64,000 nt of DNA from Spirochaetia bacterium (GTDB lineage: Bacteria; Spirochaetota; Spirochaetia; SZUA-6; Bin103). Both the position numbers and the translations under genes were made by a program. The stretch lies in the NCBI GenBank assembly GCA_965208575.1, contig CBDBOV010000005.1:384001-448000 (forward strand), given 5' to 3'. Each line of letters opens with the position of its first letter. Position 1 is the stretch's first letter. The notes under the pieces are model-generated. The model was not told where the DNA came from, ran no database searches, and worked only from the letters and a program-made list of their open reading frames with translations. Shown piece after piece: positions 1 to 64,000 of this stretch.

Positions 1-2
1 AC

Positions 3-263
3 CTCGCGTGTCCCACGTGGGAAGCGGAAATGCTCGCAGGTACAATCCCTGCATCGCAGGCTCTCGCCGACCGACTGATTGCAGCGGGATATGTTGGCAT
101 GAGAGTCCAAAGCCATGCCGCCGGGGCCTCCGCCGACGACCTCAATCTCGTTCTGTGGAGTTGGAGCGCGGACCGACCCGCCCGCGTAGTCCTGATCGAC
201 GACGAGGGCCGGCTCTCCGAGACTCCCGGCATACGTCGCGGGGACTCGGGGCCGACAAGGTGA
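3..263 (+). CDS. RES-domain protein, C-terminal part (gene begins before the window)
   Basis: SQALADRLIAAGYVGMRVQS...NLVLW resembles the RES C-terminus (G..vpS...NlVl); the frame is open from the window edge. Confidence 0.65.
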   Translation, partial: LACPTWEAEMLAGTIPASQALADRLIAAGYVGMRVQSHAAGASADDLNLVLWSWSADRPARVVLIDDEGRLSETPGIRRGDSGPTR

Positions 264-311
264 GATCGGAATCGCTGGCAGCGGCGGCGGCATTGAGGTA
301 GGGTGCGGCGC

Positions 312-1271
312 ATGGTGGAGACTACTTTGCCGCTGAGGCCGCTGGGCAACACCGGGCTGCAGGTGTCGGCTGTTTCACTTGGCGCGGCACCGTTCGGGGG
401 GGTCGATGACGAGGTGGCGGCGCAGACCGCGCACCGCGCGCTTGAACTGGGCGTCAATCTGATCGATACCTCGCCGCTGTACGGCGACGGCGAGAGCGAG
501 CGGCGGCTCGGCCTGGCGCTGGAAGCGTGGTGGGCGCAGGGCGGCCGGCGCGCCGACCTGGTTCTGTGCACCAAGACCGGCACCCGTTCGCGGCCCTACG
601 ACTACTCGGCGGACGCCACCCGCTGGAGCATCGACGAGAGCCTGCGCACGCTCAAGACCGACTATCTCGACGTGGTGCACATCCACGACCCGGACCGGAT
701 CGAGCAGGCGCTCGGACCCGGACGCGCGCTGGAGGCGCTGCAGGAGCTGAAGCGGCAGAACGTGGTGCGCCACATCGGGCTCGGAGTGCGCGGCCTGGAT
801 CTGCACTGCGCGTTTCACGACACCGGCTCCTGCGAGGCGTCGCTCACCTACCGCGACTACAGCCTGATCGACCAGACGGCGGCGGAGCGCCTGCTGCCCT
901 CCGCCGAGCGCCACGGGGTAGGGCTGCTGAACGCCCAGATGGTGCGCCACGGCTTGCTCGGCGGCGAGGATCCGCGCACGGTGGAGCGCCGCTTCAGTGG
1001 CCGGCCCGGCTTCCAGCCGGGCGATATCAGCTACATCGAGCCGTGGGAGGTGGAGCGCGCCACCCGGCTCTGGCAGTGGTGCCGCGACCGTAATCTCGAC
1101 CTGCTGGCGCTCAGCGTGCAGTTCGGACTGCGCGACCCGCGCATCTCCTCGCAGATGATCGGCACCGGCTCGCCCGCCCACCTGGAAGCGGGCGTGCGCG
1201 CGGCGCTGGCGCCGATCGCCGACCAGGTGTGGCAGGAGCTGGCCGCCGACTTCGCCATCCGCGGGATATAG
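312..1271 (+). CDS. Aldo/keto reductase
   Basis: LGNTGLQVSAVSLG, IDTSPLYG, SLRTLKTDYLDVVHIHDP motifs. Confidence 0.9.
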   Translation: MVETTLPLRPLGNTGLQVSAVSLGAAPFGGVDDEVAAQTAHRALELGVNLIDTSPLYGDGESERRLGLALEAWWAQGGRRADLVLCTKTGTRSRPYDYSADATRWSIDESLRTLKTDYLDVVHIHDPDRIEQALGPGRALEALQELKRQNVVRHIGLGVRGLDLHCAFHDTGSCEASLTYRDYSLIDQTAAERLLPSAERHGVGLLNAQMVRHGLLGGEDPRTVERRFSGRPGFQPGDISYIEPWEVERATRLWQWCRDRNLDLLALSVQFGLRDPRISSQMIGTGSPAHLEAGVRAALAPIADQVWQELAADFAIRGI

Positions 1272-1289
1272 CTGGTCTACAGCCGCCGA

Positions 1290-2336
1290 TTACTCGCTGT
1301 TGGCCGCTACGGCGATCTTCAGGGCTTCGCGCCCGTCCAGCCGGTAGTTGCTGTCCAGGGCGTGGAAGCCCTCGGCGACCCGCTCCAGCGGGACGGCGTG
1401 GCTCACGAACCCCTCGAACAGCGAGGCGTACCGCTCCAGCAGCGCCAGCGAGCGCACGAAGTGCGGGCCTTCGAAACCCCAGGCGGCCTCCAGGCGCAGG
1501 TTCTTGCGCATCAGCATCTGGTTGGGGTTGCACTCGAAGGTGCCGGTGTCCACGAAGTGGCCGAACTCGACGTAGGTGCCGCTGCGCCGCAGGTAGTCGA
1601 GGCCTTCCGGAATCGCAGACAGGAAACCCGCGCACTCGCACACCACGTCGGCGCCGGCGCCGCGCGGCGTGTTGTCGCGCACGATCTTTATGCGTTCCGC
1701 GGCGTCCGGCACCTCCTCGATGTTGATCGCCAGGTCGGCGCCAAGCCGCTCGGCGAACTCCAGGCGCCCGGCGGGGCCGCCGACCGCGATCAGCCGGCCG
1801 GCGCCGGCGCGCCGGGCCCAGGCGATCGCCAGCAGCCCGATCGGTCCGGTGCCCTGGATCACCACGGTGTCGCCGAGCTGGATGCCGGCGCGCGACACGC
1901 AGTGGTAGGAGCAGGCAGACGGCTCGGTCAGCACCGCGATCTCGGGCGGAAGGTCGGTCTTCAGGAATACGTTGGTGGGATTCCACAGGTAGATGTACTG
2001 TCCGAAGCCGCCGCGCAGCCCGGGCGCGTGGTCGGTCGGTTGGAATCCGACGCCCAGGTGCGGGGAGACCACCACGCGGTCGCCAACCTGCACCGGGTTG
2101 CCGAGGGCATCCTCGCTGACCCCGTCACCGAGCGCATCGAGCGTGCCGACGTTCTCGTGGCCGAGGATGACGTCGTAGCCGAGGCGCTGGAACTGCCAGT
2201 TGTGCAGATCGGTGCCGCAGATGCCGCCCAACTCCTGCTTGACCAAGACCTTGCCCGGTTCCGGCTCCGGCACCGGATACTCGCGAATCTCGAACTCCTT
2301 GCCAGCCATCACGCTGGCGCGTGCCGTTCTTCCCAT
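1290..2336 (-). CDS. Zinc-binding alcohol dehydrogenase (MDR family)
   Basis: GICGTDLH, GHE and GTGPIG motifs; GGAGG RBS before ATG at 2336. Confidence 0.9.
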   Translation of the reverse strand: MGRTARASVMAGKEFEIREYPVPEPEPGKVLVKQELGGICGTDLHNWQFQRLGYDVILGHENVGTLDALGDGVSEDALGNPVQVGDRVVVSPHLGVGFQPTDHAPGLRGGFGQYIYLWNPTNVFLKTDLPPEIAVLTEPSACSYHCVSRAGIQLGDTVVIQGTGPIGLLAIAWARRAGAGRLIAVGGPAGRLEFAERLGADLAINIEEVPDAAERIKIVRDNTPRGAGADVVCECAGFLSAIPEGLDYLRRSGTYVEFGHFVDTGTFECNPNQMLMRKNLRLEAAWGFEGPHFVRSLALLERYASLFEGFVSHAVPLERVAEGFHALDSNYRLDGREALKIAVAANSE

Positions 2337-2474
2337 CAATGGACCTCCTCCGTCCGCTTGGCGATCTGTGCTGCCGGCAAGTAACGCAGCCCCCGGCCAA
2401 TCCGTCAAGCGCCGCACACCCCGGGGCGTTGGCGCGCTGACAGCACGCCCGGAAGGGGCTACACTCTCGGCACC

Positions 2475-2993
2475 ATGAGCGGTAAGGCAAACGAGGTTCG
2501 CGCGGACTGGACCGGGCGATTTTTCGAGGATCTCGACGTGGGTGACGTGTACCGCAGCCGGTGGGGGCATACGGTGACCGAGGCCGACAACGCGCTGTTC
2601 ACGCAACTGACTCACAACACCAACCCGCTGCACTTCGACGCCCGCTACGCCGCCGATTCGCGCTGGGGCAGGATCCTGGTCAACAGCACCTTCACCCTGG
2701 CGCTGATCACCGGCATGAGCGTGAACGACGTCACCGAGCACGCCATGGCTAACCTGGGCTGGGAAGAGATCAAGCTGCCCAACCCGGTGTTCCTGGGCGA
2801 CACCCTGTACTGCGAGACCGAGATCCTGGCGCGGCGCGACTCCAAGTCGTACCCGGAGGCGGGCATCGTGCGGTTCCGCTCGCGCGGCATCAACCAGGAC
2901 GGCGACGTGGTGCTGGAGTACACCCGCAGCGCAATGATCTACCGGCGCGCCGCCGCTCCGCAGGTATCGTTTCCGGTAGCCAACGGGCGCTGA
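2475..2993 (+). CDS. MaoC-family (R)-enoyl-CoA hydratase/dehydratase
   Basis: GRFFEDLDVG...TVTEADNALFTQLTHNTNPLHFD, PVFLGDTL hot-dog motifs. Confidence 0.9.
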   Translation: MSGKANEVRADWTGRFFEDLDVGDVYRSRWGHTVTEADNALFTQLTHNTNPLHFDARYAADSRWGRILVNSTFTLALITGMSVNDVTEHAMANLGWEEIKLPNPVFLGDTLYCETEILARRDSKSYPEAGIVRFRSRGINQDGDVVLEYTRSAMIYRRAAAPQVSFPVANGR

Positions 2994-3003
2994 CCGCTCC
3001 GCC

Positions 3004-4512
3004 GTGAAACCGCTGGCGGGGCTGCGGCTGATCGACCTGTCCACGGTCGTGGCCGGCCCCTATTCGGGCGCGCTGCTGGCCGACCTCGGCGCGGACGTGA
3101 TCAAGGTGGAGCCGCCCGCCGGCGACGCCGCCCGCGGCCTGGTCACCGAAGAGGGGCTGGCGCCCCACGTTCACACCAACCAGCGCAACAAGCGCGGCAT
3201 GGTGATCGACCTCAAGCACCCCGCCGGCAAGGCGGCGTTCCAAGACCTGGTGCGCTGGGCGGACGTGGTGCTGGAGAACTATCGCCCCGGCGTCACCGAG
3301 CGTCTGGGCATCGACTACCCGGCGCTGGCCGCGCTCAACCCGCGCATCGTCATGTGCTCGATCACCGGCTACGGACTGACCGGTCCGGGAAGGGACCGCG
3401 CAGCGTTCGACGCCAACATACAGGCTTACGCCGGCGTGATGGGCCTGACCGGCGAGCCGGACGGGAGGCCGGTGCGGGCGGCGCTGGCGTACGCCGATCT
3501 GTGCGCGGGCATGGCGGGCGCGCTGGGCATCCTGGCCGCGGTGGTGGCGCGCGACCGCACCGGACGCGGCCAGCACGTCGACCTGGCCATGTTCGACGTC
3601 CAGCTCTCGATGCAGAACTACTTCTGTACCATGCAGTTGGCATCGGCCAGGCCACCCCGGCGCCTGGGCAACGAGCATGAGCTGCACGTGCCCTACAACG
3701 CGTACCCGACGGCCAGCGGACCGCTGTTCGTGACGGTGGTGACGGAGGCGCAGTGGAGCGGCCTGCTGCGCGCGCTCGGGCGGCTGGACCATCCGCCCGA
3801 GGTGGGCACCCACCTGCAGATGCTGGCGGATGGCCGGCTGCGATCGCGCGGCCACCGGATCGCGGCGCGGGATGCGATCAACGCGGCGCTGGAGGCCATT
3901 CTCGCGACGCGCCCGCGCGAGGAGTGGATGGCCGCGCTGGCCGCCGAGCGGTTGCCGTTCGCGCCCGTCAACACGCTGGCCGAGGCGCTCGCCGACCCGC
4001 AGGCGGCCGCGCGCGGCATGGTGGCCCCCATACCGCTGCCGGACGGCGGCACCCGCCCGGCGTCCGGCAACCCGATCAAGCTGTCGGACGCCGGTCCCGA
4101 CACCTTCACGCCGCCGCCGAAGCTCGGCCAGCACACCCGGGAGGTGCTCGTCGACGTCCTGGGCTACGACGAGGCTCGGGTCGCCCGCCTGCTGGCGTCG
4201 GGCGCGTTCACCGCGGCCTCGGAACGGCGGGTTCCCGAAGGTAGCCAAGCGTTTGGCGCCAGCGGTAGCGGGCACAAGCCGGCGGACGATGCCGGCGGAG
4301 TGGGCGTCCGGTCCGGCGACGCGACAAGCGCCGACCGCGCCCTGCCCGGGACGCCGGGCGCCGGCGCGGAAGGCCCGCCGGAATCGGCGCCGGAGGGTGG
4401 AGCGGTGCACCGGCGCGATCCGGACGCTGGCGCCGGAGCGGCAACGTTGCACGCGGCTGCACCCGGCACGGCGGCCACCGGCCCCGGTGCGTCCCCCGGC
4501 GCGGAGGGCTGA
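3004..4512 (+). CDS. CaiB/BaiF family III CoA-transferase with a low-complexity C-terminal tail
   Basis: PLAGLRLIDLS, LADLGADVIKVE, RNKR, ENYRPG, PPKLGQHT. Confidence 0.9.
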   Translation: MKPLAGLRLIDLSTVVAGPYSGALLADLGADVIKVEPPAGDAARGLVTEEGLAPHVHTNQRNKRGMVIDLKHPAGKAAFQDLVRWADVVLENYRPGVTERLGIDYPALAALNPRIVMCSITGYGLTGPGRDRAAFDANIQAYAGVMGLTGEPDGRPVRAALAYADLCAGMAGALGILAAVVARDRTGRGQHVDLAMFDVQLSMQNYFCTMQLASARPPRRLGNEHELHVPYNAYPTASGPLFVTVVTEAQWSGLLRALGRLDHPPEVGTHLQMLADGRLRSRGHRIAARDAINAALEAILATRPREEWMAALAAERLPFAPVNTLAEALADPQAAARGMVAPIPLPDGGTRPASGNPIKLSDAGPDTFTPPPKLGQHTREVLVDVLGYDEARVARLLASGAFTAASERRVPEGSQAFGASGSGHKPADDAGGVGVRSGDATSADRALPGTPGAGAEGPPESAPEGGAVHRRDPDAGAGAATLHAAAPGTAATGPGASPGAEG

Positions 4513-4515
4513 CCG

Positions 4516-5418
4516 ATGGTGCTGCCGGCGCGGTCGCTGCTGTTCGTGCCCGCCAACCGGCCCGACCGCTATGCCAAGGCCGCCGCCGCCGGAGCGGACA
4601 AGGTGATCATCGACCTGGAGGACTCGGTGCCGGCCGACCAGCGCGCCGCGGCGCGCGAGATGATCGCGCCGGCCTTGCCCGAGGTGGCGCGCGAACGGCT
4701 GCTGGTGCGGGTCAACCCGATCGCCGATCCGGACCACGCCGCCGACCTTGCCGCGGTGCCGCTGGCGGCGGTGGGAGGGCTGATGGTGCCGAAATTCGAG
4801 CACGCCGCCGAGCTGCGCGCCCTGGCCGCCGAGCTGGAACGCCGGGAAACGGCGGCCGGCTTGGCGGCCGGTTCCACGTTCCTGGTGGTCCTGATCGAGA
4901 CCGCGCGCGGCGTGCGCGATGCGGACGCGCTCATGGAGGCGGCCGCATCGCTGGGCCGCGACTCCGTGGCCGCATTCGGGGCGCTGGACTACGGCGTGGA
5001 GGTCGGTACGGAGGCGACCGGCGTCGAGCCGGAGCTGCTATACCCGCGCGTGCGGTTGACCGTGGCCGCCGCCGCCGCCGGCCTGGAGCCGCCGCTCGAT
5101 TCGCCAAGCACCCACCTGCGCGACCCCGACCGGGTGCGCGCGGAGGCGCTGGCGGCGCGCCGGCTCGGGTTTCAGGGCAAGCTGTGCGTGCACCCGCTCC
5201 AGGTCGGCGCCTGCAACGAAGTGTTCACTCCGCCGCCGGCGGCGGTGGCCGAAGCGCGCACCGCGGTCGACGCCTACGATGCGGCGCGGGCCGCCGGACG
5301 CGGCGCGGTGGCGCTGGACGGGCGCATGATCGACATGCCGGTGGTGCGGCGGGCGCAGCGCACGCTGACCCTGGCGCGCCGCCTGCAGCAGGAAGGCCGC
5401 TCCGCCGGCAACGCCTGA
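4516..5418 (+). CDS. CitE-like CoA-ester lyase (HpcH/HpaI aldolase/citrate lyase family)
   Basis: RSLLFVPANRP, IIDLEDSV, IETARG, GFQGKLCVHP, GRMIDMP. Confidence 0.9.
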   Translation: MVLPARSLLFVPANRPDRYAKAAAAGADKVIIDLEDSVPADQRAAAREMIAPALPEVARERLLVRVNPIADPDHAADLAAVPLAAVGGLMVPKFEHAAELRALAAELERRETAAGLAAGSTFLVVLIETARGVRDADALMEAAASLGRDSVAAFGALDYGVEVGTEATGVEPELLYPRVRLTVAAAAAGLEPPLDSPSTHLRDPDRVRAEALAARRLGFQGKLCVHPLQVGACNEVFTPPPAAVAEARTAVDAYDAARAAGRGAVALDGRMIDMPVVRRAQRTLTLARRLQQEGRSAGNA

Positions 5419-5436
5419 ACGCCGCCCCGCCGGCTC

Positions 5437-5814
5437 TCAGTTCTGCGCCGAAAAGTAGCGGTCGAAGTGCCGGTCGAAGTGGATGATCGGCGCGTGGTGG
5501 TACTGCGCCACCGCGATGATCAGCAGGTCGGTGGGGGGGATGGTCAAGCCATTGGTCCGGCACCTGGTGGCGAGCTGCCACGATGATCGCCAGACCGCCT
5601 CGTCGATGCTCAGGAACGCAAGCGAATCCGCGAACCGGCGTAGCTGGGACCGCTCGTATGCTCCCCGGGCCCCGTTCCACAGTTCCAGCATGATCATGGA
5701 GCAGGTCGCGGCCTCCCCGGTCTGCAGGACGTGCGTCACCTGGCTTCGAGTCGCCGGGTCCCCATCCTTTCGCAGCGTTTCGACCCAGGCAGAGGTATCG
5801 ATCAGAATGCTCAA
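5437..5814 (-). CDS. vapC: VapC-type PIN-domain toxin
   Basis: ILIDTSAWV, TDLLIIAVA, HFDRHF; overlaps the stop of the upstream antitoxin. Confidence 0.88.
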   Translation of the reverse strand: MSILIDTSAWVETLRKDGDPATRSQVTHVLQTGEAATCSMIMLELWNGARGAYERSQLRRFADSLAFLSIDEAVWRSSWQLATRCRTNGLTIPPTDLLIIAVAQYHHAPIIHFDRHFDRYFSAQN

Positions 5815-6014
5815 TCCGAACCTCTCGATCGGTTGAGCTCGTCCGCGGTCATGAACTGGTCAAACGTCCCGACCACGTCGACCAGCGCCGCAACTTTCTT
5901 CTTGCGATTGTATTCCTCGATTGCGGTGAGAATCGCCTCCCGTTTGGTACGCGCCTCCGTATGCTCAATGAGCTCACCAAGCATATCATCGGGAATATCG
6001 ACGGTCGTCTTCAT
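5811..6014 (-). CDS. vapB: VapB-type antitoxin
   Basis: MKTTVDIPDD ribbon-helix-helix-like start; 67 aa; directly upstream of the PIN gene. Confidence 0.82.
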   Translation of the reverse strand: MKTTVDIPDDMLGELIEHTEARTKREAILTAIEEYNRKKKVAALVDVVGTFDQFMTADELNRSRGSD

Positions 6015-6187
6015 ATTATCATTGTCGGCGATATGGAATATCGAGTCAACCTCGGTGTGCCTCGACAGTGGTCCGGCGTTGGGCTACGGTCGGAAGCGAG
6101 GCCGTTGCGCATGAGTGCCGTTCCGAGCGCCTGTCGACGGTCACGCGGGCACGGTCGCTGTGCTCGACGAGTGAAAGTGGAGGAAAT

Positions 6188-7006
6188 ATGAGGATTCTGG
6201 TCACAAACGACGATGGGATTGATTCGCCCGGCATCCGGGCTCTCGCCGAAGCGATGAGCCGGGTCGGGGAGGTGCTCGTAGTTGCCCCGGACCGCCAGCA
6301 GAGCGGCGTTGGCACCGCCGTATCCTTTCATGACGGCCTTGCTGCTGCGGAACGGGACACTGCCATCGAGGGGGCGCGCGCCTATGCGGTCAGTGGCACA
6401 CCGAGCGATTGTGTGATCCTTGGCCTCGGGCCACTCGCCGACGGGACTGTCGATCTGGTCGTGTCCGGCATCAACACGGGTGCCAACGTCGGCAACGCTG
6501 TTCTCGGATCAGGGACCACCATGGCCACCCGAGTGGCTCACGCCGGCGGTGCCAGGATCCCTTCGATTGCGATCTCGCTGAGTCTGCGTGGGCCGCAGGA
6601 TCACCGGGAGCCGCTCTTCCACCTTGCCGCCGCGGTCTCGGAGTTGCTGGCGCACAGCATGGCGGAGGGAGAAATGCCGGCCGGCATTACGCTCAACGTG
6701 AACGTCCCTAGTGTCCCCCGCGGAGAGATCCGCGGCATCGCCGTCACCAGACTCTCTCCTATTGGATACTGGCGATTGAGAACCGAACAGGACGGCGACG
6801 GTCTTTACCACAACAAGCTCTCAGCACTCGCAGCGGACCATCCCGACATCGTAGAGGGGACCGATGTCTGGGCTCTCAACAGGGGGCTCATCTCCGTCAC
6901 ACCGTTACGCCTTGAGGTCACCGACGATAGCCTCCTGCCAACGCTGGGCGAGCACGCGCGTCGCTTGGAGTCCGCTCTCGAGCGGATCGTTGCGGAGGTT
7001 CCGTGA
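6188..7006 (+). CDS. surE: 5'/3'-nucleotidase SurE
   Basis: MRILVTNDDG, GTPSDCV, VSGIN.G.N, SGT. Confidence 0.92.
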   Translation: MRILVTNDDGIDSPGIRALAEAMSRVGEVLVVAPDRQQSGVGTAVSFHDGLAAAERDTAIEGARAYAVSGTPSDCVILGLGPLADGTVDLVVSGINTGANVGNAVLGSGTTMATRVAHAGGARIPSIAISLSLRGPQDHREPLFHLAAAVSELLAHSMAEGEMPAGITLNVNVPSVPRGEIRGIAVTRLSPIGYWRLRTEQDGDGLYHNKLSALAADHPDIVEGTDVWALNRGLISVTPLRLEVTDDSLLPTLGEHARRLESALERIVAEVP

Positions 7007-7089
7007 CAGGCCGACCGGGCGACCGGCCGATGACCTTCTGATCGGGTATGCAGTCTGACCAACGGCGCCGCTCTTGGCCCATTCCGTCC

Positions 7090-7603
7090 GATCACTACCC
7101 ATGTCTCGCTTCAGGTCCTGGTCGATCCAGATGCGGGAGAATACGGCATTACGGTCGCCCCATCCCAGGTCTATTTCACCGTTGTAACCCTTGACCCAGC
7201 TCTGATTCACGTTGAACTGCGGAGGCTTGGGACTCCACACCAGCGCGTGGATCTGTGCCAGGTACAGATCGATCTCTCTGACCACCCTCTGCTGCTCCTC
7301 GACGTTGTCAGCGGCTTGAGCCGCATCAAACAAGGCGTCAAACTGCGGGTCCTGGAGTCCGGTTGTGCTCGCTCCGGTGCCGGATTTCCCTACCGAGCTC
7401 GAGTGGTACCCTCTTATCGCTTCCAATGCATCGAAGTCGTAGGATGACACCGTACTTGACATACCCTTATAGACAAGCCCTTGCGCAGCGGCGATCCAAG
7501 CAGGTCGGTCCACGACAATGACCTCGACATCAACGCCAATCTTCTTCCAGTACTCGGCGGCCAATTGATAGTAGTCGACATCCAAGGTGTCAATGATTAT
7601 CAA
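7090..7603 (-). pseudogene. C-terminal fragment of an ABC peptide/nickel substrate-binding protein (SBP family 5)
   Basis: YWKKIGVDVEV, DPQFDALFDAAQ, QSWVKGYNGE; the signal peptide and N-terminal two-thirds are absent; the frame runs on into the 3' end of surE. Confidence 0.7.
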
Positions 7604-7859
7604 GTCGAAGGCGTCTCCATGACCTTCACCAGGAATCGGAGCGAGCGCTTATTGATTCAGAGCTAATTAGTTGCGGGGTACCGCCGGGGGGGGGTAGGAC
7701 AGGCCGAGCTGTCAACCGGTGGTGTGTGCTCGGTGTGGTCGATTGCTTATGGTTGTGCATCATCCGTCCAGCGGCCCCGTGGCAACAGCCACCATATACC
7801 ACGGTGCAACTGCCGTCAAACGCGCATGCGCACACGATGCGCACACCCGCAGGGCGCGT

Positions 7860-8282
7860 TCATCCCCGCGCGAGGTACAGGGAATTCTCGCGCACCGCAA
7901 GGAGATCTGAAGCAATGACCGCGAGGTCGGAGAAGAAACGTTGCTCATCGGGTTGAGCGCGCCACAGAATCGTGGCGAACAGGTGCTGCGGGAAGGAGCA
8001 CACCAGGTCCGCGACGGTGGCCGCGTCGATCCCGGCCTCTTTCTGGTTTGCTTCGGCCATGACGTCGGACCAATGGAACGGCCTGCGGGTACAGATCGCC
8101 CAGAGATTCGCGATGTCCTTGCTCTCCAACCGGTATTCGGAATACCGGAATCCGAAGTAGTGTCTATGAAGCGCGGTACCACCGGTCAGATAGAACGGTG
8201 CGTCGCAAGCGGCGAGCGTGCTCAGCACTCCATTCTGCAGGGGGTACAGGTTCTCCTCGTAATAGGCGTCGGATTCGTGCAT
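7860..8282 (-). pseudogene. AbiEii-like nucleotidyltransferase toxin with an apparent in-frame internal deletion
   Basis: FYLTGGTALHRHYFGFRYSE joins directly to YRLESKDIANLW; the expected DLD motif and the central region are missing. Confidence 0.7.
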
Positions 8283-8538
8283 AACGCTCCCGCAAGGGCG
8301 GCGGCCAAAGCCGCCCAATCGTCTCCGGAGTCAACAAGGCCCGGACTTCATCGAGCGTCAACGTCGTTACGACGCGCTGCCACGGCATCGTCTGCAGCAT
8401 TCGCACGAACAGTGCCGGCTTGTCGAGATGGCCGACCCGCTCGCGACGCCCGCGCAGTACTTCTGCCACCTCCTCGGGCCGGCAGCGGTAGTCCCATACG
8501 AGCGTCCTTGCAAGACGAGCCAGTTCCCGGTCGCCCAT
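8164..8538 (-). CDS. Putative cognate antitoxin of the AbiEii-like gene
   Basis: Small basic protein (LVWDY...LFVRMLQ) overlapping and upstream of the nucleotidyltransferase. Confidence 0.55.
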   Translation of the reverse strand: MGDRELARLARTLVWDYRCRPEEVAEVLRGRRERVGHLDKPALFVRMLQTMPWQRVVTTLTLDEVRALLTPETIGRLWPPPLRERYARIRRLLRGEPVPPAEWSAEHARRLRRTVLSDRWYRAS

Positions 8539-8606
8539 CGTACCAATGTAGTACCAATCAGCGGAGCTGCCAAATCAGGGTACCGGCTACGTGCCGCGGG
8601 CGACGG

Positions 8607-9347
8607 TTACGGCGGGTCGATGCCGGTGATGAAGGTCAGGACCTTGTCCATCCAGCCGTTGAGCGTGCGGTACTTGGCCGATTCCGCGGCCAGGATGCGC
8701 TGCTCGGCCTGCACGTACATCGACGGCACCAGCTCGGCGCGGCAGTGCTCGACCAGCGCGCGGGCGCTGTCCGGGGTGGTGTCGAGGTGAAACTGCATGC
8801 CGATCACCGAGTCGCCGAGCTGAAACGCCTGGTTCAGCGCCGCGTTGCTGCGCGCCAGGCGGACCGCTCCCTCCGGCAGGTCGAAGGTGTCGCCGTGCCA
8901 GTGAAACACCTCCAGGAATGGCGGAAAGCGGAACGTGGCCGGCTGCTCGGCGCCCGAATCGCCAGCGCCGTCACCGCCGTGAGCGCCGGCGGGCGCCACG
9001 CCCTGGATCGGCAGCCAGCCGATCTCCTTGACCTTGTTGGGGTACACCGCCGCTCCGCAGGCGCTGGCAATCAGCTGTGCGCCCAGGCACACCCCCAGCA
9101 CCGGCCGCCCCAGTTCGATGGCGGCGCGGATGAACCGCTTCTCCGCCGCCAGCCAGGGATGCTGCTCCTCGTCGTTGACGCTCATCGGGCCGCCCATCGC
9201 CACCACGAGATCCACGTCGGCGGGTGGCGGCAACTCGGTCGAGTCGTAAAACCGCGTCGCGGTCACCTGGTACCCGGCGCGGTGCAGCCAGGACTCGATG
9301 CTGCCCAACCCTTCGAACGGAACGTGTTGCAGATAGTGCGCGCGCAC
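8607..9347 (-). CDS. Class I glutamine amidotransferase (stand-alone, GMP-synthase-like)
   Basis: QHVPFEGLG, GGPMSV, GVCLGAQL, WHGDTF, QFHLD. Confidence 0.9.
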   Translation of the reverse strand: MRAHYLQHVPFEGLGSIESWLHRAGYQVTATRFYDSTELPPPADVDLVVAMGGPMSVNDEEQHPWLAAEKRFIRAAIELGRPVLGVCLGAQLIASACGAAVYPNKVKEIGWLPIQGVAPAGAHGGDGAGDSGAEQPATFRFPPFLEVFHWHGDTFDLPEGAVRLARSNAALNQAFQLGDSVIGMQFHLDTTPDSARALVEHCRAELVPSMYVQAEQRILAAESAKYRTLNGWMDKVLTFITGIDPP

Positions 9348-9430
9348 GGATCACCTCAGGTCATGTGGTCTTGCGGCCGCCGCGGCGGCCACGGCGCCAT
9401 AGTAGCCTGGAATGTGGTATGGTGGTGTCG

Positions 9431-10188
9431 ATGGCTGTGCAGGCGGATCAGGCAACACGCGAGCGTTTCGCGCCGGCGCCGGGCCACGGAGCCGAACGTG
9501 CCGCGGGCAAGCCGTTGCCGCTGGAGAACGGCGACCGGCTCTCGCGCAACGAGTTCGAACGGCGCTATACCGCTCGGCCGGATCTCAAGAAAGCAGAGTT
9601 GATCGAGGGGGTCGTGTACATGCCATCACCGGTACGCGCTGCCAGTCATGCCGAGCCGCATGCGGCGATTCTTGGATGGCTGGTGACCTACTGCGCATCG
9701 ACGCCCGGGGTGCGCGCGGCCGACAACGCAACGGTGCGGCTCGACCTGGACAACGAACCGCAACCCGACGCGCTGCTTCGTATCGTCCCGGCGGCGGGGG
9801 GCGCACGATGATGAGCGCCGACGACTACATCGACGGCGCGCCGGAGCTGATCGTGGAGATCGCCGCCAGCAGCGCCGCGATCGACCTGCACGACAAGCTG
9901 CGTGCCTATCGGCGCAACGGAGTGCAGGAGTACCTGGTATGGCGGGTGTTGGAACGGCAGATCGACTGGTTCGTGCTGACCGGCGGCGAGTACCGGCCGC
10001 TGGCCGCGACCGCGAGCGGCATGCTCGAGAGCCGCGTGTTCCCCGGCCTGCGCCTGGCGGTGGATGCGCTGCTGCAAGGAGACCTTGCCGGGGTACTTGC
10101 CGAGTTGCGAAACGGTCTGAGCATCCCGCAGCACGCCGAGTTTGTCGAGCACCTGCGGGCAGCGGAGGCAGCGGAGGACGATTCCTGA
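9431..10188 (+). pseudogene. Uma2-family restriction-endonuclease-fold protein, frameshifted at a G6 run (9796-9801)
   Basis: KAELIEGVVYM and EPQPD lie in one frame; GAPELIVEIAASS and YRRNGVQEY lie in another. Confidence 0.8.
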
Positions 10189-10229
10189 GGTTGCAGCGAC
10201 TGAGGCGGACGCCGCCGGTGTGATCGACG

Positions 10230-10369
10230 CTACCTTGCGTAGTGCACGTCGCTGCCGCAGATGCCGGCCGCGGCCACCTTCACCAGGATGTCGCCGTCGC
10301 CCACCGCCGGGACGTCGCCCTCCCGCACCTCGATGCCCGGTGCCTGCCTCACCTCATGACCGCCTTCAC
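10230..10369 (-). pseudogene. N-terminal remnant of a Zn-dependent (threonine-dehydrogenase-like) dehydrogenase
   Basis: Manual translation: VKAVM / VRQAPGIEVREGDVPAVGDGDILVKVAAAGICGSDVHYAR-stop. Confidence 0.7.
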
Positions 10370-10434
10370 GACGGGGCCAGTATGAACGTGCACCCGGCGT
10401 TGTTGGGATGCACGCTTGTGTCTACGATAGAGGC

Positions 10435-11607
10435 GTGCGAGTAATCAGTGTCGAAACGCGCCACTGCGATGCTGGCTGGCGCAACTACCATTTCGTGAAG
10501 CTCACGGCCGACGACGGCGTCGTGGGCTGGAGCGAGTACGACGAGCACCAGGGAGCCACCGGCGTGACCAGCGTGGTGGAGCGGATGGCCCCGTCCGTGG
10601 TAGGCGAGCGCGTGCAGGACAACGAACGGGTGTTCGCCCGGCTGCACGCGCAGGCGCGCCAGTCGATGTCGGGCGTCATGGCGATGGGGATCGGGGCGAT
10701 CGAGAACGCCCTGCTCGACGCCAAGGCCAAGCTGCTCGGCGTGCCGTGCTGCGATCTGCTCGGCGGCCGGGTGCGCGACCGCATCCGGGTGTACTGGTCG
10801 CACTGCGGCACCTGGCGCATCGCCCATCCCGGCCAGTACGGCCCGGTGATCACCGGCCTGGACGGCATCCGGGCGCTGGGCGAAGAGGTGCGGGAGGCGG
10901 GCTTCACCGCGCTCAAGACCAACATCTTCGACTACGGCGGCGAACGGGTGACCGGCTGGGCTCCCGGCTTCGGGCGCCCGTTTCAGCCCGACCAGAACGT
11001 GGAGCGGCACATCATCCGCCAGCTCCGCGGCCACCTGGAGGCGTTCCGCGACGGCGCCGGGCCGGACGTGGACATTCTGGTCGACCTCAACTACAACGCC
11101 CGGCCGGAGGGCTACCTGCGAATCCTGCGGGCGCTGGCCGATCTGGACATCTTCTGGTTCGAGATCGACTCGCCGCACCCGGAGGCGCTGGCCGACGTGC
11201 GGCGCGGCAGCCCGCACGCGATCGCCTCGTGCGAGTCGCTCATCACCCCGACCGCGTATCTGCCGTTCCTGCGGTTGCAGGCGATGGACGTGGCGATCAT
11301 TGACGCGGTGTGGAACGGCGCCTGGCAGTCGCTGAAAGTCGCCGCGCTCGCCGAAGCCCACCAGGTGAACGTGGCGCCGCACAACTACTACGGCCACTTG
11401 GCGACGATGATCAGCGCCCACCTGTGCGCGGCGGTCACCAACCTGCGCATCATGGAGACCGACGTCGACCGCGGCCCGTGGGACGACGAGTTGTTCACCG
11501 CGGCGCCCGACATCCGCGACGGCCACCTGCACGTGCCCGATACCCCCGGCTGGGGCACGGAGCCGGACGAGGCCGCGCTCGCCCGTCACCCGCCCAAGGA
11601 ACATTGA
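10435..11607 (+). CDS. Mandelate racemase/muconate lactonizing enzyme family (acid-sugar dehydratase-like)
   Basis: AIENALLDAKAK.LGVP..LLGG, acidic metal ligands, APHN, PGWG. Confidence 0.88.
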   Translation: MRVISVETRHCDAGWRNYHFVKLTADDGVVGWSEYDEHQGATGVTSVVERMAPSVVGERVQDNERVFARLHAQARQSMSGVMAMGIGAIENALLDAKAKLLGVPCCDLLGGRVRDRIRVYWSHCGTWRIAHPGQYGPVITGLDGIRALGEEVREAGFTALKTNIFDYGGERVTGWAPGFGRPFQPDQNVERHIIRQLRGHLEAFRDGAGPDVDILVDLNYNARPEGYLRILRALADLDIFWFEIDSPHPEALADVRRGSPHAIASCESLITPTAYLPFLRLQAMDVAIIDAVWNGAWQSLKVAALAEAHQVNVAPHNYYGHLATMISAHLCAAVTNLRIMETDVDRGPWDDELFTAAPDIRDGHLHVPDTPGWGTEPDEAALARHPPKEH

Positions 11608-11670
11608 GCGCCGCGGCGTGCCGCGCCGCGTGGTTGACAGACGGCGCCGCGAAAATGCCTAGTGGACAGC

Positions 11671-12654
11671 ATGGCGAACGGTGACGAACGGGTATTCGTG
11701 GGCACGGTAGGAGAGGGGCTGTACATCAGCAACGACGGCGGTGAGACCTTCAAGCGTCCGTCAAACAACGGCCTGTACATCGAGGGCGAGGTAAGGGCGC
11801 TGGCCTCGCATCCCGACACCCCGGCCCGCATCTTCGCCGGCACCCACGCCGGCGTGTATCGCTCCACCGACGGCGGCAACAACTGGCAGCGACTGGACAG
11901 CCCCATGGACGGCATGCAGGTGTGGGCGCTGATGGTGCTGCCCGGCGATCCGGACACGGTGTTCGCGGGCACCCGCCCGGCGGGCATCTACCGCTCCACC
12001 GACGCCGGCGACACCTGGCAGGACGCGCAGCTCGGCGCGAGCACCGAGTGCCCGGTGATCGAGTTCACCCGTATCACCACCATCGTTGCGGACCCGATTG
12101 CCCCGCGCGGCGTGTGGGTAGGGGTGGAGATCGACGGCGCCTTCCGCAGCGACGACGCCGGCGACACCTGGAGCCGGCACGCGGACGGGCTCTCTTCGCT
12201 GGACGTGCACGGCATGGTGGTGGTTCCGGTCGACGGCTCGCGCACCCTGGTGGCGGCGACCAACAACGGCGTCAACGTAAGCGGCGACGAGGGCGCGAGC
12301 TGGCGGCGCCAGGATCTGAGCGGCATCGCGCCGTGGAACTACTTCCGCGGCATCCGGCAGCAGGCGGGGCGGCCCGAGACCATCTTCCTGGGCAACGGCA
12401 ACGGGCCGCCCGGATCGGAAGGTGCGGTGCTGCGTTCGCGGGACGGCGGTACGAGCTGGCAGCGGATGGCGCTGCCGGTCGATCCCAACTCCACCATCTG
12501 GGACTACGCGACGCACACCGCCGACCCCGACCTGGTGTACGCGTACACCTGTTCCGGCGAGTTGTACCGCTCCGCCGACGGCGGCGACCGGTGGGACAAG
12601 ATGCGCCACGAGTTCGGCGAGATTCGCGCTCTGATGTGGGCTCCGGCGCGATAG
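11671..12654 (+). CDS. BNR/Asp-box repeat beta-propeller protein
   Basis: Repeated S.DGG..W / S.DAG..W Asp-boxes; no signal peptide. Confidence 0.85.
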   Translation: MANGDERVFVGTVGEGLYISNDGGETFKRPSNNGLYIEGEVRALASHPDTPARIFAGTHAGVYRSTDGGNNWQRLDSPMDGMQVWALMVLPGDPDTVFAGTRPAGIYRSTDAGDTWQDAQLGASTECPVIEFTRITTIVADPIAPRGVWVGVEIDGAFRSDDAGDTWSRHADGLSSLDVHGMVVVPVDGSRTLVAATNNGVNVSGDEGASWRRQDLSGIAPWNYFRGIRQQAGRPETIFLGNGNGPPGSEGAVLRSRDGGTSWQRMALPVDPNSTIWDYATHTADPDLVYAYTCSGELYRSADGGDRWDKMRHEFGEIRALMWAPAR

Positions 12655-12676
12655 CACGCGAGATAGCCGCGGGCAG

Positions 12677-12705
12677 TTGACGGCGCCGCTTTGATGGAGT
12701 AGCAT
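12677..12705 (+). promoter_or_regulatory. sigma70-type promoter of the pyr operon
   Basis: TTGACG-17 bp-TAGCAT immediately before the PyrR element. Confidence 0.7.
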
Positions 12706-12707
12706 AC

Positions 12708-12750
12708 GTCCATCCTTTAACCCGGTCCCGCGAGGCCGGAAAGGACGGAC
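12708..12750 (+). promoter_or_regulatory. PyrR-binding RNA element (anti-antiterminator)
   Basis: CCTTTAA...GGTCCCGCGAGGCC...AAGG matches the PyrR loop consensus; flanking GTCC/GGAC stem. Confidence 0.88.
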
Positions 12751-12788
12751 ACTTGAACTCTGATCTTGTAACAACGAATAGTCGGCGA

Positions 12789-12849
12789 AGTCTCCGGCTC
12801 GCGCGCAACGGCAACGCAAGCGTGCGGGCGCCAGGAGGCTATTTTTTTG
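12789..12849 (+). terminator. Attenuator terminator of the pyr leader
   Basis: AGTCTCC...GGAGGCT outer stem with a GC-rich interior, followed by T7. Confidence 0.72.
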
Positions 12850-12879
12850 TCCACTTTGCCTTACGGACTGGGAGGGAGT

Positions 12880-13530
12880 ATGGCGACGGCTGAACCACAT
12901 ACCCGGAGGCACGGTCCCTCCGTGACGCCAGAGACCATGGAAACCGGTGTACCGGGTTCGTCCGCCGGACACGAATCCCGGTCCCGCCACCGGGAGCGGC
13001 GCATCCTGGACGCGGCAGACCTGGCGCGCTGCCTGAGGCGGCTGGCGCACGAGGTGGTGGAGCGCAACCGTGATGTCGGCCAGGTGGTGTTCGTCGGGAT
13101 CCGCACCCGCGGCGTGCCGCTGGCGCGCCGCCTGCAGCAGACGGTGAGCGAGATCACCGGGACCGAGCCGCCGCTCGGCATCCTCGACATCAGTCTGTAC
13201 CGCGACGACCTGAGCCACGTAGCCAACGCACCAGTGGTGGGCAGGACCGAGATCGACTTCGCGCTCGAAGATCGCGTCGTGGTGCTGGTCGACGACGTAC
13301 TGTACACCGGGCGCACCACCCGTGCCGCGCTCGACGCGCTGATGGCGTTCGGTCGGCCGCGCCGTATCCAGCTCGCCGTGGTGATCGACCGCGGCCACCG
13401 CGAGTATCCGATCCGCGCCGACTACGTGGGCAAGAATGTGCCCACCAGCAGTGCGGAAATCGTGCACGTGCGGCTCACCGACACCGACCCCGTCGAAGAG
13501 GTAGTGATCGCACACCGTGGGGAGCAGTAA
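12880..13530 (+). CDS. pyrR: Pyrimidine regulatory protein PyrR / uracil phosphoribosyltransferase
   Basis: [42 protein letters not shown]. Confidence 0.96.
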
Positions 13531-14749
13531 GGTGCGCCCCGCAACGGCATCCGGTCCCACGACGGCGGTTCCGGCGATCGCCGATTCGATTCTCGTTGCT
13601 TCGGGTGCCGGCGGTGCGGCGGCCGCCGCTCCGGCAGCGGCCGATTCGGGCCGCGTGCATCCGACGCCCGCCGCACCAGTGCCCGCGCGCGGCGAGAGTG
13701 CCGGGTTGGCGCAGCCCACCGTGTCCTGGCGGCGCAAGGACCTGCTCTCGCTGGAGGAGCTGGACCGCACCGAAATCGAGCTGTTGCTCGACACTGCCGA
13801 GTCGTTCAAGGAGGTGTCCTCCCGGCAGGTGAAGAAGGTGCCGGCGCTGCGCGGCAAGACCATCGCCAACATGTTCTTCGAGTCCTCCACCCGCACGCGC
13901 ACCAGCTTCGAGCTCGCCGCCAAGCGCCTGTCCGCGGACACCATCAACTTCCAGGGCTCCACCTCCAGCGTGCAGAAGGGCGAGAGCCTGATCGACACCG
14001 CCAAAACCATCGAGGCGATGCAGGTGGACACCGTGGTGGTGCGGCACGCCTCCTCGGGCTCCGCCGAGCTGCTCGCCAGGGAGCTGGCCGCCGGCGTGGT
14101 CAACGCCGGCGACGGCATCCACGAGCATCCCACCCAGGGGCTGATCGACCTGTTCACCATCCGCGAGCACCTGCCGCTGGAGGGACTGCACGTGTGCCTG
14201 GTGGGCGATATCCTGCACTCGCGCGTGGCGCGCTCCAACCTGTGGGGCCTGCGCAAGCTCGGCGCGGTGGTGACGGTGTGCGGTCCGCCGACGCTGATTC
14301 CGCACGGCATCGAGCAACTGGGCGCCACGGTCTCCTACGATCTCGACGAGGTGATCGAGGATGCCGACGTGCTCAACATCCTGCGCATCCAGTTCGAGCG
14401 GCAGCGCGGCGCCTACTTCCCGTCGGTGCGCGAGTACGCGGTCGAGTACGGGCTGTCGCGAGAGCGCCTGCAGCGCGCCAAGCCGAGCCTGCTGGTGCTG
14501 CACCCGGGGCCGATGAACCGCGGCATCGAGGTGGCGGCCGAGGTGGCCGACGGCACCCATTCGCTGATCCTCGACCAGGTGACCAACGGGGTGGCGATGC
14601 GCATGTCGGTGCTGTTTCACACCACCCTGACGCGCGAACCGGACGCGGGCAGAGCCGCGGGCACGAGCGCGGGCGCAGGCACGGGCGCAAGCGGTATCGC
14701 GGACGTGGACGGCGGCGCCGGCACCGCCTCCGCGTCCGGCGCGGAGTGA
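13517..14749 (+). CDS. pyrB: Aspartate carbamoyltransferase catalytic subunit (start uncertain)
   Basis: [31 protein letters not shown]. Confidence 0.95.
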
Positions 14750-14751
14750 CG

Positions 14752-16092
14752 ATGGAATCGATCCTGGTGCGCGGAGGCCGGCTGGTAGACCCGGCCAACG
14801 GCGTGAACGCCCTGCTCGACCTGCTGGTGGCCGACGGCCGCGTGCGGCAGGTCGGCGCCGATCTCGCGGAGGCCGCCTCACGTGCGGGCGCCCGGATCAT
14901 CGACGCGCGCGGCAAGCTGGTGTTCCCGGGCCTGATCGACGTGCACGTCCATCTGCGGCAGCCCGGTTACGAGTACAAGGAGACGATCGAGAGCGGCCTT
15001 CGTGCGGCGCTGGCGGCCGGCTTTACCGGCGTGTGCCCGATGCCCAACACCGACCCGGTTTCCGATACCCGCGCCGACATGGAGTTCCTGCGCCGCGAGG
15101 CGCGCCGCCTGGACCTGATCAACCTGTGGCCGGTGGGGGCCGTGACGGTGCGCCAGGAGGGCAAGCAGCTCACCGAATTCGGCGAGTTGCGCAACGGCGG
15201 CGCGGTGGCGCTGTCCGACGATGGCAGGCCGGTGGTGTCGTCCGCGATCCTGCGCCGGGCCCTGGAGTATGCCCGGAAGTTCGACCTGCCGCTGCTGCTG
15301 CACGAGGAGGATCTGGAGCTGTCGCAGGGCGGGGCCATCAACGAGGGGGTGGTGGCCACCCGGCTGGGGCTGATCGGCAGTCCGTGCCAGGCAGAGTCGG
15401 CGATGGTGGCGCGCGACCTGGAGATCGCGGCGCTGGCCGGCGGGCGCATCCACTTCCAGCACATCTCCTGCGGGCGGTCGGTGGAGCTGATCCGCCAGGC
15501 GCGGGCGGCCGGCATCGAAGTGTCTGCCGAGACCTGCCCGCACTACCTGTTTCTCACCGAGGAGGCGGTGCTGCGCTATAACACGCACGCCAAGATGTAC
15601 CCGCCGCTGCGCACCGCCGCCGACGTGGCCGCGGTGCGCGCCGGCGTGGCGGACGGCACCATCACGATTGTCGGCAGCGACCACGCGCCGCACGCCGACT
15701 ACGAGAAGGCCGTGGAGTTCGACCAGGCGCCCAACGGCATCACCGGGGTGGAGACGATGCTGCCAATGATGCTGGCCCTGGAGCGCGAGGGCGTGGTCAG
15801 CCTGGAGCAACTGGTGCGCATGATGGCGGTGCAGCCGGCGCGGCTGATCGGCGTCGAGCGCGGCAGCCTGGAGGTGGACGCGGTGGCCGACGTGACGGTG
15901 GTCGATCCAGGCGAGACCTGGGTCTACGACGAGACCACCGCCCACTCCAAGTCGAGCAACTCGCCGTTCTGGGGCGAGACGCTGACCGGCCGCGCCAGCG
16001 ACTGCCTGGTGGCCGGAGCGGTGCGCTTGCGCGGCGGGCGGATCGTGGCTCCGGCGCCGCAGCGGCGCGAACCCGCGGAGGCGGCGGTGTGA
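14752..16092 (+). CDS. pyrC: Dihydroorotase
   Basis: [24 protein letters not shown]. Confidence 0.95.
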
Positions 16093-16157
16093 CGGGGGCA
16101 CGCGTGCGGCCGGCGCCCGCGGAAGCCACCGCGCCGGGGACGGGAGGCGGCGGCGCG

Positions 16158-17291
16158 ATGACCGAACGGCGTGCCCTGCTGGCGCTGGAGGACGGCGCGC
16201 TGTTTCCGGGCCGGGCGGTCGGCGCCGACGGCGAGGTGAGCGGCGAGGTGGTGTTCAACACCGCCATGACCGGCTACCAGGAGATCCTCACCGACCCCTC
16301 CTACTCGGGGCAGTTGGTGTGCCTGACCTATCCGCTGATCGGCAATTACGGGGTCAACGAGGACGACCCCGAGTCGCGGCAGCCGTGGACGCGCGGACTG
16401 ATCGTGCGCGAGCTGGCCGCCCGCCACTCCAACTGGCGCGCCACCGGCGACCTGGGCAGCTACCTGAAGAAGCACGGCATCGTCGGTATCGACGAGGTGG
16501 ACACACGCGCGCTCACCCGCCACCTGCGCCTGCACGGCGCCAAGACCGGGGTGATCTCCACCACCGACCTCGACGCGGACTCGCTGGTGCGCAAGGCGCG
16601 CGAGGCGCCCAAGCTCGGCGAGCTGGACCTGGTCCGCGGCGTGACCACCGCGGGCATCGCGCCGCTGCGCCTGCCGGCAGACGCCTACGATCCGGTTGCC
16701 GGGCAGTCCGTGGCGGGGGCGCATCACGTGGTGGCGATCGATGCCGGGGCCAAGCACAACATCATGCGCCACCTGGCGGCGCGCGGCTGCCGCGTCACCG
16801 TGGCGCCGGCCACCGCCACCGCGGAGCAGGTCTCGGCGCTGGCGCCGGACGGCCTGTTCCTGTCCAACGGCCCCGGCGACCCGGAGCAGGCGCCCTACTT
16901 GGCCGCCACCGTGCGCCACCTGCTCGACGCGCACCGCGACCTGCCGGTGTTCGGCATCTGCCTGGGCCTGCAGATCATGAGCCTGGCCCTGGACGCCACC
17001 ATTTACAAGCTCAAGTTCGGCCACCACGGCGCCAACCACCCGGTGCGCGAGGAACGCACCGGCATCATCTCGATCACCAGCCAGAACCACGGCTACGCGG
17101 TGGACGCCGACTCCCTGCCGGCGCACCTGCGCATCACCCACGTCAACCTCAACGACGGCACCATCGAGGGCCTGGAGCACCGCTCGCGCCCAGTGTTCGC
17201 CATCCAGTACCACCCCGAAGCCGCCCCCGGCCCGCACGACGCCCAACACCTGTTCGACCGCTTCATCGACGCCATGGAGCACTCTGCCTGA
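16158..17291 (+). CDS. carA: Carbamoyl-phosphate synthase small subunit
   Basis: [31 protein letters not shown]. Confidence 0.96.
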
Positions 17292-17293
17292 AC

Positions 17294-20499
<3,206 letters not shown>

Positions 20500-20521
<22 letters not shown>

Positions 20522-21399
20522 CCGCCCCGCTCCAGGAACGCTGCCGGGTGCTGGCCAACCGCATCGTGGCGCCGGAACACAACCTCCTGACCGTAGCCAC
20601 CGATGAGATCGGTCGGCGTGCGCAGGCGGGCCAGTTCGTCCAGATCCGGGTGCCCGGCGGCGCGGTGTTCCTGCCGCGCCCATTCAGCTTCCTGGCGGCT
20701 GAGGACGACCGCTGCACCTTCCTGTCGCGGGCCATCGGACCGGGCACGCGTGCCTTGGCCGGCTTGGCTGACGGCGCCGAACTGGACCTGCTCGGCCCAC
20801 TGGGCCACGGCTTCGACCTGGCCGCGGCGGCGGCGGGCGAGGTGATCCTGGTAGGCGGCGGGGTAGGGGTGCCGCCCCTGGTGCACGCCGCCGCCGAACT
20901 GGCGCCGCTTACCGGCACCGCCCTGATCGGCGCCGCCCGCGCCGGCTTCCTGCTGTGCGAGCAGGAGTTCGCCGACCTCGGGTGGCACGTGCAACCCGCC
21001 ACCGACGACGGCTCCCGCGGCCACCACGGCCTCGTGACCGACCTCCTGGACCAGGCCCTGGCGTGTTCGCCGCGGCAGGGAGAGACCGTTCGGCAGCCGG
21101 CTCCGGCGCCGCAGGAGATGGAACCGCGCGCGGTAAGCGCTATCGAACCGAGCCAACGGCGTCCGACCGTGCTGGCGTGCGGTCCGCACCCCATGCTGCG
21201 CCGCTGCGCCGAGTTGGCCGCCGCGACCGGCGCCGCCTGCCAGGTCGCCCTGGAAGAGCCGATGGCGTGCGGCTTCGGCGTCTGCCTCGGCTGCGCCATC
21301 CGCGTCCACGTCCGCAATTCGGACGATCCCCCCGGCCCGGCCTACGCCCTGGTCTGCCGCGACGGCCCCGTCTTCCCCGCCCAACACGTGCTGTGGTAG
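20500..21399 (+). CDS. pyrK: Dihydroorotate dehydrogenase electron transfer subunit (start TTG 20500 or GTG 20548)
   Basis: [28 protein letters not shown]...C..GPVF. Confidence 0.92.
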
Positions 21400-22346
21400 C
21401 TCCGAGCCTGTCGGTCGATCTCGGAACACTACGGCTGGCCAATCCGGTGCTGGTGGCGTCGGGGACATTCGGCTACGCGAGCGAGTTGGCGGGGATGGTG
21501 GATCTGGCGCGGTTGGGGGGGATCGTTACCAAGACGGTGACCGTGAAGCCGCGGCCGGGCAATCCGCCGCCGCGCATCGTGGAGACGCCGGCCGGGATGC
21601 TCAATGCGATCGGGCTGCAGAACGTCGGCATAGACCGGTTTGTCGTGGAGAAGCTGCCGTACCTGGCTGAGTTGGATCCGGTGGCACTGGTGTCGATCAT
21701 GGGGTACACGACCGGCGAGTTCGTGGCCCTGGCCGAGCGGCTCGATGACCTGCCGGGGGTGGACGGGCTGGAATTGAACCTGTCGTGTCCCAACGTTGCT
21801 TACGGCGCGGGCAGCGGCGCGAAGATGTTCGCCCACGAGCCGGAGCTGACCGCCGAGGCGGTAGGAGCGGTGCGAGCGGTCACCAGCCTGCCGGTGATTG
21901 CCAAGCTGGGGCCCGACGTGGCCGACATCGCCGCCATCGGGCGCGCCGCCGAGGACGCCGGTGCCGATGCGCTGGCGGTGATGAACACCATTCCCGCCAT
22001 GGTGATCGACCTGGAGAAACGGCGCCCCGTGCTCGCCAACGTTACGGGAGGGCTGTCCGGGCCGGCGATCCGGCCATTGGCGGTGCGCCTCACCTACCAG
22101 TTGGCGGGTGCCGTGAACATACCGGTGGTGGGCATCGGCGGCATCATGGATCACCGCGACGCACTGCAGTTCCTGCTGGCCGGGGCGAGCGCGCTACAGG
22201 TCGGCACCGCCACCTTCACCAACCCACGTGCGGCGCTGGAGGTGCTGGACGGTCTGAGGGGCTATCTTCGAGACACCGGCGTGGAGCGCATCACCGACCT
22301 GATCGGCGCCGCGCAACCGCCGGCCGCGCAGGAGGAGTCGCAGTGA
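21393..22346 (+). CDS. pyrD: Dihydroorotate dehydrogenase class 1B catalytic subunit
   Basis: ASGTFG, NAIGLQN, LNLSCPN, GGLSGPAI. Confidence 0.95.
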   Translation: MVAPSLSVDLGTLRLANPVLVASGTFGYASELAGMVDLARLGGIVTKTVTVKPRPGNPPPRIVETPAGMLNAIGLQNVGIDRFVVEKLPYLAELDPVALVSIMGYTTGEFVALAERLDDLPGVDGLELNLSCPNVAYGAGSGAKMFAHEPELTAEAVGAVRAVTSLPVIAKLGPDVADIAAIGRAAEDAGADALAVMNTIPAMVIDLEKRRPVLANVTGGLSGPAIRPLAVRLTYQLAGAVNIPVVGIGGIMDHRDALQFLLAGASALQVGTATFTNPRAALEVLDGLRGYLRDTGVERITDLIGAAQPPAAQEESQ

Positions 22347-22418
22347 ATCACACCACCGAGCCGCTGTCACGGGGCGGCGGTCGCCCGCCGTCGAGCTACC
22401 AAGTTGGAGACGCGCGCG

Positions 22419-23237
22419 ATGAGTAGTGCAACCGAGTCGTCGTCGCAGGCGGCGCCGGCGCCGGCAGCCGAACGTGCGGGCGCGGAGGAGTCGCGGCGCC
22501 TGGACTGGCTGATCGTCGGCCTGGACGTGCCCGACCTGGAGCGGGCGCGGCCGCTGGTGCGGGCACTCGCCGGCCGGGTTGGCGCGCTCAAGATCGGGCC
22601 GGTGCTGTTTACCCGCGCCGGCTCCGCGGCCGTCGACCTGGTGCACGAGCACGGCGGGCGGGTGTTCCTGGACCTGAAGTGGCACGACATCCCCAACACC
22701 GTGGCCGAAGCCTGCCGGTCCGCCGCGGAGCAGGGCGTGTGGATGGTGAACGTGCATGCCGCCGGCGGCGTACGCATGCTGGCCGCCGCGCGCGATGCCC
22801 TGGAGCAGGCCCGGCAGCCGGACACCGTGCGCCCGCTTCTCATCGCCGTAACCGTCCTCACCAGCCTCGACGCCTCCGATCTGGAAGCAACCGGCGTCGC
22901 CGGCTCCCCCGTGGAGCAGGCGGAGCGCCTGGCCGCCCTGGCGGAGCGCGGCGGTGCCGACGGCCTTGTCACCTCCGGCCTCGAGGTAGCGGCTCTGCAC
23001 GCCCGCTGGCCGCACTTCAACCTGGTCGTGCCCGGCATCCGCCCGCGGTGGCTCACCGCCCGCGGCCCCGCCCGCGTCGACGACCAGCGCCGCACCGGCA
23101 CCCCGGCCGCCGCCCTCGCAGCAGGCGCCAGCCAAGTGGTCATCGCCCGTCCCATCATCACGCATGGCGATCCCGCACAAGCCGTGCGCCTGACAGCGGA
23201 AGAAGTAACTGCCGAGCGTTGGCTCAGTCCGGTATGA
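22419..23237 (+). CDS. pyrF: Orotidine-5'-phosphate decarboxylase
   Basis: DLKWHDIPNTV, VTVLTS, PGIR, DDQRR. Confidence 0.95.
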   Translation: MSSATESSSQAAPAPAAERAGAEESRRLDWLIVGLDVPDLERARPLVRALAGRVGALKIGPVLFTRAGSAAVDLVHEHGGRVFLDLKWHDIPNTVAEACRSAAEQGVWMVNVHAAGGVRMLAAARDALEQARQPDTVRPLLIAVTVLTSLDASDLEATGVAGSPVEQAERLAALAERGGADGLVTSGLEVAALHARWPHFNLVVPGIRPRWLTARGPARVDDQRRTGTPAAALAAGASQVVIARPIITHGDPAQAVRLTAEEVTAERWLSPV

Positions 23238-23649
23238 GGCGCTTGCCCATGCTGACGGAGTCGTCCTCGGTGAATCCGAGCGAGTGGTAGAATTCGACGG
23301 CTTCAGCGTTCGAGCGTCTGATCTGCAGGTTGATCTTCGGGCAGTCTATCGCTCGCAGGCGTGCCTCCGCCTCGTCCATCAGGCGGCGGCCGAAGCCACG
23401 GCCGCGGCACTCCTTGGCCACTGCCAGGTAGTTGATCCAGCCGCGATGGCCCTCATATCCGGCCATCAGTGTCGCGACCAGCCGGCCATCCAGCGTCCCG
23501 ACCAGGAACAGGTCCCGCTGGACGCGCAGCTTGCGGTGGATGTCCTTCACGGGGTCGTTCCACGGCCTGACCAGCCCGCACTCGCGCCACAGTGCTACCG
23601 CGGCGCCCTGGTCGGACTCCCGGTACACCCGAATATGCAGCGCATCCAT
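23224..23649 (-). CDS. GNAT acetyltransferase (YpeA-like)
   Basis: RPWNDP, GYEGHRGWINYLAV, RGRGFG, KINLQIR. Confidence 0.88.
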   Translation of the reverse strand: MDALHIRVYRESDQGAAVALWRECGLVRPWNDPVKDIHRKLRVQRDLFLVGTLDGRLVATLMAGYEGHRGWINYLAVAKECRGRGFGRRLMDEAEARLRAIDCPKINLQIRRSNAEAVEFYHSLGFTEDDSVSMGKRLIPD

Positions 23650-23743
23650 CGCAGGTCCGTCAGCCCTCGGCATGTCCACACCTTGGTCCAATGTGTGGAC
23701 AGGACACAAGGATCAGGCGTCGGGGGGCAGTTCCTCGCGAGTG

Positions 23744-26116
23744 TCATCCGGCGCGGGCGATGGCAGAGCGGAGTAGATCAAGTTCGGCGGCGTACGTGGC
23801 AGCCGTCGCTCCAAACCGTTCGGCGGCTCTTACCAGCAGGCGCATGTGCGTAACGTCCTCGGCATACTGTGCCAGCCGCCGCTGGTGACCGGCGCGGGTC
23901 TTGGTGCAGACCAGCGTGTACGGTCTGCCCTTGCGCTCGGTCTCGTGGAGCAGGTCGAGCCCGTTGTCGTCGATGATTCCGTGTACATGCCGGCGCAGTT
24001 CCTTGCGGAGTGGAAGGCGCAGTACGCGTTCCCGCGGGTCGGCGTAGAAGCGTTGCAGACGGCGGCAACGGGGGCAGTCGCACGGAATCGACGCGTCCAG
24101 CGCCCAGTCGCTCGGCGGTGTGGGTGGTAGTACGCTGCGAGTCAGCAGATAGCCGGCGGCATGGCGCCACAGCGTGTCGAATGCCGGGGCTGCCTTGGGA
24201 CGGTGCGTGAGGGTCGCAAGTTCCGACAGCGCAGCCGGCAGCGTCCGACCGGGCGGTGCGGCGGCCGGGTGCTCGACCAGCAGGGCGGCGGCGGCGTCCG
24301 ATTCCCCGGTCAGATCGAAGTGCCAGGCGAGGGCCAGCAGGTTGCGGATCGTGGCGGCATCCAGGGCAGGCGGAGGTTTGCGCGTAGCTCGATCCCGGCG
24401 CGTGTCGGTGTGCCGCTCGAGGGCGCCGGCGACGGTGCGCAACACGAGTTGCGTGGCGTGGAGCAGCGCCTCCTGCCGGTTGGCGTCCCGGACTTCGTTC
24501 GCAATCTCGACGAGCCGCCACACGAGGTCGATCACCCCGTCCGGCTGGTGCGCAAGATTCGCGCCGATGAAGTCCGGCAGCCAGTCGCGGAGCGCTGCCG
24601 GGAGAACCACCGTGGCAAGCGCCGCGTTCAGCCCGCCCGAGTAGTTCGCGGTGACAACGTCGCGCAAGAAGCGGAGCGTGATGGACTGGTCACCAAGCCG
24701 GAACAGCAGCCGCAACGCGGCTTGGCAGCTCTGCTCGACTTCGGGCCGGCGCCCCGGCGGCGGCGCTGGCCACGTGTCGATTAGCTGCGCAGCAAGCCCT
24801 CGCAGGCGGACGTGCGCGGCGTCCGACCGGCCGCTGCGCTCCAACTCTTCGGCCACGCAGGCAACCATCGCACCGGCGCCAGCGGCCGCCAGGGTCGCAA
24901 GTGCCCTGTCTCGCGGCCACACCACCAGCGCTGCCGAGCGATACGCCCGCTCGATCTCGACGCCCGCGTTACCGGTGGCCTCGTTTACCCACTCATCATC
25001 CGGGTCGACGCCGTCCAGGGCTCCGGCGGGCAGCAGCTCACCGGCCCGCAAGCGCAGCTTGCCGTACGCCGGCTTGGCGTCATCCGGAGCTACCCAGCCA
25101 TCGAGCCAGTGATCGGAGTCGATCACCTCACCCGCTTCCAGGTCGCTGTCGGTCGGATCGTAACCATACGGCAGGTCCTGCGGGTGCTCGGCGGCGCACA
25201 CTTCCTCAATGTGGAGGATCGCCGCGTGCAGGGCACAGCCGGTGCGCCGTGCGGCCTTGACCAGGGTGCGGGCCACGGCGGCGTCGGTGTTCTTCAGGGC
25301 CGCGAACGAGAGTCCTTCCTCGCTGTACTCGTGATCCAGCAACCAGACGATTTTCTCCGCCCCGCCCGTGCTCCGGTCCCATTGCTTCAGCAGCGTGGCG
25401 ACACGCTCGGTCACCGCGTCGTAGTCCGGGGCTCGCTGCAGCGCACCGTCGCTCCCATCGCGCAACAGCAGTTGGTATACGAGGACGATGCGGTGACCGG
25501 TGACGACCGGCCTGGTTTCGTGGACGCAGTCGGCGTAGAACGCCGCGAACGCGAGTTCCGATGGATCTTCGGTGCGCAGGTCGATCACCGCTTCGTGGTG
25601 CTTGTGGCGGATGACCAGTTCGCCGCCCGTGCCGGCCACCGGCAGCGAGATCACCAGCGTGGCGACCATGCCGGTCGCCTTCTCGCTGTCGCGGTGGGCG
25701 CTGAAGAATCCTCCCGGCTCGTAGACCAGCAGCTTGTAGAGCCGCGCTTCGGTACGCTCGCGCGGGCAGCCCAGGCCGTCGGCGGCCCGGCCGACGATCT
25801 GCGACAGCGTGTCGTTCCATGCCCCGCCGCCCACGTCCACCTTGCCGGCGTCGATCTGCCAGCAGTCGCGCACCGAGCGGTCCAGCACGGTGTCCGGTCC
25901 CTTGCCGTATGGCGCCCGTTCGGCAACCGCCACCAGTGCGTCGGCTTGGGCGGGCGGCACCGGGAAGGAGATCAACCCGGCACCGGCAACCTCCAGGCGA
26001 GGCAGTGGCACGAACAGCCGGCCGTGTGTGCAGTACTCGCCGGGGCGGTCGATCGACTCTATCAACCCTTCAAGGGCCGACTGAGCCGGGTGGTATGCTA
26101 CGTCGAAGTTCGGCAT
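23744..26116 (-). CDS. Large 2OG-Fe(II) oxygenase-domain protein
   Basis: YKLLVY..GGFF.AHRDSEK (HxD), CVHETRPV (H), HRIVLVY (R); C-terminal CDCPRC. Confidence 0.85.
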   Translation of the reverse strand: MPNFDVAYHPAQSALEGLIESIDRPGEYCTHGRLFVPLPRLEVAGAGLISFPVPPAQADALVAVAERAPYGKGPDTVLDRSVRDCWQIDAGKVDVGGGAWNDTLSQIVGRAADGLGCPRERTEARLYKLLVYEPGGFFSAHRDSEKATGMVATLVISLPVAGTGGELVIRHKHHEAVIDLRTEDPSELAFAAFYADCVHETRPVVTGHRIVLVYQLLLRDGSDGALQRAPDYDAVTERVATLLKQWDRSTGGAEKIVWLLDHEYSEEGLSFAALKNTDAAVARTLVKAARRTGCALHAAILHIEEVCAAEHPQDLPYGYDPTDSDLEAGEVIDSDHWLDGWVAPDDAKPAYGKLRLRAGELLPAGALDGVDPDDEWVNEATGNAGVEIERAYRSAALVVWPRDRALATLAAAGAGAMVACVAEELERSGRSDAAHVRLRGLAAQLIDTWPAPPPGRRPEVEQSCQAALRLLFRLGDQSITLRFLRDVVTANYSGGLNAALATVVLPAALRDWLPDFIGANLAHQPDGVIDLVWRLVEIANEVRDANRQEALLHATQLVLRTVAGALERHTDTRRDRATRKPPPALDAATIRNLLALAWHFDLTGESDAAAALLVEHPAAAPPGRTLPAALSELATLTHRPKAAPAFDTLWRHAAGYLLTRSVLPPTPPSDWALDASIPCDCPRCRRLQRFYADPRERVLRLPLRKELRRHVHGIIDDNGLDLLHETERKGRPYTLVCTKTRAGHQRRLAQYAEDVTHMRLLVRAAERFGATAATYAAELDLLRSAIARAG

Positions 26117-26318
26117 GGTCCCTGTGCTGGCCGGGAGTGTAGCCCCCCCGACCGCCGCCGCGCCACCGACCGGCAAAGATGGAGCTCTCGCGGCGGGTCG
26201 GAACACACCTATCCGTGAGTCACTCCGCTCAAGTCCGGCGATCAGCCTTGGTTGAAGTCCCGCCGGCACGTTGCCGGGAGGGGCGGTACCGGGTAGCATC
26301 GTACCGCGAGGTACAGGG

Positions 26319-27242
26319 GTGGCATTCACCATAGCCGATGTTCGGGATCTGGTGCGGCTGCTGGACGAACGGCCGGAGTGGCGCGCCGAGGTGCGCCGCC
26401 AGCTTCTCACCGACGAGTTCCTGGCGCTGCCGGGTCAGGTCGTGGAGCAGCGGCGGGACATCCAGCGGATCGAAGAGCAGATTGCCGAGCAACGCCGGGA
26501 CATCCAGCGGATCGAAGGGCAGATTGCGGAGCAACGCCAAGACATCCAACGGATCGAAGGGCAGATTGCGGAGCAGCGCCGGGACATCCAGCGGATCGAA
26601 GAGCAGATTGCGGAGCAGCGGCGGGACATCCAGCGGATCGAAGAGCAGATCGCGGAGCATCGCCTGGAGATGGAGCGGCGCTTTCAGCGGATCGAGCAAG
26701 AGATGGTGGAGCAGCGGCGTGAGACCGACCGGCGTTTTCAGCAGGTCGAAGATCAGATCGCAGCCCTGACCCGTGCCGTCGACACCCTCGTAAATGACGT
26801 CGGCGAGTTGAAGGGAGACAGTCTGGAGCGCCGCTACCGGGAGAAGGCGCCCGCCTACTTCGGCCGTCTGTTGCGGCGTGCCCACGTCCTGACCAGCGAC
26901 GAACTCGACGAGTTGCTCGACGACGCCGTCGAGCGGGGCGTGTTGACCGAAAACGAGTACCACGAACTGACCTGGGCGGACGCCATCGTGCGCGGCCGCC
27001 GCCGCAGTGACCGCGCGCAGGTCGTGGCCGTCGCCGAGGTGTCGTGGGGGGTGGGAATCAAGGACGTGGAACGCGCGGTGCGCCGCGCGGACCTGCTCGC
27101 CCGCCTGGGCCTGACCACGCTACCGGTCGTGGGCGGCAAAGCGGTGACCAGGGAGGCCGCCGAGTTGGCCCGGCAGCAAGGGGTGTGGCAACTGTTCGAC
27201 GGCAGGCTGGTAGCCCCCGCCGCGGCCGGCGAACCCGGATAG
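26319..27242 (+). CDS. Coiled-coil repeat protein with a C-terminal restriction-endonuclease-like (PD-(D/E)XK-type) domain
   Basis: LVRLLDERPEWRAEVRR N-terminus; 14-aa repeats; LKG..LE..Y, WADAIVRG, AEVS, DVERAVRRA. Confidence 0.7.
   Translation: MAFTIADVRDLVRLLDERPEWRAEVRRQLLTDEFLALPGQVVEQRRDIQRIEEQIAEQRRDIQRIEGQIAEQRQDIQRIEGQIAEQRRDIQRIEEQIAEQRRDIQRIEEQIAEHRLEMERRFQRIEQEMVEQRRETDRRFQQVEDQIAALTRAVDTLVNDVGELKGDSLERRYREKAPAYFGRLLRRAHVLTSDELDELLDDAVERGVLTENEYHELTWADAIVRGRRRSDRAQVVAVAEVSWGVGIKDVERAVRRADLLARLGLTTLPVVGGKAVTREAAELARQQGVWQLFDGRLVAPAAAGEPG
26445..26654 (+). repeat. Five tandem 42-bp coding repeats (EQRRDIQRIEEQIA)
   Basis: GAGCAGCGGCGGGACATCCAGCGGATCGAAGAGCAGATTGCS units with mostly synonymous variation. 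Confidence 0.92.
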
Positions 27243-27463
27243 CACTGCAACCTCGCCGCCTGCCGGCGCTGCCCTTTGGCACATCCCGTCCGTTGCCGCG
27301 CAGCGCCGACCTCGTCGCTCACCCCTCGATGACCCGGAAGGCGATGTCGACTGCGGTAAACCGCGCCTCGCCGAGGCTGCCGGGCGGCGCGGCGCGGGCA
27401 GCAATCAGCGCTCCTTCCGCCGGCGCACACCGGAATCGGGAGAAGCGCGGCGGTGCGCCCGTG

Positions 27464-28519
27464 TCACCGCGCGAGGATGGCGCGCACCGTCGGCCTGTGG
27501 GTAACGCTCACCGGCACCTTGTGATCCCCGGTGAGGCGCAGCAGCGTGCGCCTGCCGCTGCGTACCGATCTGGTCACGTGGCGGGTAGCCACCCAGTAAC
27601 TGCGGTGCACCTGGATGCCGCGGTCACCGAGCTCGTCCACCGCGTCCGAGAACCGCATCTTGATGAGGCCCGAGCCGACGGTGGTGTGCACTTCGAGATA
27701 GTGATCCTCGCTCTTGATGTAGACGAGGTCCGTTCCCAGCCGATCAGGCAGTAGTTGCAGCACGGTGCCGACCCGCCCGGCGGGCCGTTGAGGAGCGCGT
27801 TCACGTGGGTCGGCAGGTCGCTGTTCCGCCGCCGGCATCTCGTCTCCTGGTTGCACCTGCGAATCCGCAGTTTCGGCCTGAGCGTCGGCCGAGGCGCCGT
27901 CGGGTGCAACGTCCGGCGACGGGCAGTTGGGTTCCGAGCGATGTTGTTCGGTCTTGTGTGCGACCGTGTCGGTCGCTCCGAGCGGCTCGCCCGCCGCATC
28001 GGCGGGCGCCCGGCCACCACCGGCATCCGTGGCCGACCGGCCATGCCTGATGCGTTGCCACATCATGTAGAAATAGAGAACGCTGCAGACCACGGTCGTG
28101 GTCGCGACCAGCAGATATACCTCGAGCGGGCCGAGCTCGGGTGGCAGGGTGCGGATGACCAAGCGGTCGATCATCAGCGTCCACGCCGTATTCGGGAGTG
28201 CCACGATCAACGCCGCCGTCACCACGCCCGCCAGTGCCTCGGCCGGATTTCGATAACGCAGCACATAGAGCGTCACGACGGTGAGTGAGTAGTGCACGGG
28301 CCATCCCTCGACGGCACAGAGCGCGCCGTATGCCCAGCGATCCAGGAGATCCGCTACCGAGTAGGAGCCGAGGGGGCCGATCAGTGAATACACGGACGCT
28401 ACCGTAAGGCAGGTGGCGATGGTGACCTTCACCATGCGCGCGCTCAGCATTTCGACATAGCCACGCTCCATCGTCGCCGGCCGAGTTCTCCCGGCGCGCG
28501 TGCCGGATGTGTCGGTCAC
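27464..28519 (-). CDS. Membrane-anchored LytTR regulator, paralog 1 (about 4 TM helices, linker, LytTR domain)
   Basis: Hydrophobic N-terminal half; C-terminal IKSEDHYLEVHT...RFSDA..EL...GIQVHRSYWV...VPVS. Confidence 0.9.
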   Translation of the reverse strand: MTDTSGTRAGRTRPATMERGYVEMLSARMVKVTIATCLTVASVYSLIGPLGSYSVADLLDRWAYGALCAVEGWPVHYSLTVVTLYVLRYRNPAEALAGVVTAALIVALPNTAWTLMIDRLVIRTLPPELGPLEVYLLVATTTVVCSVLYFYMMWQRIRHGRSATDAGGGRAPADAAGEPLGATDTVAHKTEQHRSEPNCPSPDVAPDGASADAQAETADSQVQPGDEMPAAEQRPADPRERAPQRPAGRVGTVLQLLPDRLGTDLVYIKSEDHYLEVHTTVGSGLIKMRFSDAVDELGDRGIQVHRSYWVATRHVTRSVRSGRRTLLRLTGDHKVPVSVTHRPTVRAILAR

Positions 28520-28617
28520 GTGGCTACCGACCGGGTACGCCGGTATCGTGCTGGGCAGGGATGCAACTCCCGTGACAACCGCCCCGAGCGGGGAACGGTT
28601 TGGCGATCCGCTCCGAT

Positions 28618-29807
28618 CTATCCATCGCTTCGGTCGAGAGCCCCCTCGTCCCTTGGAAGAATCCCACCGACCGCTTGCACGAGCCTCGTGAGTTCTGCGC
28701 GGCAGGACACCCCGAGCTTTGCGTAAGCCTGTTTGATATGCCAGCGCACGGTATGTTCCCCTCGCCCGATCGTCCCTCGGACTTCCCGGATCGATTTTCC
28801 CTCGGCGACCAGGGCCGCGACTTCGCTCTCGGCCGCCGACAGCCCGAGACTCGTTCTCAGCACGTGTCGATCAATTCGTCCCTGGTTGTTCGGTTCGATG
28901 GCCAGCACCAGCGCAGCCGGGCGCAGGGATCGGAAGCCGGTGTCCCGGTCCTCAACCGGCGTGACGTGCAGTGCGATCGATGATGGGTAGTTGTTTGGGC
29001 GCCTCACCAACAGAGACCCGCTCTCGCCTTGTCCTCCGAAGCGTGGCAGAGCTCGAACCAGCAGCCGTTGGAGGTCAGTGTTGTCGCTCGGCTCCGAGAG
29101 ATGGAGCAGCCCGGTGCGATCGGACAGAAGAGCCCCTTGGCGGAACAACTCCTGCGCGCGGTCGTTCGCTGCCACGACGCGTCTCCGTCGGTCGAGCTGA
29201 ATTACCCCTGCCCGGGTGTTGTCGAGGAGCCCCTCAAGCGTGGTCTGCAGAGCACGGGCTGCAACCAGTGCGTGACGCATCCGGACGAACTGACGAACGT
29301 GCGGCAGCAGTCGCTTGACCATGTCGATCTGACCGGTGGACCACCCGTTGCCGTCACTCGGATCTGCGATCCCCCAGACGATTCGTGACCCGCCAGGTCC
29401 ATCGAGGCGGACATTCAACCCGTCCTGGAAATGGTAGCGCGGCATTATCTCGTTGTAGGTCACCGACTGCTCCAACCGCGATTCGGAAAGCACAATTCGG
29501 TGACGTGGACAACCTTGCCGTCCGGCAGGCGCCTCAGTCGCGGCACGTGTTCATCCGCCGGGTAGTCGTTGGCAAGGTACTCCTGTTCCCATTCGCTGCG
29601 ATGCTCGCCTCGGTAGCAGAACCGCATGAAGAGTGGCTCGATGGCGTCGTTCCGCTCTGTCGTGTCTGTCGTGCGAAGTACCAGGTGATTGCCCTTGGCT
29701 ACGCAAGCCTCGTCGATGAGGGCAGACACGGCGACCCAGTGGGACTCGTCGAGCATTGCCTCATGCACACCGGCGAGGATGCGCTCGAACCTTTCTCGAG
29801 GGTTCAT
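28618..29807 (-). pseudogene. Sensor-domain plus LuxR-HTH transcriptional regulator, frameshifted near 29490
   Basis: The N-terminal ORF (MNPRERFERILAGVHEAMLD) and the C-terminal ORF (GLSAAESEVAALVAEG...TVRWHIKQAYAKLGVS) join across a frame change. Confidence 0.8.
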
Positions 29808-29957
29808 TTCGCTTCTTCCACCATGTCCTATTCTGGATCGAACGGTCGTTCCTGTCACTACCAGAATTGGTAGAAACAGCTATGTTTTGGAGCGGGGGGA
29901 TGCCGCGCCTCGGTGGTCTTCGAGTATGCGCCGGACGAGCGTGCGGTACGGCGGTAG

Positions 29958-31013
29958 TCAGCGGCGCAGGGCGGCACGCACTGCAGGCAGGTGGGTCACG
30001 CTCACCGGAACCCGGTGGTCTCCGGTGAGGCGCAGCAGCGTGCGCTTGCCGCTCCTGACCGATCTTGTGACGTGGCGCAATGCAACCCAGTAACTGCGGT
30101 GCACCTGAATGCCGCGGTCGCTGAGCTCGGCGACCGCGTCCGAGAATCGCATCTTGATCAAGCTCGACCCGGCGGTTGTGTGGACCTCGAGGTAGTGATC
30201 CTCACTCTTGATGTAGATGAGGTCGGTACCCAGTCTCTCGGGCAGCAGTCTCAGGAGAGCACTCGACCGGTCGGCCGGGCGTGGCGTGATGGATCGCTGC
30301 GGGACCACGACGGCCTGCTCCGCCGCCGGCCCTCCACCGTTACGTTCCCGCGGATTCGTCGAGTCGTCCTGGACGCCAACTGCAGGCGATGTGTCAGGCG
30401 ATGTGTCGCGGGAATCTGGCGGCTCGGGCCCAGTCGAACCCCCACCCTCGGAAGGCGGCGTCCCGTTTGCTTCGCTGGTGGTCGCAGGAATGGTGCGGAC
30501 CGTGCCCGTGGGCTCTGCGGGCGTTGTGTTTCTGACTCGCTGCCGCAGCAGGTACCAGGACAGCATGGTCCAGGCCCACGCCTGGACAGTGACCAGGAAA
30601 TACAATTGCAGGATGTCGAGTCTCTTGGAATAGGAGGGGTGAGCCAGAGACTCGACCGCGATTACCACCGCGCTCGCCGGAAGGGCCGAACACATCGTCG
30701 CGATCGTCAAGGCAATCCCTATCTGCAACGGCGTCCGGAAGCGAAAGAAGTACAGCGTTACCACTATCTGAGAATAGAAAATGGGCCAACACACACAGGC
30801 ATACAGCAACCCGAACGCCAAGCGTTCCGGCAGCGCCAGAGCGTCGAAAGAACCAGCCGGGCCCACGAGCGACAAGATGAAGACGAAGGCGCCACTCAAG
30901 GCGACGTTGACGCGGACCGTGTGCCCACTGAGCATTTCCCGATAGCATTGCAGCATCGATCCTCGTACATGCTTGCTGTTCGGCGGGCGCGTTGCTGGAG
31001 TCGTTCTCATCAT
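29958..31013 (-). CDS. Membrane-anchored LytTR regulator, paralog 2
   Basis: Same architecture as paralog 1; near-identical LytTR domain. Confidence 0.9.
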   Translation of the reverse strand: MMRTTPATRPPNSKHVRGSMLQCYREMLSGHTVRVNVALSGAFVFILSLVGPAGSFDALALPERLAFGLLYACVCWPIFYSQIVVTLYFFRFRTPLQIGIALTIATMCSALPASAVVIAVESLAHPSYSKRLDILQLYFLVTVQAWAWTMLSWYLLRQRVRNTTPAEPTGTVRTIPATTSEANGTPPSEGGGSTGPEPPDSRDTSPDTSPAVGVQDDSTNPRERNGGGPAAEQAVVVPQRSITPRPADRSSALLRLLPERLGTDLIYIKSEDHYLEVHTTAGSSLIKMRFSDAVAELSDRGIQVHRSYWVALRHVTRSVRSGKRTLLRLTGDHRVPVSVTHLPAVRAALRR

Positions 31014-31188
31014 TATTCCTGAGCACTTATCTTATCGGCACGTTCACGATCGTGCAGTGGATATGGACTCCGAGTGTCCCCTATCCGGCTCACACCGTCA
31101 AGCAGCTCCGATTCATGATCGCAAGGTGTCGTCATTCTACCAAGCGACCCTTAAACACGTGTGATCCTCCATGTATTGTTGTCTGATC

Positions 31189-31307
31189 GTTCGCGTTTCA
31201 GCGTAACCGCGCATTCATGTTCGCGATTCAGCGGTTCCGCGAACAAATTCGCGGGACGCGAATCATTCCAATTCCGGGTTCGCGAACATTCGTCGGGTTT
31301 CGCGAAC
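31189..31307. promoter_or_regulatory. Cluster of TTCGCGAA-type palindromes (putative operator array)
   Basis: Perfect copies at 31279 and 31299; partial copies at 31190, 31220, 31236, 31248 and 31255; lies in a divergent intergenic region. Confidence 0.6.
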
Positions 31308-31678
31308 TAAAGCCCTCCTTCACGCACAAGATCGTTTGTCACTGACCGGAATTTTGTTAGCCTCGTGCCACGCAAGCAGGAAATGCGGTTGTTCATCTGA
31401 CCCCTTCCGCTTGCAGGAGGGCAGGCGCGAAGGACCTGCAGCGATCGCAAGCATAGCTTGGGCGCTGCACGCAGCTTGTCCGTTCAGGGCATTCGTTGTT
31501 GCCAGATCAGCGCAGCGCTGAGACGACTGGCAAGAACGAATATGTCCATAGAAATCCGTGTCGGGGCAGGAGGTTTTGTGTACGACGTATACCGACATTC
31601 CCAATTTGTACTGACAGGGCGCGCAGTGCGGCTGTGCGCCATCGCGACGGGCTTAATCTCACAATGCGGAGGGATAAC

Positions 31679-33736
31679 ATGAAGGAATGGGGCGTAATCA
31701 AACGAATTGCGCTGCTGATGGTGGTCGCGGCCCTGGGGTTCGCGATGGTGGCTTGCCAGGGCGCCGTAGGGCCATCTGGCGATGAGGGTGGCCAGGGACA
31801 AACCGGTAAGACCGGAGGGGTAGCACCCGCTGTCACCGCGGACGGCGTGAGAGCGCATGGCGGGTACACCTTTGAGGTAAGTGAAGACACGTACAACTGG
31901 TACCGAGTCAACAGGTGGTTCTCCGACCCTGACGCCACAGCCGAGACTGCTGCGCTGGAGTTCAGCGTGGACTCGTCGAACCGGAAAGTCGCGACGGCAG
32001 AACTGGTGACGGTACAGGTTACCGAGGACGACGAAACAACTACTTACATTCATCTGCACGTGACCACCGTGGCAACTGGCAGAGCCGATGTCACGGTTAC
32101 TGCGACGGACCCCGATGACCTGTCGGTCAGTGTCGTTCTGAGGCTCACCATCGAGGAAGCGGACCCGACGGACCCGACGGACCCGACGGATCCGACGGAC
32201 CCGACGGACCCGGAAGAGGGAACTACTGCTGTCGGAACCATCGATGACGTAGCGGTAGACGTTGGTGCAACCACCGACGTGGACGTTGCTGACAACTTCA
32301 GCGGCGACGGCCTCACCTATAGCGCCGAGTCGTCCGACACCGAGGTGGCGACCGTAGCCGTCGCCGGCAGCATGGTGACCGTAACCGGTGTGGCCGACGG
32401 TACCGCAACGATTACGGTGACCGCGACCGATGCCGACGACGAGACGGCCGAGCAATCGTTCGACGTCACGGTCGGCGAGGGCGATCCCGAAGAGGTCACG
32501 GATGTCAGCAGCGACTGCGGCACGCTCGACGTTGGCGACACCTGCAAGGTGATGGCTCCGGACGGCAACACCGTAAAGAGCGGAAACAGCAACCTGTTGA
32601 CCGTTACAAAGAAGGACGGCTACTGGGAAGTCCTGGCCATTGCGAAGGGAAAGACCACGGTCGAAGTGCGCAACTCGGACACCAACGCCTTGGTGGAGAC
32701 AATAGATGTGCAAGTCAATAACCAGGCTCCCAAGCGCAAGGGCGCGAATCCCGGATTGCACCAGTTGGCGATGGCTTCCACCGCGGTAGCCTCTCTGGAG
32801 ACGCCAGATTATCCGGATGACGGCGCCGATCCTCTGTTCAAGGATGACGATGGCGACCCGATATTCGTGAACAGCCCCAAGGAACCTCTCTTCAAGATCG
32901 TGGTGAGCAAGGCCGCTAACGCAGCTGCACTCAACCTCGACGACTATTTTACGGATCCTGACGGCGACGACATCAGGTTCACCGCGAAGTCAAGTCATCC
33001 CGAGCGAGCTATCGTCGTTGGTTACAACGAGGTCGCGGACGGGACTACCGAGGTGTTGGTTGACGTGCTCCACAACACGGGGGACGAGGTCACCTTCACC
33101 TTCAGTGCCACGGACAATGATGACGAGCGTGCGCAGTCGGCCGATGACAACTCGCTGCTCTTGCGCGTGGAGTTGAAGCCGGTGCTCAGTTGGAGATACG
33201 ACGTTGAACAGTATGATGCGCCGCAGAACTTCAACTTCCACAACCCCAAGGACGTGGACTATCGCAGGAATAACCCTGACAACCACAACGATCCGGCGGA
33301 TCCGGGACGTGACGGCTGGCACCAGTTGGTGTTCACCGGAGACGCAAACGCCGAAGCCGGGTTCAAGTTTGCACAACACATAGCAGGTGCGGACGGGGCG
33401 GACCACAACAAGATCTGCGGCGTCGGTCTGGACACCCCAATTCCAGCCAACAGGCTTGAAGAGGGAACCGCGGAAATGTCGTGCTACGTGGTTACATCGT
33501 CCGACACGTCGATCGTCAAGATCGGAGCTCCGACCAAGACACCTCCGGGTCTGGAGCAGGACGATGGTACGGGCACCGATCCAGGCACTCATACCATCAA
33601 CTTTCAGGTTCTCAAGCCCGGTAACGTCACCATCACGGTCACCTACAAGGCTTGGGGGGCTGAGGCCGACGGTACCCCGCTGACCGAGGACAGCAAGGAT
33701 CTTTCGGTTCGGGTGAACGAAGTACCGGAGCCGTAG
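31679..33736 (+). CDS. Large acidic surface lipoprotein with Ig-like/cadherin-like repeats
   Basis: Signal peptide with lipobox MVA-C; short Gly-X-Y stretch; repeated SS...VATV / VTVTATD / F.DPD motifs; GGAGG RBS. Confidence 0.82.
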   Translation: MKEWGVIKRIALLMVVAALGFAMVACQGAVGPSGDEGGQGQTGKTGGVAPAVTADGVRAHGGYTFEVSEDTYNWYRVNRWFSDPDATAETAALEFSVDSSNRKVATAELVTVQVTEDDETTTYIHLHVTTVATGRADVTVTATDPDDLSVSVVLRLTIEEADPTDPTDPTDPTDPTDPEEGTTAVGTIDDVAVDVGATTDVDVADNFSGDGLTYSAESSDTEVATVAVAGSMVTVTGVADGTATITVTATDADDETAEQSFDVTVGEGDPEEVTDVSSDCGTLDVGDTCKVMAPDGNTVKSGNSNLLTVTKKDGYWEVLAIAKGKTTVEVRNSDTNALVETIDVQVNNQAPKRKGANPGLHQLAMASTAVASLETPDYPDDGADPLFKDDDGDPIFVNSPKEPLFKIVVSKAANAAALNLDDYFTDPDGDDIRFTAKSSHPERAIVVGYNEVADGTTEVLVDVLHNTGDEVTFTFSATDNDDERAQSADDNSLLLRVELKPVLSWRYDVEQYDAPQNFNFHNPKDVDYRRNNPDNHNDPADPGRDGWHQLVFTGDANAEAGFKFAQHIAGADGADHNKICGVGLDTPIPANRLEEGTAEMSCYVVTSSDTSIVKIGAPTKTPPGLEQDDGTGTDPGTHTINFQVLKPGNVTITVTYKAWGAEADGTPLTEDSKDLSVRVNEVPEP
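32162..32212 (+). repeat. 9-bp tandem repeat GACCCGACG x5.7 (DPT linker)
   Basis: Directly visible in the sequence. Confidence 0.92.
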
Positions 33737-33758
33737 GAGATAGAAGAGATTGAAAACC

Positions 33759-33826
33759 GGGGCCACCAGAGCTTGTGCGGTATGGTCTAGACCTCCTGCC
33801 CGCTCGCGTCTGGTGGCCCTTTTCTT
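33759..33826 (+). terminator. Putative rho-independent terminator after the lipoprotein
   Basis: GGGCCACCAGA...TCTGGTGGCCC stem followed by TTTTCTT. Confidence 0.65.
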
Positions 33827-34031
33827 CCTCGTGGCTGCCGGAGCGCTGTTGGTATCGTGCTCAATCCCGCTATCGGCATGAGGCACGGAGCCGCACAACT
33901 CAGGTAACAAGAACACGACCGTTAACGGGACTGACTCGGGGAGGGTCAATATGGTAAGCGACCGTCACACCCTCGGGCCAGTCCCCTTTCATTCCCCGCA
34001 CCGTGCCCGACCGCGGTGGTAGGAAACGGGA

Positions 34032-34157
34032 ATGTTGAATACCACCGCCGACACTGGCTACCTGGTCGCAGGGGCCATCGCGCTGCTGGGGATAGCCGCG
34101 GCCCTGCTTGAGGTCTACTGCTTCCGTATCAGGAAGCGGCGACGGCAGCGCCGCTAG
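34032..34157 (+). CDS. Small single-TM protein (41 aa) with a polybasic C-terminus
   Basis: MLNTTADTGYLVAGAIALLGIAAALLEVYCFRIRKRRRQRR; AGGA upstream; below the ORF-track size cutoff. Confidence 0.5.
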   Translation: MLNTTADTGYLVAGAIALLGIAAALLEVYCFRIRKRRRQRR

Positions 34158-34592
34158 CCGGCAAGAGCCGGCGTTACGTGATGAAAATGTCGGGGCACCG
34201 TTGCTGTGGTGAGGGTACGTGAACGTAAGACCTTCTGCCCCTCCCCACGCCGCGGTGCCCCTTGTCTGTGCACCACGCCATGTCCAGCGCCTGGGGTCAG
34301 AACAGGAGGCACGTGGCGGTGGAGGGACGTGAACTCAAGACCCCTTCTGCCCCCTTCCTGCCGCCACCGTGCCTCGCCTCGTGGCAATCCTTCCGCGCCA
34401 TGCCGCCGTCGGACGGCGGCTTTCAACCTCACTCGTCCGTGGCGGACGGCGTGCCGAGACGCTGTCCACCAACCTAATCCCTATTCAGTGTGAACGTCCA
34501 GGGGGTCGACTTGACCGGCTTGACCGGGAAGGAAGGGGGCTTGCGTTTCCGGAACCATGGCGGCGGTGGCTGCATGGCTAGTGGTATCGGGC

Positions 34593-34883
34593 ATGGCGGC
34601 CACTGACAACGCGACCTGGCGGGCGCTGCGGTCCATCGCCGCGGTACCCGATGACGCGTGGTCGCCCCGGGAGGGAGACTGTGCCGAGACGTCTCACCAT
34701 CGCTGGGCGCTCGTGATGTACGTGCACACGAATCCCGGCGGCCGTGTTCAGTTCTGGCGATGTGTCCGTTGCGGGAAACACAAGTTGCAGGCGGTGAACT
34801 CCGGCGAGACCGTCTACGCCGACAGTGACCGGCAGGAGGGCTTGAACCAAGCGAGTGCCGACGTGACCAAGGCCAACCGCTAA
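34593..34883 (+). CDS. Hypothetical protein with C..HH and CxxC motifs, possibly truncated by IS1634
   Basis: DCAETSHHRW...WRCVRCG; its stop codon lies inside the IS end. Confidence 0.4.
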   Translation: MAATDNATWRALRSIAAVPDDAWSPREGDCAETSHHRWALVMYVHTNPGGRVQFWRCVRCGKHKLQAVNSGETVYADSDRQEGLNQASADVTKANR

Positions 34884-36868
34884 GCCGAAGTTCCAGAGCG
34901 GGGATTTTGTTAATTCGTTATTGATCTGAGAATTGCGCTCAACAGCCGATGTCCGTTACTGGCTACACTTGGGCGCTGACCTCCAGGAGATCGAAACAGC
35001 GCTGCTGCAGCGCGGTCGGTTCGCTGTGCATGGTGAACGTGGCGCCGCTGTCCACCATCCGCACGCGGTTGGCCGTCAGCGTCCCCAACTCGCTCATCAG
35101 GCCGCGAAAGCTGTGCACCGGCAGACCGTCGTCGGTGCGCTTGCTCGCCGCCTTCCGGTGTGCCGCCGGTGACCGTTGCGCCGGTTGCACCACCGACTCG
35201 CGCAACTGCTCGCCAGCTGCGGGATCGTGGTCGTCGAACAGCACCGGCGCCAGCTTCCTGCGCATGTGCCACTCCACGTAGTAGGCCAGCATGCACAGGA
35301 ACACGTGCGCCCGCACCCGGTCTGCGCTGCGGTGATAGATCGGTCGCACCTTCAGATCCACCGTCTTCATGCTGCGGAACGCACGTTCCACCTTGGCCAG
35401 GTCCTTGTACGCCGTCACCGTCTGCTCGGCGTCGAACAGCTCCGGCTCCACGTTGGAGCGCACGATGTAGAGCCCGTCCAGTTCTTCCTCGGCCGCGATC
35501 TTGTCCAGATCACGCGCGAACGAGAACGAGTCGTCGGTGATGGTGGTGGTGAAATGCTTGCCCACCTTGTAGTGGTTGATCACCTTGCCCACCCGCAGGC
35601 CGATCGCGCCGGCGCCGCGCAGCGGCTCCTTGGCGCGCTGCGTGGCCGTCACGATCGGCGTCAGTTCCTCCTCCGTGGAGGCCAGCAACGCCTGCCTCTT
35701 GCGCTGCCGTTGCTCGGCCAGGATCGGGTTGCGGCACACGATCAGCCGCTCGCCCGGGAACTCGGGTGAGCTGATCTCCGCCAGGTCACGCTCGTCGAAC
35801 ATGGTCTGCGCCACTTCACCGGCCTTGATCAGCTTGCGGATGGTGGGCGCCCGCAGGGTCGTGATCCAGCGCAGACCGTCGATCCCCTGCAGGTCCTCGC
35901 GGATGCGCGCGCCGGTGAGCATGCCGCGGTCGCCGACCAGCACGACGCGCTGCAAGCCGAAACGGTTGCGAATCTTGTCGACCTGAGCGGCGACCGTCTT
36001 GGGATCGCCGGTGGAGCCTTCGAAGACCTCGACGGCGATGGGGCAGCCGGCGGCGGTACACAGCAGGCCGAACACGATCTGCAAGGTGCCGCGCTTGCCG
36101 TCGCGGCTGTGACCGCGGCGCGCCAACGGGCAGGTGTGTCCCTCGAAGTAACTGGAAGTCAGGTCGTACAACATGAGCGTGTTGTCCTGCAGATGGCGCT
36201 TGGCCAAGCGCTTTTCGATGCCGTGCTGGCGAGCGAGTAGCCAGTCCATGGCGTTGTACAGCTCATTCTCGTCGACGGCTCCCAACTGCAGCAGGTGGCC
36301 GAGGGAGGAGACGGCGCTTTCGGGGTTGAGGCCGCGAGCGGTGGCGAGCTTGGAGCGTGCGTCGACGACGCGAGCGACGATCATGGCGACGACCAGGTCG
36401 CGCTCCCGGGAGGCGGGACGAGCGACGAGGGAATGGAGGGAGAGCTTGCGGAGGGAACCGAGGACGGCGGCGACGTGGCCGTGGGGATAGCTGCGCAAGA
36501 TGGAGAGCAGTTCGTTGGGAGAGCGGAGAGCGATACCGCCGTTGAGGAGGACGCGCAAACCATCGACGAGGTGATCGGGCCACTTGGAGAGGTTGGCGAT
36601 GGTGCGTTTTCGGACCTTGCCGTGCTGGCGGAAGGATTCGCGGAGGAGGACGGCTGGGGGAGAGTTGCGGTTGGGGACGGTGTCGATGTACATGGGCACC
36701 CTTCGGGAAGGAAGAGTAAATCATTTAATGATTGACTGTCAATTAGATGAGAGAAAAAGACCGCTGAAAACAAGGACGATTTACATGGACACGATTTACA
36801 CCCACAAACACGCTAATTCTTGTGATATAAAGTACTTACAAGAACGGGCCCCCAAACTTGGGGCTAAG
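34880..36868 (-). mobile_element. IS1634-family insertion sequence
   Basis: Imperfect terminal inverted repeats CTAAGCCGAAGTT (34880) and AACTTGGGGCTAA (36855-36867) flank the transposase; no target duplication seen. Confidence 0.75.
34963..36693 (-). CDS. IS1634-family DDE transposase
   Basis: MYIDTVPNRNSPPAVLLRES, YDLTSSYFEG, VGDRGM, VERAFRSMKT..L.VRPIYH. Confidence 0.93.
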   Translation of the reverse strand: MYIDTVPNRNSPPAVLLRESFRQHGKVRKRTIANLSKWPDHLVDGLRVLLNGGIALRSPNELLSILRSYPHGHVAAVLGSLRKLSLHSLVARPASRERDLVVAMIVARVVDARSKLATARGLNPESAVSSLGHLLQLGAVDENELYNAMDWLLARQHGIEKRLAKRHLQDNTLMLYDLTSSYFEGHTCPLARRGHSRDGKRGTLQIVFGLLCTAAGCPIAVEVFEGSTGDPKTVAAQVDKIRNRFGLQRVVLVGDRGMLTGARIREDLQGIDGLRWITTLRAPTIRKLIKAGEVAQTMFDERDLAEISSPEFPGERLIVCRNPILAEQRQRKRQALLASTEEELTPIVTATQRAKEPLRGAGAIGLRVGKVINHYKVGKHFTTTITDDSFSFARDLDKIAAEEELDGLYIVRSNVEPELFDAEQTVTAYKDLAKVERAFRSMKTVDLKVRPIYHRSADRVRAHVFLCMLAYYVEWHMRRKLAPVLFDDHDPAAGEQLRESVVQPAQRSPAAHRKAASKRTDDGLPVHSFRGLMSELGTLTANRVRMVDSGATFTMHSEPTALQQRCFDLLEVSAQV

Positions 36869-36973
36869 GCGTCGCGCCCGCGAGCCAGAGTGGGTGGGCG
36901 GTGGCGGCTCGGGGGTTTGTCCTTTGTCTGCTATGCTGCGGTCGTGGTAGAAGCAGGCTATGGCGGGCAACGC

Positions 36974-37621
36974 ATGAGCCCGGAGGCACTGGTGGTGGAG
37001 ACGTTTGCGATCGGGAGCCTGGGGTGCAACTGCTCGCTGGTGTATGAGCGCGACAGCCGGCGGGCGATCGTGATCGATCCCGGCGACGACCCGGAGGCGC
37101 TGCTGCAGGCGGTGGGCGAGCGCGGACTGAAGGTGACGCAACTCCTGCACACGCATGCGCACTTCGATCACATCGGCGGATCGGATGCGGTGAAGCGGCG
37201 GCTGGAAGTGCCGATCCTGCTGCACCGGGACGACGAGGAGCTGTACCGGCGGCTGCAGGAGCAGGGGCTGCTGTTCGGGATTCCCGTTCAGCCGCCGGGC
37301 GAGGTGGATCAATTCATCGAGGAGGGCTTCGAAGTGGCGCTCGGCGGGCGCAAGCTGCTCACCACCATTCACACGCCTGGCCACTCGCCCGGCTCATGCT
37401 GCTTCTACACCGAGGCGCTCGGCGAGCCGCTGCTGTTCGCGGGAGATACCCTGTTCCGCCAGTCGGTGGGCCGCACCGACCTGCCCGGCGGCGACCCCTA
37501 CGCCCTGATCCGGTCGATCAAGCAGCGCTTGTTCGAGTTGCCCGAAGAATCCTACGTGGTGCCGGGACACGGCGAGCACACCACCTTGCACGCCGAGCAA
37601 CGGCTCAACCCGTTCCTGTAG
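36974..37621 (+). CDS. MBL-fold metallo-hydrolase (glyoxalase II/YcbL-like)
   Basis: THAHFDHIG, HTPGHSPG, GDTLF...GRTDLPGG, PGHG. Confidence 0.92.
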   Translation: MSPEALVVETFAIGSLGCNCSLVYERDSRRAIVIDPGDDPEALLQAVGERGLKVTQLLHTHAHFDHIGGSDAVKRRLEVPILLHRDDEELYRRLQEQGLLFGIPVQPPGEVDQFIEEGFEVALGGRKLLTTIHTPGHSPGSCCFYTEALGEPLLFAGDTLFRQSVGRTDLPGGDPYALIRSIKQRLFELPEESYVVPGHGEHTTLHAEQRLNPFL

Positions 37622-37658
37622 CGCGCGCTCTCGCAAGGGTCGCCGGAGGCGTCGGCGG

Positions 37659-38615
37659 TCAGCGCTGCGCGCCGAACTCGCGGTCGAGCTGTTCCCTGGC
37701 GTGCAGCCGGTCGAGGGCGTGTTGTACTTGGTCGAGTTCGTCCGGTTCGAGTTCCGTGCCGGCGGCGTCGAGGCGGCCGAGCTCCGTCTCCAGCTCAGGG
37801 TCCGCACGTGGAATCAACTCCGCCGCCGCCATGCTGTTCAGAGTGGTGTGCGCCTGCTCGGCGATGGTTCGTTCGATGATCCGGTCGCAGGCGGCCAGCC
37901 AGCGTTGCAGTTTCCGCATCGTGTCACGGCCCAGATCCGGCGCATCCAGGCCGCCCGCGCGCCACGTGGCGAGGAGGCGGTTGCCGCGCTCGCGGTGACG
38001 GTGCAGCTCATCGAGCCGCTCGCGCATCTGGCCGTAGCCGGAGCCCTCCGGCGGTGCCGCCACCAGGGGTTGCATCCCGTTGCGCCAGCGGATCAGCTCA
38101 AGCTTGGCCAGCTCGGCGGTATAGCGCCGGATGGCGCGTTCCACCGTGCCTTCCGCCTTGCGCAGGATGGTCAGGAGTTGTCCGGTGGCCGGCGAGCCAT
38201 TCTCGCCGCGCAGGCGGGCGGCCAGCTCGCGCACGTGGCGCCTGGACTGCAGTATCTCGGCCAGCCGTCCCGCCAGGCGCAACTCGCTGCTCTGCAGGGA
38301 AGGTGAGCGGCGCCGCCCCTGCAGGATGGCGGACACCTCGGAGAACAGACCCAATCCCCAGGCCAGGCCGGTGGCGCAGCCGGCAACGCACCCGTACAGC
38401 AGCAGGCTGCTTTCTGGGTGCCGGTAGAACACGCTTCCGCCGAGCACGCCGCCGAGCATGGTCGTGAACACCAGCCACGCGGACCGCTGCCCCCGCCCGG
38501 ACTGAAAGGGCCGGTACACGCCGCAGTCGGTGCAGAACCGATCCGCGCGCGTCACCCAGAAGCCGCAACCGCGGCATTGGCGCCAGAAGCTGTGCCGTTG
38601 GCCGTAGAGCATCAT
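37659..38615 (-). CDS. Hypothetical protein: N-terminal zinc ribbon, two TM helices, coiled coil
   Basis: CRGC...CTDCG, then two hydrophobic segments, then an R/E/L-rich helical region. Confidence 0.7.
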   Translation of the reverse strand: MMLYGQRHSFWRQCRGCGFWVTRADRFCTDCGVYRPFQSGRGQRSAWLVFTTMLGGVLGGSVFYRHPESSLLLYGCVAGCATGLAWGLGLFSEVSAILQGRRRSPSLQSSELRLAGRLAEILQSRRHVRELAARLRGENGSPATGQLLTILRKAEGTVERAIRRYTAELAKLELIRWRNGMQPLVAAPPEGSGYGQMRERLDELHRHRERGNRLLATWRAGGLDAPDLGRDTMRKLQRWLAACDRIIERTIAEQAHTTLNSMAAAELIPRADPELETELGRLDAAGTELEPDELDQVQHALDRLHAREQLDREFGAQR

Positions 38616-38800
38616 CCGATCCCGAAGAAGTAGAGGTGATGCAGTATAGGGCAGCGAACCCGCCGCGCCAACCTGCTCCGCTACCGTCGGCTACCACTTG
38701 CCACCGTACCGCTACCGTCCCATGCGCCGTCGTCGATCAATTGAATGCAATTGCCCGCACCCGCCTGATACGGCAATGATACGGTAAAATGAGGTTGCCG

Positions 38801-39295
38801 ATGCGTCGTATAGCCGTCGTTCTCTTTGCCGCCGTCTCCGGTGTGACCTTCGCCGAAGGACCCGGCGTTGCACTCGGTTACCAGTTTGTTCCCCTCTTGC
38901 CGGCCGGACTTTCGCTGTCGCTGCTCGACACGTTCGGGCTCCTCGGTGTCGAGGCCACAATCAACGCGGGTGGCAGCCGTGATGACGGGGCGCGGGCGGC
39001 CCGGTTCTCGGGCTCGCTCGGCGCCAACCTGGCCACCCCGATCAATCTCTACCCAAGCCTCGCCGTCAGCTTTCAGAACAATCGCCGGTGGCGCGAGGGT
39101 GACCTGATCGAGCGACGGACGGTGTGGGGACTGGACGTCAAGCTTACCGGCTACGTCTACTCCTGGATCGGAATCACCGTCGGCTACCGCGCGCCGTTCG
39201 GCCAACCCCTCGACGGATCCCTGATCCTCGGCGCCTCCCTGGTTCTGCTGCGCCAGGACGTCCGTCAGACCGCGGCCTGCAACCCACCATGCTGA
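38801..39295 (+). CDS. Exported hypothetical protein, possibly a small outer-membrane beta-barrel
   Basis: Signal peptide MRRIAVVLFAAVSGVTFA; alternating amphipathic strands (IGITVGYR, LILGASLVL). Confidence 0.6.
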   Translation: MRRIAVVLFAAVSGVTFAEGPGVALGYQFVPLLPAGLSLSLLDTFGLLGVEATINAGGSRDDGARAARFSGSLGANLATPINLYPSLAVSFQNNRRWREGDLIERRTVWGLDVKLTGYVYSWIGITVGYRAPFGQPLDGSLILGASLVLLRQDVRQTAACNPPC

Positions 39296-39392
39296 ATCCT
39301 CAACATCGCCGACGTTGTTGACAACGACCGCTACGCGGGCATCGCCCAGCCACGTTCCAGGGCTTATTCTGGAGCCCGGCTGCGCTTCCCGG

Positions 39393-39494
39393 TACGCGAA
39401 GTGCGGGGATATTGCAATCGCCATTTCGTGAATTCGCGAAATTGACATCGAGCCTCGTGTCGGCGATTGGGGTCGATGCAGTTGATTTCGCGAA
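39393..39494. promoter_or_regulatory. TTCGYGAA motif cluster next to a TTGACA hexamer upstream of LytTR paralog 3
   Basis: TTCGTGAA 39425, TTCGCGAA 39433 and 39487, TACGCGAA 39393; TTGACA 39442-39447. Confidence 0.58.
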
Positions 39495-40339
39495 GCGGGT
39501 GCGTCACGATGGTGCGCGAGTGGTGGGACTCAAGCTGCACGACGTGAATTTGCCGGCACGCGGCGCGATGCGATCGGTGTACCAGGAGATGCTGAGCCGT
39601 CCAGCTATCCTGATCGCCATCGTCATGTTGGCCGTGGCCGCGTGCGCGGTGCTCGGGCCGATGGGGACCTATGATGCGCTTACCGCGGGGCAGCGCTTGG
39701 CGTTCGGTGCGTTGTACGCGGTTCTCGGCTGGCCTCTCGGTTACGCGGCAGTCGTGGTGGCGGCATACTTCTTGCGCCGCCAATCTGCGCTGACGATGGC
39801 CGTGACGCTGACGGCGGTGGCGCTGTTCGTGTCCTTGCCATGTACTGCGGTCGTGCACACGGTAGAAACGCTGGCGCATCCGCACTATTCCGCGTCCGCC
39901 GGCCTGACGCGGTTGTACGTTCAGGTGGCGACGGTAGCGGTGGTGTACGACCTTCTGTTTCTGTACTTGGTGTACGTGCGCACCAGGCACGGCCACGCGC
40001 TGGCGGCGGCTCGAGTTTCCAACACCAACAACGCCGTCACGGCCGCTCCTCCCGCCGGCGAGCCGGTCGACCAGGATGGGGCTGGCTCCGCGACATCTCC
40101 GGCGTTCACTTCCGCCGCCACCGGAGGTGCGAGCGCGTCCTCGGACGCCGGTGGCGCCGCGATCGGTAGGCGCCGCGAGCCGGACGCGGCACCCGCTCAT
40201 CGGCACCCGGAGCCGGGGCGCAGCTCGCGGGAACTGGACGGTACGCGGGACGACCGGGGCGAAGGCGTCTCGGAGTCGCCGCTTGCAGAGCTTGGCAGCG
40301 ACGTGATCTTCCTCAAGAGCTATCCCACCGGCCCCTGGG

Positions 40340-40560
40340 CCGGCGCAGTCATGAAAGAAACAAGGGTGAGCTATAGTGTGGGCAGAGTTCTGGGTGGAGC
40401 GCGAAAGTAGGCCGGCGCGTCACTGGCGTTACGTTCTGCGAACCCGTTCAAGAGCTTGGCCCCGGGGCGGGTGGCGTAGTCATTGGTGAGGTTGTCAGCC
40501 GGCGCGGCCGGGTGGCGATCATCCCGTTCAGGAGAATACCTGCTACACACGCCTTGGCCG
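40340..40560 (-). ncRNA. Putative IS110 bridge RNA (ends and strand inferred)
   Basis: Segments match donor and target sequences on both sides of the core; duplicated AGTCAT and CCCGTTCARGAG motifs. Confidence 0.55.
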
Positions 40561-40586
40561 CACCACTCAGTCGTAGCGGAGGTTTC

Positions 40587-41975
40587 ATGGCACGACGCAG
40601 ACACAGACGCAAGGGCAAGGGCAGTCGCACAGCGCAACCAAAGGTGATGCACCCGGACGCTGCCGGCTTGGACATAGGCGCTACCGAGGTGTACGCGGCT
40701 GTGCGCCCGGAGCGCGACCCGGACCCGATCCGGAACTTTGCTACGTTCACCGCGGACCTGCACGCCTTGGCCGACTGGCTCAAGGAATGCGAGGTCACCA
40801 CGGTGGCGATGGAGTCCACCGGTGTGTACTGGATTCCGGTGTATCAGATCCTGGAGGCACACGGCTTCGACGTGGTGCTGGTGAATGCGCGTCACGTGCA
40901 CTCGGTACCCGGTCGGAAGTCCGACGTGGCCGACTGCGAGTGGTTGCGCTACCTGCACTCGGTGGGATTGCTGCGCGGCTCATTCCGCCCTGCCGACGAG
41001 GTGTGTGCACTGCGCTCGGTGCTGCGCCATCGCGACACCTTGATCAAGATGGCGTCGCGCAGCGTGTTGCACATGCAGAAGGCGTACAGCCAGATGAACG
41101 TGCATCTGCACCATGCCATCTCTGACCTGACGGGGACGACCGGTCTGGCCATTACGGACGCTATCCTGGCGGGTGAGCGGGATCCGGCGCGGTTGGCCGC
41201 TCTGGCCGACCGGCGGATCAAAGCCAGCCGCGAGACCTTGATCAAGGCGCTGCAGGGCGACTGGCGCGCCGAGCACCTGTTGGCGTTGCGGCACGCGCGA
41301 GCGACCTATGCCCACTACCAACAACTCATCACGGAGTGCGATCAGGAAATCGAAGCCGGCATCCGCGCGTTCGAAGCCAGCAGCGAGCCACCCGGCGCGG
41401 TGGGCGACGACCCACCGGATGAGGGAATCGATGCGGAGCCCGAGGCGCCAACCGAGTCACCGGCCAAGCGGTTCGACCTGCGCGGCCACCTTACGCACCT
41501 GTTCGGCACTGACCTGACGCTGATTCCCGGCATCGGCGAAAGTACGGCGCTGGTTCTGTTCACCGAACTCGGCCCGGAACTGTCCCGCTTTCCGACCGCA
41601 CCGCAATTCGCCTCCTGGCTGCACCTGTGCCCCCACAACCAGATCACCGGCGGCAAGATCATCAGCTCGCACACCGGTCGGGGCACCAATCGGGCCGCCC
41701 AGGCGCTGCACTGGGCGACCCAGTCGTTGTACCGCAGCCCATCGGCCCTGGGCCAGCACTTCCGCCGCATGCGGGCGCGTCTGGGTACTCCCGAAGCGAC
41801 CACTGCAGTCGCGCATAAACTGGCTCGGATCATCTACCATCTGATCACGCATCGCGTGGCCTACGATGACAGCATCCTCGCCGCCGAGGAGCGCCAGGAC
41901 CGGCGCCGCTTTGAACGCCGGCTCCGAAGGCAGGCACACGCACTCGGTTATGAGCTTGTCCCGGAGGCCGCCTGA
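40587..41975 (+). CDS. IS110-family DEDD recombinase/transposase
   Basis: GLDIG, MESTGVYW, RKSDVADC, IPGIG, ITGGK, AHKLARIIY; GGAGG RBS. Confidence 0.93.
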   Translation: MARRRHRRKGKGSRTAQPKVMHPDAAGLDIGATEVYAAVRPERDPDPIRNFATFTADLHALADWLKECEVTTVAMESTGVYWIPVYQILEAHGFDVVLVNARHVHSVPGRKSDVADCEWLRYLHSVGLLRGSFRPADEVCALRSVLRHRDTLIKMASRSVLHMQKAYSQMNVHLHHAISDLTGTTGLAITDAILAGERDPARLAALADRRIKASRETLIKALQGDWRAEHLLALRHARATYAHYQQLITECDQEIEAGIRAFEASSEPPGAVGDDPPDEGIDAEPEAPTESPAKRFDLRGHLTHLFGTDLTLIPGIGESTALVLFTELGPELSRFPTAPQFASWLHLCPHNQITGGKIISSHTGRGTNRAAQALHWATQSLYRSPSALGQHFRRMRARLGTPEATTAVAHKLARIIYHLITHRVAYDDSILAAEERQDRRRFERRLRRQAHALGYELVPEAA

Positions 41976-42245
41976 TTGTTGTTTCTCAGGAGTGAGGACC
42001 ACTATGTCCAGGTGCGGACTTCGGCGGGCTCGGCGCTGATCAAGATGCGGTTTGCGGAGGCCATCGCGGAGCTCGGCAGTGCGGGAATCCAGGTGCACCG
42101 TTCCTACTGGGTTGCTTTCCACCACATGAGGGGATTGACGAAGCGCGACCGGAAGCTGATGTTGCGGCTGAGCGGCGACCACCTCGTGCCGATAAGTGCC
42201 CGCCACCGTGTCGCGGTTCAATCGGCATTGCAATCGCCGAAGCAG

Positions 42246-42300
42246 GGCGTGAATTCGTCAGATTAGCGTCCGGAAGCAGCGAATTTCGCGAATTCGCTGC
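42246..42300. promoter_or_regulatory. TTCGYGAA motif cluster upstream of the pentapeptide-repeat gene
   Basis: GCGTGAATTCGTCA near 42247 and GCGAATTTCGCGAATTCGC (perfect copy at 42285). Confidence 0.5.
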
Positions 42301-42374
42301 TGGTCGATGCAGACCGAAGCGCCTCACGCTTGCGGTCTCACCAATGGAGGCCATGCGTTGCCGATAATACTGGC

Positions 42375-42938
42375 ATGATGTGCGACAATGTTCGTTGCGG
42401 AGTTGTTCGTTGCGGAGTTCGTTGCGGATTGCTGATCCCGGTTCTGATTGTGTTCGGCGCGGCGCTTGGCGAGACGCAGACCCTTGACTGCGTTCCGGAT
42501 TGCCGCGGTGCAGACCTGGCAAACGCAAGCCTGGCGAATCTGAATCTGAACCGTGTTGACCTGGTCAATGCCGACCTGACCGACGCCGATCTGACGGGGG
42601 TGTCTCTGGTGGGAGCCGACCTGACCGGTGCTTCGCTGTTCTGCGCGACTCTGGTCGACGTCGACCTCACCGCCGCAACCCTGACCCGTGCCGACCTGCG
42701 GAAGGTGGACCTCTCCGGCAAGGGCGGCCCGCCTGCTACCTTGATTCGTGCCGATCTCACGGGCGCTGACCTCAGTAATGCGAATCTCAACGGCGCCGAC
42801 CTCCGAGGAGCGGACTTGAGCTACGTGAACTTGACCGACGCGTACCTCGGCAGCGCTATCCTGAACGGCGCGACCATGATAGACACGATCGGGTGCGACG
42901 ACAGTCGGCGGCTTCCCGGCTGCTACCCGGGCTCATAA
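42375..42938 (+). CDS. Exported pentapeptide-repeat protein
   Basis: Hydrophobic signal segment, CVPDC, many A(D/N)Lxx repeats, C-terminal Cys pair. Confidence 0.85.
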   Translation: MMCDNVRCGVVRCGVRCGLLIPVLIVFGAALGETQTLDCVPDCRGADLANASLANLNLNRVDLVNADLTDADLTGVSLVGADLTGASLFCATLVDVDLTAATLTRADLRKVDLSGKGGPPATLIRADLTGADLSNANLNGADLRGADLSYVNLTDAYLGSAILNGATMIDTIGCDDSRRLPGCYPGS

Positions 42939-43119
42939 GTGCGTTTCGGGTGCCGGTCAACGGACCGGGGCGCAATGCAAAAGCCGCCGGGGTGACGATA
43001 ACCGGCTTGTGCAACAACCCGGGGCCCCGGCGGCAAGTTTTTCTCGTGCAGCCAATCGTGGGCGAAACGCTGAATTCGGTGAGTGCTCCGGCGATCGCCG
43101 CGGCAAAGATAGCAACCCA

Positions 43120-43176
43120 GGCGTGACAAATTGGGGAAAGTTCGTGAATGCTGCGGTTATTTCGTGAATTCGTCGA
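43120..43176. promoter_or_regulatory. TTCGTGAA motif pair at a 20-bp period
   Basis: TTCGTGAA at 43141 and 43161; degenerate copies at 43120 and 43169. Confidence 0.5.
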
Positions 43177-43299
43177 TTTGTCCCGCTGCGGCAGAGTACG
43201 GACGCCAAGTATCGCTCGCACCTTGACGAAATCACGCACGGAATGACCTTCACTCGGGCAGGCGTCCGGCGCTTCGCCCGCGGCGGCGGCGCCGCGGTT

Positions 43300-43560
43300 G
43301 ACCTGGTCGGGATTCGCGCACGGGGAGAGCGTGAGGGCCGTCCGCACCAGGTCTGCCCGGCGCACGATCCCGAGCTTGGCGTGGATCGGCTTCAGCAGTT
43401 CTCGGACGGTGCTCGGTGCGAGGCGGCCGCGACGTCCCGTATGGTGAGGCCATCGGCAGGTGCGGTTGCGAACCGGCCCTCCGCGGGCGTCAGGCCGAGC
43501 GCCGCCGCTACGTGGTCCGGGTCGACTGCCGCTTGTGCCGCCGGATCCCCGATCGGTGCC
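43300..43560 (-). pseudogene. Remnant of a LuxR-type HTH regulator
   Basis: VDPDHVAAALGLTPAEGRFA..ADGLTIRDVAAA / PSTVRELLKPIHAKLGIVRRADLVR across a frameshift. Confidence 0.7.
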
Positions 43561-43845
43561 GGCGCCGCGCCGTGCCCGATACGGAAACCGCGGCTCCTGC
43601 GTCCGCGGGGGTAACGTGCCGCGCGAGCCGCGGCGACCCCGCCAGCCGCGCAACCGTCATTGAACCGCTCGCATCCGGGAGCCCGGAACGTGGCACGGCC
43701 CGAGAGGCGCGGCGATCGTCGGCGCGCGCCGGGCGGGCGCCGGGCCGCTATGCCTTCCGTTCAACCTTTTGTATACTATTGGCAGTTAACGGTTTTTCGC
43801 ACGGCCCCACCTCGCGGGCCCTCGACCTCATCTATCTGTACTTCT

Positions 43846-45861
43846 ATGACATTCCACGAGCTCGACCTTGATCCGAAGCTCCTGCAGGCGATTGACGAAC
43901 TGGGATTCACCCACTGTACGCCGGTGCAGGAGCAGACCTTCGTTTACAGTCTTATCGGTGCCGACGTGGCGGTCCAGTCGCAGACCGGCACCGGCAAGAC
44001 CGCCGCATTTCTGATCAGCATATTCCAGTTGTTCCTGGAGCAGCGCAGCCTCGATGACTGCGTCGCGCTGGTGGTCGCCCCCACCCGCGAACTCGCCGAC
44101 CAGATCGAAGACGACGCGCGCCTGCTCGGCAAGCACCTCGACGTTCCCATCGCCAGCTTCTACGGCGGGGTGGGCTACGCCAAGCAGGAGCGGGCACTGC
44201 AGGAGGGTGTGCGCCTGGCGATCGGCACCCCGGGGCGCCTGCTGGACTTCACCGAGCAGCGCAAGCTGGACCTGCGCAAGGTGGGCATCCTGGTGATCGA
44301 CGAGGCCGACCGCATGTTCGACATGGGATTCATCCCCGACCTGCGCCGGTTGATCCGGCAGATGCCGGGGCGGGACGAGCGCGTCACCATGTTGTACAGC
44401 GCCACCCTCTCGACGCGCGTCAAGACCCTGGCCTTCGACTACATGCGCAGCCCGGCCGAGATCACCATCACCCCGGAGCGGGTCACCGTCGACGAAATCT
44501 CGCAGGAGCTGTACCACGTCTCCCGCGAGCGCAAATTCAGCCTGTTGCTCGGCCTGATGGCGCGCGACCAGCCGGAAAACGCGCTGATCTTCACCAACAC
44601 CAAGCAGGCGGCGTTCGAACTCGCCACCCGCATGCAGCGCAATGGCCTCGCCTGCGAGTACATCATAGGCGACCTGCCGCAGAGCAAGCGGCAGAGCCTG
44701 ATCGACCAGTTGAAGGCGGGCGAGCTGCGCTACCTGGTGGCGACCGACGTGGCGGCGCGCGGCCTGCACATCGAGGGACTCGACCTGGTGGTCAATTACG
44801 AGCTTCCCGAGCACAGCGAGAACTACGTGCACCGAATTGGGCGCACCGCTCGCGCGGGGCGTAGCGGCAAGGCGGTCGCCCTGGCGTGCGAGGAGTGGGT
44901 GTTCGCGCTGCAGGGGATCGAGGAGTTCATCCGCAATCCGATACCGGTGTCCAAGGCCACCGACGACCTCTACCTGGAGGACATTACCGGCGGCGCGCGG
45001 CTCGGACACTACCTCGGGGGACGCGCTCGCGACGACCGCCGCCGTTCCGGCGCCGGCCGCGGCAGCGGGCGGGGTCCTGGCGGGCGCGGCGCCGGAGACC
45101 GCGGACGGCGCACTCCGGAGATGGTCGGCGCCGGCGGGGCGCGCGCCCGGCAGTCGCGCAGTGCCCGCCCCGAAGCGGCTCCCGCGGCGGCCCGCGATCG
45201 CACGCCGGGGGCACGCGCGCAGCACGCGCAACGCACCGAGCACAATGGCGCGGCGTCCGGTACTCGCGCAGGGTCCGGCACGCCGCGCGGGTCCGATACG
45301 GGCCGCGTGGCCGAGGGAGGCCGCGGGCGCAGCCGGAGCCGCAGCCGCGGACGCCGGAGCGGCGGCGCACCACGGTCGGCGGCCGGCGCCGTGTCCGCCG
45401 CCGGTGACGCGCCGGTGGCCGGCAACCGGCCGCCCGGCGACCGCGCGAATCGCGGCACACCCGCGCAGCGCAGCGGCGGCGATCGGACCCGGGGTGCCGG
45501 GCGGCCGGCGTCCGGGAACGGCAGCCGATCGCGGCCCCGTACTGCGGAGGAGCGCCTCGCCTACTACCGGGAGAAGTACGGCGAGGACTTCAAGGTGGTA
45601 GAGAAGCCCGCGGCACCGGCCAGGAGCCAAACCGAGGCGCCGGCCGGGAGGCAAACCGCGACACCTCCCAGGAGGCAAACCGCGACACCTCCCAGGAGGC
45701 AAACCGCGACACCTCCCAGGAGGCAAACCGCGGCACCGGCCGGGAGCCAGACGGAGTCGGCGCCCGCCGCGGTCAGCGAGCACGCGCCGGACAAGGCACG
45801 CGGGTTTTTCTCGCGCCTGCTCGGCCGGCGCTCGCGCGCGGCACGCAAGTCGGGCGCCTGA
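43846..45861 (+). CDS. DEAD-box RNA helicase (RhlB-like) with a long R/G-rich tail
   Basis: QTGTGKT, PTRELA, DEAD, SAT, ARGLHI, HRIGRTAR. Confidence 0.93.
   Translation: MTFHELDLDPKLLQAIDELGFTHCTPVQEQTFVYSLIGADVAVQSQTGTGKTAAFLISIFQLFLEQRSLDDCVALVVAPTRELADQIEDDARLLGKHLDVPIASFYGGVGYAKQERALQEGVRLAIGTPGRLLDFTEQRKLDLRKVGILVIDEADRMFDMGFIPDLRRLIRQMPGRDERVTMLYSATLSTRVKTLAFDYMRSPAEITITPERVTVDEISQELYHVSRERKFSLLLGLMARDQPENALIFTNTKQAAFELATRMQRNGLACEYIIGDLPQSKRQSLIDQLKAGELRYLVATDVAARGLHIEGLDLVVNYELPEHSENYVHRIGRTARAGRSGKAVALACEEWVFALQGIEEFIRNPIPVSKATDDLYLEDITGGARLGHYLGGRARDDRRRSGAGRGSGRGPGGRGAGDRGRRTPEMVGAGGARARQSRSARPEAAPAAARDRTPGARAQHAQRTEHNGAASGTRAGSGTPRGSDTGRVAEGGRGRSRSRSRGRRSGGAPRSAAGAVSAAGDAPVAGNRPPGDRANRGTPAQRSGGDRTRGAGRPASGNGSRSRPRTAEERLAYYREKYGEDFKVVEKPAAPARSQTEAPAGRQTATPPRRQTATPPRRQTATPPRRQTAAPAGSQTESAPAAVSEHAPDKARGFFSRLLGRRSRAARKSGA
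45608..45765 (+). repeat. 24-bp coding tandem repeat (RRQTATPP), three near-perfect copies plus degenerate flanks
   Basis: AGGCAAACCGCGACACCTCCCAGG units. Confidence 0.88.
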
Positions 45862-45874
45862 TCAGCCGGGACAG

Positions 45875-46720
45875 GTGAGCGCCCGCGTCATCAAGGGCGG
45901 GCCGGTTGCGGCGCGCATCCGGGCCGAGGTGAAGGCCGCGGTCGGCGAAGTGCCGCCGGTACTGCAGGTGCTGCTCGCCGGCGACGACCCCGGTTCACGC
46001 TGGTACGCCCAGGCCAAGGCGAAGCTCGGCGCCCGACTCGGCATCACCGTGCAGTTGGAGCGGTTTCCGGCGACCTGCACGAGTTCCGCATTACTGGCGT
46101 CGATCGCGCACTGGAACGAGGATCCTTCCATACACGGCATACTGGTGGAATTGCCGCTGCCCGCGGGCGTGGACAAGGCGCGGGTGCTGGCGGCGATCGA
46201 TCCGCGCAAGGACGTGGACGGGGTCACGCCGGCGAACCGCGGCCTGCTGTTCGGCGCCGCCGAGCAGCGCGCCCTGTTGCCGGCTACGCCGCTGGCCTGT
46301 CTGGAGCTGCTCGCAGAAGTACCGGTCCGGCCGGAGGGCAAGCTCGCCGCCGTGGTGGGCCGCGGCGACACGGTCGGGCGCCCGCTGGCCGCGCTGCTGG
46401 TGACCCGCCATGCAACCGTCACCGTGTGTCACACCCGCACGCCCGACCTCGCGGCGGTGGTGCGCAACGCCGACTTGGTATTCGCCGCCGCCGGGCGGCC
46501 CGGTGTGGTCACCGGCGCAATGATCCGCCCAGGCGCCACCGTGATCGACGCCGGCATCACCGAGGTGGACGGTGGACTGGCGGGAGACGTGGAGTGGGAG
46601 ACGGTCACCGCGGTGGCCGGCGCGGTCACCCCGGTACCGGGCGGGGTGGGCTCGGTGACCACCTCGATCATCATGCGCAACGTGCTGCGCGCCCGCGCGC
46701 TGCAGCGCGAACACGAATGA
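45875..46720 (+). CDS. folD: Methylenetetrahydrofolate dehydrogenase/cyclohydrolase
   Basis: KDVDG, PATP, GRG..VGRP, TPVPGGVG. Confidence 0.92.
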   Translation: MSARVIKGGPVAARIRAEVKAAVGEVPPVLQVLLAGDDPGSRWYAQAKAKLGARLGITVQLERFPATCTSSALLASIAHWNEDPSIHGILVELPLPAGVDKARVLAAIDPRKDVDGVTPANRGLLFGAAEQRALLPATPLACLELLAEVPVRPEGKLAAVVGRGDTVGRPLAALLVTRHATVTVCHTRTPDLAAVVRNADLVFAAAGRPGVVTGAMIRPGATVIDAGITEVDGGLAGDVEWETVTAVAGAVTPVPGGVGSVTTSIIMRNVLRARALQREHE

Positions 46721-46797
46721 GACCGGACGGACGCAGACCGGCCATGCGAACCGGCAGGAGCAGCAGCGGGAACACCATTCGGCGGGGGCAACACGAG

Positions 46798-47445
46798 ATG
46801 GCTGACGAACAGGACGCCGGGCAGCTCCTCGATCTGCCGGTCGGCGAGTTGCTCGCTCGCACCGCTTCGGCGTCGCCAACGCCGGGCGGCGGCTCGGTGG
46901 CGGCGGTGACCGGCGCGCTGGCAAGCGCGCTGGTAGCAATGGTGGCCCGGCTGACGGACCGCAAGAAGGGCTACGAGCAGGCGTGGGAGCTTGCCGGCGA
47001 GTCGGTCGATCGCGCTGACCGGCTCACGGCGGACCTGCAGGCCGCCGCGCTGGAAGACGTGCGCAGCTTCGAGGCATACATGGCCGCGCTGCGCCTGCCG
47101 AAAGGGTCGCCGGAGGAGCGGCAGGCGCGCCGTGCAGCCCTGGCAGCGGCCACCCGCCGCGCTACCGCGGCGCCGTTGGCGATTGCCGCCGCGTGCGCCG
47201 AGATACTGCACGTGGCCGAACGGCTGGCGCCGGTGGCGAACCGGCACGCCGTGTCGGACATCGGCGCGGCGGCCCACCTGGCTGCCGCCGCGGCCGGCGC
47301 AGCCCTGCTGACCGCGGAGATAAACCTCGGATCCGCTCCAGAAGGTGCATTTTTCGCAGAGGCACGTGAGCAGACGGCCAAATTACGCTCTAATGTCACC
47401 AAAACATCATCACTCGTCATAAAGTCCGTCGAAAATAGCATTTAG
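46798..47445 (+). CDS. fchA: Cyclodeaminase/cyclohydrolase (FTCD C-terminal/FchA family)
   Basis: SASPTPGGGSVAA, MVARLT, A..LPK, SD...AA, EINL. Confidence 0.8.
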   Translation: MADEQDAGQLLDLPVGELLARTASASPTPGGGSVAAVTGALASALVAMVARLTDRKKGYEQAWELAGESVDRADRLTADLQAAALEDVRSFEAYMAALRLPKGSPEERQARRAALAAATRRATAAPLAIAAACAEILHVAERLAPVANRHAVSDIGAAAHLAAAAAGAALLTAEINLGSAPEGAFFAEAREQTAKLRSNVTKTSSLVIKSVENSI

Positions 47446-47602
47446 ATTGACATAAACTTCTCATCTATCCATTCCTTGGGCCGATTTAATTGGCCACAGT
47501 GAGAAATTGACCGGAAAACCGGATGATTTTCTCCCTCAGTGCTTGCCATGACGAGCGAAACCAGTCATATTCTCCTCTCTAATCGATCGAGGAGGGCGAC
47601 CC

Positions 47603-49333
47603 ATGGCATCATTGGATCAAAATGGCTACGATGGTGGCCAGGCATTGGTGAAGGCGCTGGAAAACGAGGGCATTGAGTACCTGTTCGGGCTCTCCGGCGG
47701 GGCGGCGCTGCCGATTTTCGACGCACTGGTCTCGACCGACAACAAGATGAAGTTCGTCCTGGTGCGGCATGAGCAGGGCGGCAGCCACATGGCCGACGGC
47801 TACGCCCGCGCCACCGGCAAGCCGGCCGTGGTGCTGGTCACCAGCGGCCCGGGCGCCACCAACACGCTGACCGGGATCATGACCGCGCACATGGATTCGG
47901 TGCCGATGCTGGTGGTAACCGGCCAGCAGGTCACCGGCATGCTCGGCAAGGACGCCTTCCAGGAGGCGGACATCTTCGGCATCACCATGCCGATCGTGAA
48001 GCACAGCTACCTGGTCAAGGACACCGACGCCATCCCGCGCATCGTGCGCGAGGCGTACCACATTGCCACCACCGGGCGGCCCGGGCCGGTACTGATCGAC
48101 GTGCCCAAGGACGTGAGCCAGGCGATGATGGGCAACGGCTCCTACCAGGCGATGGACATCCCCGGCTACGAGGTGCCCGAGGAAGGCGACCGCGACGTGA
48201 TCGTGCAGGCGGCCGCGGCTCTCAACGAGGCGAAGCGGCCGGTTATCCTGGTCGGCCACGGCGCACTTATCGCCAAGGCCTCCGACTCGGTGCGCCGCCT
48301 GGCGGAGCGCCTGCAGGCGCCGGTCACCACCACGCTGCTCGGCAAGGGCGCGTTCCCGGAGACCCACCCGCTGTCGCTGGGCATGCTCGGCATGCACGGC
48401 ACCGCCTACGCCAACAAGGCGATGGTGGAGTGCGACCTGGTGATGTCGATCGGGTCCCGCTTCGACGACCGCATCATCGGCCAGCCGCACCGCTTCTGCC
48501 GCAACGCGACGGTGATTCACGTCGACATCGATCCCGGTGAGAACGGCAAGATGATCCGGCCCGACCACTTCATCCAGGGGGACGCGCGGCTCGTGGTGGA
48601 GGAGTTGATCAAGCACGTCACCCGCCTCGACACCGAGGCCTGGCTGCACCGGCTCGACCGCTACAAGGTCAAGTTCCCGCTCAAGTACCGCAAACAGGGC
48701 GGCCTCAAGATGCAGCACATCATCGATGAGTTGTACAAGCTCACCGAGGGCAAGGCGATCGTCTCCACCGACGTGGGCCAGCACCAGATGTGGGCGGCGC
48801 AATTCTACAAGACCGACTACCCCGAGAACTGGCTCAGCTCCGGCGGCGCCGGCACCATGGGGTACGGCTTCCCGGCGGCCATCGGCGCCCAGTTCGGGCG
48901 GCCCGACGACCCGGTGCTGGCGATCGTCGGCGACGGCGGCTTTCAGATGACCATGTGCGAGCTGGCCACGGCGTGCATCCACCGGCTGCCGGTCAAGGTG
49001 ATCGTGCTCAACAACCACTACCTGGGCATGGTGCGGCAGTGGCAGGAGCTGTTCTACGACGAGCGCGAGAGCGGCGTCGACCTGGAGGGCAACCCCGACT
49101 TCGCCAAGCTGGCCGAGTCGTTCGGGGCCAAGGGCTTCACCCTGCGCCGCCCCGGCGACGTGCGTCGCATCCTGACCAAGGCGCTGGAATACAACGACGG
49201 CCCGTGCGTGATCAACGCCGAGGTGGAGAAGACCGACAACGTGTTCCCGATGATCCCGGCCGGCAGCGCCCTGGAAGACATGATCGTGGAGCCGCCCAAG
49301 GTGAAGCTCGCCAAGCCCACCGGTTCGACCTAG
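47603..49333 (+). CDS. ilvB: Acetolactate synthase large subunit
   Basis: [37 protein letters not shown]. Confidence 0.95.
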
Positions 49334-49373
49334 CGGCTACGGAGAAGGCAAGGCAATGGACCAAGGCAAGGCA

Positions 49374-49871
49374 ATGGACAACGGATCGATACACACGCTC
49401 AGTGCCCTGGTGGCCAACAAGCCCGGCGTGCTGGCGCGCATCGCCCAGGTGTTCGCGCGCCGCGGCTTCAACATCGAGTCGCTGGTGGTGTCGCCGTCCA
49501 AGGATGGCGACTACTCGCGCATGACCATCGGCACGACCGGCGCGCAGGGCGGCCTCGATCAGATTCTGGCCCAGGTCAACAAGCTGGTGGACGTGCTGCA
49601 CTGCTACGATCACACATTCGACAACGCCGTGGTGCGCGAGTTGGCGCTGGTCAAGGTGGCGGTCGGCACCGGTGAGCGCACCGAGGCGCTGCAGATCGCC
49701 CAGCACTTCGGCTGCCGGACCGAGGACCTGACCGAGGAGTCGATGATCGTGATGGGCACCGGCGCCACCGAGAAGATCGACGCCCTGATCAGCATGCTGC
49801 GCAAGTTCACCATCGTCGAAATGGTGCGCACCGGCAAGGTAGTGATGGTCCGCGGCGAAGGCTCCACCTGA
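49374..49871 (+). CDS. ilvN: Acetolactate synthase small subunit (alternative start at 49356)
   Basis: NKPGVLARIA..F.RRGFNIESL ACT domain; RELALVKV. Confidence 0.93.
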   Translation: MDNGSIHTLSALVANKPGVLARIAQVFARRGFNIESLVVSPSKDGDYSRMTIGTTGAQGGLDQILAQVNKLVDVLHCYDHTFDNAVVRELALVKVAVGTGERTEALQIAQHFGCRTEDLTEESMIVMGTGATEKIDALISMLRKFTIVEMVRTGKVVMVRGEGST

Positions 49872-49960
49872 CCCTGACGCCGCCACCCATCCGCCATGTC
49901 ACTCGATCCCGAACGGACAGGCTACGCTGCCGCCTCGCCCCGGCGACTGAAGGTGTGGGA

Positions 49961-50638
49961 CTACTCGGGTCGCTGTGATGGTCCGCTGTCGGTGGGGTCA
50001 AGCTGGCGCTCCGGATCTCCTTGGCCCGGTGCGCTGAATGCCTTGCGCAATTCCTTCCCGCGACCGGTCGATCCGGGGAATTGAATACCCTGCCCGACTA
50101 CCAAGTCGACAACATCGTAAGTTAGATCGGCTGCACTACGACGGATTTGCGAGAGGTCACTCATGGAGAAACACCGAGACGTGCTCTGACGCCACTCCTT
50201 CTTTCTCCAGTAGCGCAGGGTGGCGATGCCGAGATCCGAGTCATAATCGACCCATGCGCCATGGCACAGCGCGTTACGCTCTTCCGTGACACGCTGCAAC
50301 CCGTTCTGGATCGCATCAAGGATGGTTGCGGGGTAACGCTCATCGTCCTTGAGCACGGTTACCAATCTGTCTGCCAGATTCTTGAGGGTCTCATTCAGCG
50401 AAGTCTCAAGGTCGCTCTGCCACGTGGCGAACGCTGTCTCCGCCTGCTCAACGGTCCGATAGGTGCGGGTAGCCGTGAGGGCCAGATTCGCTCGTTTCAG
50501 GCAGTCCTCAAGAAAAGCAAGCGTGCCGATCGTTCGTCCCAACTCCTCCCAAAACACGGAAGGAATCCTATGTGTAGGCCATTCGTCCGGCATCCGCTCG
50601 CGGTCGATCTCGAAGCGTCGCGGTTCGTTGCTGCTCAT
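49961..50638 (-). CDS. Hypothetical protein (possibly HEPN-like)
   Basis: Lower-GC ORF with a plausible composition; ERNALCHG resembles an Rx4H motif. Confidence 0.6.
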   Translation of the reverse strand: MSSNEPRRFEIDRERMPDEWPTHRIPSVFWEELGRTIGTLAFLEDCLKRANLALTATRTYRTVEQAETAFATWQSDLETSLNETLKNLADRLVTVLKDDERYPATILDAIQNGLQRVTEERNALCHGAWVDYDSDLGIATLRYWRKKEWRQSTSRCFSMSDLSQIRRSAADLTYDVVDLVVGQGIQFPGSTGRGKELRKAFSAPGQGDPERQLDPTDSGPSQRPE

Positions 50639-50782
50639 TGGCGACTTAGGAGAATAGCGCCTAGGTGCCGGCGGTCGCAACGCCGCGGAGCCGTTGGCGA
50701 GCCGTTGGCGGCGGTGCGATCGCGTATGACGTCGTTCTGTCGCGCGGCTGGTTCTCTCGCCGGGCGCAATACGTGTGACCGC

Positions 50783-51268
50783 TCAACGCGCTTCCCCTGC
50801 CAGCTCAAGCGTTGCTTGGCGGGTCCGGTCGCTCAACCAGAAACCGGACTGCTCCAGATCGTCCAATACTGCCTTGACCGACGGGATCATGGCCCGTTGC
50901 TTCGCGAAGAGTACCATGCCCAGGGTGCCCGTGAATCTCATCCCCTGCCTCTCTGCATAGCGCCGGGCAAGCATGTCGTCCAACAGCAGCACGGCTTGCG
51001 GCACATGCATCCCCAACGCGAGTACTGCCCGTTCGCCTGCTCCCAGCCCGCGGACGAGCCGGGGTAAACGGTATTGTGTCGAAACGATGGTGACCCAATC
51101 GAGATCCTCCGGCCTTGGAAGCGGCACGTTGCGCCGCCTGCCCTCTTCCAGTTCATCGGCGACTGCCTCCGGTACGAGCACTTGATGGAACCGCGCCGCC
51201 ACCGCGTCCAGAAGGTCGACCTGAAACAGATACTGGAGTGGGGAGGTGTTACAGATGACCTCGGGCAA
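50783..51268 (-). CDS. DUF3368 PIN-like protein
   Basis: ICNTSPL, VPEAVADE, LGAGE, LLDD..AR, GTLG. Confidence 0.85.
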   Translation of the reverse strand: MPEVICNTSPLQYLFQVDLLDAVAARFHQVLVPEAVADELEEGRRRNVPLPRPEDLDWVTIVSTQYRLPRLVRGLGAGERAVLALGMHVPQAVLLLDDMLARRYAERQGMRFTGTLGMVLFAKQRAMIPSVKAVLDDLEQSGFWLSDRTRQATLELAGEAR

Positions 51269-51539
51269 CGGCCAAGTCCCGCCGTAACTCTTCGACCTCC
51301 TGGATGAAAGTGTCGACTCCAAACTCGGAGAGCTTCGTCAAGAAGAGAGGCTTCGGTACGCCCGCCCACTCCGCTGCGGCCCCGGTGGACATCAAGCCCT
51401 TCCGGTAGAGACCAACAGCCGCTTCGATACGGGCGTTCTCCAAGAACTGGTCCGGCATGAGGTCCGGCGCGCGATAGTCCTCAACGATTGCCGACACGTA
51501 CGACCTCCTTCGTCCGGTGCCGCCTGCTGCAGCCGCCAT
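51249..51539 (-). CDS. UPF0175-family protein (putative antitoxin partner)
   Basis: AVGLYRKG.MSTGAAAEWAGV...FL; overlaps the DUF3368 start. Confidence 0.8.
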   Translation of the reverse strand: MAAAAGGTGRRRSYVSAIVEDYRAPDLMPDQFLENARIEAAVGLYRKGLMSTGAAAEWAGVPKPLFLTKLSEFGVDTFIQEVEELRRDLAVARGHL

Positions 51540-51577
51540 CTACCGAGTAATTGTGCTTATAATAGGGTAACACGACC

Positions 51578-54085
<2,508 letters not shown>

Positions 54086-54154
54086 CGCGCTGGCCGAGAA
54101 CTCCTCCTGCGATGAAGGACAAATGATGACGCAGCCCTTTTTCGAGGTATCTGT

Positions 54155-54625
54155 ATGGTAGCGTACCGCTATGGCGGCGCGCGGGCGCTGGTGCGGCTGC
54201 ACGAGCGGCACCTGTGGGAGTTCTGGGCTACTTGGTGCGAGGCGCGCAGCGCGGGGGTCGAGCTGCCCGACACCGACGACCCGAACTACGCCTCGCTGGA
54301 GGTACTGCTGCACCACGTGCTGCTGTGCGCGCGCGGCTACCTGCAGTGGATGTGCACGCAGTTGGAGCTGCCCGATCCCGGCATCGACCCGCCGCCGACG
54401 CCGGAGCGGGCGCCGGACGAGGCGGCCGGCTACCTGACCCACCTGCTGGGGCGCTGGCGCGACCCGCTGCGCGAGGTGCCGCGCGAGGCGTATCGCAAGC
54501 CGGTGACGCAGGCGCTCACCGCCACCAACGTGGAGGCGATGCTGGAGCACGCCGTGATGCACCCGATCCGGCACAGCTTCCAGTTGCGCAACCTGCTCGC
54601 GGCCGGGCAGGCGCGGCAGGAGTAG
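54155..54625 (+). CDS. DinB-like hypothetical protein
   Basis: LLHHV and LEHAVMHPIRH histidine pattern. Confidence 0.6.
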   Translation: MVAYRYGGARALVRLHERHLWEFWATWCEARSAGVELPDTDDPNYASLEVLLHHVLLCARGYLQWMCTQLELPDPGIDPPPTPERAPDEAAGYLTHLLGRWRDPLREVPREAYRKPVTQALTATNVEAMLEHAVMHPIRHSFQLRNLLAAGQARQE

Positions 54626-54632
54626 GATCGAG

Positions 54633-57410
54633 ATGGCGGCGCGGCCCGGGCGCGACAAGCGTCTCTACCTGATCGACGGCATGCCGCTGGTGTACCGCGC
54701 CTACTTCGTGTTCCTGAACAATCCGCTGATCACCGCCAACGGCTTCAACTCGTCGGCGGTGTTCGGTTACACCACGTCGCTGCTGCAGATCCTCACCGAC
54801 GAGGAGCCTACCCACATCGCGGTGGTGTTCGATGCCCCCGGCCCCACTTGGCGTTCGCAGGAGTACGCCGACTACAAGGGCACCCGCGCCAAGGCTCCGG
54901 AGGGCGTGCGCGACTCGCTGCCGCACGTGCACCGCGTGACCGAGGCGATGGGCATCCCGATCATCAGCCACCCCGGCGTGGAGGCGGACGACGTGATCGG
55001 CACCGTCGCGCGGCGCGCCGAGGCGGCCGGCTTCGACACCTACATGGTCACGCTCGACAAGGACTTCGCGCAGCTCGTCAGCGAGCACACCTTTCTCTAC
55101 CGGCTGCCGCGCATGGGCGGCGACCCGCCGCTGATCTACGACGTGGCCGGCGTGCGCGAGCGGTTCGGCGTGGCGCGCCCGGAGCAGGTGATCGACCTGA
55201 TCGGCCTGGCCGGCGACAGCGTGGACAACATTCCCGGCATCCCGGGGGTAGGGGAGAAGACCGCGCAGAAACTGATCGACCGATTCGGCTCGGTGGAGGA
55301 GCTGGTGGCGGCAACCGATCAGCTCAAGGGCAAGCAGCGGGAGAAGATCGAGACCTTCGCGGAGCAGGCGCTGCTGTCCAAGCGCCTGGCCACCATCGAC
55401 CGCGAGCTGGAGCTGGAGGTGGAGCCGGTCGACCTGGCCACGCCGAAGCTGGACCCCGAGCGGGTGATCCCGGTGTTCCAGGAGTTCGAGTTCAACGCAC
55501 TGATCAAGCGCATCTTCGGGGACGCCGCGGCCGCTGCCGCCGCCACGCCCGGAGCGGCCGGTGCGGATGGCGGCGAACTGCGCTCGCTGGACGACCGCGA
55601 GCACGACTACGTGCTGGTGGAAGACGAGGCGGCGCGCGCCGGGCTGTGCGCCGACTTGCTGGAATGCGAGTCGGTAAGCGTGTTCGTGGTTGCCGGAGGG
55701 GGCGATGCCAAGACCTGTCCGCTGGCCGGCGTGGCGCTGTCCGGCCGGGAAGGCTCGGCAGCCTTCCTGCCGCTGCCGCAAGAGCGCGCTGCCGCCGCCG
55801 CGGTGCTGGCGGAGCTGGCGCCGTTCTGGGAACACGACGGCATCGCCAAGGTTGGGCACGACCTGAAGCGCTGGGTCACGGCGCTGCGCTGGCAGGGCGT
55901 GAGCGTGGCCGGCCGGCTGCTCGACACCCGGCTGGCCCACCAACTGGTGGAGTCGGACGGCGCGCACGACCTGGCGCTGCTGTGCGAGCACTACCTCGGC
56001 TACCAGCTCCTGACCCTGGACGAGGTCGCCGACGACCTGCTCAAGCGCGGCGACTTCAGCGCCGCGGCCCTGGCCGACGGCGGCTTGCCGCCGGCCAAGC
56101 TGGCCACCTGGGCCGGCGAACGCGCCGACCTGACCGCCGCGCTGCTGGACGCGTTGCAGGCCGAGATCGACCGCTGCGAGGAGCGCGAGTTGTGGGAGCG
56201 GATCGAGGTGCCGCTGATGCCGCTGCTGGTGGAGATGGAGTACGCCGGGGTCGGCGTGCGCGTGGACGCCCTGCGCGAATACTCGGGGGAACTGGAAAAG
56301 GAGGTCGTCGCGCACGAGCTGGAGCTGTACCGGCTTGCCGACGGTGCGTTCAACCTCAATTCCCCCAAGCAGCTCGGCGAACTGCTGTTCGAGCGGCTCA
56401 AGATCAGCGACAAGCCCAAGCGCACCCGCACCGGCCAGTACATGACCACCGAGCAGGAGCTGACCCGGCTGGCCGACCGCCACCCGATCATTCCGCTGAT
56501 CCTGGAATACCGCGCCGTGCAGAAGCTCAAGTCCACCTACGTGGACACTCTGCCGGGCGCCGTGATGCCGCAGACCGGCCGTATCCACACCACGTTCAAC
56601 CAACTGGTCGCGGCCACCGGGCGCCTCAACTCCGAGGGGCCCAACCTGCAGAACATTCCGATCCGCAGCGACCGCGGGCGGGAGATCCGGCGCGCCTTCG
56701 TGGCCCCCGAGGACCAGGTGCTGCTCGCCGCCGACTACTCGCAGATCGAACTGCGCATCATGGCGGCGATCACCGAAGATCCGGGCCTGGTGGAGGCGTT
56801 CGCGGAAGAGGTGGACATCCATGCCGCCACCTCGGCGCGCGTGTTCGGCGTGCCGCTGGACCAGGTGACCGCCGACATGCGCCGCCGCGCCAAGATGATC
56901 AACTTCGGGCTGATGTACGGCATGTCCGCGTTCGGCCTCGCGCAGCGCCTCAACATCGCCCGCGCCGAGGCGCGCGCCATCATCGAGCGCTACTTCGAGC
57001 AGTTCCCGAACATCAAGCAGTACATGGGCGACACCGTGGCGGGTGCCCGCGAGCATGGCTACGTGCAGACCATGCGCGGCCGGCGCCGCTACCTGCGCGA
57101 CATCAACTCACGCAACCACGCGGCGCGTGCGGCATCCGAGCGGATCGCCATCAACGCGCCGATCCAGGGCAGCGCGGCCGACATGATCAAGATCGCCATG
57201 CTCGACATCGACCGCGAACTGCGCGGCAATCGGCTGACGGCGCGGATGATCCTGCAAGTGCACGACGAACTGGTGTTCGAGGTGCCGCACGGCGAGTTGG
57301 AGCAGGTGCAGGACCTCGTGGTGCGCGGCATGCGCGACGCGCTGCCCCTCGGCCGGGTGCCGGTGGTGGTCGAAGTCGGCACCGGCCCCGACTGGCTGGA
57401 AGCACACTGA
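54633..57410 (+). CDS. polA: DNA polymerase I
   Basis: 5'-3' exonuclease (EADD, GDSVDNIPG); DYSQIELR, KMINFG, QVHDEL. Confidence 0.97.
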   Translation: MAARPGRDKRLYLIDGMPLVYRAYFVFLNNPLITANGFNSSAVFGYTTSLLQILTDEEPTHIAVVFDAPGPTWRSQEYADYKGTRAKAPEGVRDSLPHVHRVTEAMGIPIISHPGVEADDVIGTVARRAEAAGFDTYMVTLDKDFAQLVSEHTFLYRLPRMGGDPPLIYDVAGVRERFGVARPEQVIDLIGLAGDSVDNIPGIPGVGEKTAQKLIDRFGSVEELVAATDQLKGKQREKIETFAEQALLSKRLATIDRELELEVEPVDLATPKLDPERVIPVFQEFEFNALIKRIFGDAAAAAAATPGAAGADGGELRSLDDREHDYVLVEDEAARAGLCADLLECESVSVFVVAGGGDAKTCPLAGVALSGREGSAAFLPLPQERAAAAAVLAELAPFWEHDGIAKVGHDLKRWVTALRWQGVSVAGRLLDTRLAHQLVESDGAHDLALLCEHYLGYQLLTLDEVADDLLKRGDFSAAALADGGLPPAKLATWAGERADLTAALLDALQAEIDRCEERELWERIEVPLMPLLVEMEYAGVGVRVDALREYSGELEKEVVAHELELYRLADGAFNLNSPKQLGELLFERLKISDKPKRTRTGQYMTTEQELTRLADRHPIIPLILEYRAVQKLKSTYVDTLPGAVMPQTGRIHTTFNQLVAATGRLNSEGPNLQNIPIRSDRGREIRRAFVAPEDQVLLAADYSQIELRIMAAITEDPGLVEAFAEEVDIHAATSARVFGVPLDQVTADMRRRAKMINFGLMYGMSAFGLAQRLNIARAEARAIIERYFEQFPNIKQYMGDTVAGAREHGYVQTMRGRRRYLRDINSRNHAARAASERIAINAPIQGSAADMIKIAMLDIDRELRGNRLTARMILQVHDELVFEVPHGELEQVQDLVVRGMRDALPLGRVPVVVEVGTGPDWLEAH

Positions 57411-57504
57411 CCCGCCGGCCGGTGCGGCGGCGGCGCTACGCGCGGCCAGAGGCAATTGGCCGGGATGGGCCAAAGGCGACGCCCCGGGCGGCGCTCATGG
57501 GGCG

Positions 57505-58608
57505 CTATTGGCCGCTGCGGACGGTTTGCGCCTCCTGGCGCAGCAGGTGGTCGGCCAGGACCAGGTTGAACATGGCGTCCACCAGCGGCACCGCGCGCGG
57601 CAGCACACAGGGGTCGTGGCGGCCGCGCGGGCGCAGGATCACCTCGTTGCCCGCCTCGTCCACCGTCTGCTGCGGGCGCAGGATGGTGGCGGTGGGCTTG
57701 AAGGCGGCGCGGATGACGATCTGCTCGCCGTTGGAGATGCCGCCCTGCACGCCGCCGGAACGGTTGCTGCGCGTGCGCACGCGCCGCCCGCCGGAGTCCT
57801 CCGCCATGTAGAACGGGTCGTTGTGGGTGCTGCCGGTCATGCGCGTGCCGGCGAAGCCGGAGCCGATCTCGAAGCCGCGGCAGGCGGGCAGCGACAGCAT
57901 CGCCTTGGCCAGATCGGCGTCGAGCTTGTCGAACACCGGTTCGCCGAGGCCGGGCGGCACGCCGTGGGCGACCGACTCGACCACGCCGCCGAGCGAGTCG
58001 CCCGCCTTGCGGGCGGCGTCGATGCGCTGCTCGATGGCGGCCGCCGCCTCCGGGTCGGGGCAGCGGGTGATGTGCGCCTCCACGGCGTCGCGGGTCACCT
58101 CGCCCGCCACCACGCCGGCCTCGATGTCCTGCACCCGCTTGACGTAGGACACCACCGCGGCGCCGCAGCGCTCGCCCAGCAGCTTGGCCGCGATGGCGCC
58201 GGCCGCGACCCGCCCGATGGTCTCGCGCGCGCTCGCCCGGCCGCCGCCGCGCCAGTCGCGCCGCCCGTACTTGGCGTCGTAGGTGTAGTCGGCATGCGAC
58301 GGGCGGTACATGGTGCGCATCTCGTCGTAGTCGCGCGAGCGGGCGTCCTTGTTGCGCACCAGGATGTGGATCGCGGTGCCGGTGGTAAGGCCCTCGAACA
58401 CGCCGGACAGGATCTCGGCGCGGTCGCTCTCGGCGCGTTGGGTGGTGATGCGGCTCTGGCCGGGGCGGCGCCGGTCCAGCTCCGCCTGCACGTCGGCCTC
58501 GGCGAGGGCGATGCCCGGTGGGCAGCCGTCGATTACCACGCCGACCGCGGGTCCGTGCGACTCGCCCCAGGTGGTAATGCGAAACAGGTGCCCGAAGGTA
58601 CTTGCCAT
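57505..58608 (-). CDS. aroC: Chorismate synthase
   Basis: GESHG, RPSHAD, RASARET, GGISNG, RHDPC. Confidence 0.96.
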
Positions 58609-58627
58609 GGCTCTCCCCCCGGCCCGG

Positions 58628-59872
58628 CTAGCCGACCGCCGCCGCCGCCGGGGCTGGTGCGCACGTCTCGGCGGCAACGGGAAACGGCTGCCGCGGGGTG
58701 GCGGCGTCCGGATACGCATCGGCGGGCAGCTCGGGCAGCGGCGCCGCCGGCCGGTCGCCGTTCAGCGGGTTGGGCTCGCGCCACACGGCGCCGTTCCAGG
58801 TGCGCACCAGCACCTCGTCGCCGGAGCGCCCAAGCAGGTACTGCGGCAGCAGCGGCACCTTCCCGTACGGCGTGTCGAGCACGTAGTTGGGTACGCCGAA
58901 GCCGGTGGTGTGGCCACGCAGCGCCTGCATGATCTCCAGTCCCTGCTCGATGGTGGTGCGCAGGTGGGCGGTGCCGGCCAGGAGCTGGCAGTGGAAGATG
59001 TAGTAGGGCCGCACGCGCATGCGCAGCAGGCCGTGCACCAGGGCGCGCATCACGCCGGCATCGTCGTTCACCCCCTTGAGGAGCACGGTCTGGTTGCCAA
59101 GCGGGATGCCCGCCGCCAGCAGCAGGTCGCACGCCCCGGCAGCCTCCGCGGTGAGCTCGCGCGGATGGTTGAAGTGGGTGTTGAGCCAGATCGGATGGTG
59201 GCGGGCGAGTATCCCGCACAGCTCCGGGGTGATGCGCTGCGGCAGCGTGCACGGGGTGCGGGTGCCGAAGCGGATGATCTCGACGTGGTCGATGGCGCGC
59301 AGGCGGCCGAGCAGCTCGTCGAGGCGCCGGTCCGAGAACAGGAACGGGTCGCCGCCGGTCACCAGCACGTCGCGGATCGCCTCGTGGGCGGCGATGTAGG
59401 CCAGGCCGGCGTCGATCTTGCGGCGCGTATGGTGCTCGTCTTCGTTACCCACGAAGTACTCGCGAAAGCAGTAGCGGCAATAGGTGGGGCACACGTTGGT
59501 GATCTTGAACGCCACCCGGTCGGGGTACACGTGCACTACCGCGTCCACCGGCGAGTTGTCCAGCTCGGACAGCGGGTCGGCGAGGCCGGACTCGTCGTCC
59601 AACTCCTGCACGGCGGGTACCTGCTGGCGGCGCAGCGGACAGGCCGGGTCGTCCGGGTCCATCAGGCTGGCGTAGTAGGGGGTGATGCTCCATCGGTAGT
59701 GGCGCCCGGCTGCCCGGATCTGTTCCCGCTCGGCGTGGCTCAGGCGCAGGTAGCGGCCCAATTCCTCCACGCTGGAGATGCGATGGGTCATCTGCCAGCG
59801 CCAGTCGTTCCACTGTGCAGTGTCGTGGCCGCCGTGGCCGCCGTGGCCGCCGCGGCCGCCGGGTGCGTTCAT
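58628..59872 (-). CDS. KamA-family radical SAM aminomutase
   Basis: [50 protein letters not shown]. Confidence 0.9.
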
Positions 59873-60014
59873 CGCGGCCAATATAACACGTGAGTCTGTG
59901 CGGTCACTCCGTGACAGCGAAGACGACGAAGACCGATACCCAAGCAGCGCCGCCGGCCGGCCCATTCGGCCCAGGCACCGGCGCCTGCCGGCGGCATCTG
60001 CTACAATCGTGCCG

Positions 60015-60485
60015 ATGTCGACACCGGATTGGCGCGACCAGGGGGTGCGCGTGGTCAAGGGAGACCGGCTCGACGGCAACACGCCGCAGACGCCCGGCAT
60101 GACGCGGGCGGCCGCGATCAACCGCGCTACGGTGGGGGCCGAGAAGCTGTGGGCCGGAACCGTCGAGATCCACCCCAACGCCAAGACCGGCGCGCACCAC
60201 CACGGCGCGCTGGAGAGCGTGATCTACGTGGTCAGCGGACGGGCGCGCATGCGCTGGGGAGATCGGCTGGAGTACGTGGCCGAAGCCGGGCCCGGCGACT
60301 TCATCTACGTGCCGCCATACGTCCCGCACCAGGAGATCAACGCCAGCCGTGACCGGCCGCTGTCATGCGTGCTGGTGCGCAGCGACCAGGAGCCGGTGGT
60401 GGTGAACCTCGACATTCCGGTGGCCGAGAAACCGGAACAGGTGGAGTGGATCGATCCGATCCATCCCTCCAACGCGTGGCGGTGA
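60015..60485 (+). CDS. Cupin-domain protein
   Basis: TGAHHHG..E, GDFIYVPP..PHQE.N. Confidence 0.88.
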   Translation: MSTPDWRDQGVRVVKGDRLDGNTPQTPGMTRAAAINRATVGAEKLWAGTVEIHPNAKTGAHHHGALESVIYVVSGRARMRWGDRLEYVAEAGPGDFIYVPPYVPHQEINASRDRPLSCVLVRSDQEPVVVNLDIPVAEKPEQVEWIDPIHPSNAWR

Positions 60486-60552
60486 CGGCCGCGACGGCCG
60501 CGACATCCGCGACGGCCGGCACAATCGTCCCGAAACCGGTAGACTGCCGCCG

Positions 60553-61152
60553 ATGCGGGAAGTGAATGGCCGGCTGGAGCAGCAGATCGCGTTTCTGGTC
60601 GAGGCGGACAAGCTGAAGCGGGTGTTGCGGCGCAGTTCCATCAGCGGCGGGCAGCGGCTGGAGAACTCCGCCGAGCACTCGTGGCACCTGGCGCTGATGG
60701 CGCTGGTGCTGGCCGAGCACGCGGCGGCGCCCGGCCTCGATCTGCTCCAGGTGCTCAGGATGCTGGCCGTGCACGACCTGGTGGAGATCGACGCCGGCGA
60801 CACCTTCGCCTACGACGCGGAGGCGCGCAAGGGTCAGAAGGAGCGCGAGGAACGCGCCGCCGAGCGCATCTTCGCCCTGCTGCCGGGAACGCAGGGCGCC
60901 GAGCTGCGTGCGGCGTGGGACGAGTTCGAGGCGCGCGTCAGCCCCGAGGCGCGCTTCGCCGCGGCGCTCGACCGCCTGCAGCCGATGCTGCTCAACTACG
61001 TGAACGGCGGCTCCGGCTGGCAACGCAACGGCGTGCGCGCCGACCAGGTGCGCGACCTGAACCGCAGCATTGACGCCGGCGCGCCGGAGCTGTGGCGCTA
61101 CGCGGCCGGCCTGATCGAAGACGCCGTCCAGCGCGGCTACCTTGCGCCGTGA
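60553..61152 (+). CDS. HD-domain phosphohydrolase
   Basis: ENSAEHSWH, HDLVEI.AGD, DRLQP. Confidence 0.9.
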   Translation: MREVNGRLEQQIAFLVEADKLKRVLRRSSISGGQRLENSAEHSWHLALMALVLAEHAAAPGLDLLQVLRMLAVHDLVEIDAGDTFAYDAEARKGQKEREERAAERIFALLPGTQGAELRAAWDEFEARVSPEARFAAALDRLQPMLLNYVNGGSGWQRNGVRADQVRDLNRSIDAGAPELWRYAAGLIEDAVQRGYLAP

Positions 61153-61223
61153 GCGGCATGAGCGTGTTGGTGTCCGCCGCGGTGAATCGGCGCTACCCTA
61201 TATATGCGGAGGGGGACAAGCAG

Positions 61224-61937
61224 ATGATTGATCGTACGTGCAAGGCCGCCCGGACCCTTGCGGTGGCAACATTGCTGCTGGCGGGCAGCATACTGGCAGG
61301 AGCGCAGAGCGGATCGCCTCCGGAGTACGGCTACGGCAACATTCCGTTCGGGAGCACGGCGCAGCAGGTGCTGGCCGAACTTGGCGGCTCGACCGTGGAG
61401 ACACCGGGCGCGGAGGCGCACTTCATCGGCCACTACGAAGTGTTGCGGGACTTCTTCGCCGAGGGGATGGAGCCCGACGTGATCGGGCTGCAGCAGCAGT
61501 TCAACGTCGACGTCGCCCGCATGTACCGGGTGTCGTACGCCGGCTGGAGCAACGTCAAGTCGATGGAACTGTACTTCTACCGCGAGCACGGTGCGCCGGA
61601 GGAACTGTCCTCCTACCGCCTGTTCATGGTGCGCAAGACGTTGAAGACCGGCGGCAGCGGCAGCCACACCGACGTGTCCGAAATCCTGGAGAACGCGATC
61701 ACGGACCGGCTCGCCGTGCAGCCGGTGAACTACGACGTGAAGTACATCGCGTTCTCCGCGCGCATCTCGAAGTGGGCTGCGCCCGACAGCGACATCTTCC
61801 TGCTGGTGTTCCAGAACATCTTCAGCGCCAGCGACGCCGACATCCTGTACCGCGACCGCGAGCAGTGGAGCAGCTACGTTGCCGCACACCGGAGCGAAGC
61901 CGGCGAGCAGACCCGCTCCGCCGGCAGCAGCTTCTGA
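61224..61937 (+). CDS. Exported hypothetical protein
   Basis: Signal peptide LAVATLLLAGSILAGA; codon usage like the surrounding genes. Confidence 0.7.
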   Translation: MIDRTCKAARTLAVATLLLAGSILAGAQSGSPPEYGYGNIPFGSTAQQVLAELGGSTVETPGAEAHFIGHYEVLRDFFAEGMEPDVIGLQQQFNVDVARMYRVSYAGWSNVKSMELYFYREHGAPEELSSYRLFMVRKTLKTGGSGSHTDVSEILENAITDRLAVQPVNYDVKYIAFSARISKWAAPDSDIFLLVFQNIFSASDADILYRDREQWSSYVAAHRSEAGEQTRSAGSSF

Positions 61938-61942
61938 CGCCT

Positions 61943-62986
61943 ATGAGCGGGACCATGAAGAAGGCGGTGATCCACGGGCCGCGGCAGGCGGGGCTGGTCG
62001 AGATGCCGATCCCGGAGCCGCGCGCCGACCTGGTGCTGATCAAGGTGCGGGCGGTGCCGATGTGCACCGAGTACAAGACCTGGGAATCGGGCAGCACCGC
62101 GGAGTCTCTCGGGCATGAAGGGGTGGGCGAGGTGGCGGCCGTGGACGGCCACTCCGACCTGGCGGTCGGCGACCGGGTGGTGATTCTGGGGCTGTTGTCC
62201 TGCGGAACCTGCCGCTACTGCCGCACCGGGAACGTCATGCACTGCACGCGCAAGACCGCTCATCGGAGTCGGCACGGCAGCCAGCCCGGCGGCCAGGAAC
62301 GCACCGGCGCCTACGCGCAATACCGTCTGGCGCGGTCCTGGATGCTGCCGCGCATCCCGGCCGATGTCTCGTTCGACCAGGCGGCGCTGACCTGGTGCGG
62401 ACTGGGGCCCACGTTCGGCGCGATGCAGCGCATGGCGGTCGATGCGTTCGACACGGTGCTGGTTACCGGCGCCGGGCCGGTGGGGCTCGGCGCCCTGGTG
62501 AACGCCGCCTGGCGGGGGGCGCGCGCCATCGTGGTCGAGGGCGTGCCGTGGCGCGTCGAGCGCGCCCGCGCCATGGGCGCCGCCGAAGTGTTGGATCCGG
62601 GCGATCCCGACCTGGTAGAGCGCATCCGGTCGCTCACCGACGACGGCATCGGGGTCGACTGCGCCGTGGAGTGCGCCGGGGTGGTCGCCGCGCAACGGGT
62701 GTGCATCGAGGCGACCCGGCCGCGGGGTCAGGTCGCGTTCGTGGCCGAGTGCGACGACGAACTGCCGATCCGCATCAGCCCCGACATGATCAGGACCGGG
62801 TTGACGCTGATCGGCCAATGGCACTACAGCATGAACGACTTCGAGCGCCTGCTGGCGGTGGTGCGCTCGTCGCCGCTCTTGGAGCAGCACGTCAGCCACC
62901 GGCTGCCGATGAGCCGGGTGCAGGACGCCCTGGAGCTGTGCGCTTCGCACCAGTGCGGCAAGGTGATTCTCGATCCCTGGAAGTGA
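61943..62986 (+). CDS. Zinc-binding alcohol dehydrogenase
   Basis: MCTE, GHEG, CGTCRYC..G....C, GAGPVG. Confidence 0.9.
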   Translation: MSGTMKKAVIHGPRQAGLVEMPIPEPRADLVLIKVRAVPMCTEYKTWESGSTAESLGHEGVGEVAAVDGHSDLAVGDRVVILGLLSCGTCRYCRTGNVMHCTRKTAHRSRHGSQPGGQERTGAYAQYRLARSWMLPRIPADVSFDQAALTWCGLGPTFGAMQRMAVDAFDTVLVTGAGPVGLGALVNAAWRGARAIVVEGVPWRVERARAMGAAEVLDPGDPDLVERIRSLTDDGIGVDCAVECAGVVAAQRVCIEATRPRGQVAFVAECDDELPIRISPDMIRTGLTLIGQWHYSMNDFERLLAVVRSSPLLEQHVSHRLPMSRVQDALELCASHQCGKVILDPWK

Positions 62987-62992
62987 GGAAAC

Positions 62993-63865
62993 ATGAGTAA
63001 GCAGATACGGATCGGCGGGCCGGTGTTCGCCCCAGTCGAGACCCCGGAGCAGTTCGTGCGGCACCTGCAGGAGCAGGGGTTCGCGGCCACCTATCATCCG
63101 CACTTCGCGGATCCGGCGCTGCTCGCCGAGGCGGTGGCGGCGCTGGCGGAGGCGGACATCGTGATCGCCGAGACCGGCGCGTTCGGCATCAACGTCCTGG
63201 ATCCCAACGTGGAGCAGCGCGAACGCAACATCGCCGAGATCTGCCGGCGCCTGGAAAGCGCGGAGCAGATCGGTTCGCTGTGCTGCGTGGCGCACGGCGG
63301 CTGGGCGGGCAGCAACTCGTTCAACAAGCACTATCCGGACAACTTCAGCGCGCGCTCGGTCGACAACCTGGTGGCGGCGGTGCAGCGCATCATCGACACG
63401 GTACAGCCGAAGCGTACGAAGTTCGTGCTGGAGACCGAGTCGCGCTACCTGCCCGACTCCGCGGACCTCTACCTGGAGATCCTGCAGGCGGTGGACCGGC
63501 CGGCATTCGGCGCCCACCTGGATCCGGTCAACATCACCTCCAGCCCGCGCCGCTTCTACCGCAGCGGCGACTTCATCCGCGACTGTTTCGCCAGGCTTGG
63601 GCCGCACCTGGTGAGCTGCCACGCCAAGGACACCCAGATGCCGCGCCACGTGCAGGTGCGCTTCGACGAGACCTTCGCCGGCAACGGCAGCCTCGACTAC
63701 CATGCCTATTTCACCGAGCTTGCCAAGCTCGACGCCGACGTGCCGCTGATGATCGAGCACGTCAACGCGCGCCAGTTGCGCTGGGCCACCGACTACCTGT
63801 TCGAGCAGGCCGCCGGCGCCGGCGTCGCCATCCGCCACGCCGACCGCCGAACCGAACCGGCATAG
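62993..63865 (+). CDS. Sugar phosphate isomerase/epimerase (xylose isomerase-like TIM barrel)
   Basis: LE, HLDPVN, CHAKD, IEH metal-binding motifs. Confidence 0.85.
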   Translation: MSKQIRIGGPVFAPVETPEQFVRHLQEQGFAATYHPHFADPALLAEAVAALAEADIVIAETGAFGINVLDPNVEQRERNIAEICRRLESAEQIGSLCCVAHGGWAGSNSFNKHYPDNFSARSVDNLVAAVQRIIDTVQPKRTKFVLETESRYLPDSADLYLEILQAVDRPAFGAHLDPVNITSSPRRFYRSGDFIRDCFARLGPHLVSCHAKDTQMPRHVQVRFDETFAGNGSLDYHAYFTELAKLDADVPLMIEHVNARQLRWATDYLFEQAAGAGVAIRHADRRTEPA

Positions 63866-64000
63866 CACGCCTCCCTCCGGGCGGATCCGGGTCAGTGGAA
63901 GTCGTGACTGCGGATCGGTAGGGCGGATCGGGTTCCGGGCGGGCGTGCGCCGTCGCCGTGATCGTCGGGTGCGGCCGGCAGGTCGGGGAGCCAGAAGCGC

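Follow-up and report, generated by a model that had tools for sequence, protein, structure and literature searches.

What reads the TTCGYGAA motifs that crowd a short part of this genome, and what do they control? The window, by which we mean the whole 64,000-nucleotide stretch of DNA that was analysed, carries these motifs between 27464 and 43560 beside genes for LytTR regulators with membrane helices. The first-pass annotation had proposed a kinase-free, membrane-sensing circuit that controls surface or secreted proteins and its own genes. The genes and elements concerned are as follows.

27467..28471, minus strand: membrane-LytTR paralog 1, 335 aa, intact (Pfam LytTR 51.3 bits against a cut-off of 22.6)
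28618..29858, minus strand: LuxR-type regulator gene 1 (PAS and GerE HTH), frameshifted into two overlapping ORFs
29961..30956, minus strand: membrane-LytTR paralog 2, 332 aa, intact, with four helices, disordered linker and LytTR (Pfam LytTR 54.5 bits)
31679..33736, plus strand: lipoprotein gene with Ig-like repeats (Big_2), predicted main target (N-terminus MKEWGVIKRIALLMVVAALGFAMVAC; codon periodicity)
34885..36862, minus strand: insertion sequence with a PF01609 (DDE_Tnp_1) transposase ORF at 34963-36699 (Pfam)
39568..40319, plus strand: 5' part of membrane-LytTR paralog 3, four hydrophobic segments and linker (codon periodicity)
40320..41981, plus strand: IS110-family element, transposase ORF 40512-41975 (Pfam DEDD_Tnp_IS110, Transposase_20)
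41982..42266, plus strand: 3' part of paralog 3, LytTR domain (PF04397 46.7 bits; codon periodicity)
42375..42938, plus strand: pentapeptide-repeat protein with a hydrophobic N-terminal segment (Pfam Pentapeptide 101.8 bits; hydropathy)
About 43250-43653, minus strand: LuxR-type remnant 2, only the C-terminal HTH readable (translation)

Two of the three membrane-LytTR paralogs described earlier are intact, whereas the third is split by the IS110-family element. Paralogs 1 and 2 are 48% identical, and the substitutions between paralog 1 and G006 are biased to the third codon position. In the AlphaFold2 model of paralog 2, four N-terminal helices (residues 11-31, 42-70, 76-105 and 115-144), with loops of at most 10 residues and no periplasmic domain, are followed by a linker (residues 146-231) that is rich in P, T, S, G and A and has pLDDT below 50, and then by a beta-rich domain (residues 233-331) with pLDDT 83-91; membrane insertion of the helices is a prediction, and hydropathy gives the bundle 3-4 segments. 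Foldseek matched the LytTR domain of paralog 2 at probability 1.00 with 3d6w, ComE 4cbv, 4xqn and AgrA 3bs1 (target TM-scores of 0.66-0.70 for single-domain LytTR chains and 0.28-0.30 for full-length ComE 4cbv). The genome has seven PF04397 matches, all above the cut-off of 22.6, and regulator and helix bundle form a single ORF in 7 of 7 copies. The bundle itself (residues 1-145) matched no Pfam family even at E = 1 and no NCBIfam family, and neither an MHYT (CoxC) nor a haem-PAS (RcoM) sensor domain was found in it by Pfam. A profile of the bundle matched 262 cluster representatives among 1.84 billion; among the best 150 of these 262 matches, LytTR is present in 100 by Pfam and in 106 by our own HMM, the eight longest of the LytTR-less remainder look frameshifted, the others are short, and no stand-alone form of the bundle is evident. 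Pfam found LytTR but no receiver domain in the membrane-LytTR proteins, and no histidine kinase gene among the 20 ORFs scanned from 23.7 to 46.7 kb, which agrees with the proposed kinase-free circuit. The architecture suggests that these proteins sense a signal at the membrane.

The predicted sites lie mainly between these genes.

31189..31327, no strand assigned: cluster with the highest half-site density of the genome (9 within 120 bp), in the gap that separates paralog 2 from the divergent lipoprotein gene
31279..31327, plus strand: predicted LytTR operator, direct repeats TTCGCGAAC / TTCGCGAAC / TTCACGCAC in exact 20-bp phase (from sequence)
31336..31363, plus strand: predicted promoter TTGTCA - 16 nt - TGtTAGCCT, extended -10, 8 nt past the third repeat
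39395..39494, plus strand: cluster ranking second in half-site density (7 within 120 bp), 75-175 bp ahead of the paralog 3 start
42274..42298, no strand assigned: palindrome GCAGCGAATTTCGCGAATTCGCTGC, which includes a single TTCGCGAA, in the gap from paralog 3 to the pentapeptide gene
43121..43168, minus strand: repeat pair TTCACGAAA / TTCACGAAC, 20 bp apart, fully conserved in G006
10492, 31279, 31299, 32864, 39425, 39433, 39487, 42285, 43141, 43161 and 50901: TTCGYGAA places in the window

TTCGYGAA gave 17 strand-matches in the window, at 11 distinct places, against a mean of 2.8 and a largest value of 9 in 100 shuffles. The region 27464-43560 holds 9 of these 11 places, where 300 simulations under a first-order Markov model of the stretch averaged 0.63 and never exceeded 4, and the clustering noticed in the first-pass annotation is thus confirmed. 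That annotation had counted only one stray copy outside the region, at about 50901, but a second exists at 10492; it had also placed the motif in intergenic spots, which holds for the eight non-coding places of the nine but not for 32864, which was overlooked and lies inside the lipoprotein ORF. The octamer is unremarkable genome-wide, with 276 TTCGYGAA sites in its 6,497,588 bases and a TTCGCGAA count of 108, 79 of 96 palindromes of the same composition being rarer. This lack of over-representation is what chance clustering in A+T-richer DNA would predict, but the excess over local composition in the region and the recurrence of the same association in a second genus make chance barely credible.

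When clusters were defined as at least two TTCGYGAA sites within 150 bp, a genome-wide check gave five, of which three lie in the region; the other two, and another half-site cluster on C6, are in coding DNA. In the whole 6.5-Mb genome, the two clusters richest in half-sites stand directly upstream of two membrane-LytTR genes, 264 and 145 bp away, and all four 20-bp-spaced strand-pairs of the genome fall within the window. Among the other four membrane-LytTR genes of the genome, three have no cluster and one has three half-sites. Comparison of G000 with G006 shows the sites to be more conserved than the non-coding DNA around them (changes at 4 of 72 against 156 of 1067 positions; one-sided Fisher p = 0.017), a test that is weak because G006 is only 11-19% diverged and the relatives are not independent.

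The best site faces the lipoprotein gene. Here the spacing is 9-11-9-11-9, then 8 nt, TTGTCA, 16 nt and TGtTAGCCT, and the predicted promoter reads towards the lipoprotein gene (Pfam Big_2 28.7 bits against a cut-off of 22.8), which would give a leader of about 300 nt. The 20-bp phase of the three direct repeats is kept in G006, G001 and G007, TTTTGTTAG at the predicted promoter is invariant in four genomes, and repeats and TTTTGTTAG together are kept in G000, G006, G001 and G007 despite diverged flanking DNA. In each of the four genomes examined the divergent neighbour is a lipoprotein gene, which has the same position in G001 and G007; the synteny check found the promoter layout kept in four genomes of the genus. 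The 20-bp phasing is like that of published LytTR operators (excerpts of PMC6193735 and PMC11347149), in line with the earlier expectation of tandem sites about two helical turns apart. A consensus scanner called no sigma-70 promoter in three stretches covering the four intergenic spots. The half-site cluster at 31189..31327 also includes two CGCTGAAWCGCGAAC units, read on the minus strand, 30 bp apart.

Judged from the DNA, the lipoprotein gene is the only one with a convincing candidate operator. At the regulators' own promoters, the repeats within the arrays are spaced by 30 bp or irregularly: the 39395..39494 cluster has no 20-bp phasing, and its sites at 39425 and 39487 are identical in G006, where 39433 is lost. 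A single TTCGYGAA site stands upstream of the pentapeptide gene, which is possibly in one operon with paralog 3 and is followed at 42983-43042 by a GC-rich inverted repeat with a T-run. The 43141/43161 pair, with a weaker GTCACGCC one turn-pair beyond it, has no obvious target gene at its locus. Three exported-protein genes had been named in the first pass; hydropathy gives hydrophobic N-termini to the products of all three (31679-33736, 38789-39295 and 42375-42938), and their export is a prediction. The proposed surface-protein control is best supported for the conserved lipoprotein gene; the gene at 38789-39295 has no motif upstream and the pentapeptide gene only its single site.

The island is decaying in this genome, as seen in the split paralog, the frameshifted LuxR gene and the LuxR remnant. 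Its G+C is about 0.60-0.65 against 0.67-0.72, and two insertion sequences are present. The IS110-family element entered the FLKSEDHY codons of the paralog 3 LytTR domain (junctions compared with the uninterrupted G006 gene), and a contig of run X6 lacks about one length of this element; the 34885..36862 element is missing from the syntenic G006 locus, and contigs joining across it exist in runs X1, X3, X5 and X6. Both LuxR-type genes are broken, as had been reported. Gene 1, with which the downstream paralog 1 is probably co-transcribed, has a 2-bp insertion near 29478 in alignment with its G006 ortholog, one intact 401-aa ORF, and Logan contigs from runs X1 and X3, which belong to a single sample that may be the source, match 29401-30051 without difference. 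Remnant 2 differs from G006 by indels of 13, 7 and 1 bases; it lacks codon periodicity, and Pfam gave nothing for it at E 0.01.

The octamer is palindromic, like many HTH sites, and the PAS-GerE regulator, whose gene stands between two LytTR genes and has a 3' part subject to purifying selection, could itself bind the TTCGCGAA palindromes. We consider this improbable: the gene is frameshifted here while the motifs stay conserved, the 10 further motif-bearing loci that were fetched gave no LuxR homolog, 8 bp make a small palindrome for an HTH dimer, and the third repeat TTCACGCAC, which is conserved, lacks palindromic symmetry. Equally improbable is that the clusters remain from a repeated or mobile DNA element or from recombination sites and do not serve as operators. 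The lower G+C and the insertion sequences of the island would suit such an origin, as would a motif-rich repeat of about 280 bp in G003, which two of three fetched pair loci there share at about 71% identity. However, the four clusters of the window have at most 14 identical bases in common and so cannot have been copied from a longer repeat, the IS110 element interrupts a coding sequence and not a motif, and the phase and the distance to TTTTGTTAG are kept in four genomes.

The link between motif and membrane-LytTR genes, which encode 7 four-helix-LytTR proteins in this genome and up to 13-14 per genome in the family, extends to two genera. Of seven 20-bp repeat pairs in the sister genus, four immediately precede membrane-LytTR genes and one more immediately follows such a gene. 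Across the relatives excluding G000 and G006, 6 of 19 loci with a 20-bp-spaced pair are at most 900 bp upstream of a membrane-LytTR gene and one more is 79 bp downstream, where about 0.08 adjacent loci would be expected (our own arithmetic from gene number and genome size). The pair pattern occurred 37 times on either strand of 24 family genomes, against 7 for a reversed control pattern, and membrane-LytTR is the sole protein family that consistently adjoins the motif.

These distributions also bear on whether an unlinked transcription factor binds the repeats as real operators, the LytTR genes being merely among its targets. None of the six pair loci of G003 has a LytTR gene in its neighbourhood, two of the three that were fetched precede lipoprotein genes, and the octamer occurs within 900 bp upstream at only 4 of 12 best-hit membrane-LytTR loci (one per genome), the four closest, and is missing at the other eight. 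Yet a LytTR regulator acting in trans would also account for these distant G003 sites, among the loci examined no second regulator family turns up repeatedly, and repeat length, phasing and distance to the -35 have the values of LytTR operators (as given in parts of PMC6193735 and PMC11347149); an unlinked factor thus appears unlikely, though less so than the LuxR-type protein.

We therefore favour, as the probable explanation, that membrane-anchored one-component regulators of helix bundle, linker and LytTR domain bind the repeats, activate the lipoprotein gene and regulate their own genes. Their LytTR domains would recognise 8-9-bp TTCRCGAAC-like repeats without a kinase; three repeats in a 20-bp phase, two helical turns, would present one DNA face and end 8 nt before a -35-like hexamer. 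A regulator so placed would most likely activate, rather than repress, the divergently oriented lipoprotein gene, whose predicted surface product has Ig-like repeats. The arrays before paralog 2 (with the LuxR gene and paralog 1 as passengers) and before paralog 3 (with the pentapeptide gene) would provide autoregulation. What the analysis shows is the domain architecture, the motif enrichment, the phasing, the kept layout and the joint occurrence of motif and gene across genera; binding, activation, the paralog that acts at each site and the signal of the bundle are inferred.

Downstream of the lipoprotein gene lie further conserved elements.

34032..34157, plus strand: putative small ORF, 41 aa, one hydrophobic helix and a basic tail, with a counterpart in G001
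34192-34261 and 34308-34373, plus strand: two hairpins with different stems and the same loop ACGTGAAC..AAGACC..TTCTG (folding)

The G001 counterpart has 37 aa and the same EVY.FRIRKRRR ending (read from the alignment), and 0 of 6 substitutions against G006 are at third positions, so that the coding status of the small ORF is putative. The hairpins have folding z-scores of -4.9 and -4.6, their loop reads TTCACGT on the other strand, and both are conserved in G006 and G001; the pattern was found in 3 of 41 genomes searched, at this locus only, and 34192..34373 has no Rfam match. A wider reading, which we offer tentatively and regard as doubtful, is that the expanded four-helix-LytTR proteins form the family's main kinase-free envelope-sensing network, built of portable cassettes with cross-talk among paralogs. 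If true, each cassette would pair at least one membrane-anchored regulator with a fast-evolving surface lipoprotein gene through a shared TTCRCGAAC code, the cross-talking paralogs would remodel the cell surface, and the two hairpins carrying the same word in their loops would add a further layer to the circuit.

Several known systems share parts of this design. Response regulators of the AgrA/ComE/AlgR type have the LytTR fold and tandem direct-repeat sites, but they carry a receiver domain, which was not found here, and depend on a histidine kinase. According to excerpts of PMC6193735 (2018), the repeats of LRS promoters are 9 bp long, are separated by 11-12 bp and end 4-11 bp before the -35 of a promoter with an extended -10, and an LRS-type layout (9-bp repeats, 11-13-bp spacer, -35, extended -10) recurs at the predicted lipoprotein promoter; HdrRM/BrsRM of Streptococcus mutans also resemble the circuit predicted here in kinase-free LytTR control, a small membrane module of 3-4 helices and autoregulation, whereas their regulator and inhibitory membrane protein are separate genes and here form one polypeptide.

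The first-pass remark that membrane-fused LytTR proteins are poorly characterised is out of date, as CoxC (2024) and HigX (2026) have been studied. In the available parts of PMC11347149, RcoM1 of Paraburkholderia xenovorans has three TTCNNGCA repeats with 12-13-bp spacers, and for CoxC, the MHYT-LytTR protein of Afipia carboxidovorans, the three repeats are set at 18-21 bp; the likeness lies in an operator of three direct 8-bp repeats, each two helical turns from the next, for which the consensus is TTCNNGCA / TTNNNGCN. Our TTCGCGAA, TTCGCGAA and TTCACGCA, with 12 nt between octamers, fit TTCNNGCA at 7, 7 and 8 of 8 positions. CoxC is likewise membrane-anchored with a disordered linker, but it has a 7-helix MHYT gas-sensing domain in place of a 4-helix bundle of no Pfam family, and its repression works by overlap with the -35, whereas here the repeats precede the predicted -35, where an activator would sit.

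The only 4TM-LytTR protein to have been characterised is the transmembrane transcription factor HigX (CCNA_03131) from Caulobacter crescentus, whose type is also called 'fused LRS'. As far as the excerpts of PMC13384398 go, it has the four N-terminal transmembrane helices without a periplasmic domain that are predicted here, the low-complexity linker, the C-terminal LytTR and the absence of a receiver domain. Its ChIP-seq motif, in contrast, is an 8+8 inverted repeat (ATGTTASC GSTACCAT) and not a set of 20-bp-phased direct repeats, and it occurs as one conserved gene, which in some strains lies next to higBA, as opposed to seven paralogs per genome with three on one island. It is a well-supported prediction that this island is a new example of a recently studied type of regulator, in an uncultured high-GC spirochaete.

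The clustering of the octamer TTCGYGAA around 27464-43560 is real, and the best-supported reading is the one proposed in the first-pass annotation, in which membrane-LytTR proteins (four N-terminal helices, a disordered linker and a C-terminal LytTR domain) control their own genes and those of surface proteins; the repeats are probably the operators of these proteins. G+C is 0.60-0.66 over 28-44 kb, compared with 0.67-0.72 elsewhere in the window. The genes were called by Pfam and by the distribution over codon positions of substitutions relative to contig 77 of G006, a relative of the same genus, which is syntenic, 81-90% identical to the region and free of both insertion sequences.

Features of the region (window coordinates)
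27467-28471, minus strand: membrane-LytTR 1 (Pfam)
28618-29858, minus strand: LuxR gene 1, PAS-GerE
29961-30956, minus strand: membrane-LytTR 2, then an intergenic region
31679-33736, plus strand: lipoprotein gene with Ig-like repeats
Directly after the lipoprotein gene, about 1.1 kb: conserved DNA without codon periodicity
About 34885-36862: insertion sequence with PF01609 transposase
Between the PF01609 element and the zinc-ribbon gene: metallo-beta-lactamase-fold gene
37659-38615, minus strand: zinc-ribbon membrane protein gene
38789-39295, plus strand: small gene with a signal-like N-terminus
39568-40319 and 41982-42266, plus strand: membrane-LytTR 3, cut by an IS110-family element
40320-41981: IS110-family element inside membrane-LytTR 3
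42375-42938, plus strand: pentapeptide-repeat gene
About 43250-43653, minus strand: LuxR remnant
After the LuxR remnant: DEAD-box helicase gene

The antisense ORF 38681-39448 was rejected as a gene because codon periodicity against G006 fits the plus frame. Neither the LytTR proteins nor the lipoprotein nor the small ORFs belong to any NCBIfam family, and Rfam gave no match in 27000-45000 even at E values up to 1.

The window holds TTCGYGAA at 11 separate positions. Nine lie within the region, where 0.63 would be expected from the region's own composition, and eight of these nine are non-coding; two copies lie outside the region, one more than was first noticed. The octamer is not over-represented genome-wide, and its unusual feature is clustering, as three of the five octamer clusters of the genome lie in the region. 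Ranked by half-sites (TTCGCG, TTCGTG, TTCACG and their complements), the top two 120-bp windows of the genome begin at 31220, with 9 sites, and at 39425, with 7; membrane-LytTR genes lie 264 and 145 bp away, respectively. The four clusters of the region share at most 14 identical bases and are therefore not copies of a longer element. The remaining two octamer clusters (C1:395561 and C6:426746, elsewhere in this genome) and a further half-site cluster (C6:1133509) were rejected as regulon members, as all lie inside long high-GC3 ORFs. The last of these, at C6:1133509-1133601, is a coding tandem repeat, KRFEDMNANLDRRFAA, which mimics a half-site cluster in a gene adjoining another membrane-LytTR gene.

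The sequence upstream of the lipoprotein gene runs, starting at 31279, TTCGCGAAC, 11 nt, TTCGCGAAC, 11 nt, TTCACGCAC, 8 nt, TTGTCA, 16 nt and TGtTAGCCT. Strand-pairs of octamers at 20-bp spacing number four in the genome (three distinct pairs), all within the window. Relatives share this layout: the phase of the three repeats is kept in G006, G001 and G007, all of the same genus, in DNA whose surroundings are barely alignable, and the predicted promoter points towards the lipoprotein gene and away from the LytTR gene(s) in all four genomes. TTTTGTTAG is invariant among the four, and changes in the repeats fall mostly at the degenerate positions 4 and 7; the first repeat also differs at positions 2 and 3 in G001 (TCTACGAAC) and at position 1 in G007 (ATCGCGAAC). 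Sigma-70 and terminator consensus scans of the intergenic spots called no promoter. TTGTCA and the -10 hexamer together match the consensus at 8 of 12 positions, below the scanner threshold, so it is conservation and the TGn extension that support TTGTCA-16 nt-TGtTAGCCT as a predicted promoter. Measured in three genomes, the predicted leader is about 250-340 nt long; here it covers 31364-31678 (about 300 nt), of which roughly the first 60 nt are also conserved in G001 and G007. The lipoprotein, whose N-termini are related across the four genomes and whose mature parts have diverged, is predicted to be a length-variable surface protein. Its PTD-repeat linker (32100-32250) differs from G006 in 51 alignment columns. 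The chance that its gene is activated, and not repressed, by the predicted regulators appears somewhat better than even. No octamer site lies upstream of the small gene at 38789-39295.

The remaining arrays are arranged differently. Two CGCTGAAWCGCGAAC units, 30 bp apart on the minus strand, face LytTR 2 about 46 nt upstream of TGgTAGAAT; in G001, TTCGCGAA precedes each of three tandem LytTR genes, once as a pair 30 bp apart. Spacing is irregular in the cluster before paralog 3, a single octamer lies inside a 25-bp palindrome before the pentapeptide gene, and the pair at 43141/43161, which has no evident target gene, is identical in G006. The roughly 100 bp before the conserved start of paralog 3 (39470-39570) differ from G006 at only three positions, far below the coding average, and hold a 23-codon upstream ORF in another frame.

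The distribution of protein and motif across genomes bears on which protein binds. Each of the seven LytTR domains in this genome is fused to an N-terminal region of the same type, and the membrane-LytTR family is expanded in both genera of the bacterial family, where it can reach a dozen copies per genome; none was found with this query in 17 genomes of seven neighbouring families. When the same 41 genomes were searched for two octamers 20 bp apart, with one mismatch allowed, the family yielded 37 strand-hits, compared with 7 from the reversed control pattern, and hits outside the family about equalled the control. Excluding this genome and G006, 19 pair loci remain, of which six lie less than 900 bp upstream of a membrane-LytTR gene (in G001, G007, G018, G019 and twice in G023) and a seventh, from G021, is found 79 bp downstream of a LytTR fragment; by a calculation that uses gene counts and genome sizes, about 0.08 would be expected near LytTR genes. 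All six pair loci of G003, another genome of the family, are far from any LytTR gene, and among the three inspected, two precede lipoprotein genes and two share a 280-bp repeat. The octamer is upstream in only 4 of 12 best-hit LytTR loci, and just one of the four other membrane-LytTR copies of this genome has even three half-sites. The motif is therefore a feature of only some of the paralogs. Part of the window, 58959-61938, is syntenic with a G003 locus that has motif arrays and carries about 2.9 kb where the window has about 150 bp, the extra DNA consisting of motif arrays and a lipoprotein-like gene. The neighbouring LuxR protein is an unlikely binder, since no homolog occurs at the other 10 motif loci fetched and its gene is frameshifted here. 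A 41-aa ORF at 34032-34157 was also considered as a partner of the regulators, and nothing beyond its neighbourhood suggests binding.

An AlphaFold2 model of the membrane-LytTR protein (15-sequence alignment, mean pLDDT 71) has four long helices, disorder at 146-231 and a confident beta-rich domain that matches solved LytTR structures, namely 3d6w of B. cereus and those of ComE and AgrA. The helix bundle matched no Pfam or NCBIfam model, and a sequence search of the whole protein against solved structures returned one unrelated chain at E = 0.2. Among 1.84 billion cluster representatives, a profile of the bundle hit 262; LytTR is present in 100 of the best 150 according to Pfam and in 106 according to a custom HMM, which indicates that fusion of bundle and LytTR is the rule. 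The eight longest LytTR-less hits among these 150 look frameshifted, and the others are short. A word-indexed search of limited sensitivity with residues 1-145 found six near-length proteins and no shorter stand-alone form, and neither search gave evidence of a stand-alone bundle. Among 42 loci, the closest records are Spirochaetia bacterium metagenome-assembled genomes, and outside the spirochaete family the bundle is detectable in three proteobacterial ones.

All three annotated LytTR paralogs are present, the third being split here by the IS110 element, which interrupts the FLKSEDHY codons of its LytTR domain; the G006 gene is uninterrupted. The two LuxR-type genes are broken, as first described: gene 1 is frameshifted by a 2-bp insertion that is absent from the intact G006 gene (401 aa), with identical letters in contigs of sequencing runs X1 and X3 (both from one sample, possibly the source), and gene 2 is a remnant. 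Four runs contain contigs in which the two flanks of the PF01609 element are joined, and in run X6 one contig is missing a stretch about as long as the IS110 element; both insertions are therefore strain-specific. The runs listed for 29300-33300 included no RNA run. Contig depth of the two insertion sequences (34472-36647 and 39912-42087) is 10-50x that of the flanks in X1 and X3, so many copies exist in those samples. A 7.2-kb contig of run X5 (organism field 'sponge metagenome', contigs about 5-7% different from the window) matches 37441-39296 and 39411-39973 with about 4.8 kb of other DNA between, which points to a related strain with a different insert exactly at the motif-bearing spacer 39296-39411.

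Downstream of the lipoprotein gene, 33750-34500 diverges from G006 by about 4-13% per 150 bp, less than the flanking coding DNA, lacks codon periodicity and contains a small ORF and two hairpins. The hairpins, at 34192-34261 (z -4.9) and 34308-34373 (z -4.6), have unlike stems and the same loop of 20-odd nt, ACGTGAAC..AAGACC..TTCTG, and are conserved in G006 and G001. Their exact pattern occurred at this locus only, in 3 of the 41 genomes searched, with no Rfam match, and they may be a new RNA or DNA element. Read on the opposite strand, the loop contains TTCACGT, the word found in the third repeat of the predicted operator. The ORF is the 41-aa candidate, whose product would have a single hydrophobic helix and a FRIRKRRRQRR tail; none of its six substitutions relative to G006 is at a third codon position, and a 37-aa counterpart in G001 has the same EVY.FRIRKRRR ending.

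The organism is uncultured. Listings of the literature contained no description of a LytTR regulator of this type in a spirochaete, and titles and abstract openings retrieved for TTCGCGAA contained nothing on LytTR. Membrane-fused LytTR proteins were initially called poorly characterised; this is outdated by work on HigX in 2026 and CoxC in 2024. Study of membrane-anchored LytTR proteins is very recent. HigX of Caulobacter combines four helices with a low-complexity region and a LytTR domain, acts from the membrane, requires its helices and binds an 8+8 inverted repeat, and its authors proposed a 'fused LRS' (LytTR regulatory system) class (PMC13384398); a survey of transmembrane regulators reports membrane segments in all Caulobacter LytTR proteins (PMC10269533). 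The targets of CoxC (MHYT-LytTR) are three direct repeats, TTNNNGCN, spaced at 18-21 bp, and those of RcoM1 are three TTCNNGCA repeats separated by 12-13-bp spacers (PMC11347149); streptococcal LRS promoters have 9-bp repeats with 11-12-bp spacers, 4-11 bp from the -35 and often with an extended -10 (PMC6193735). Therefore, the proteins here share the architecture of HigX, whereas the predicted operator is unlike that of HigX and is laid out as in RcoM/CoxC and LRS promoters; in kind, neither architecture nor operator layout is new. The locus provides a concrete predicted operator and target for a second, sequence-distinct membrane-LytTR group in another phylum, and the likeness of its operator to those of CoxC and RcoM, and not to that of HigX, hints at operators of the repeat type as the more general rule.
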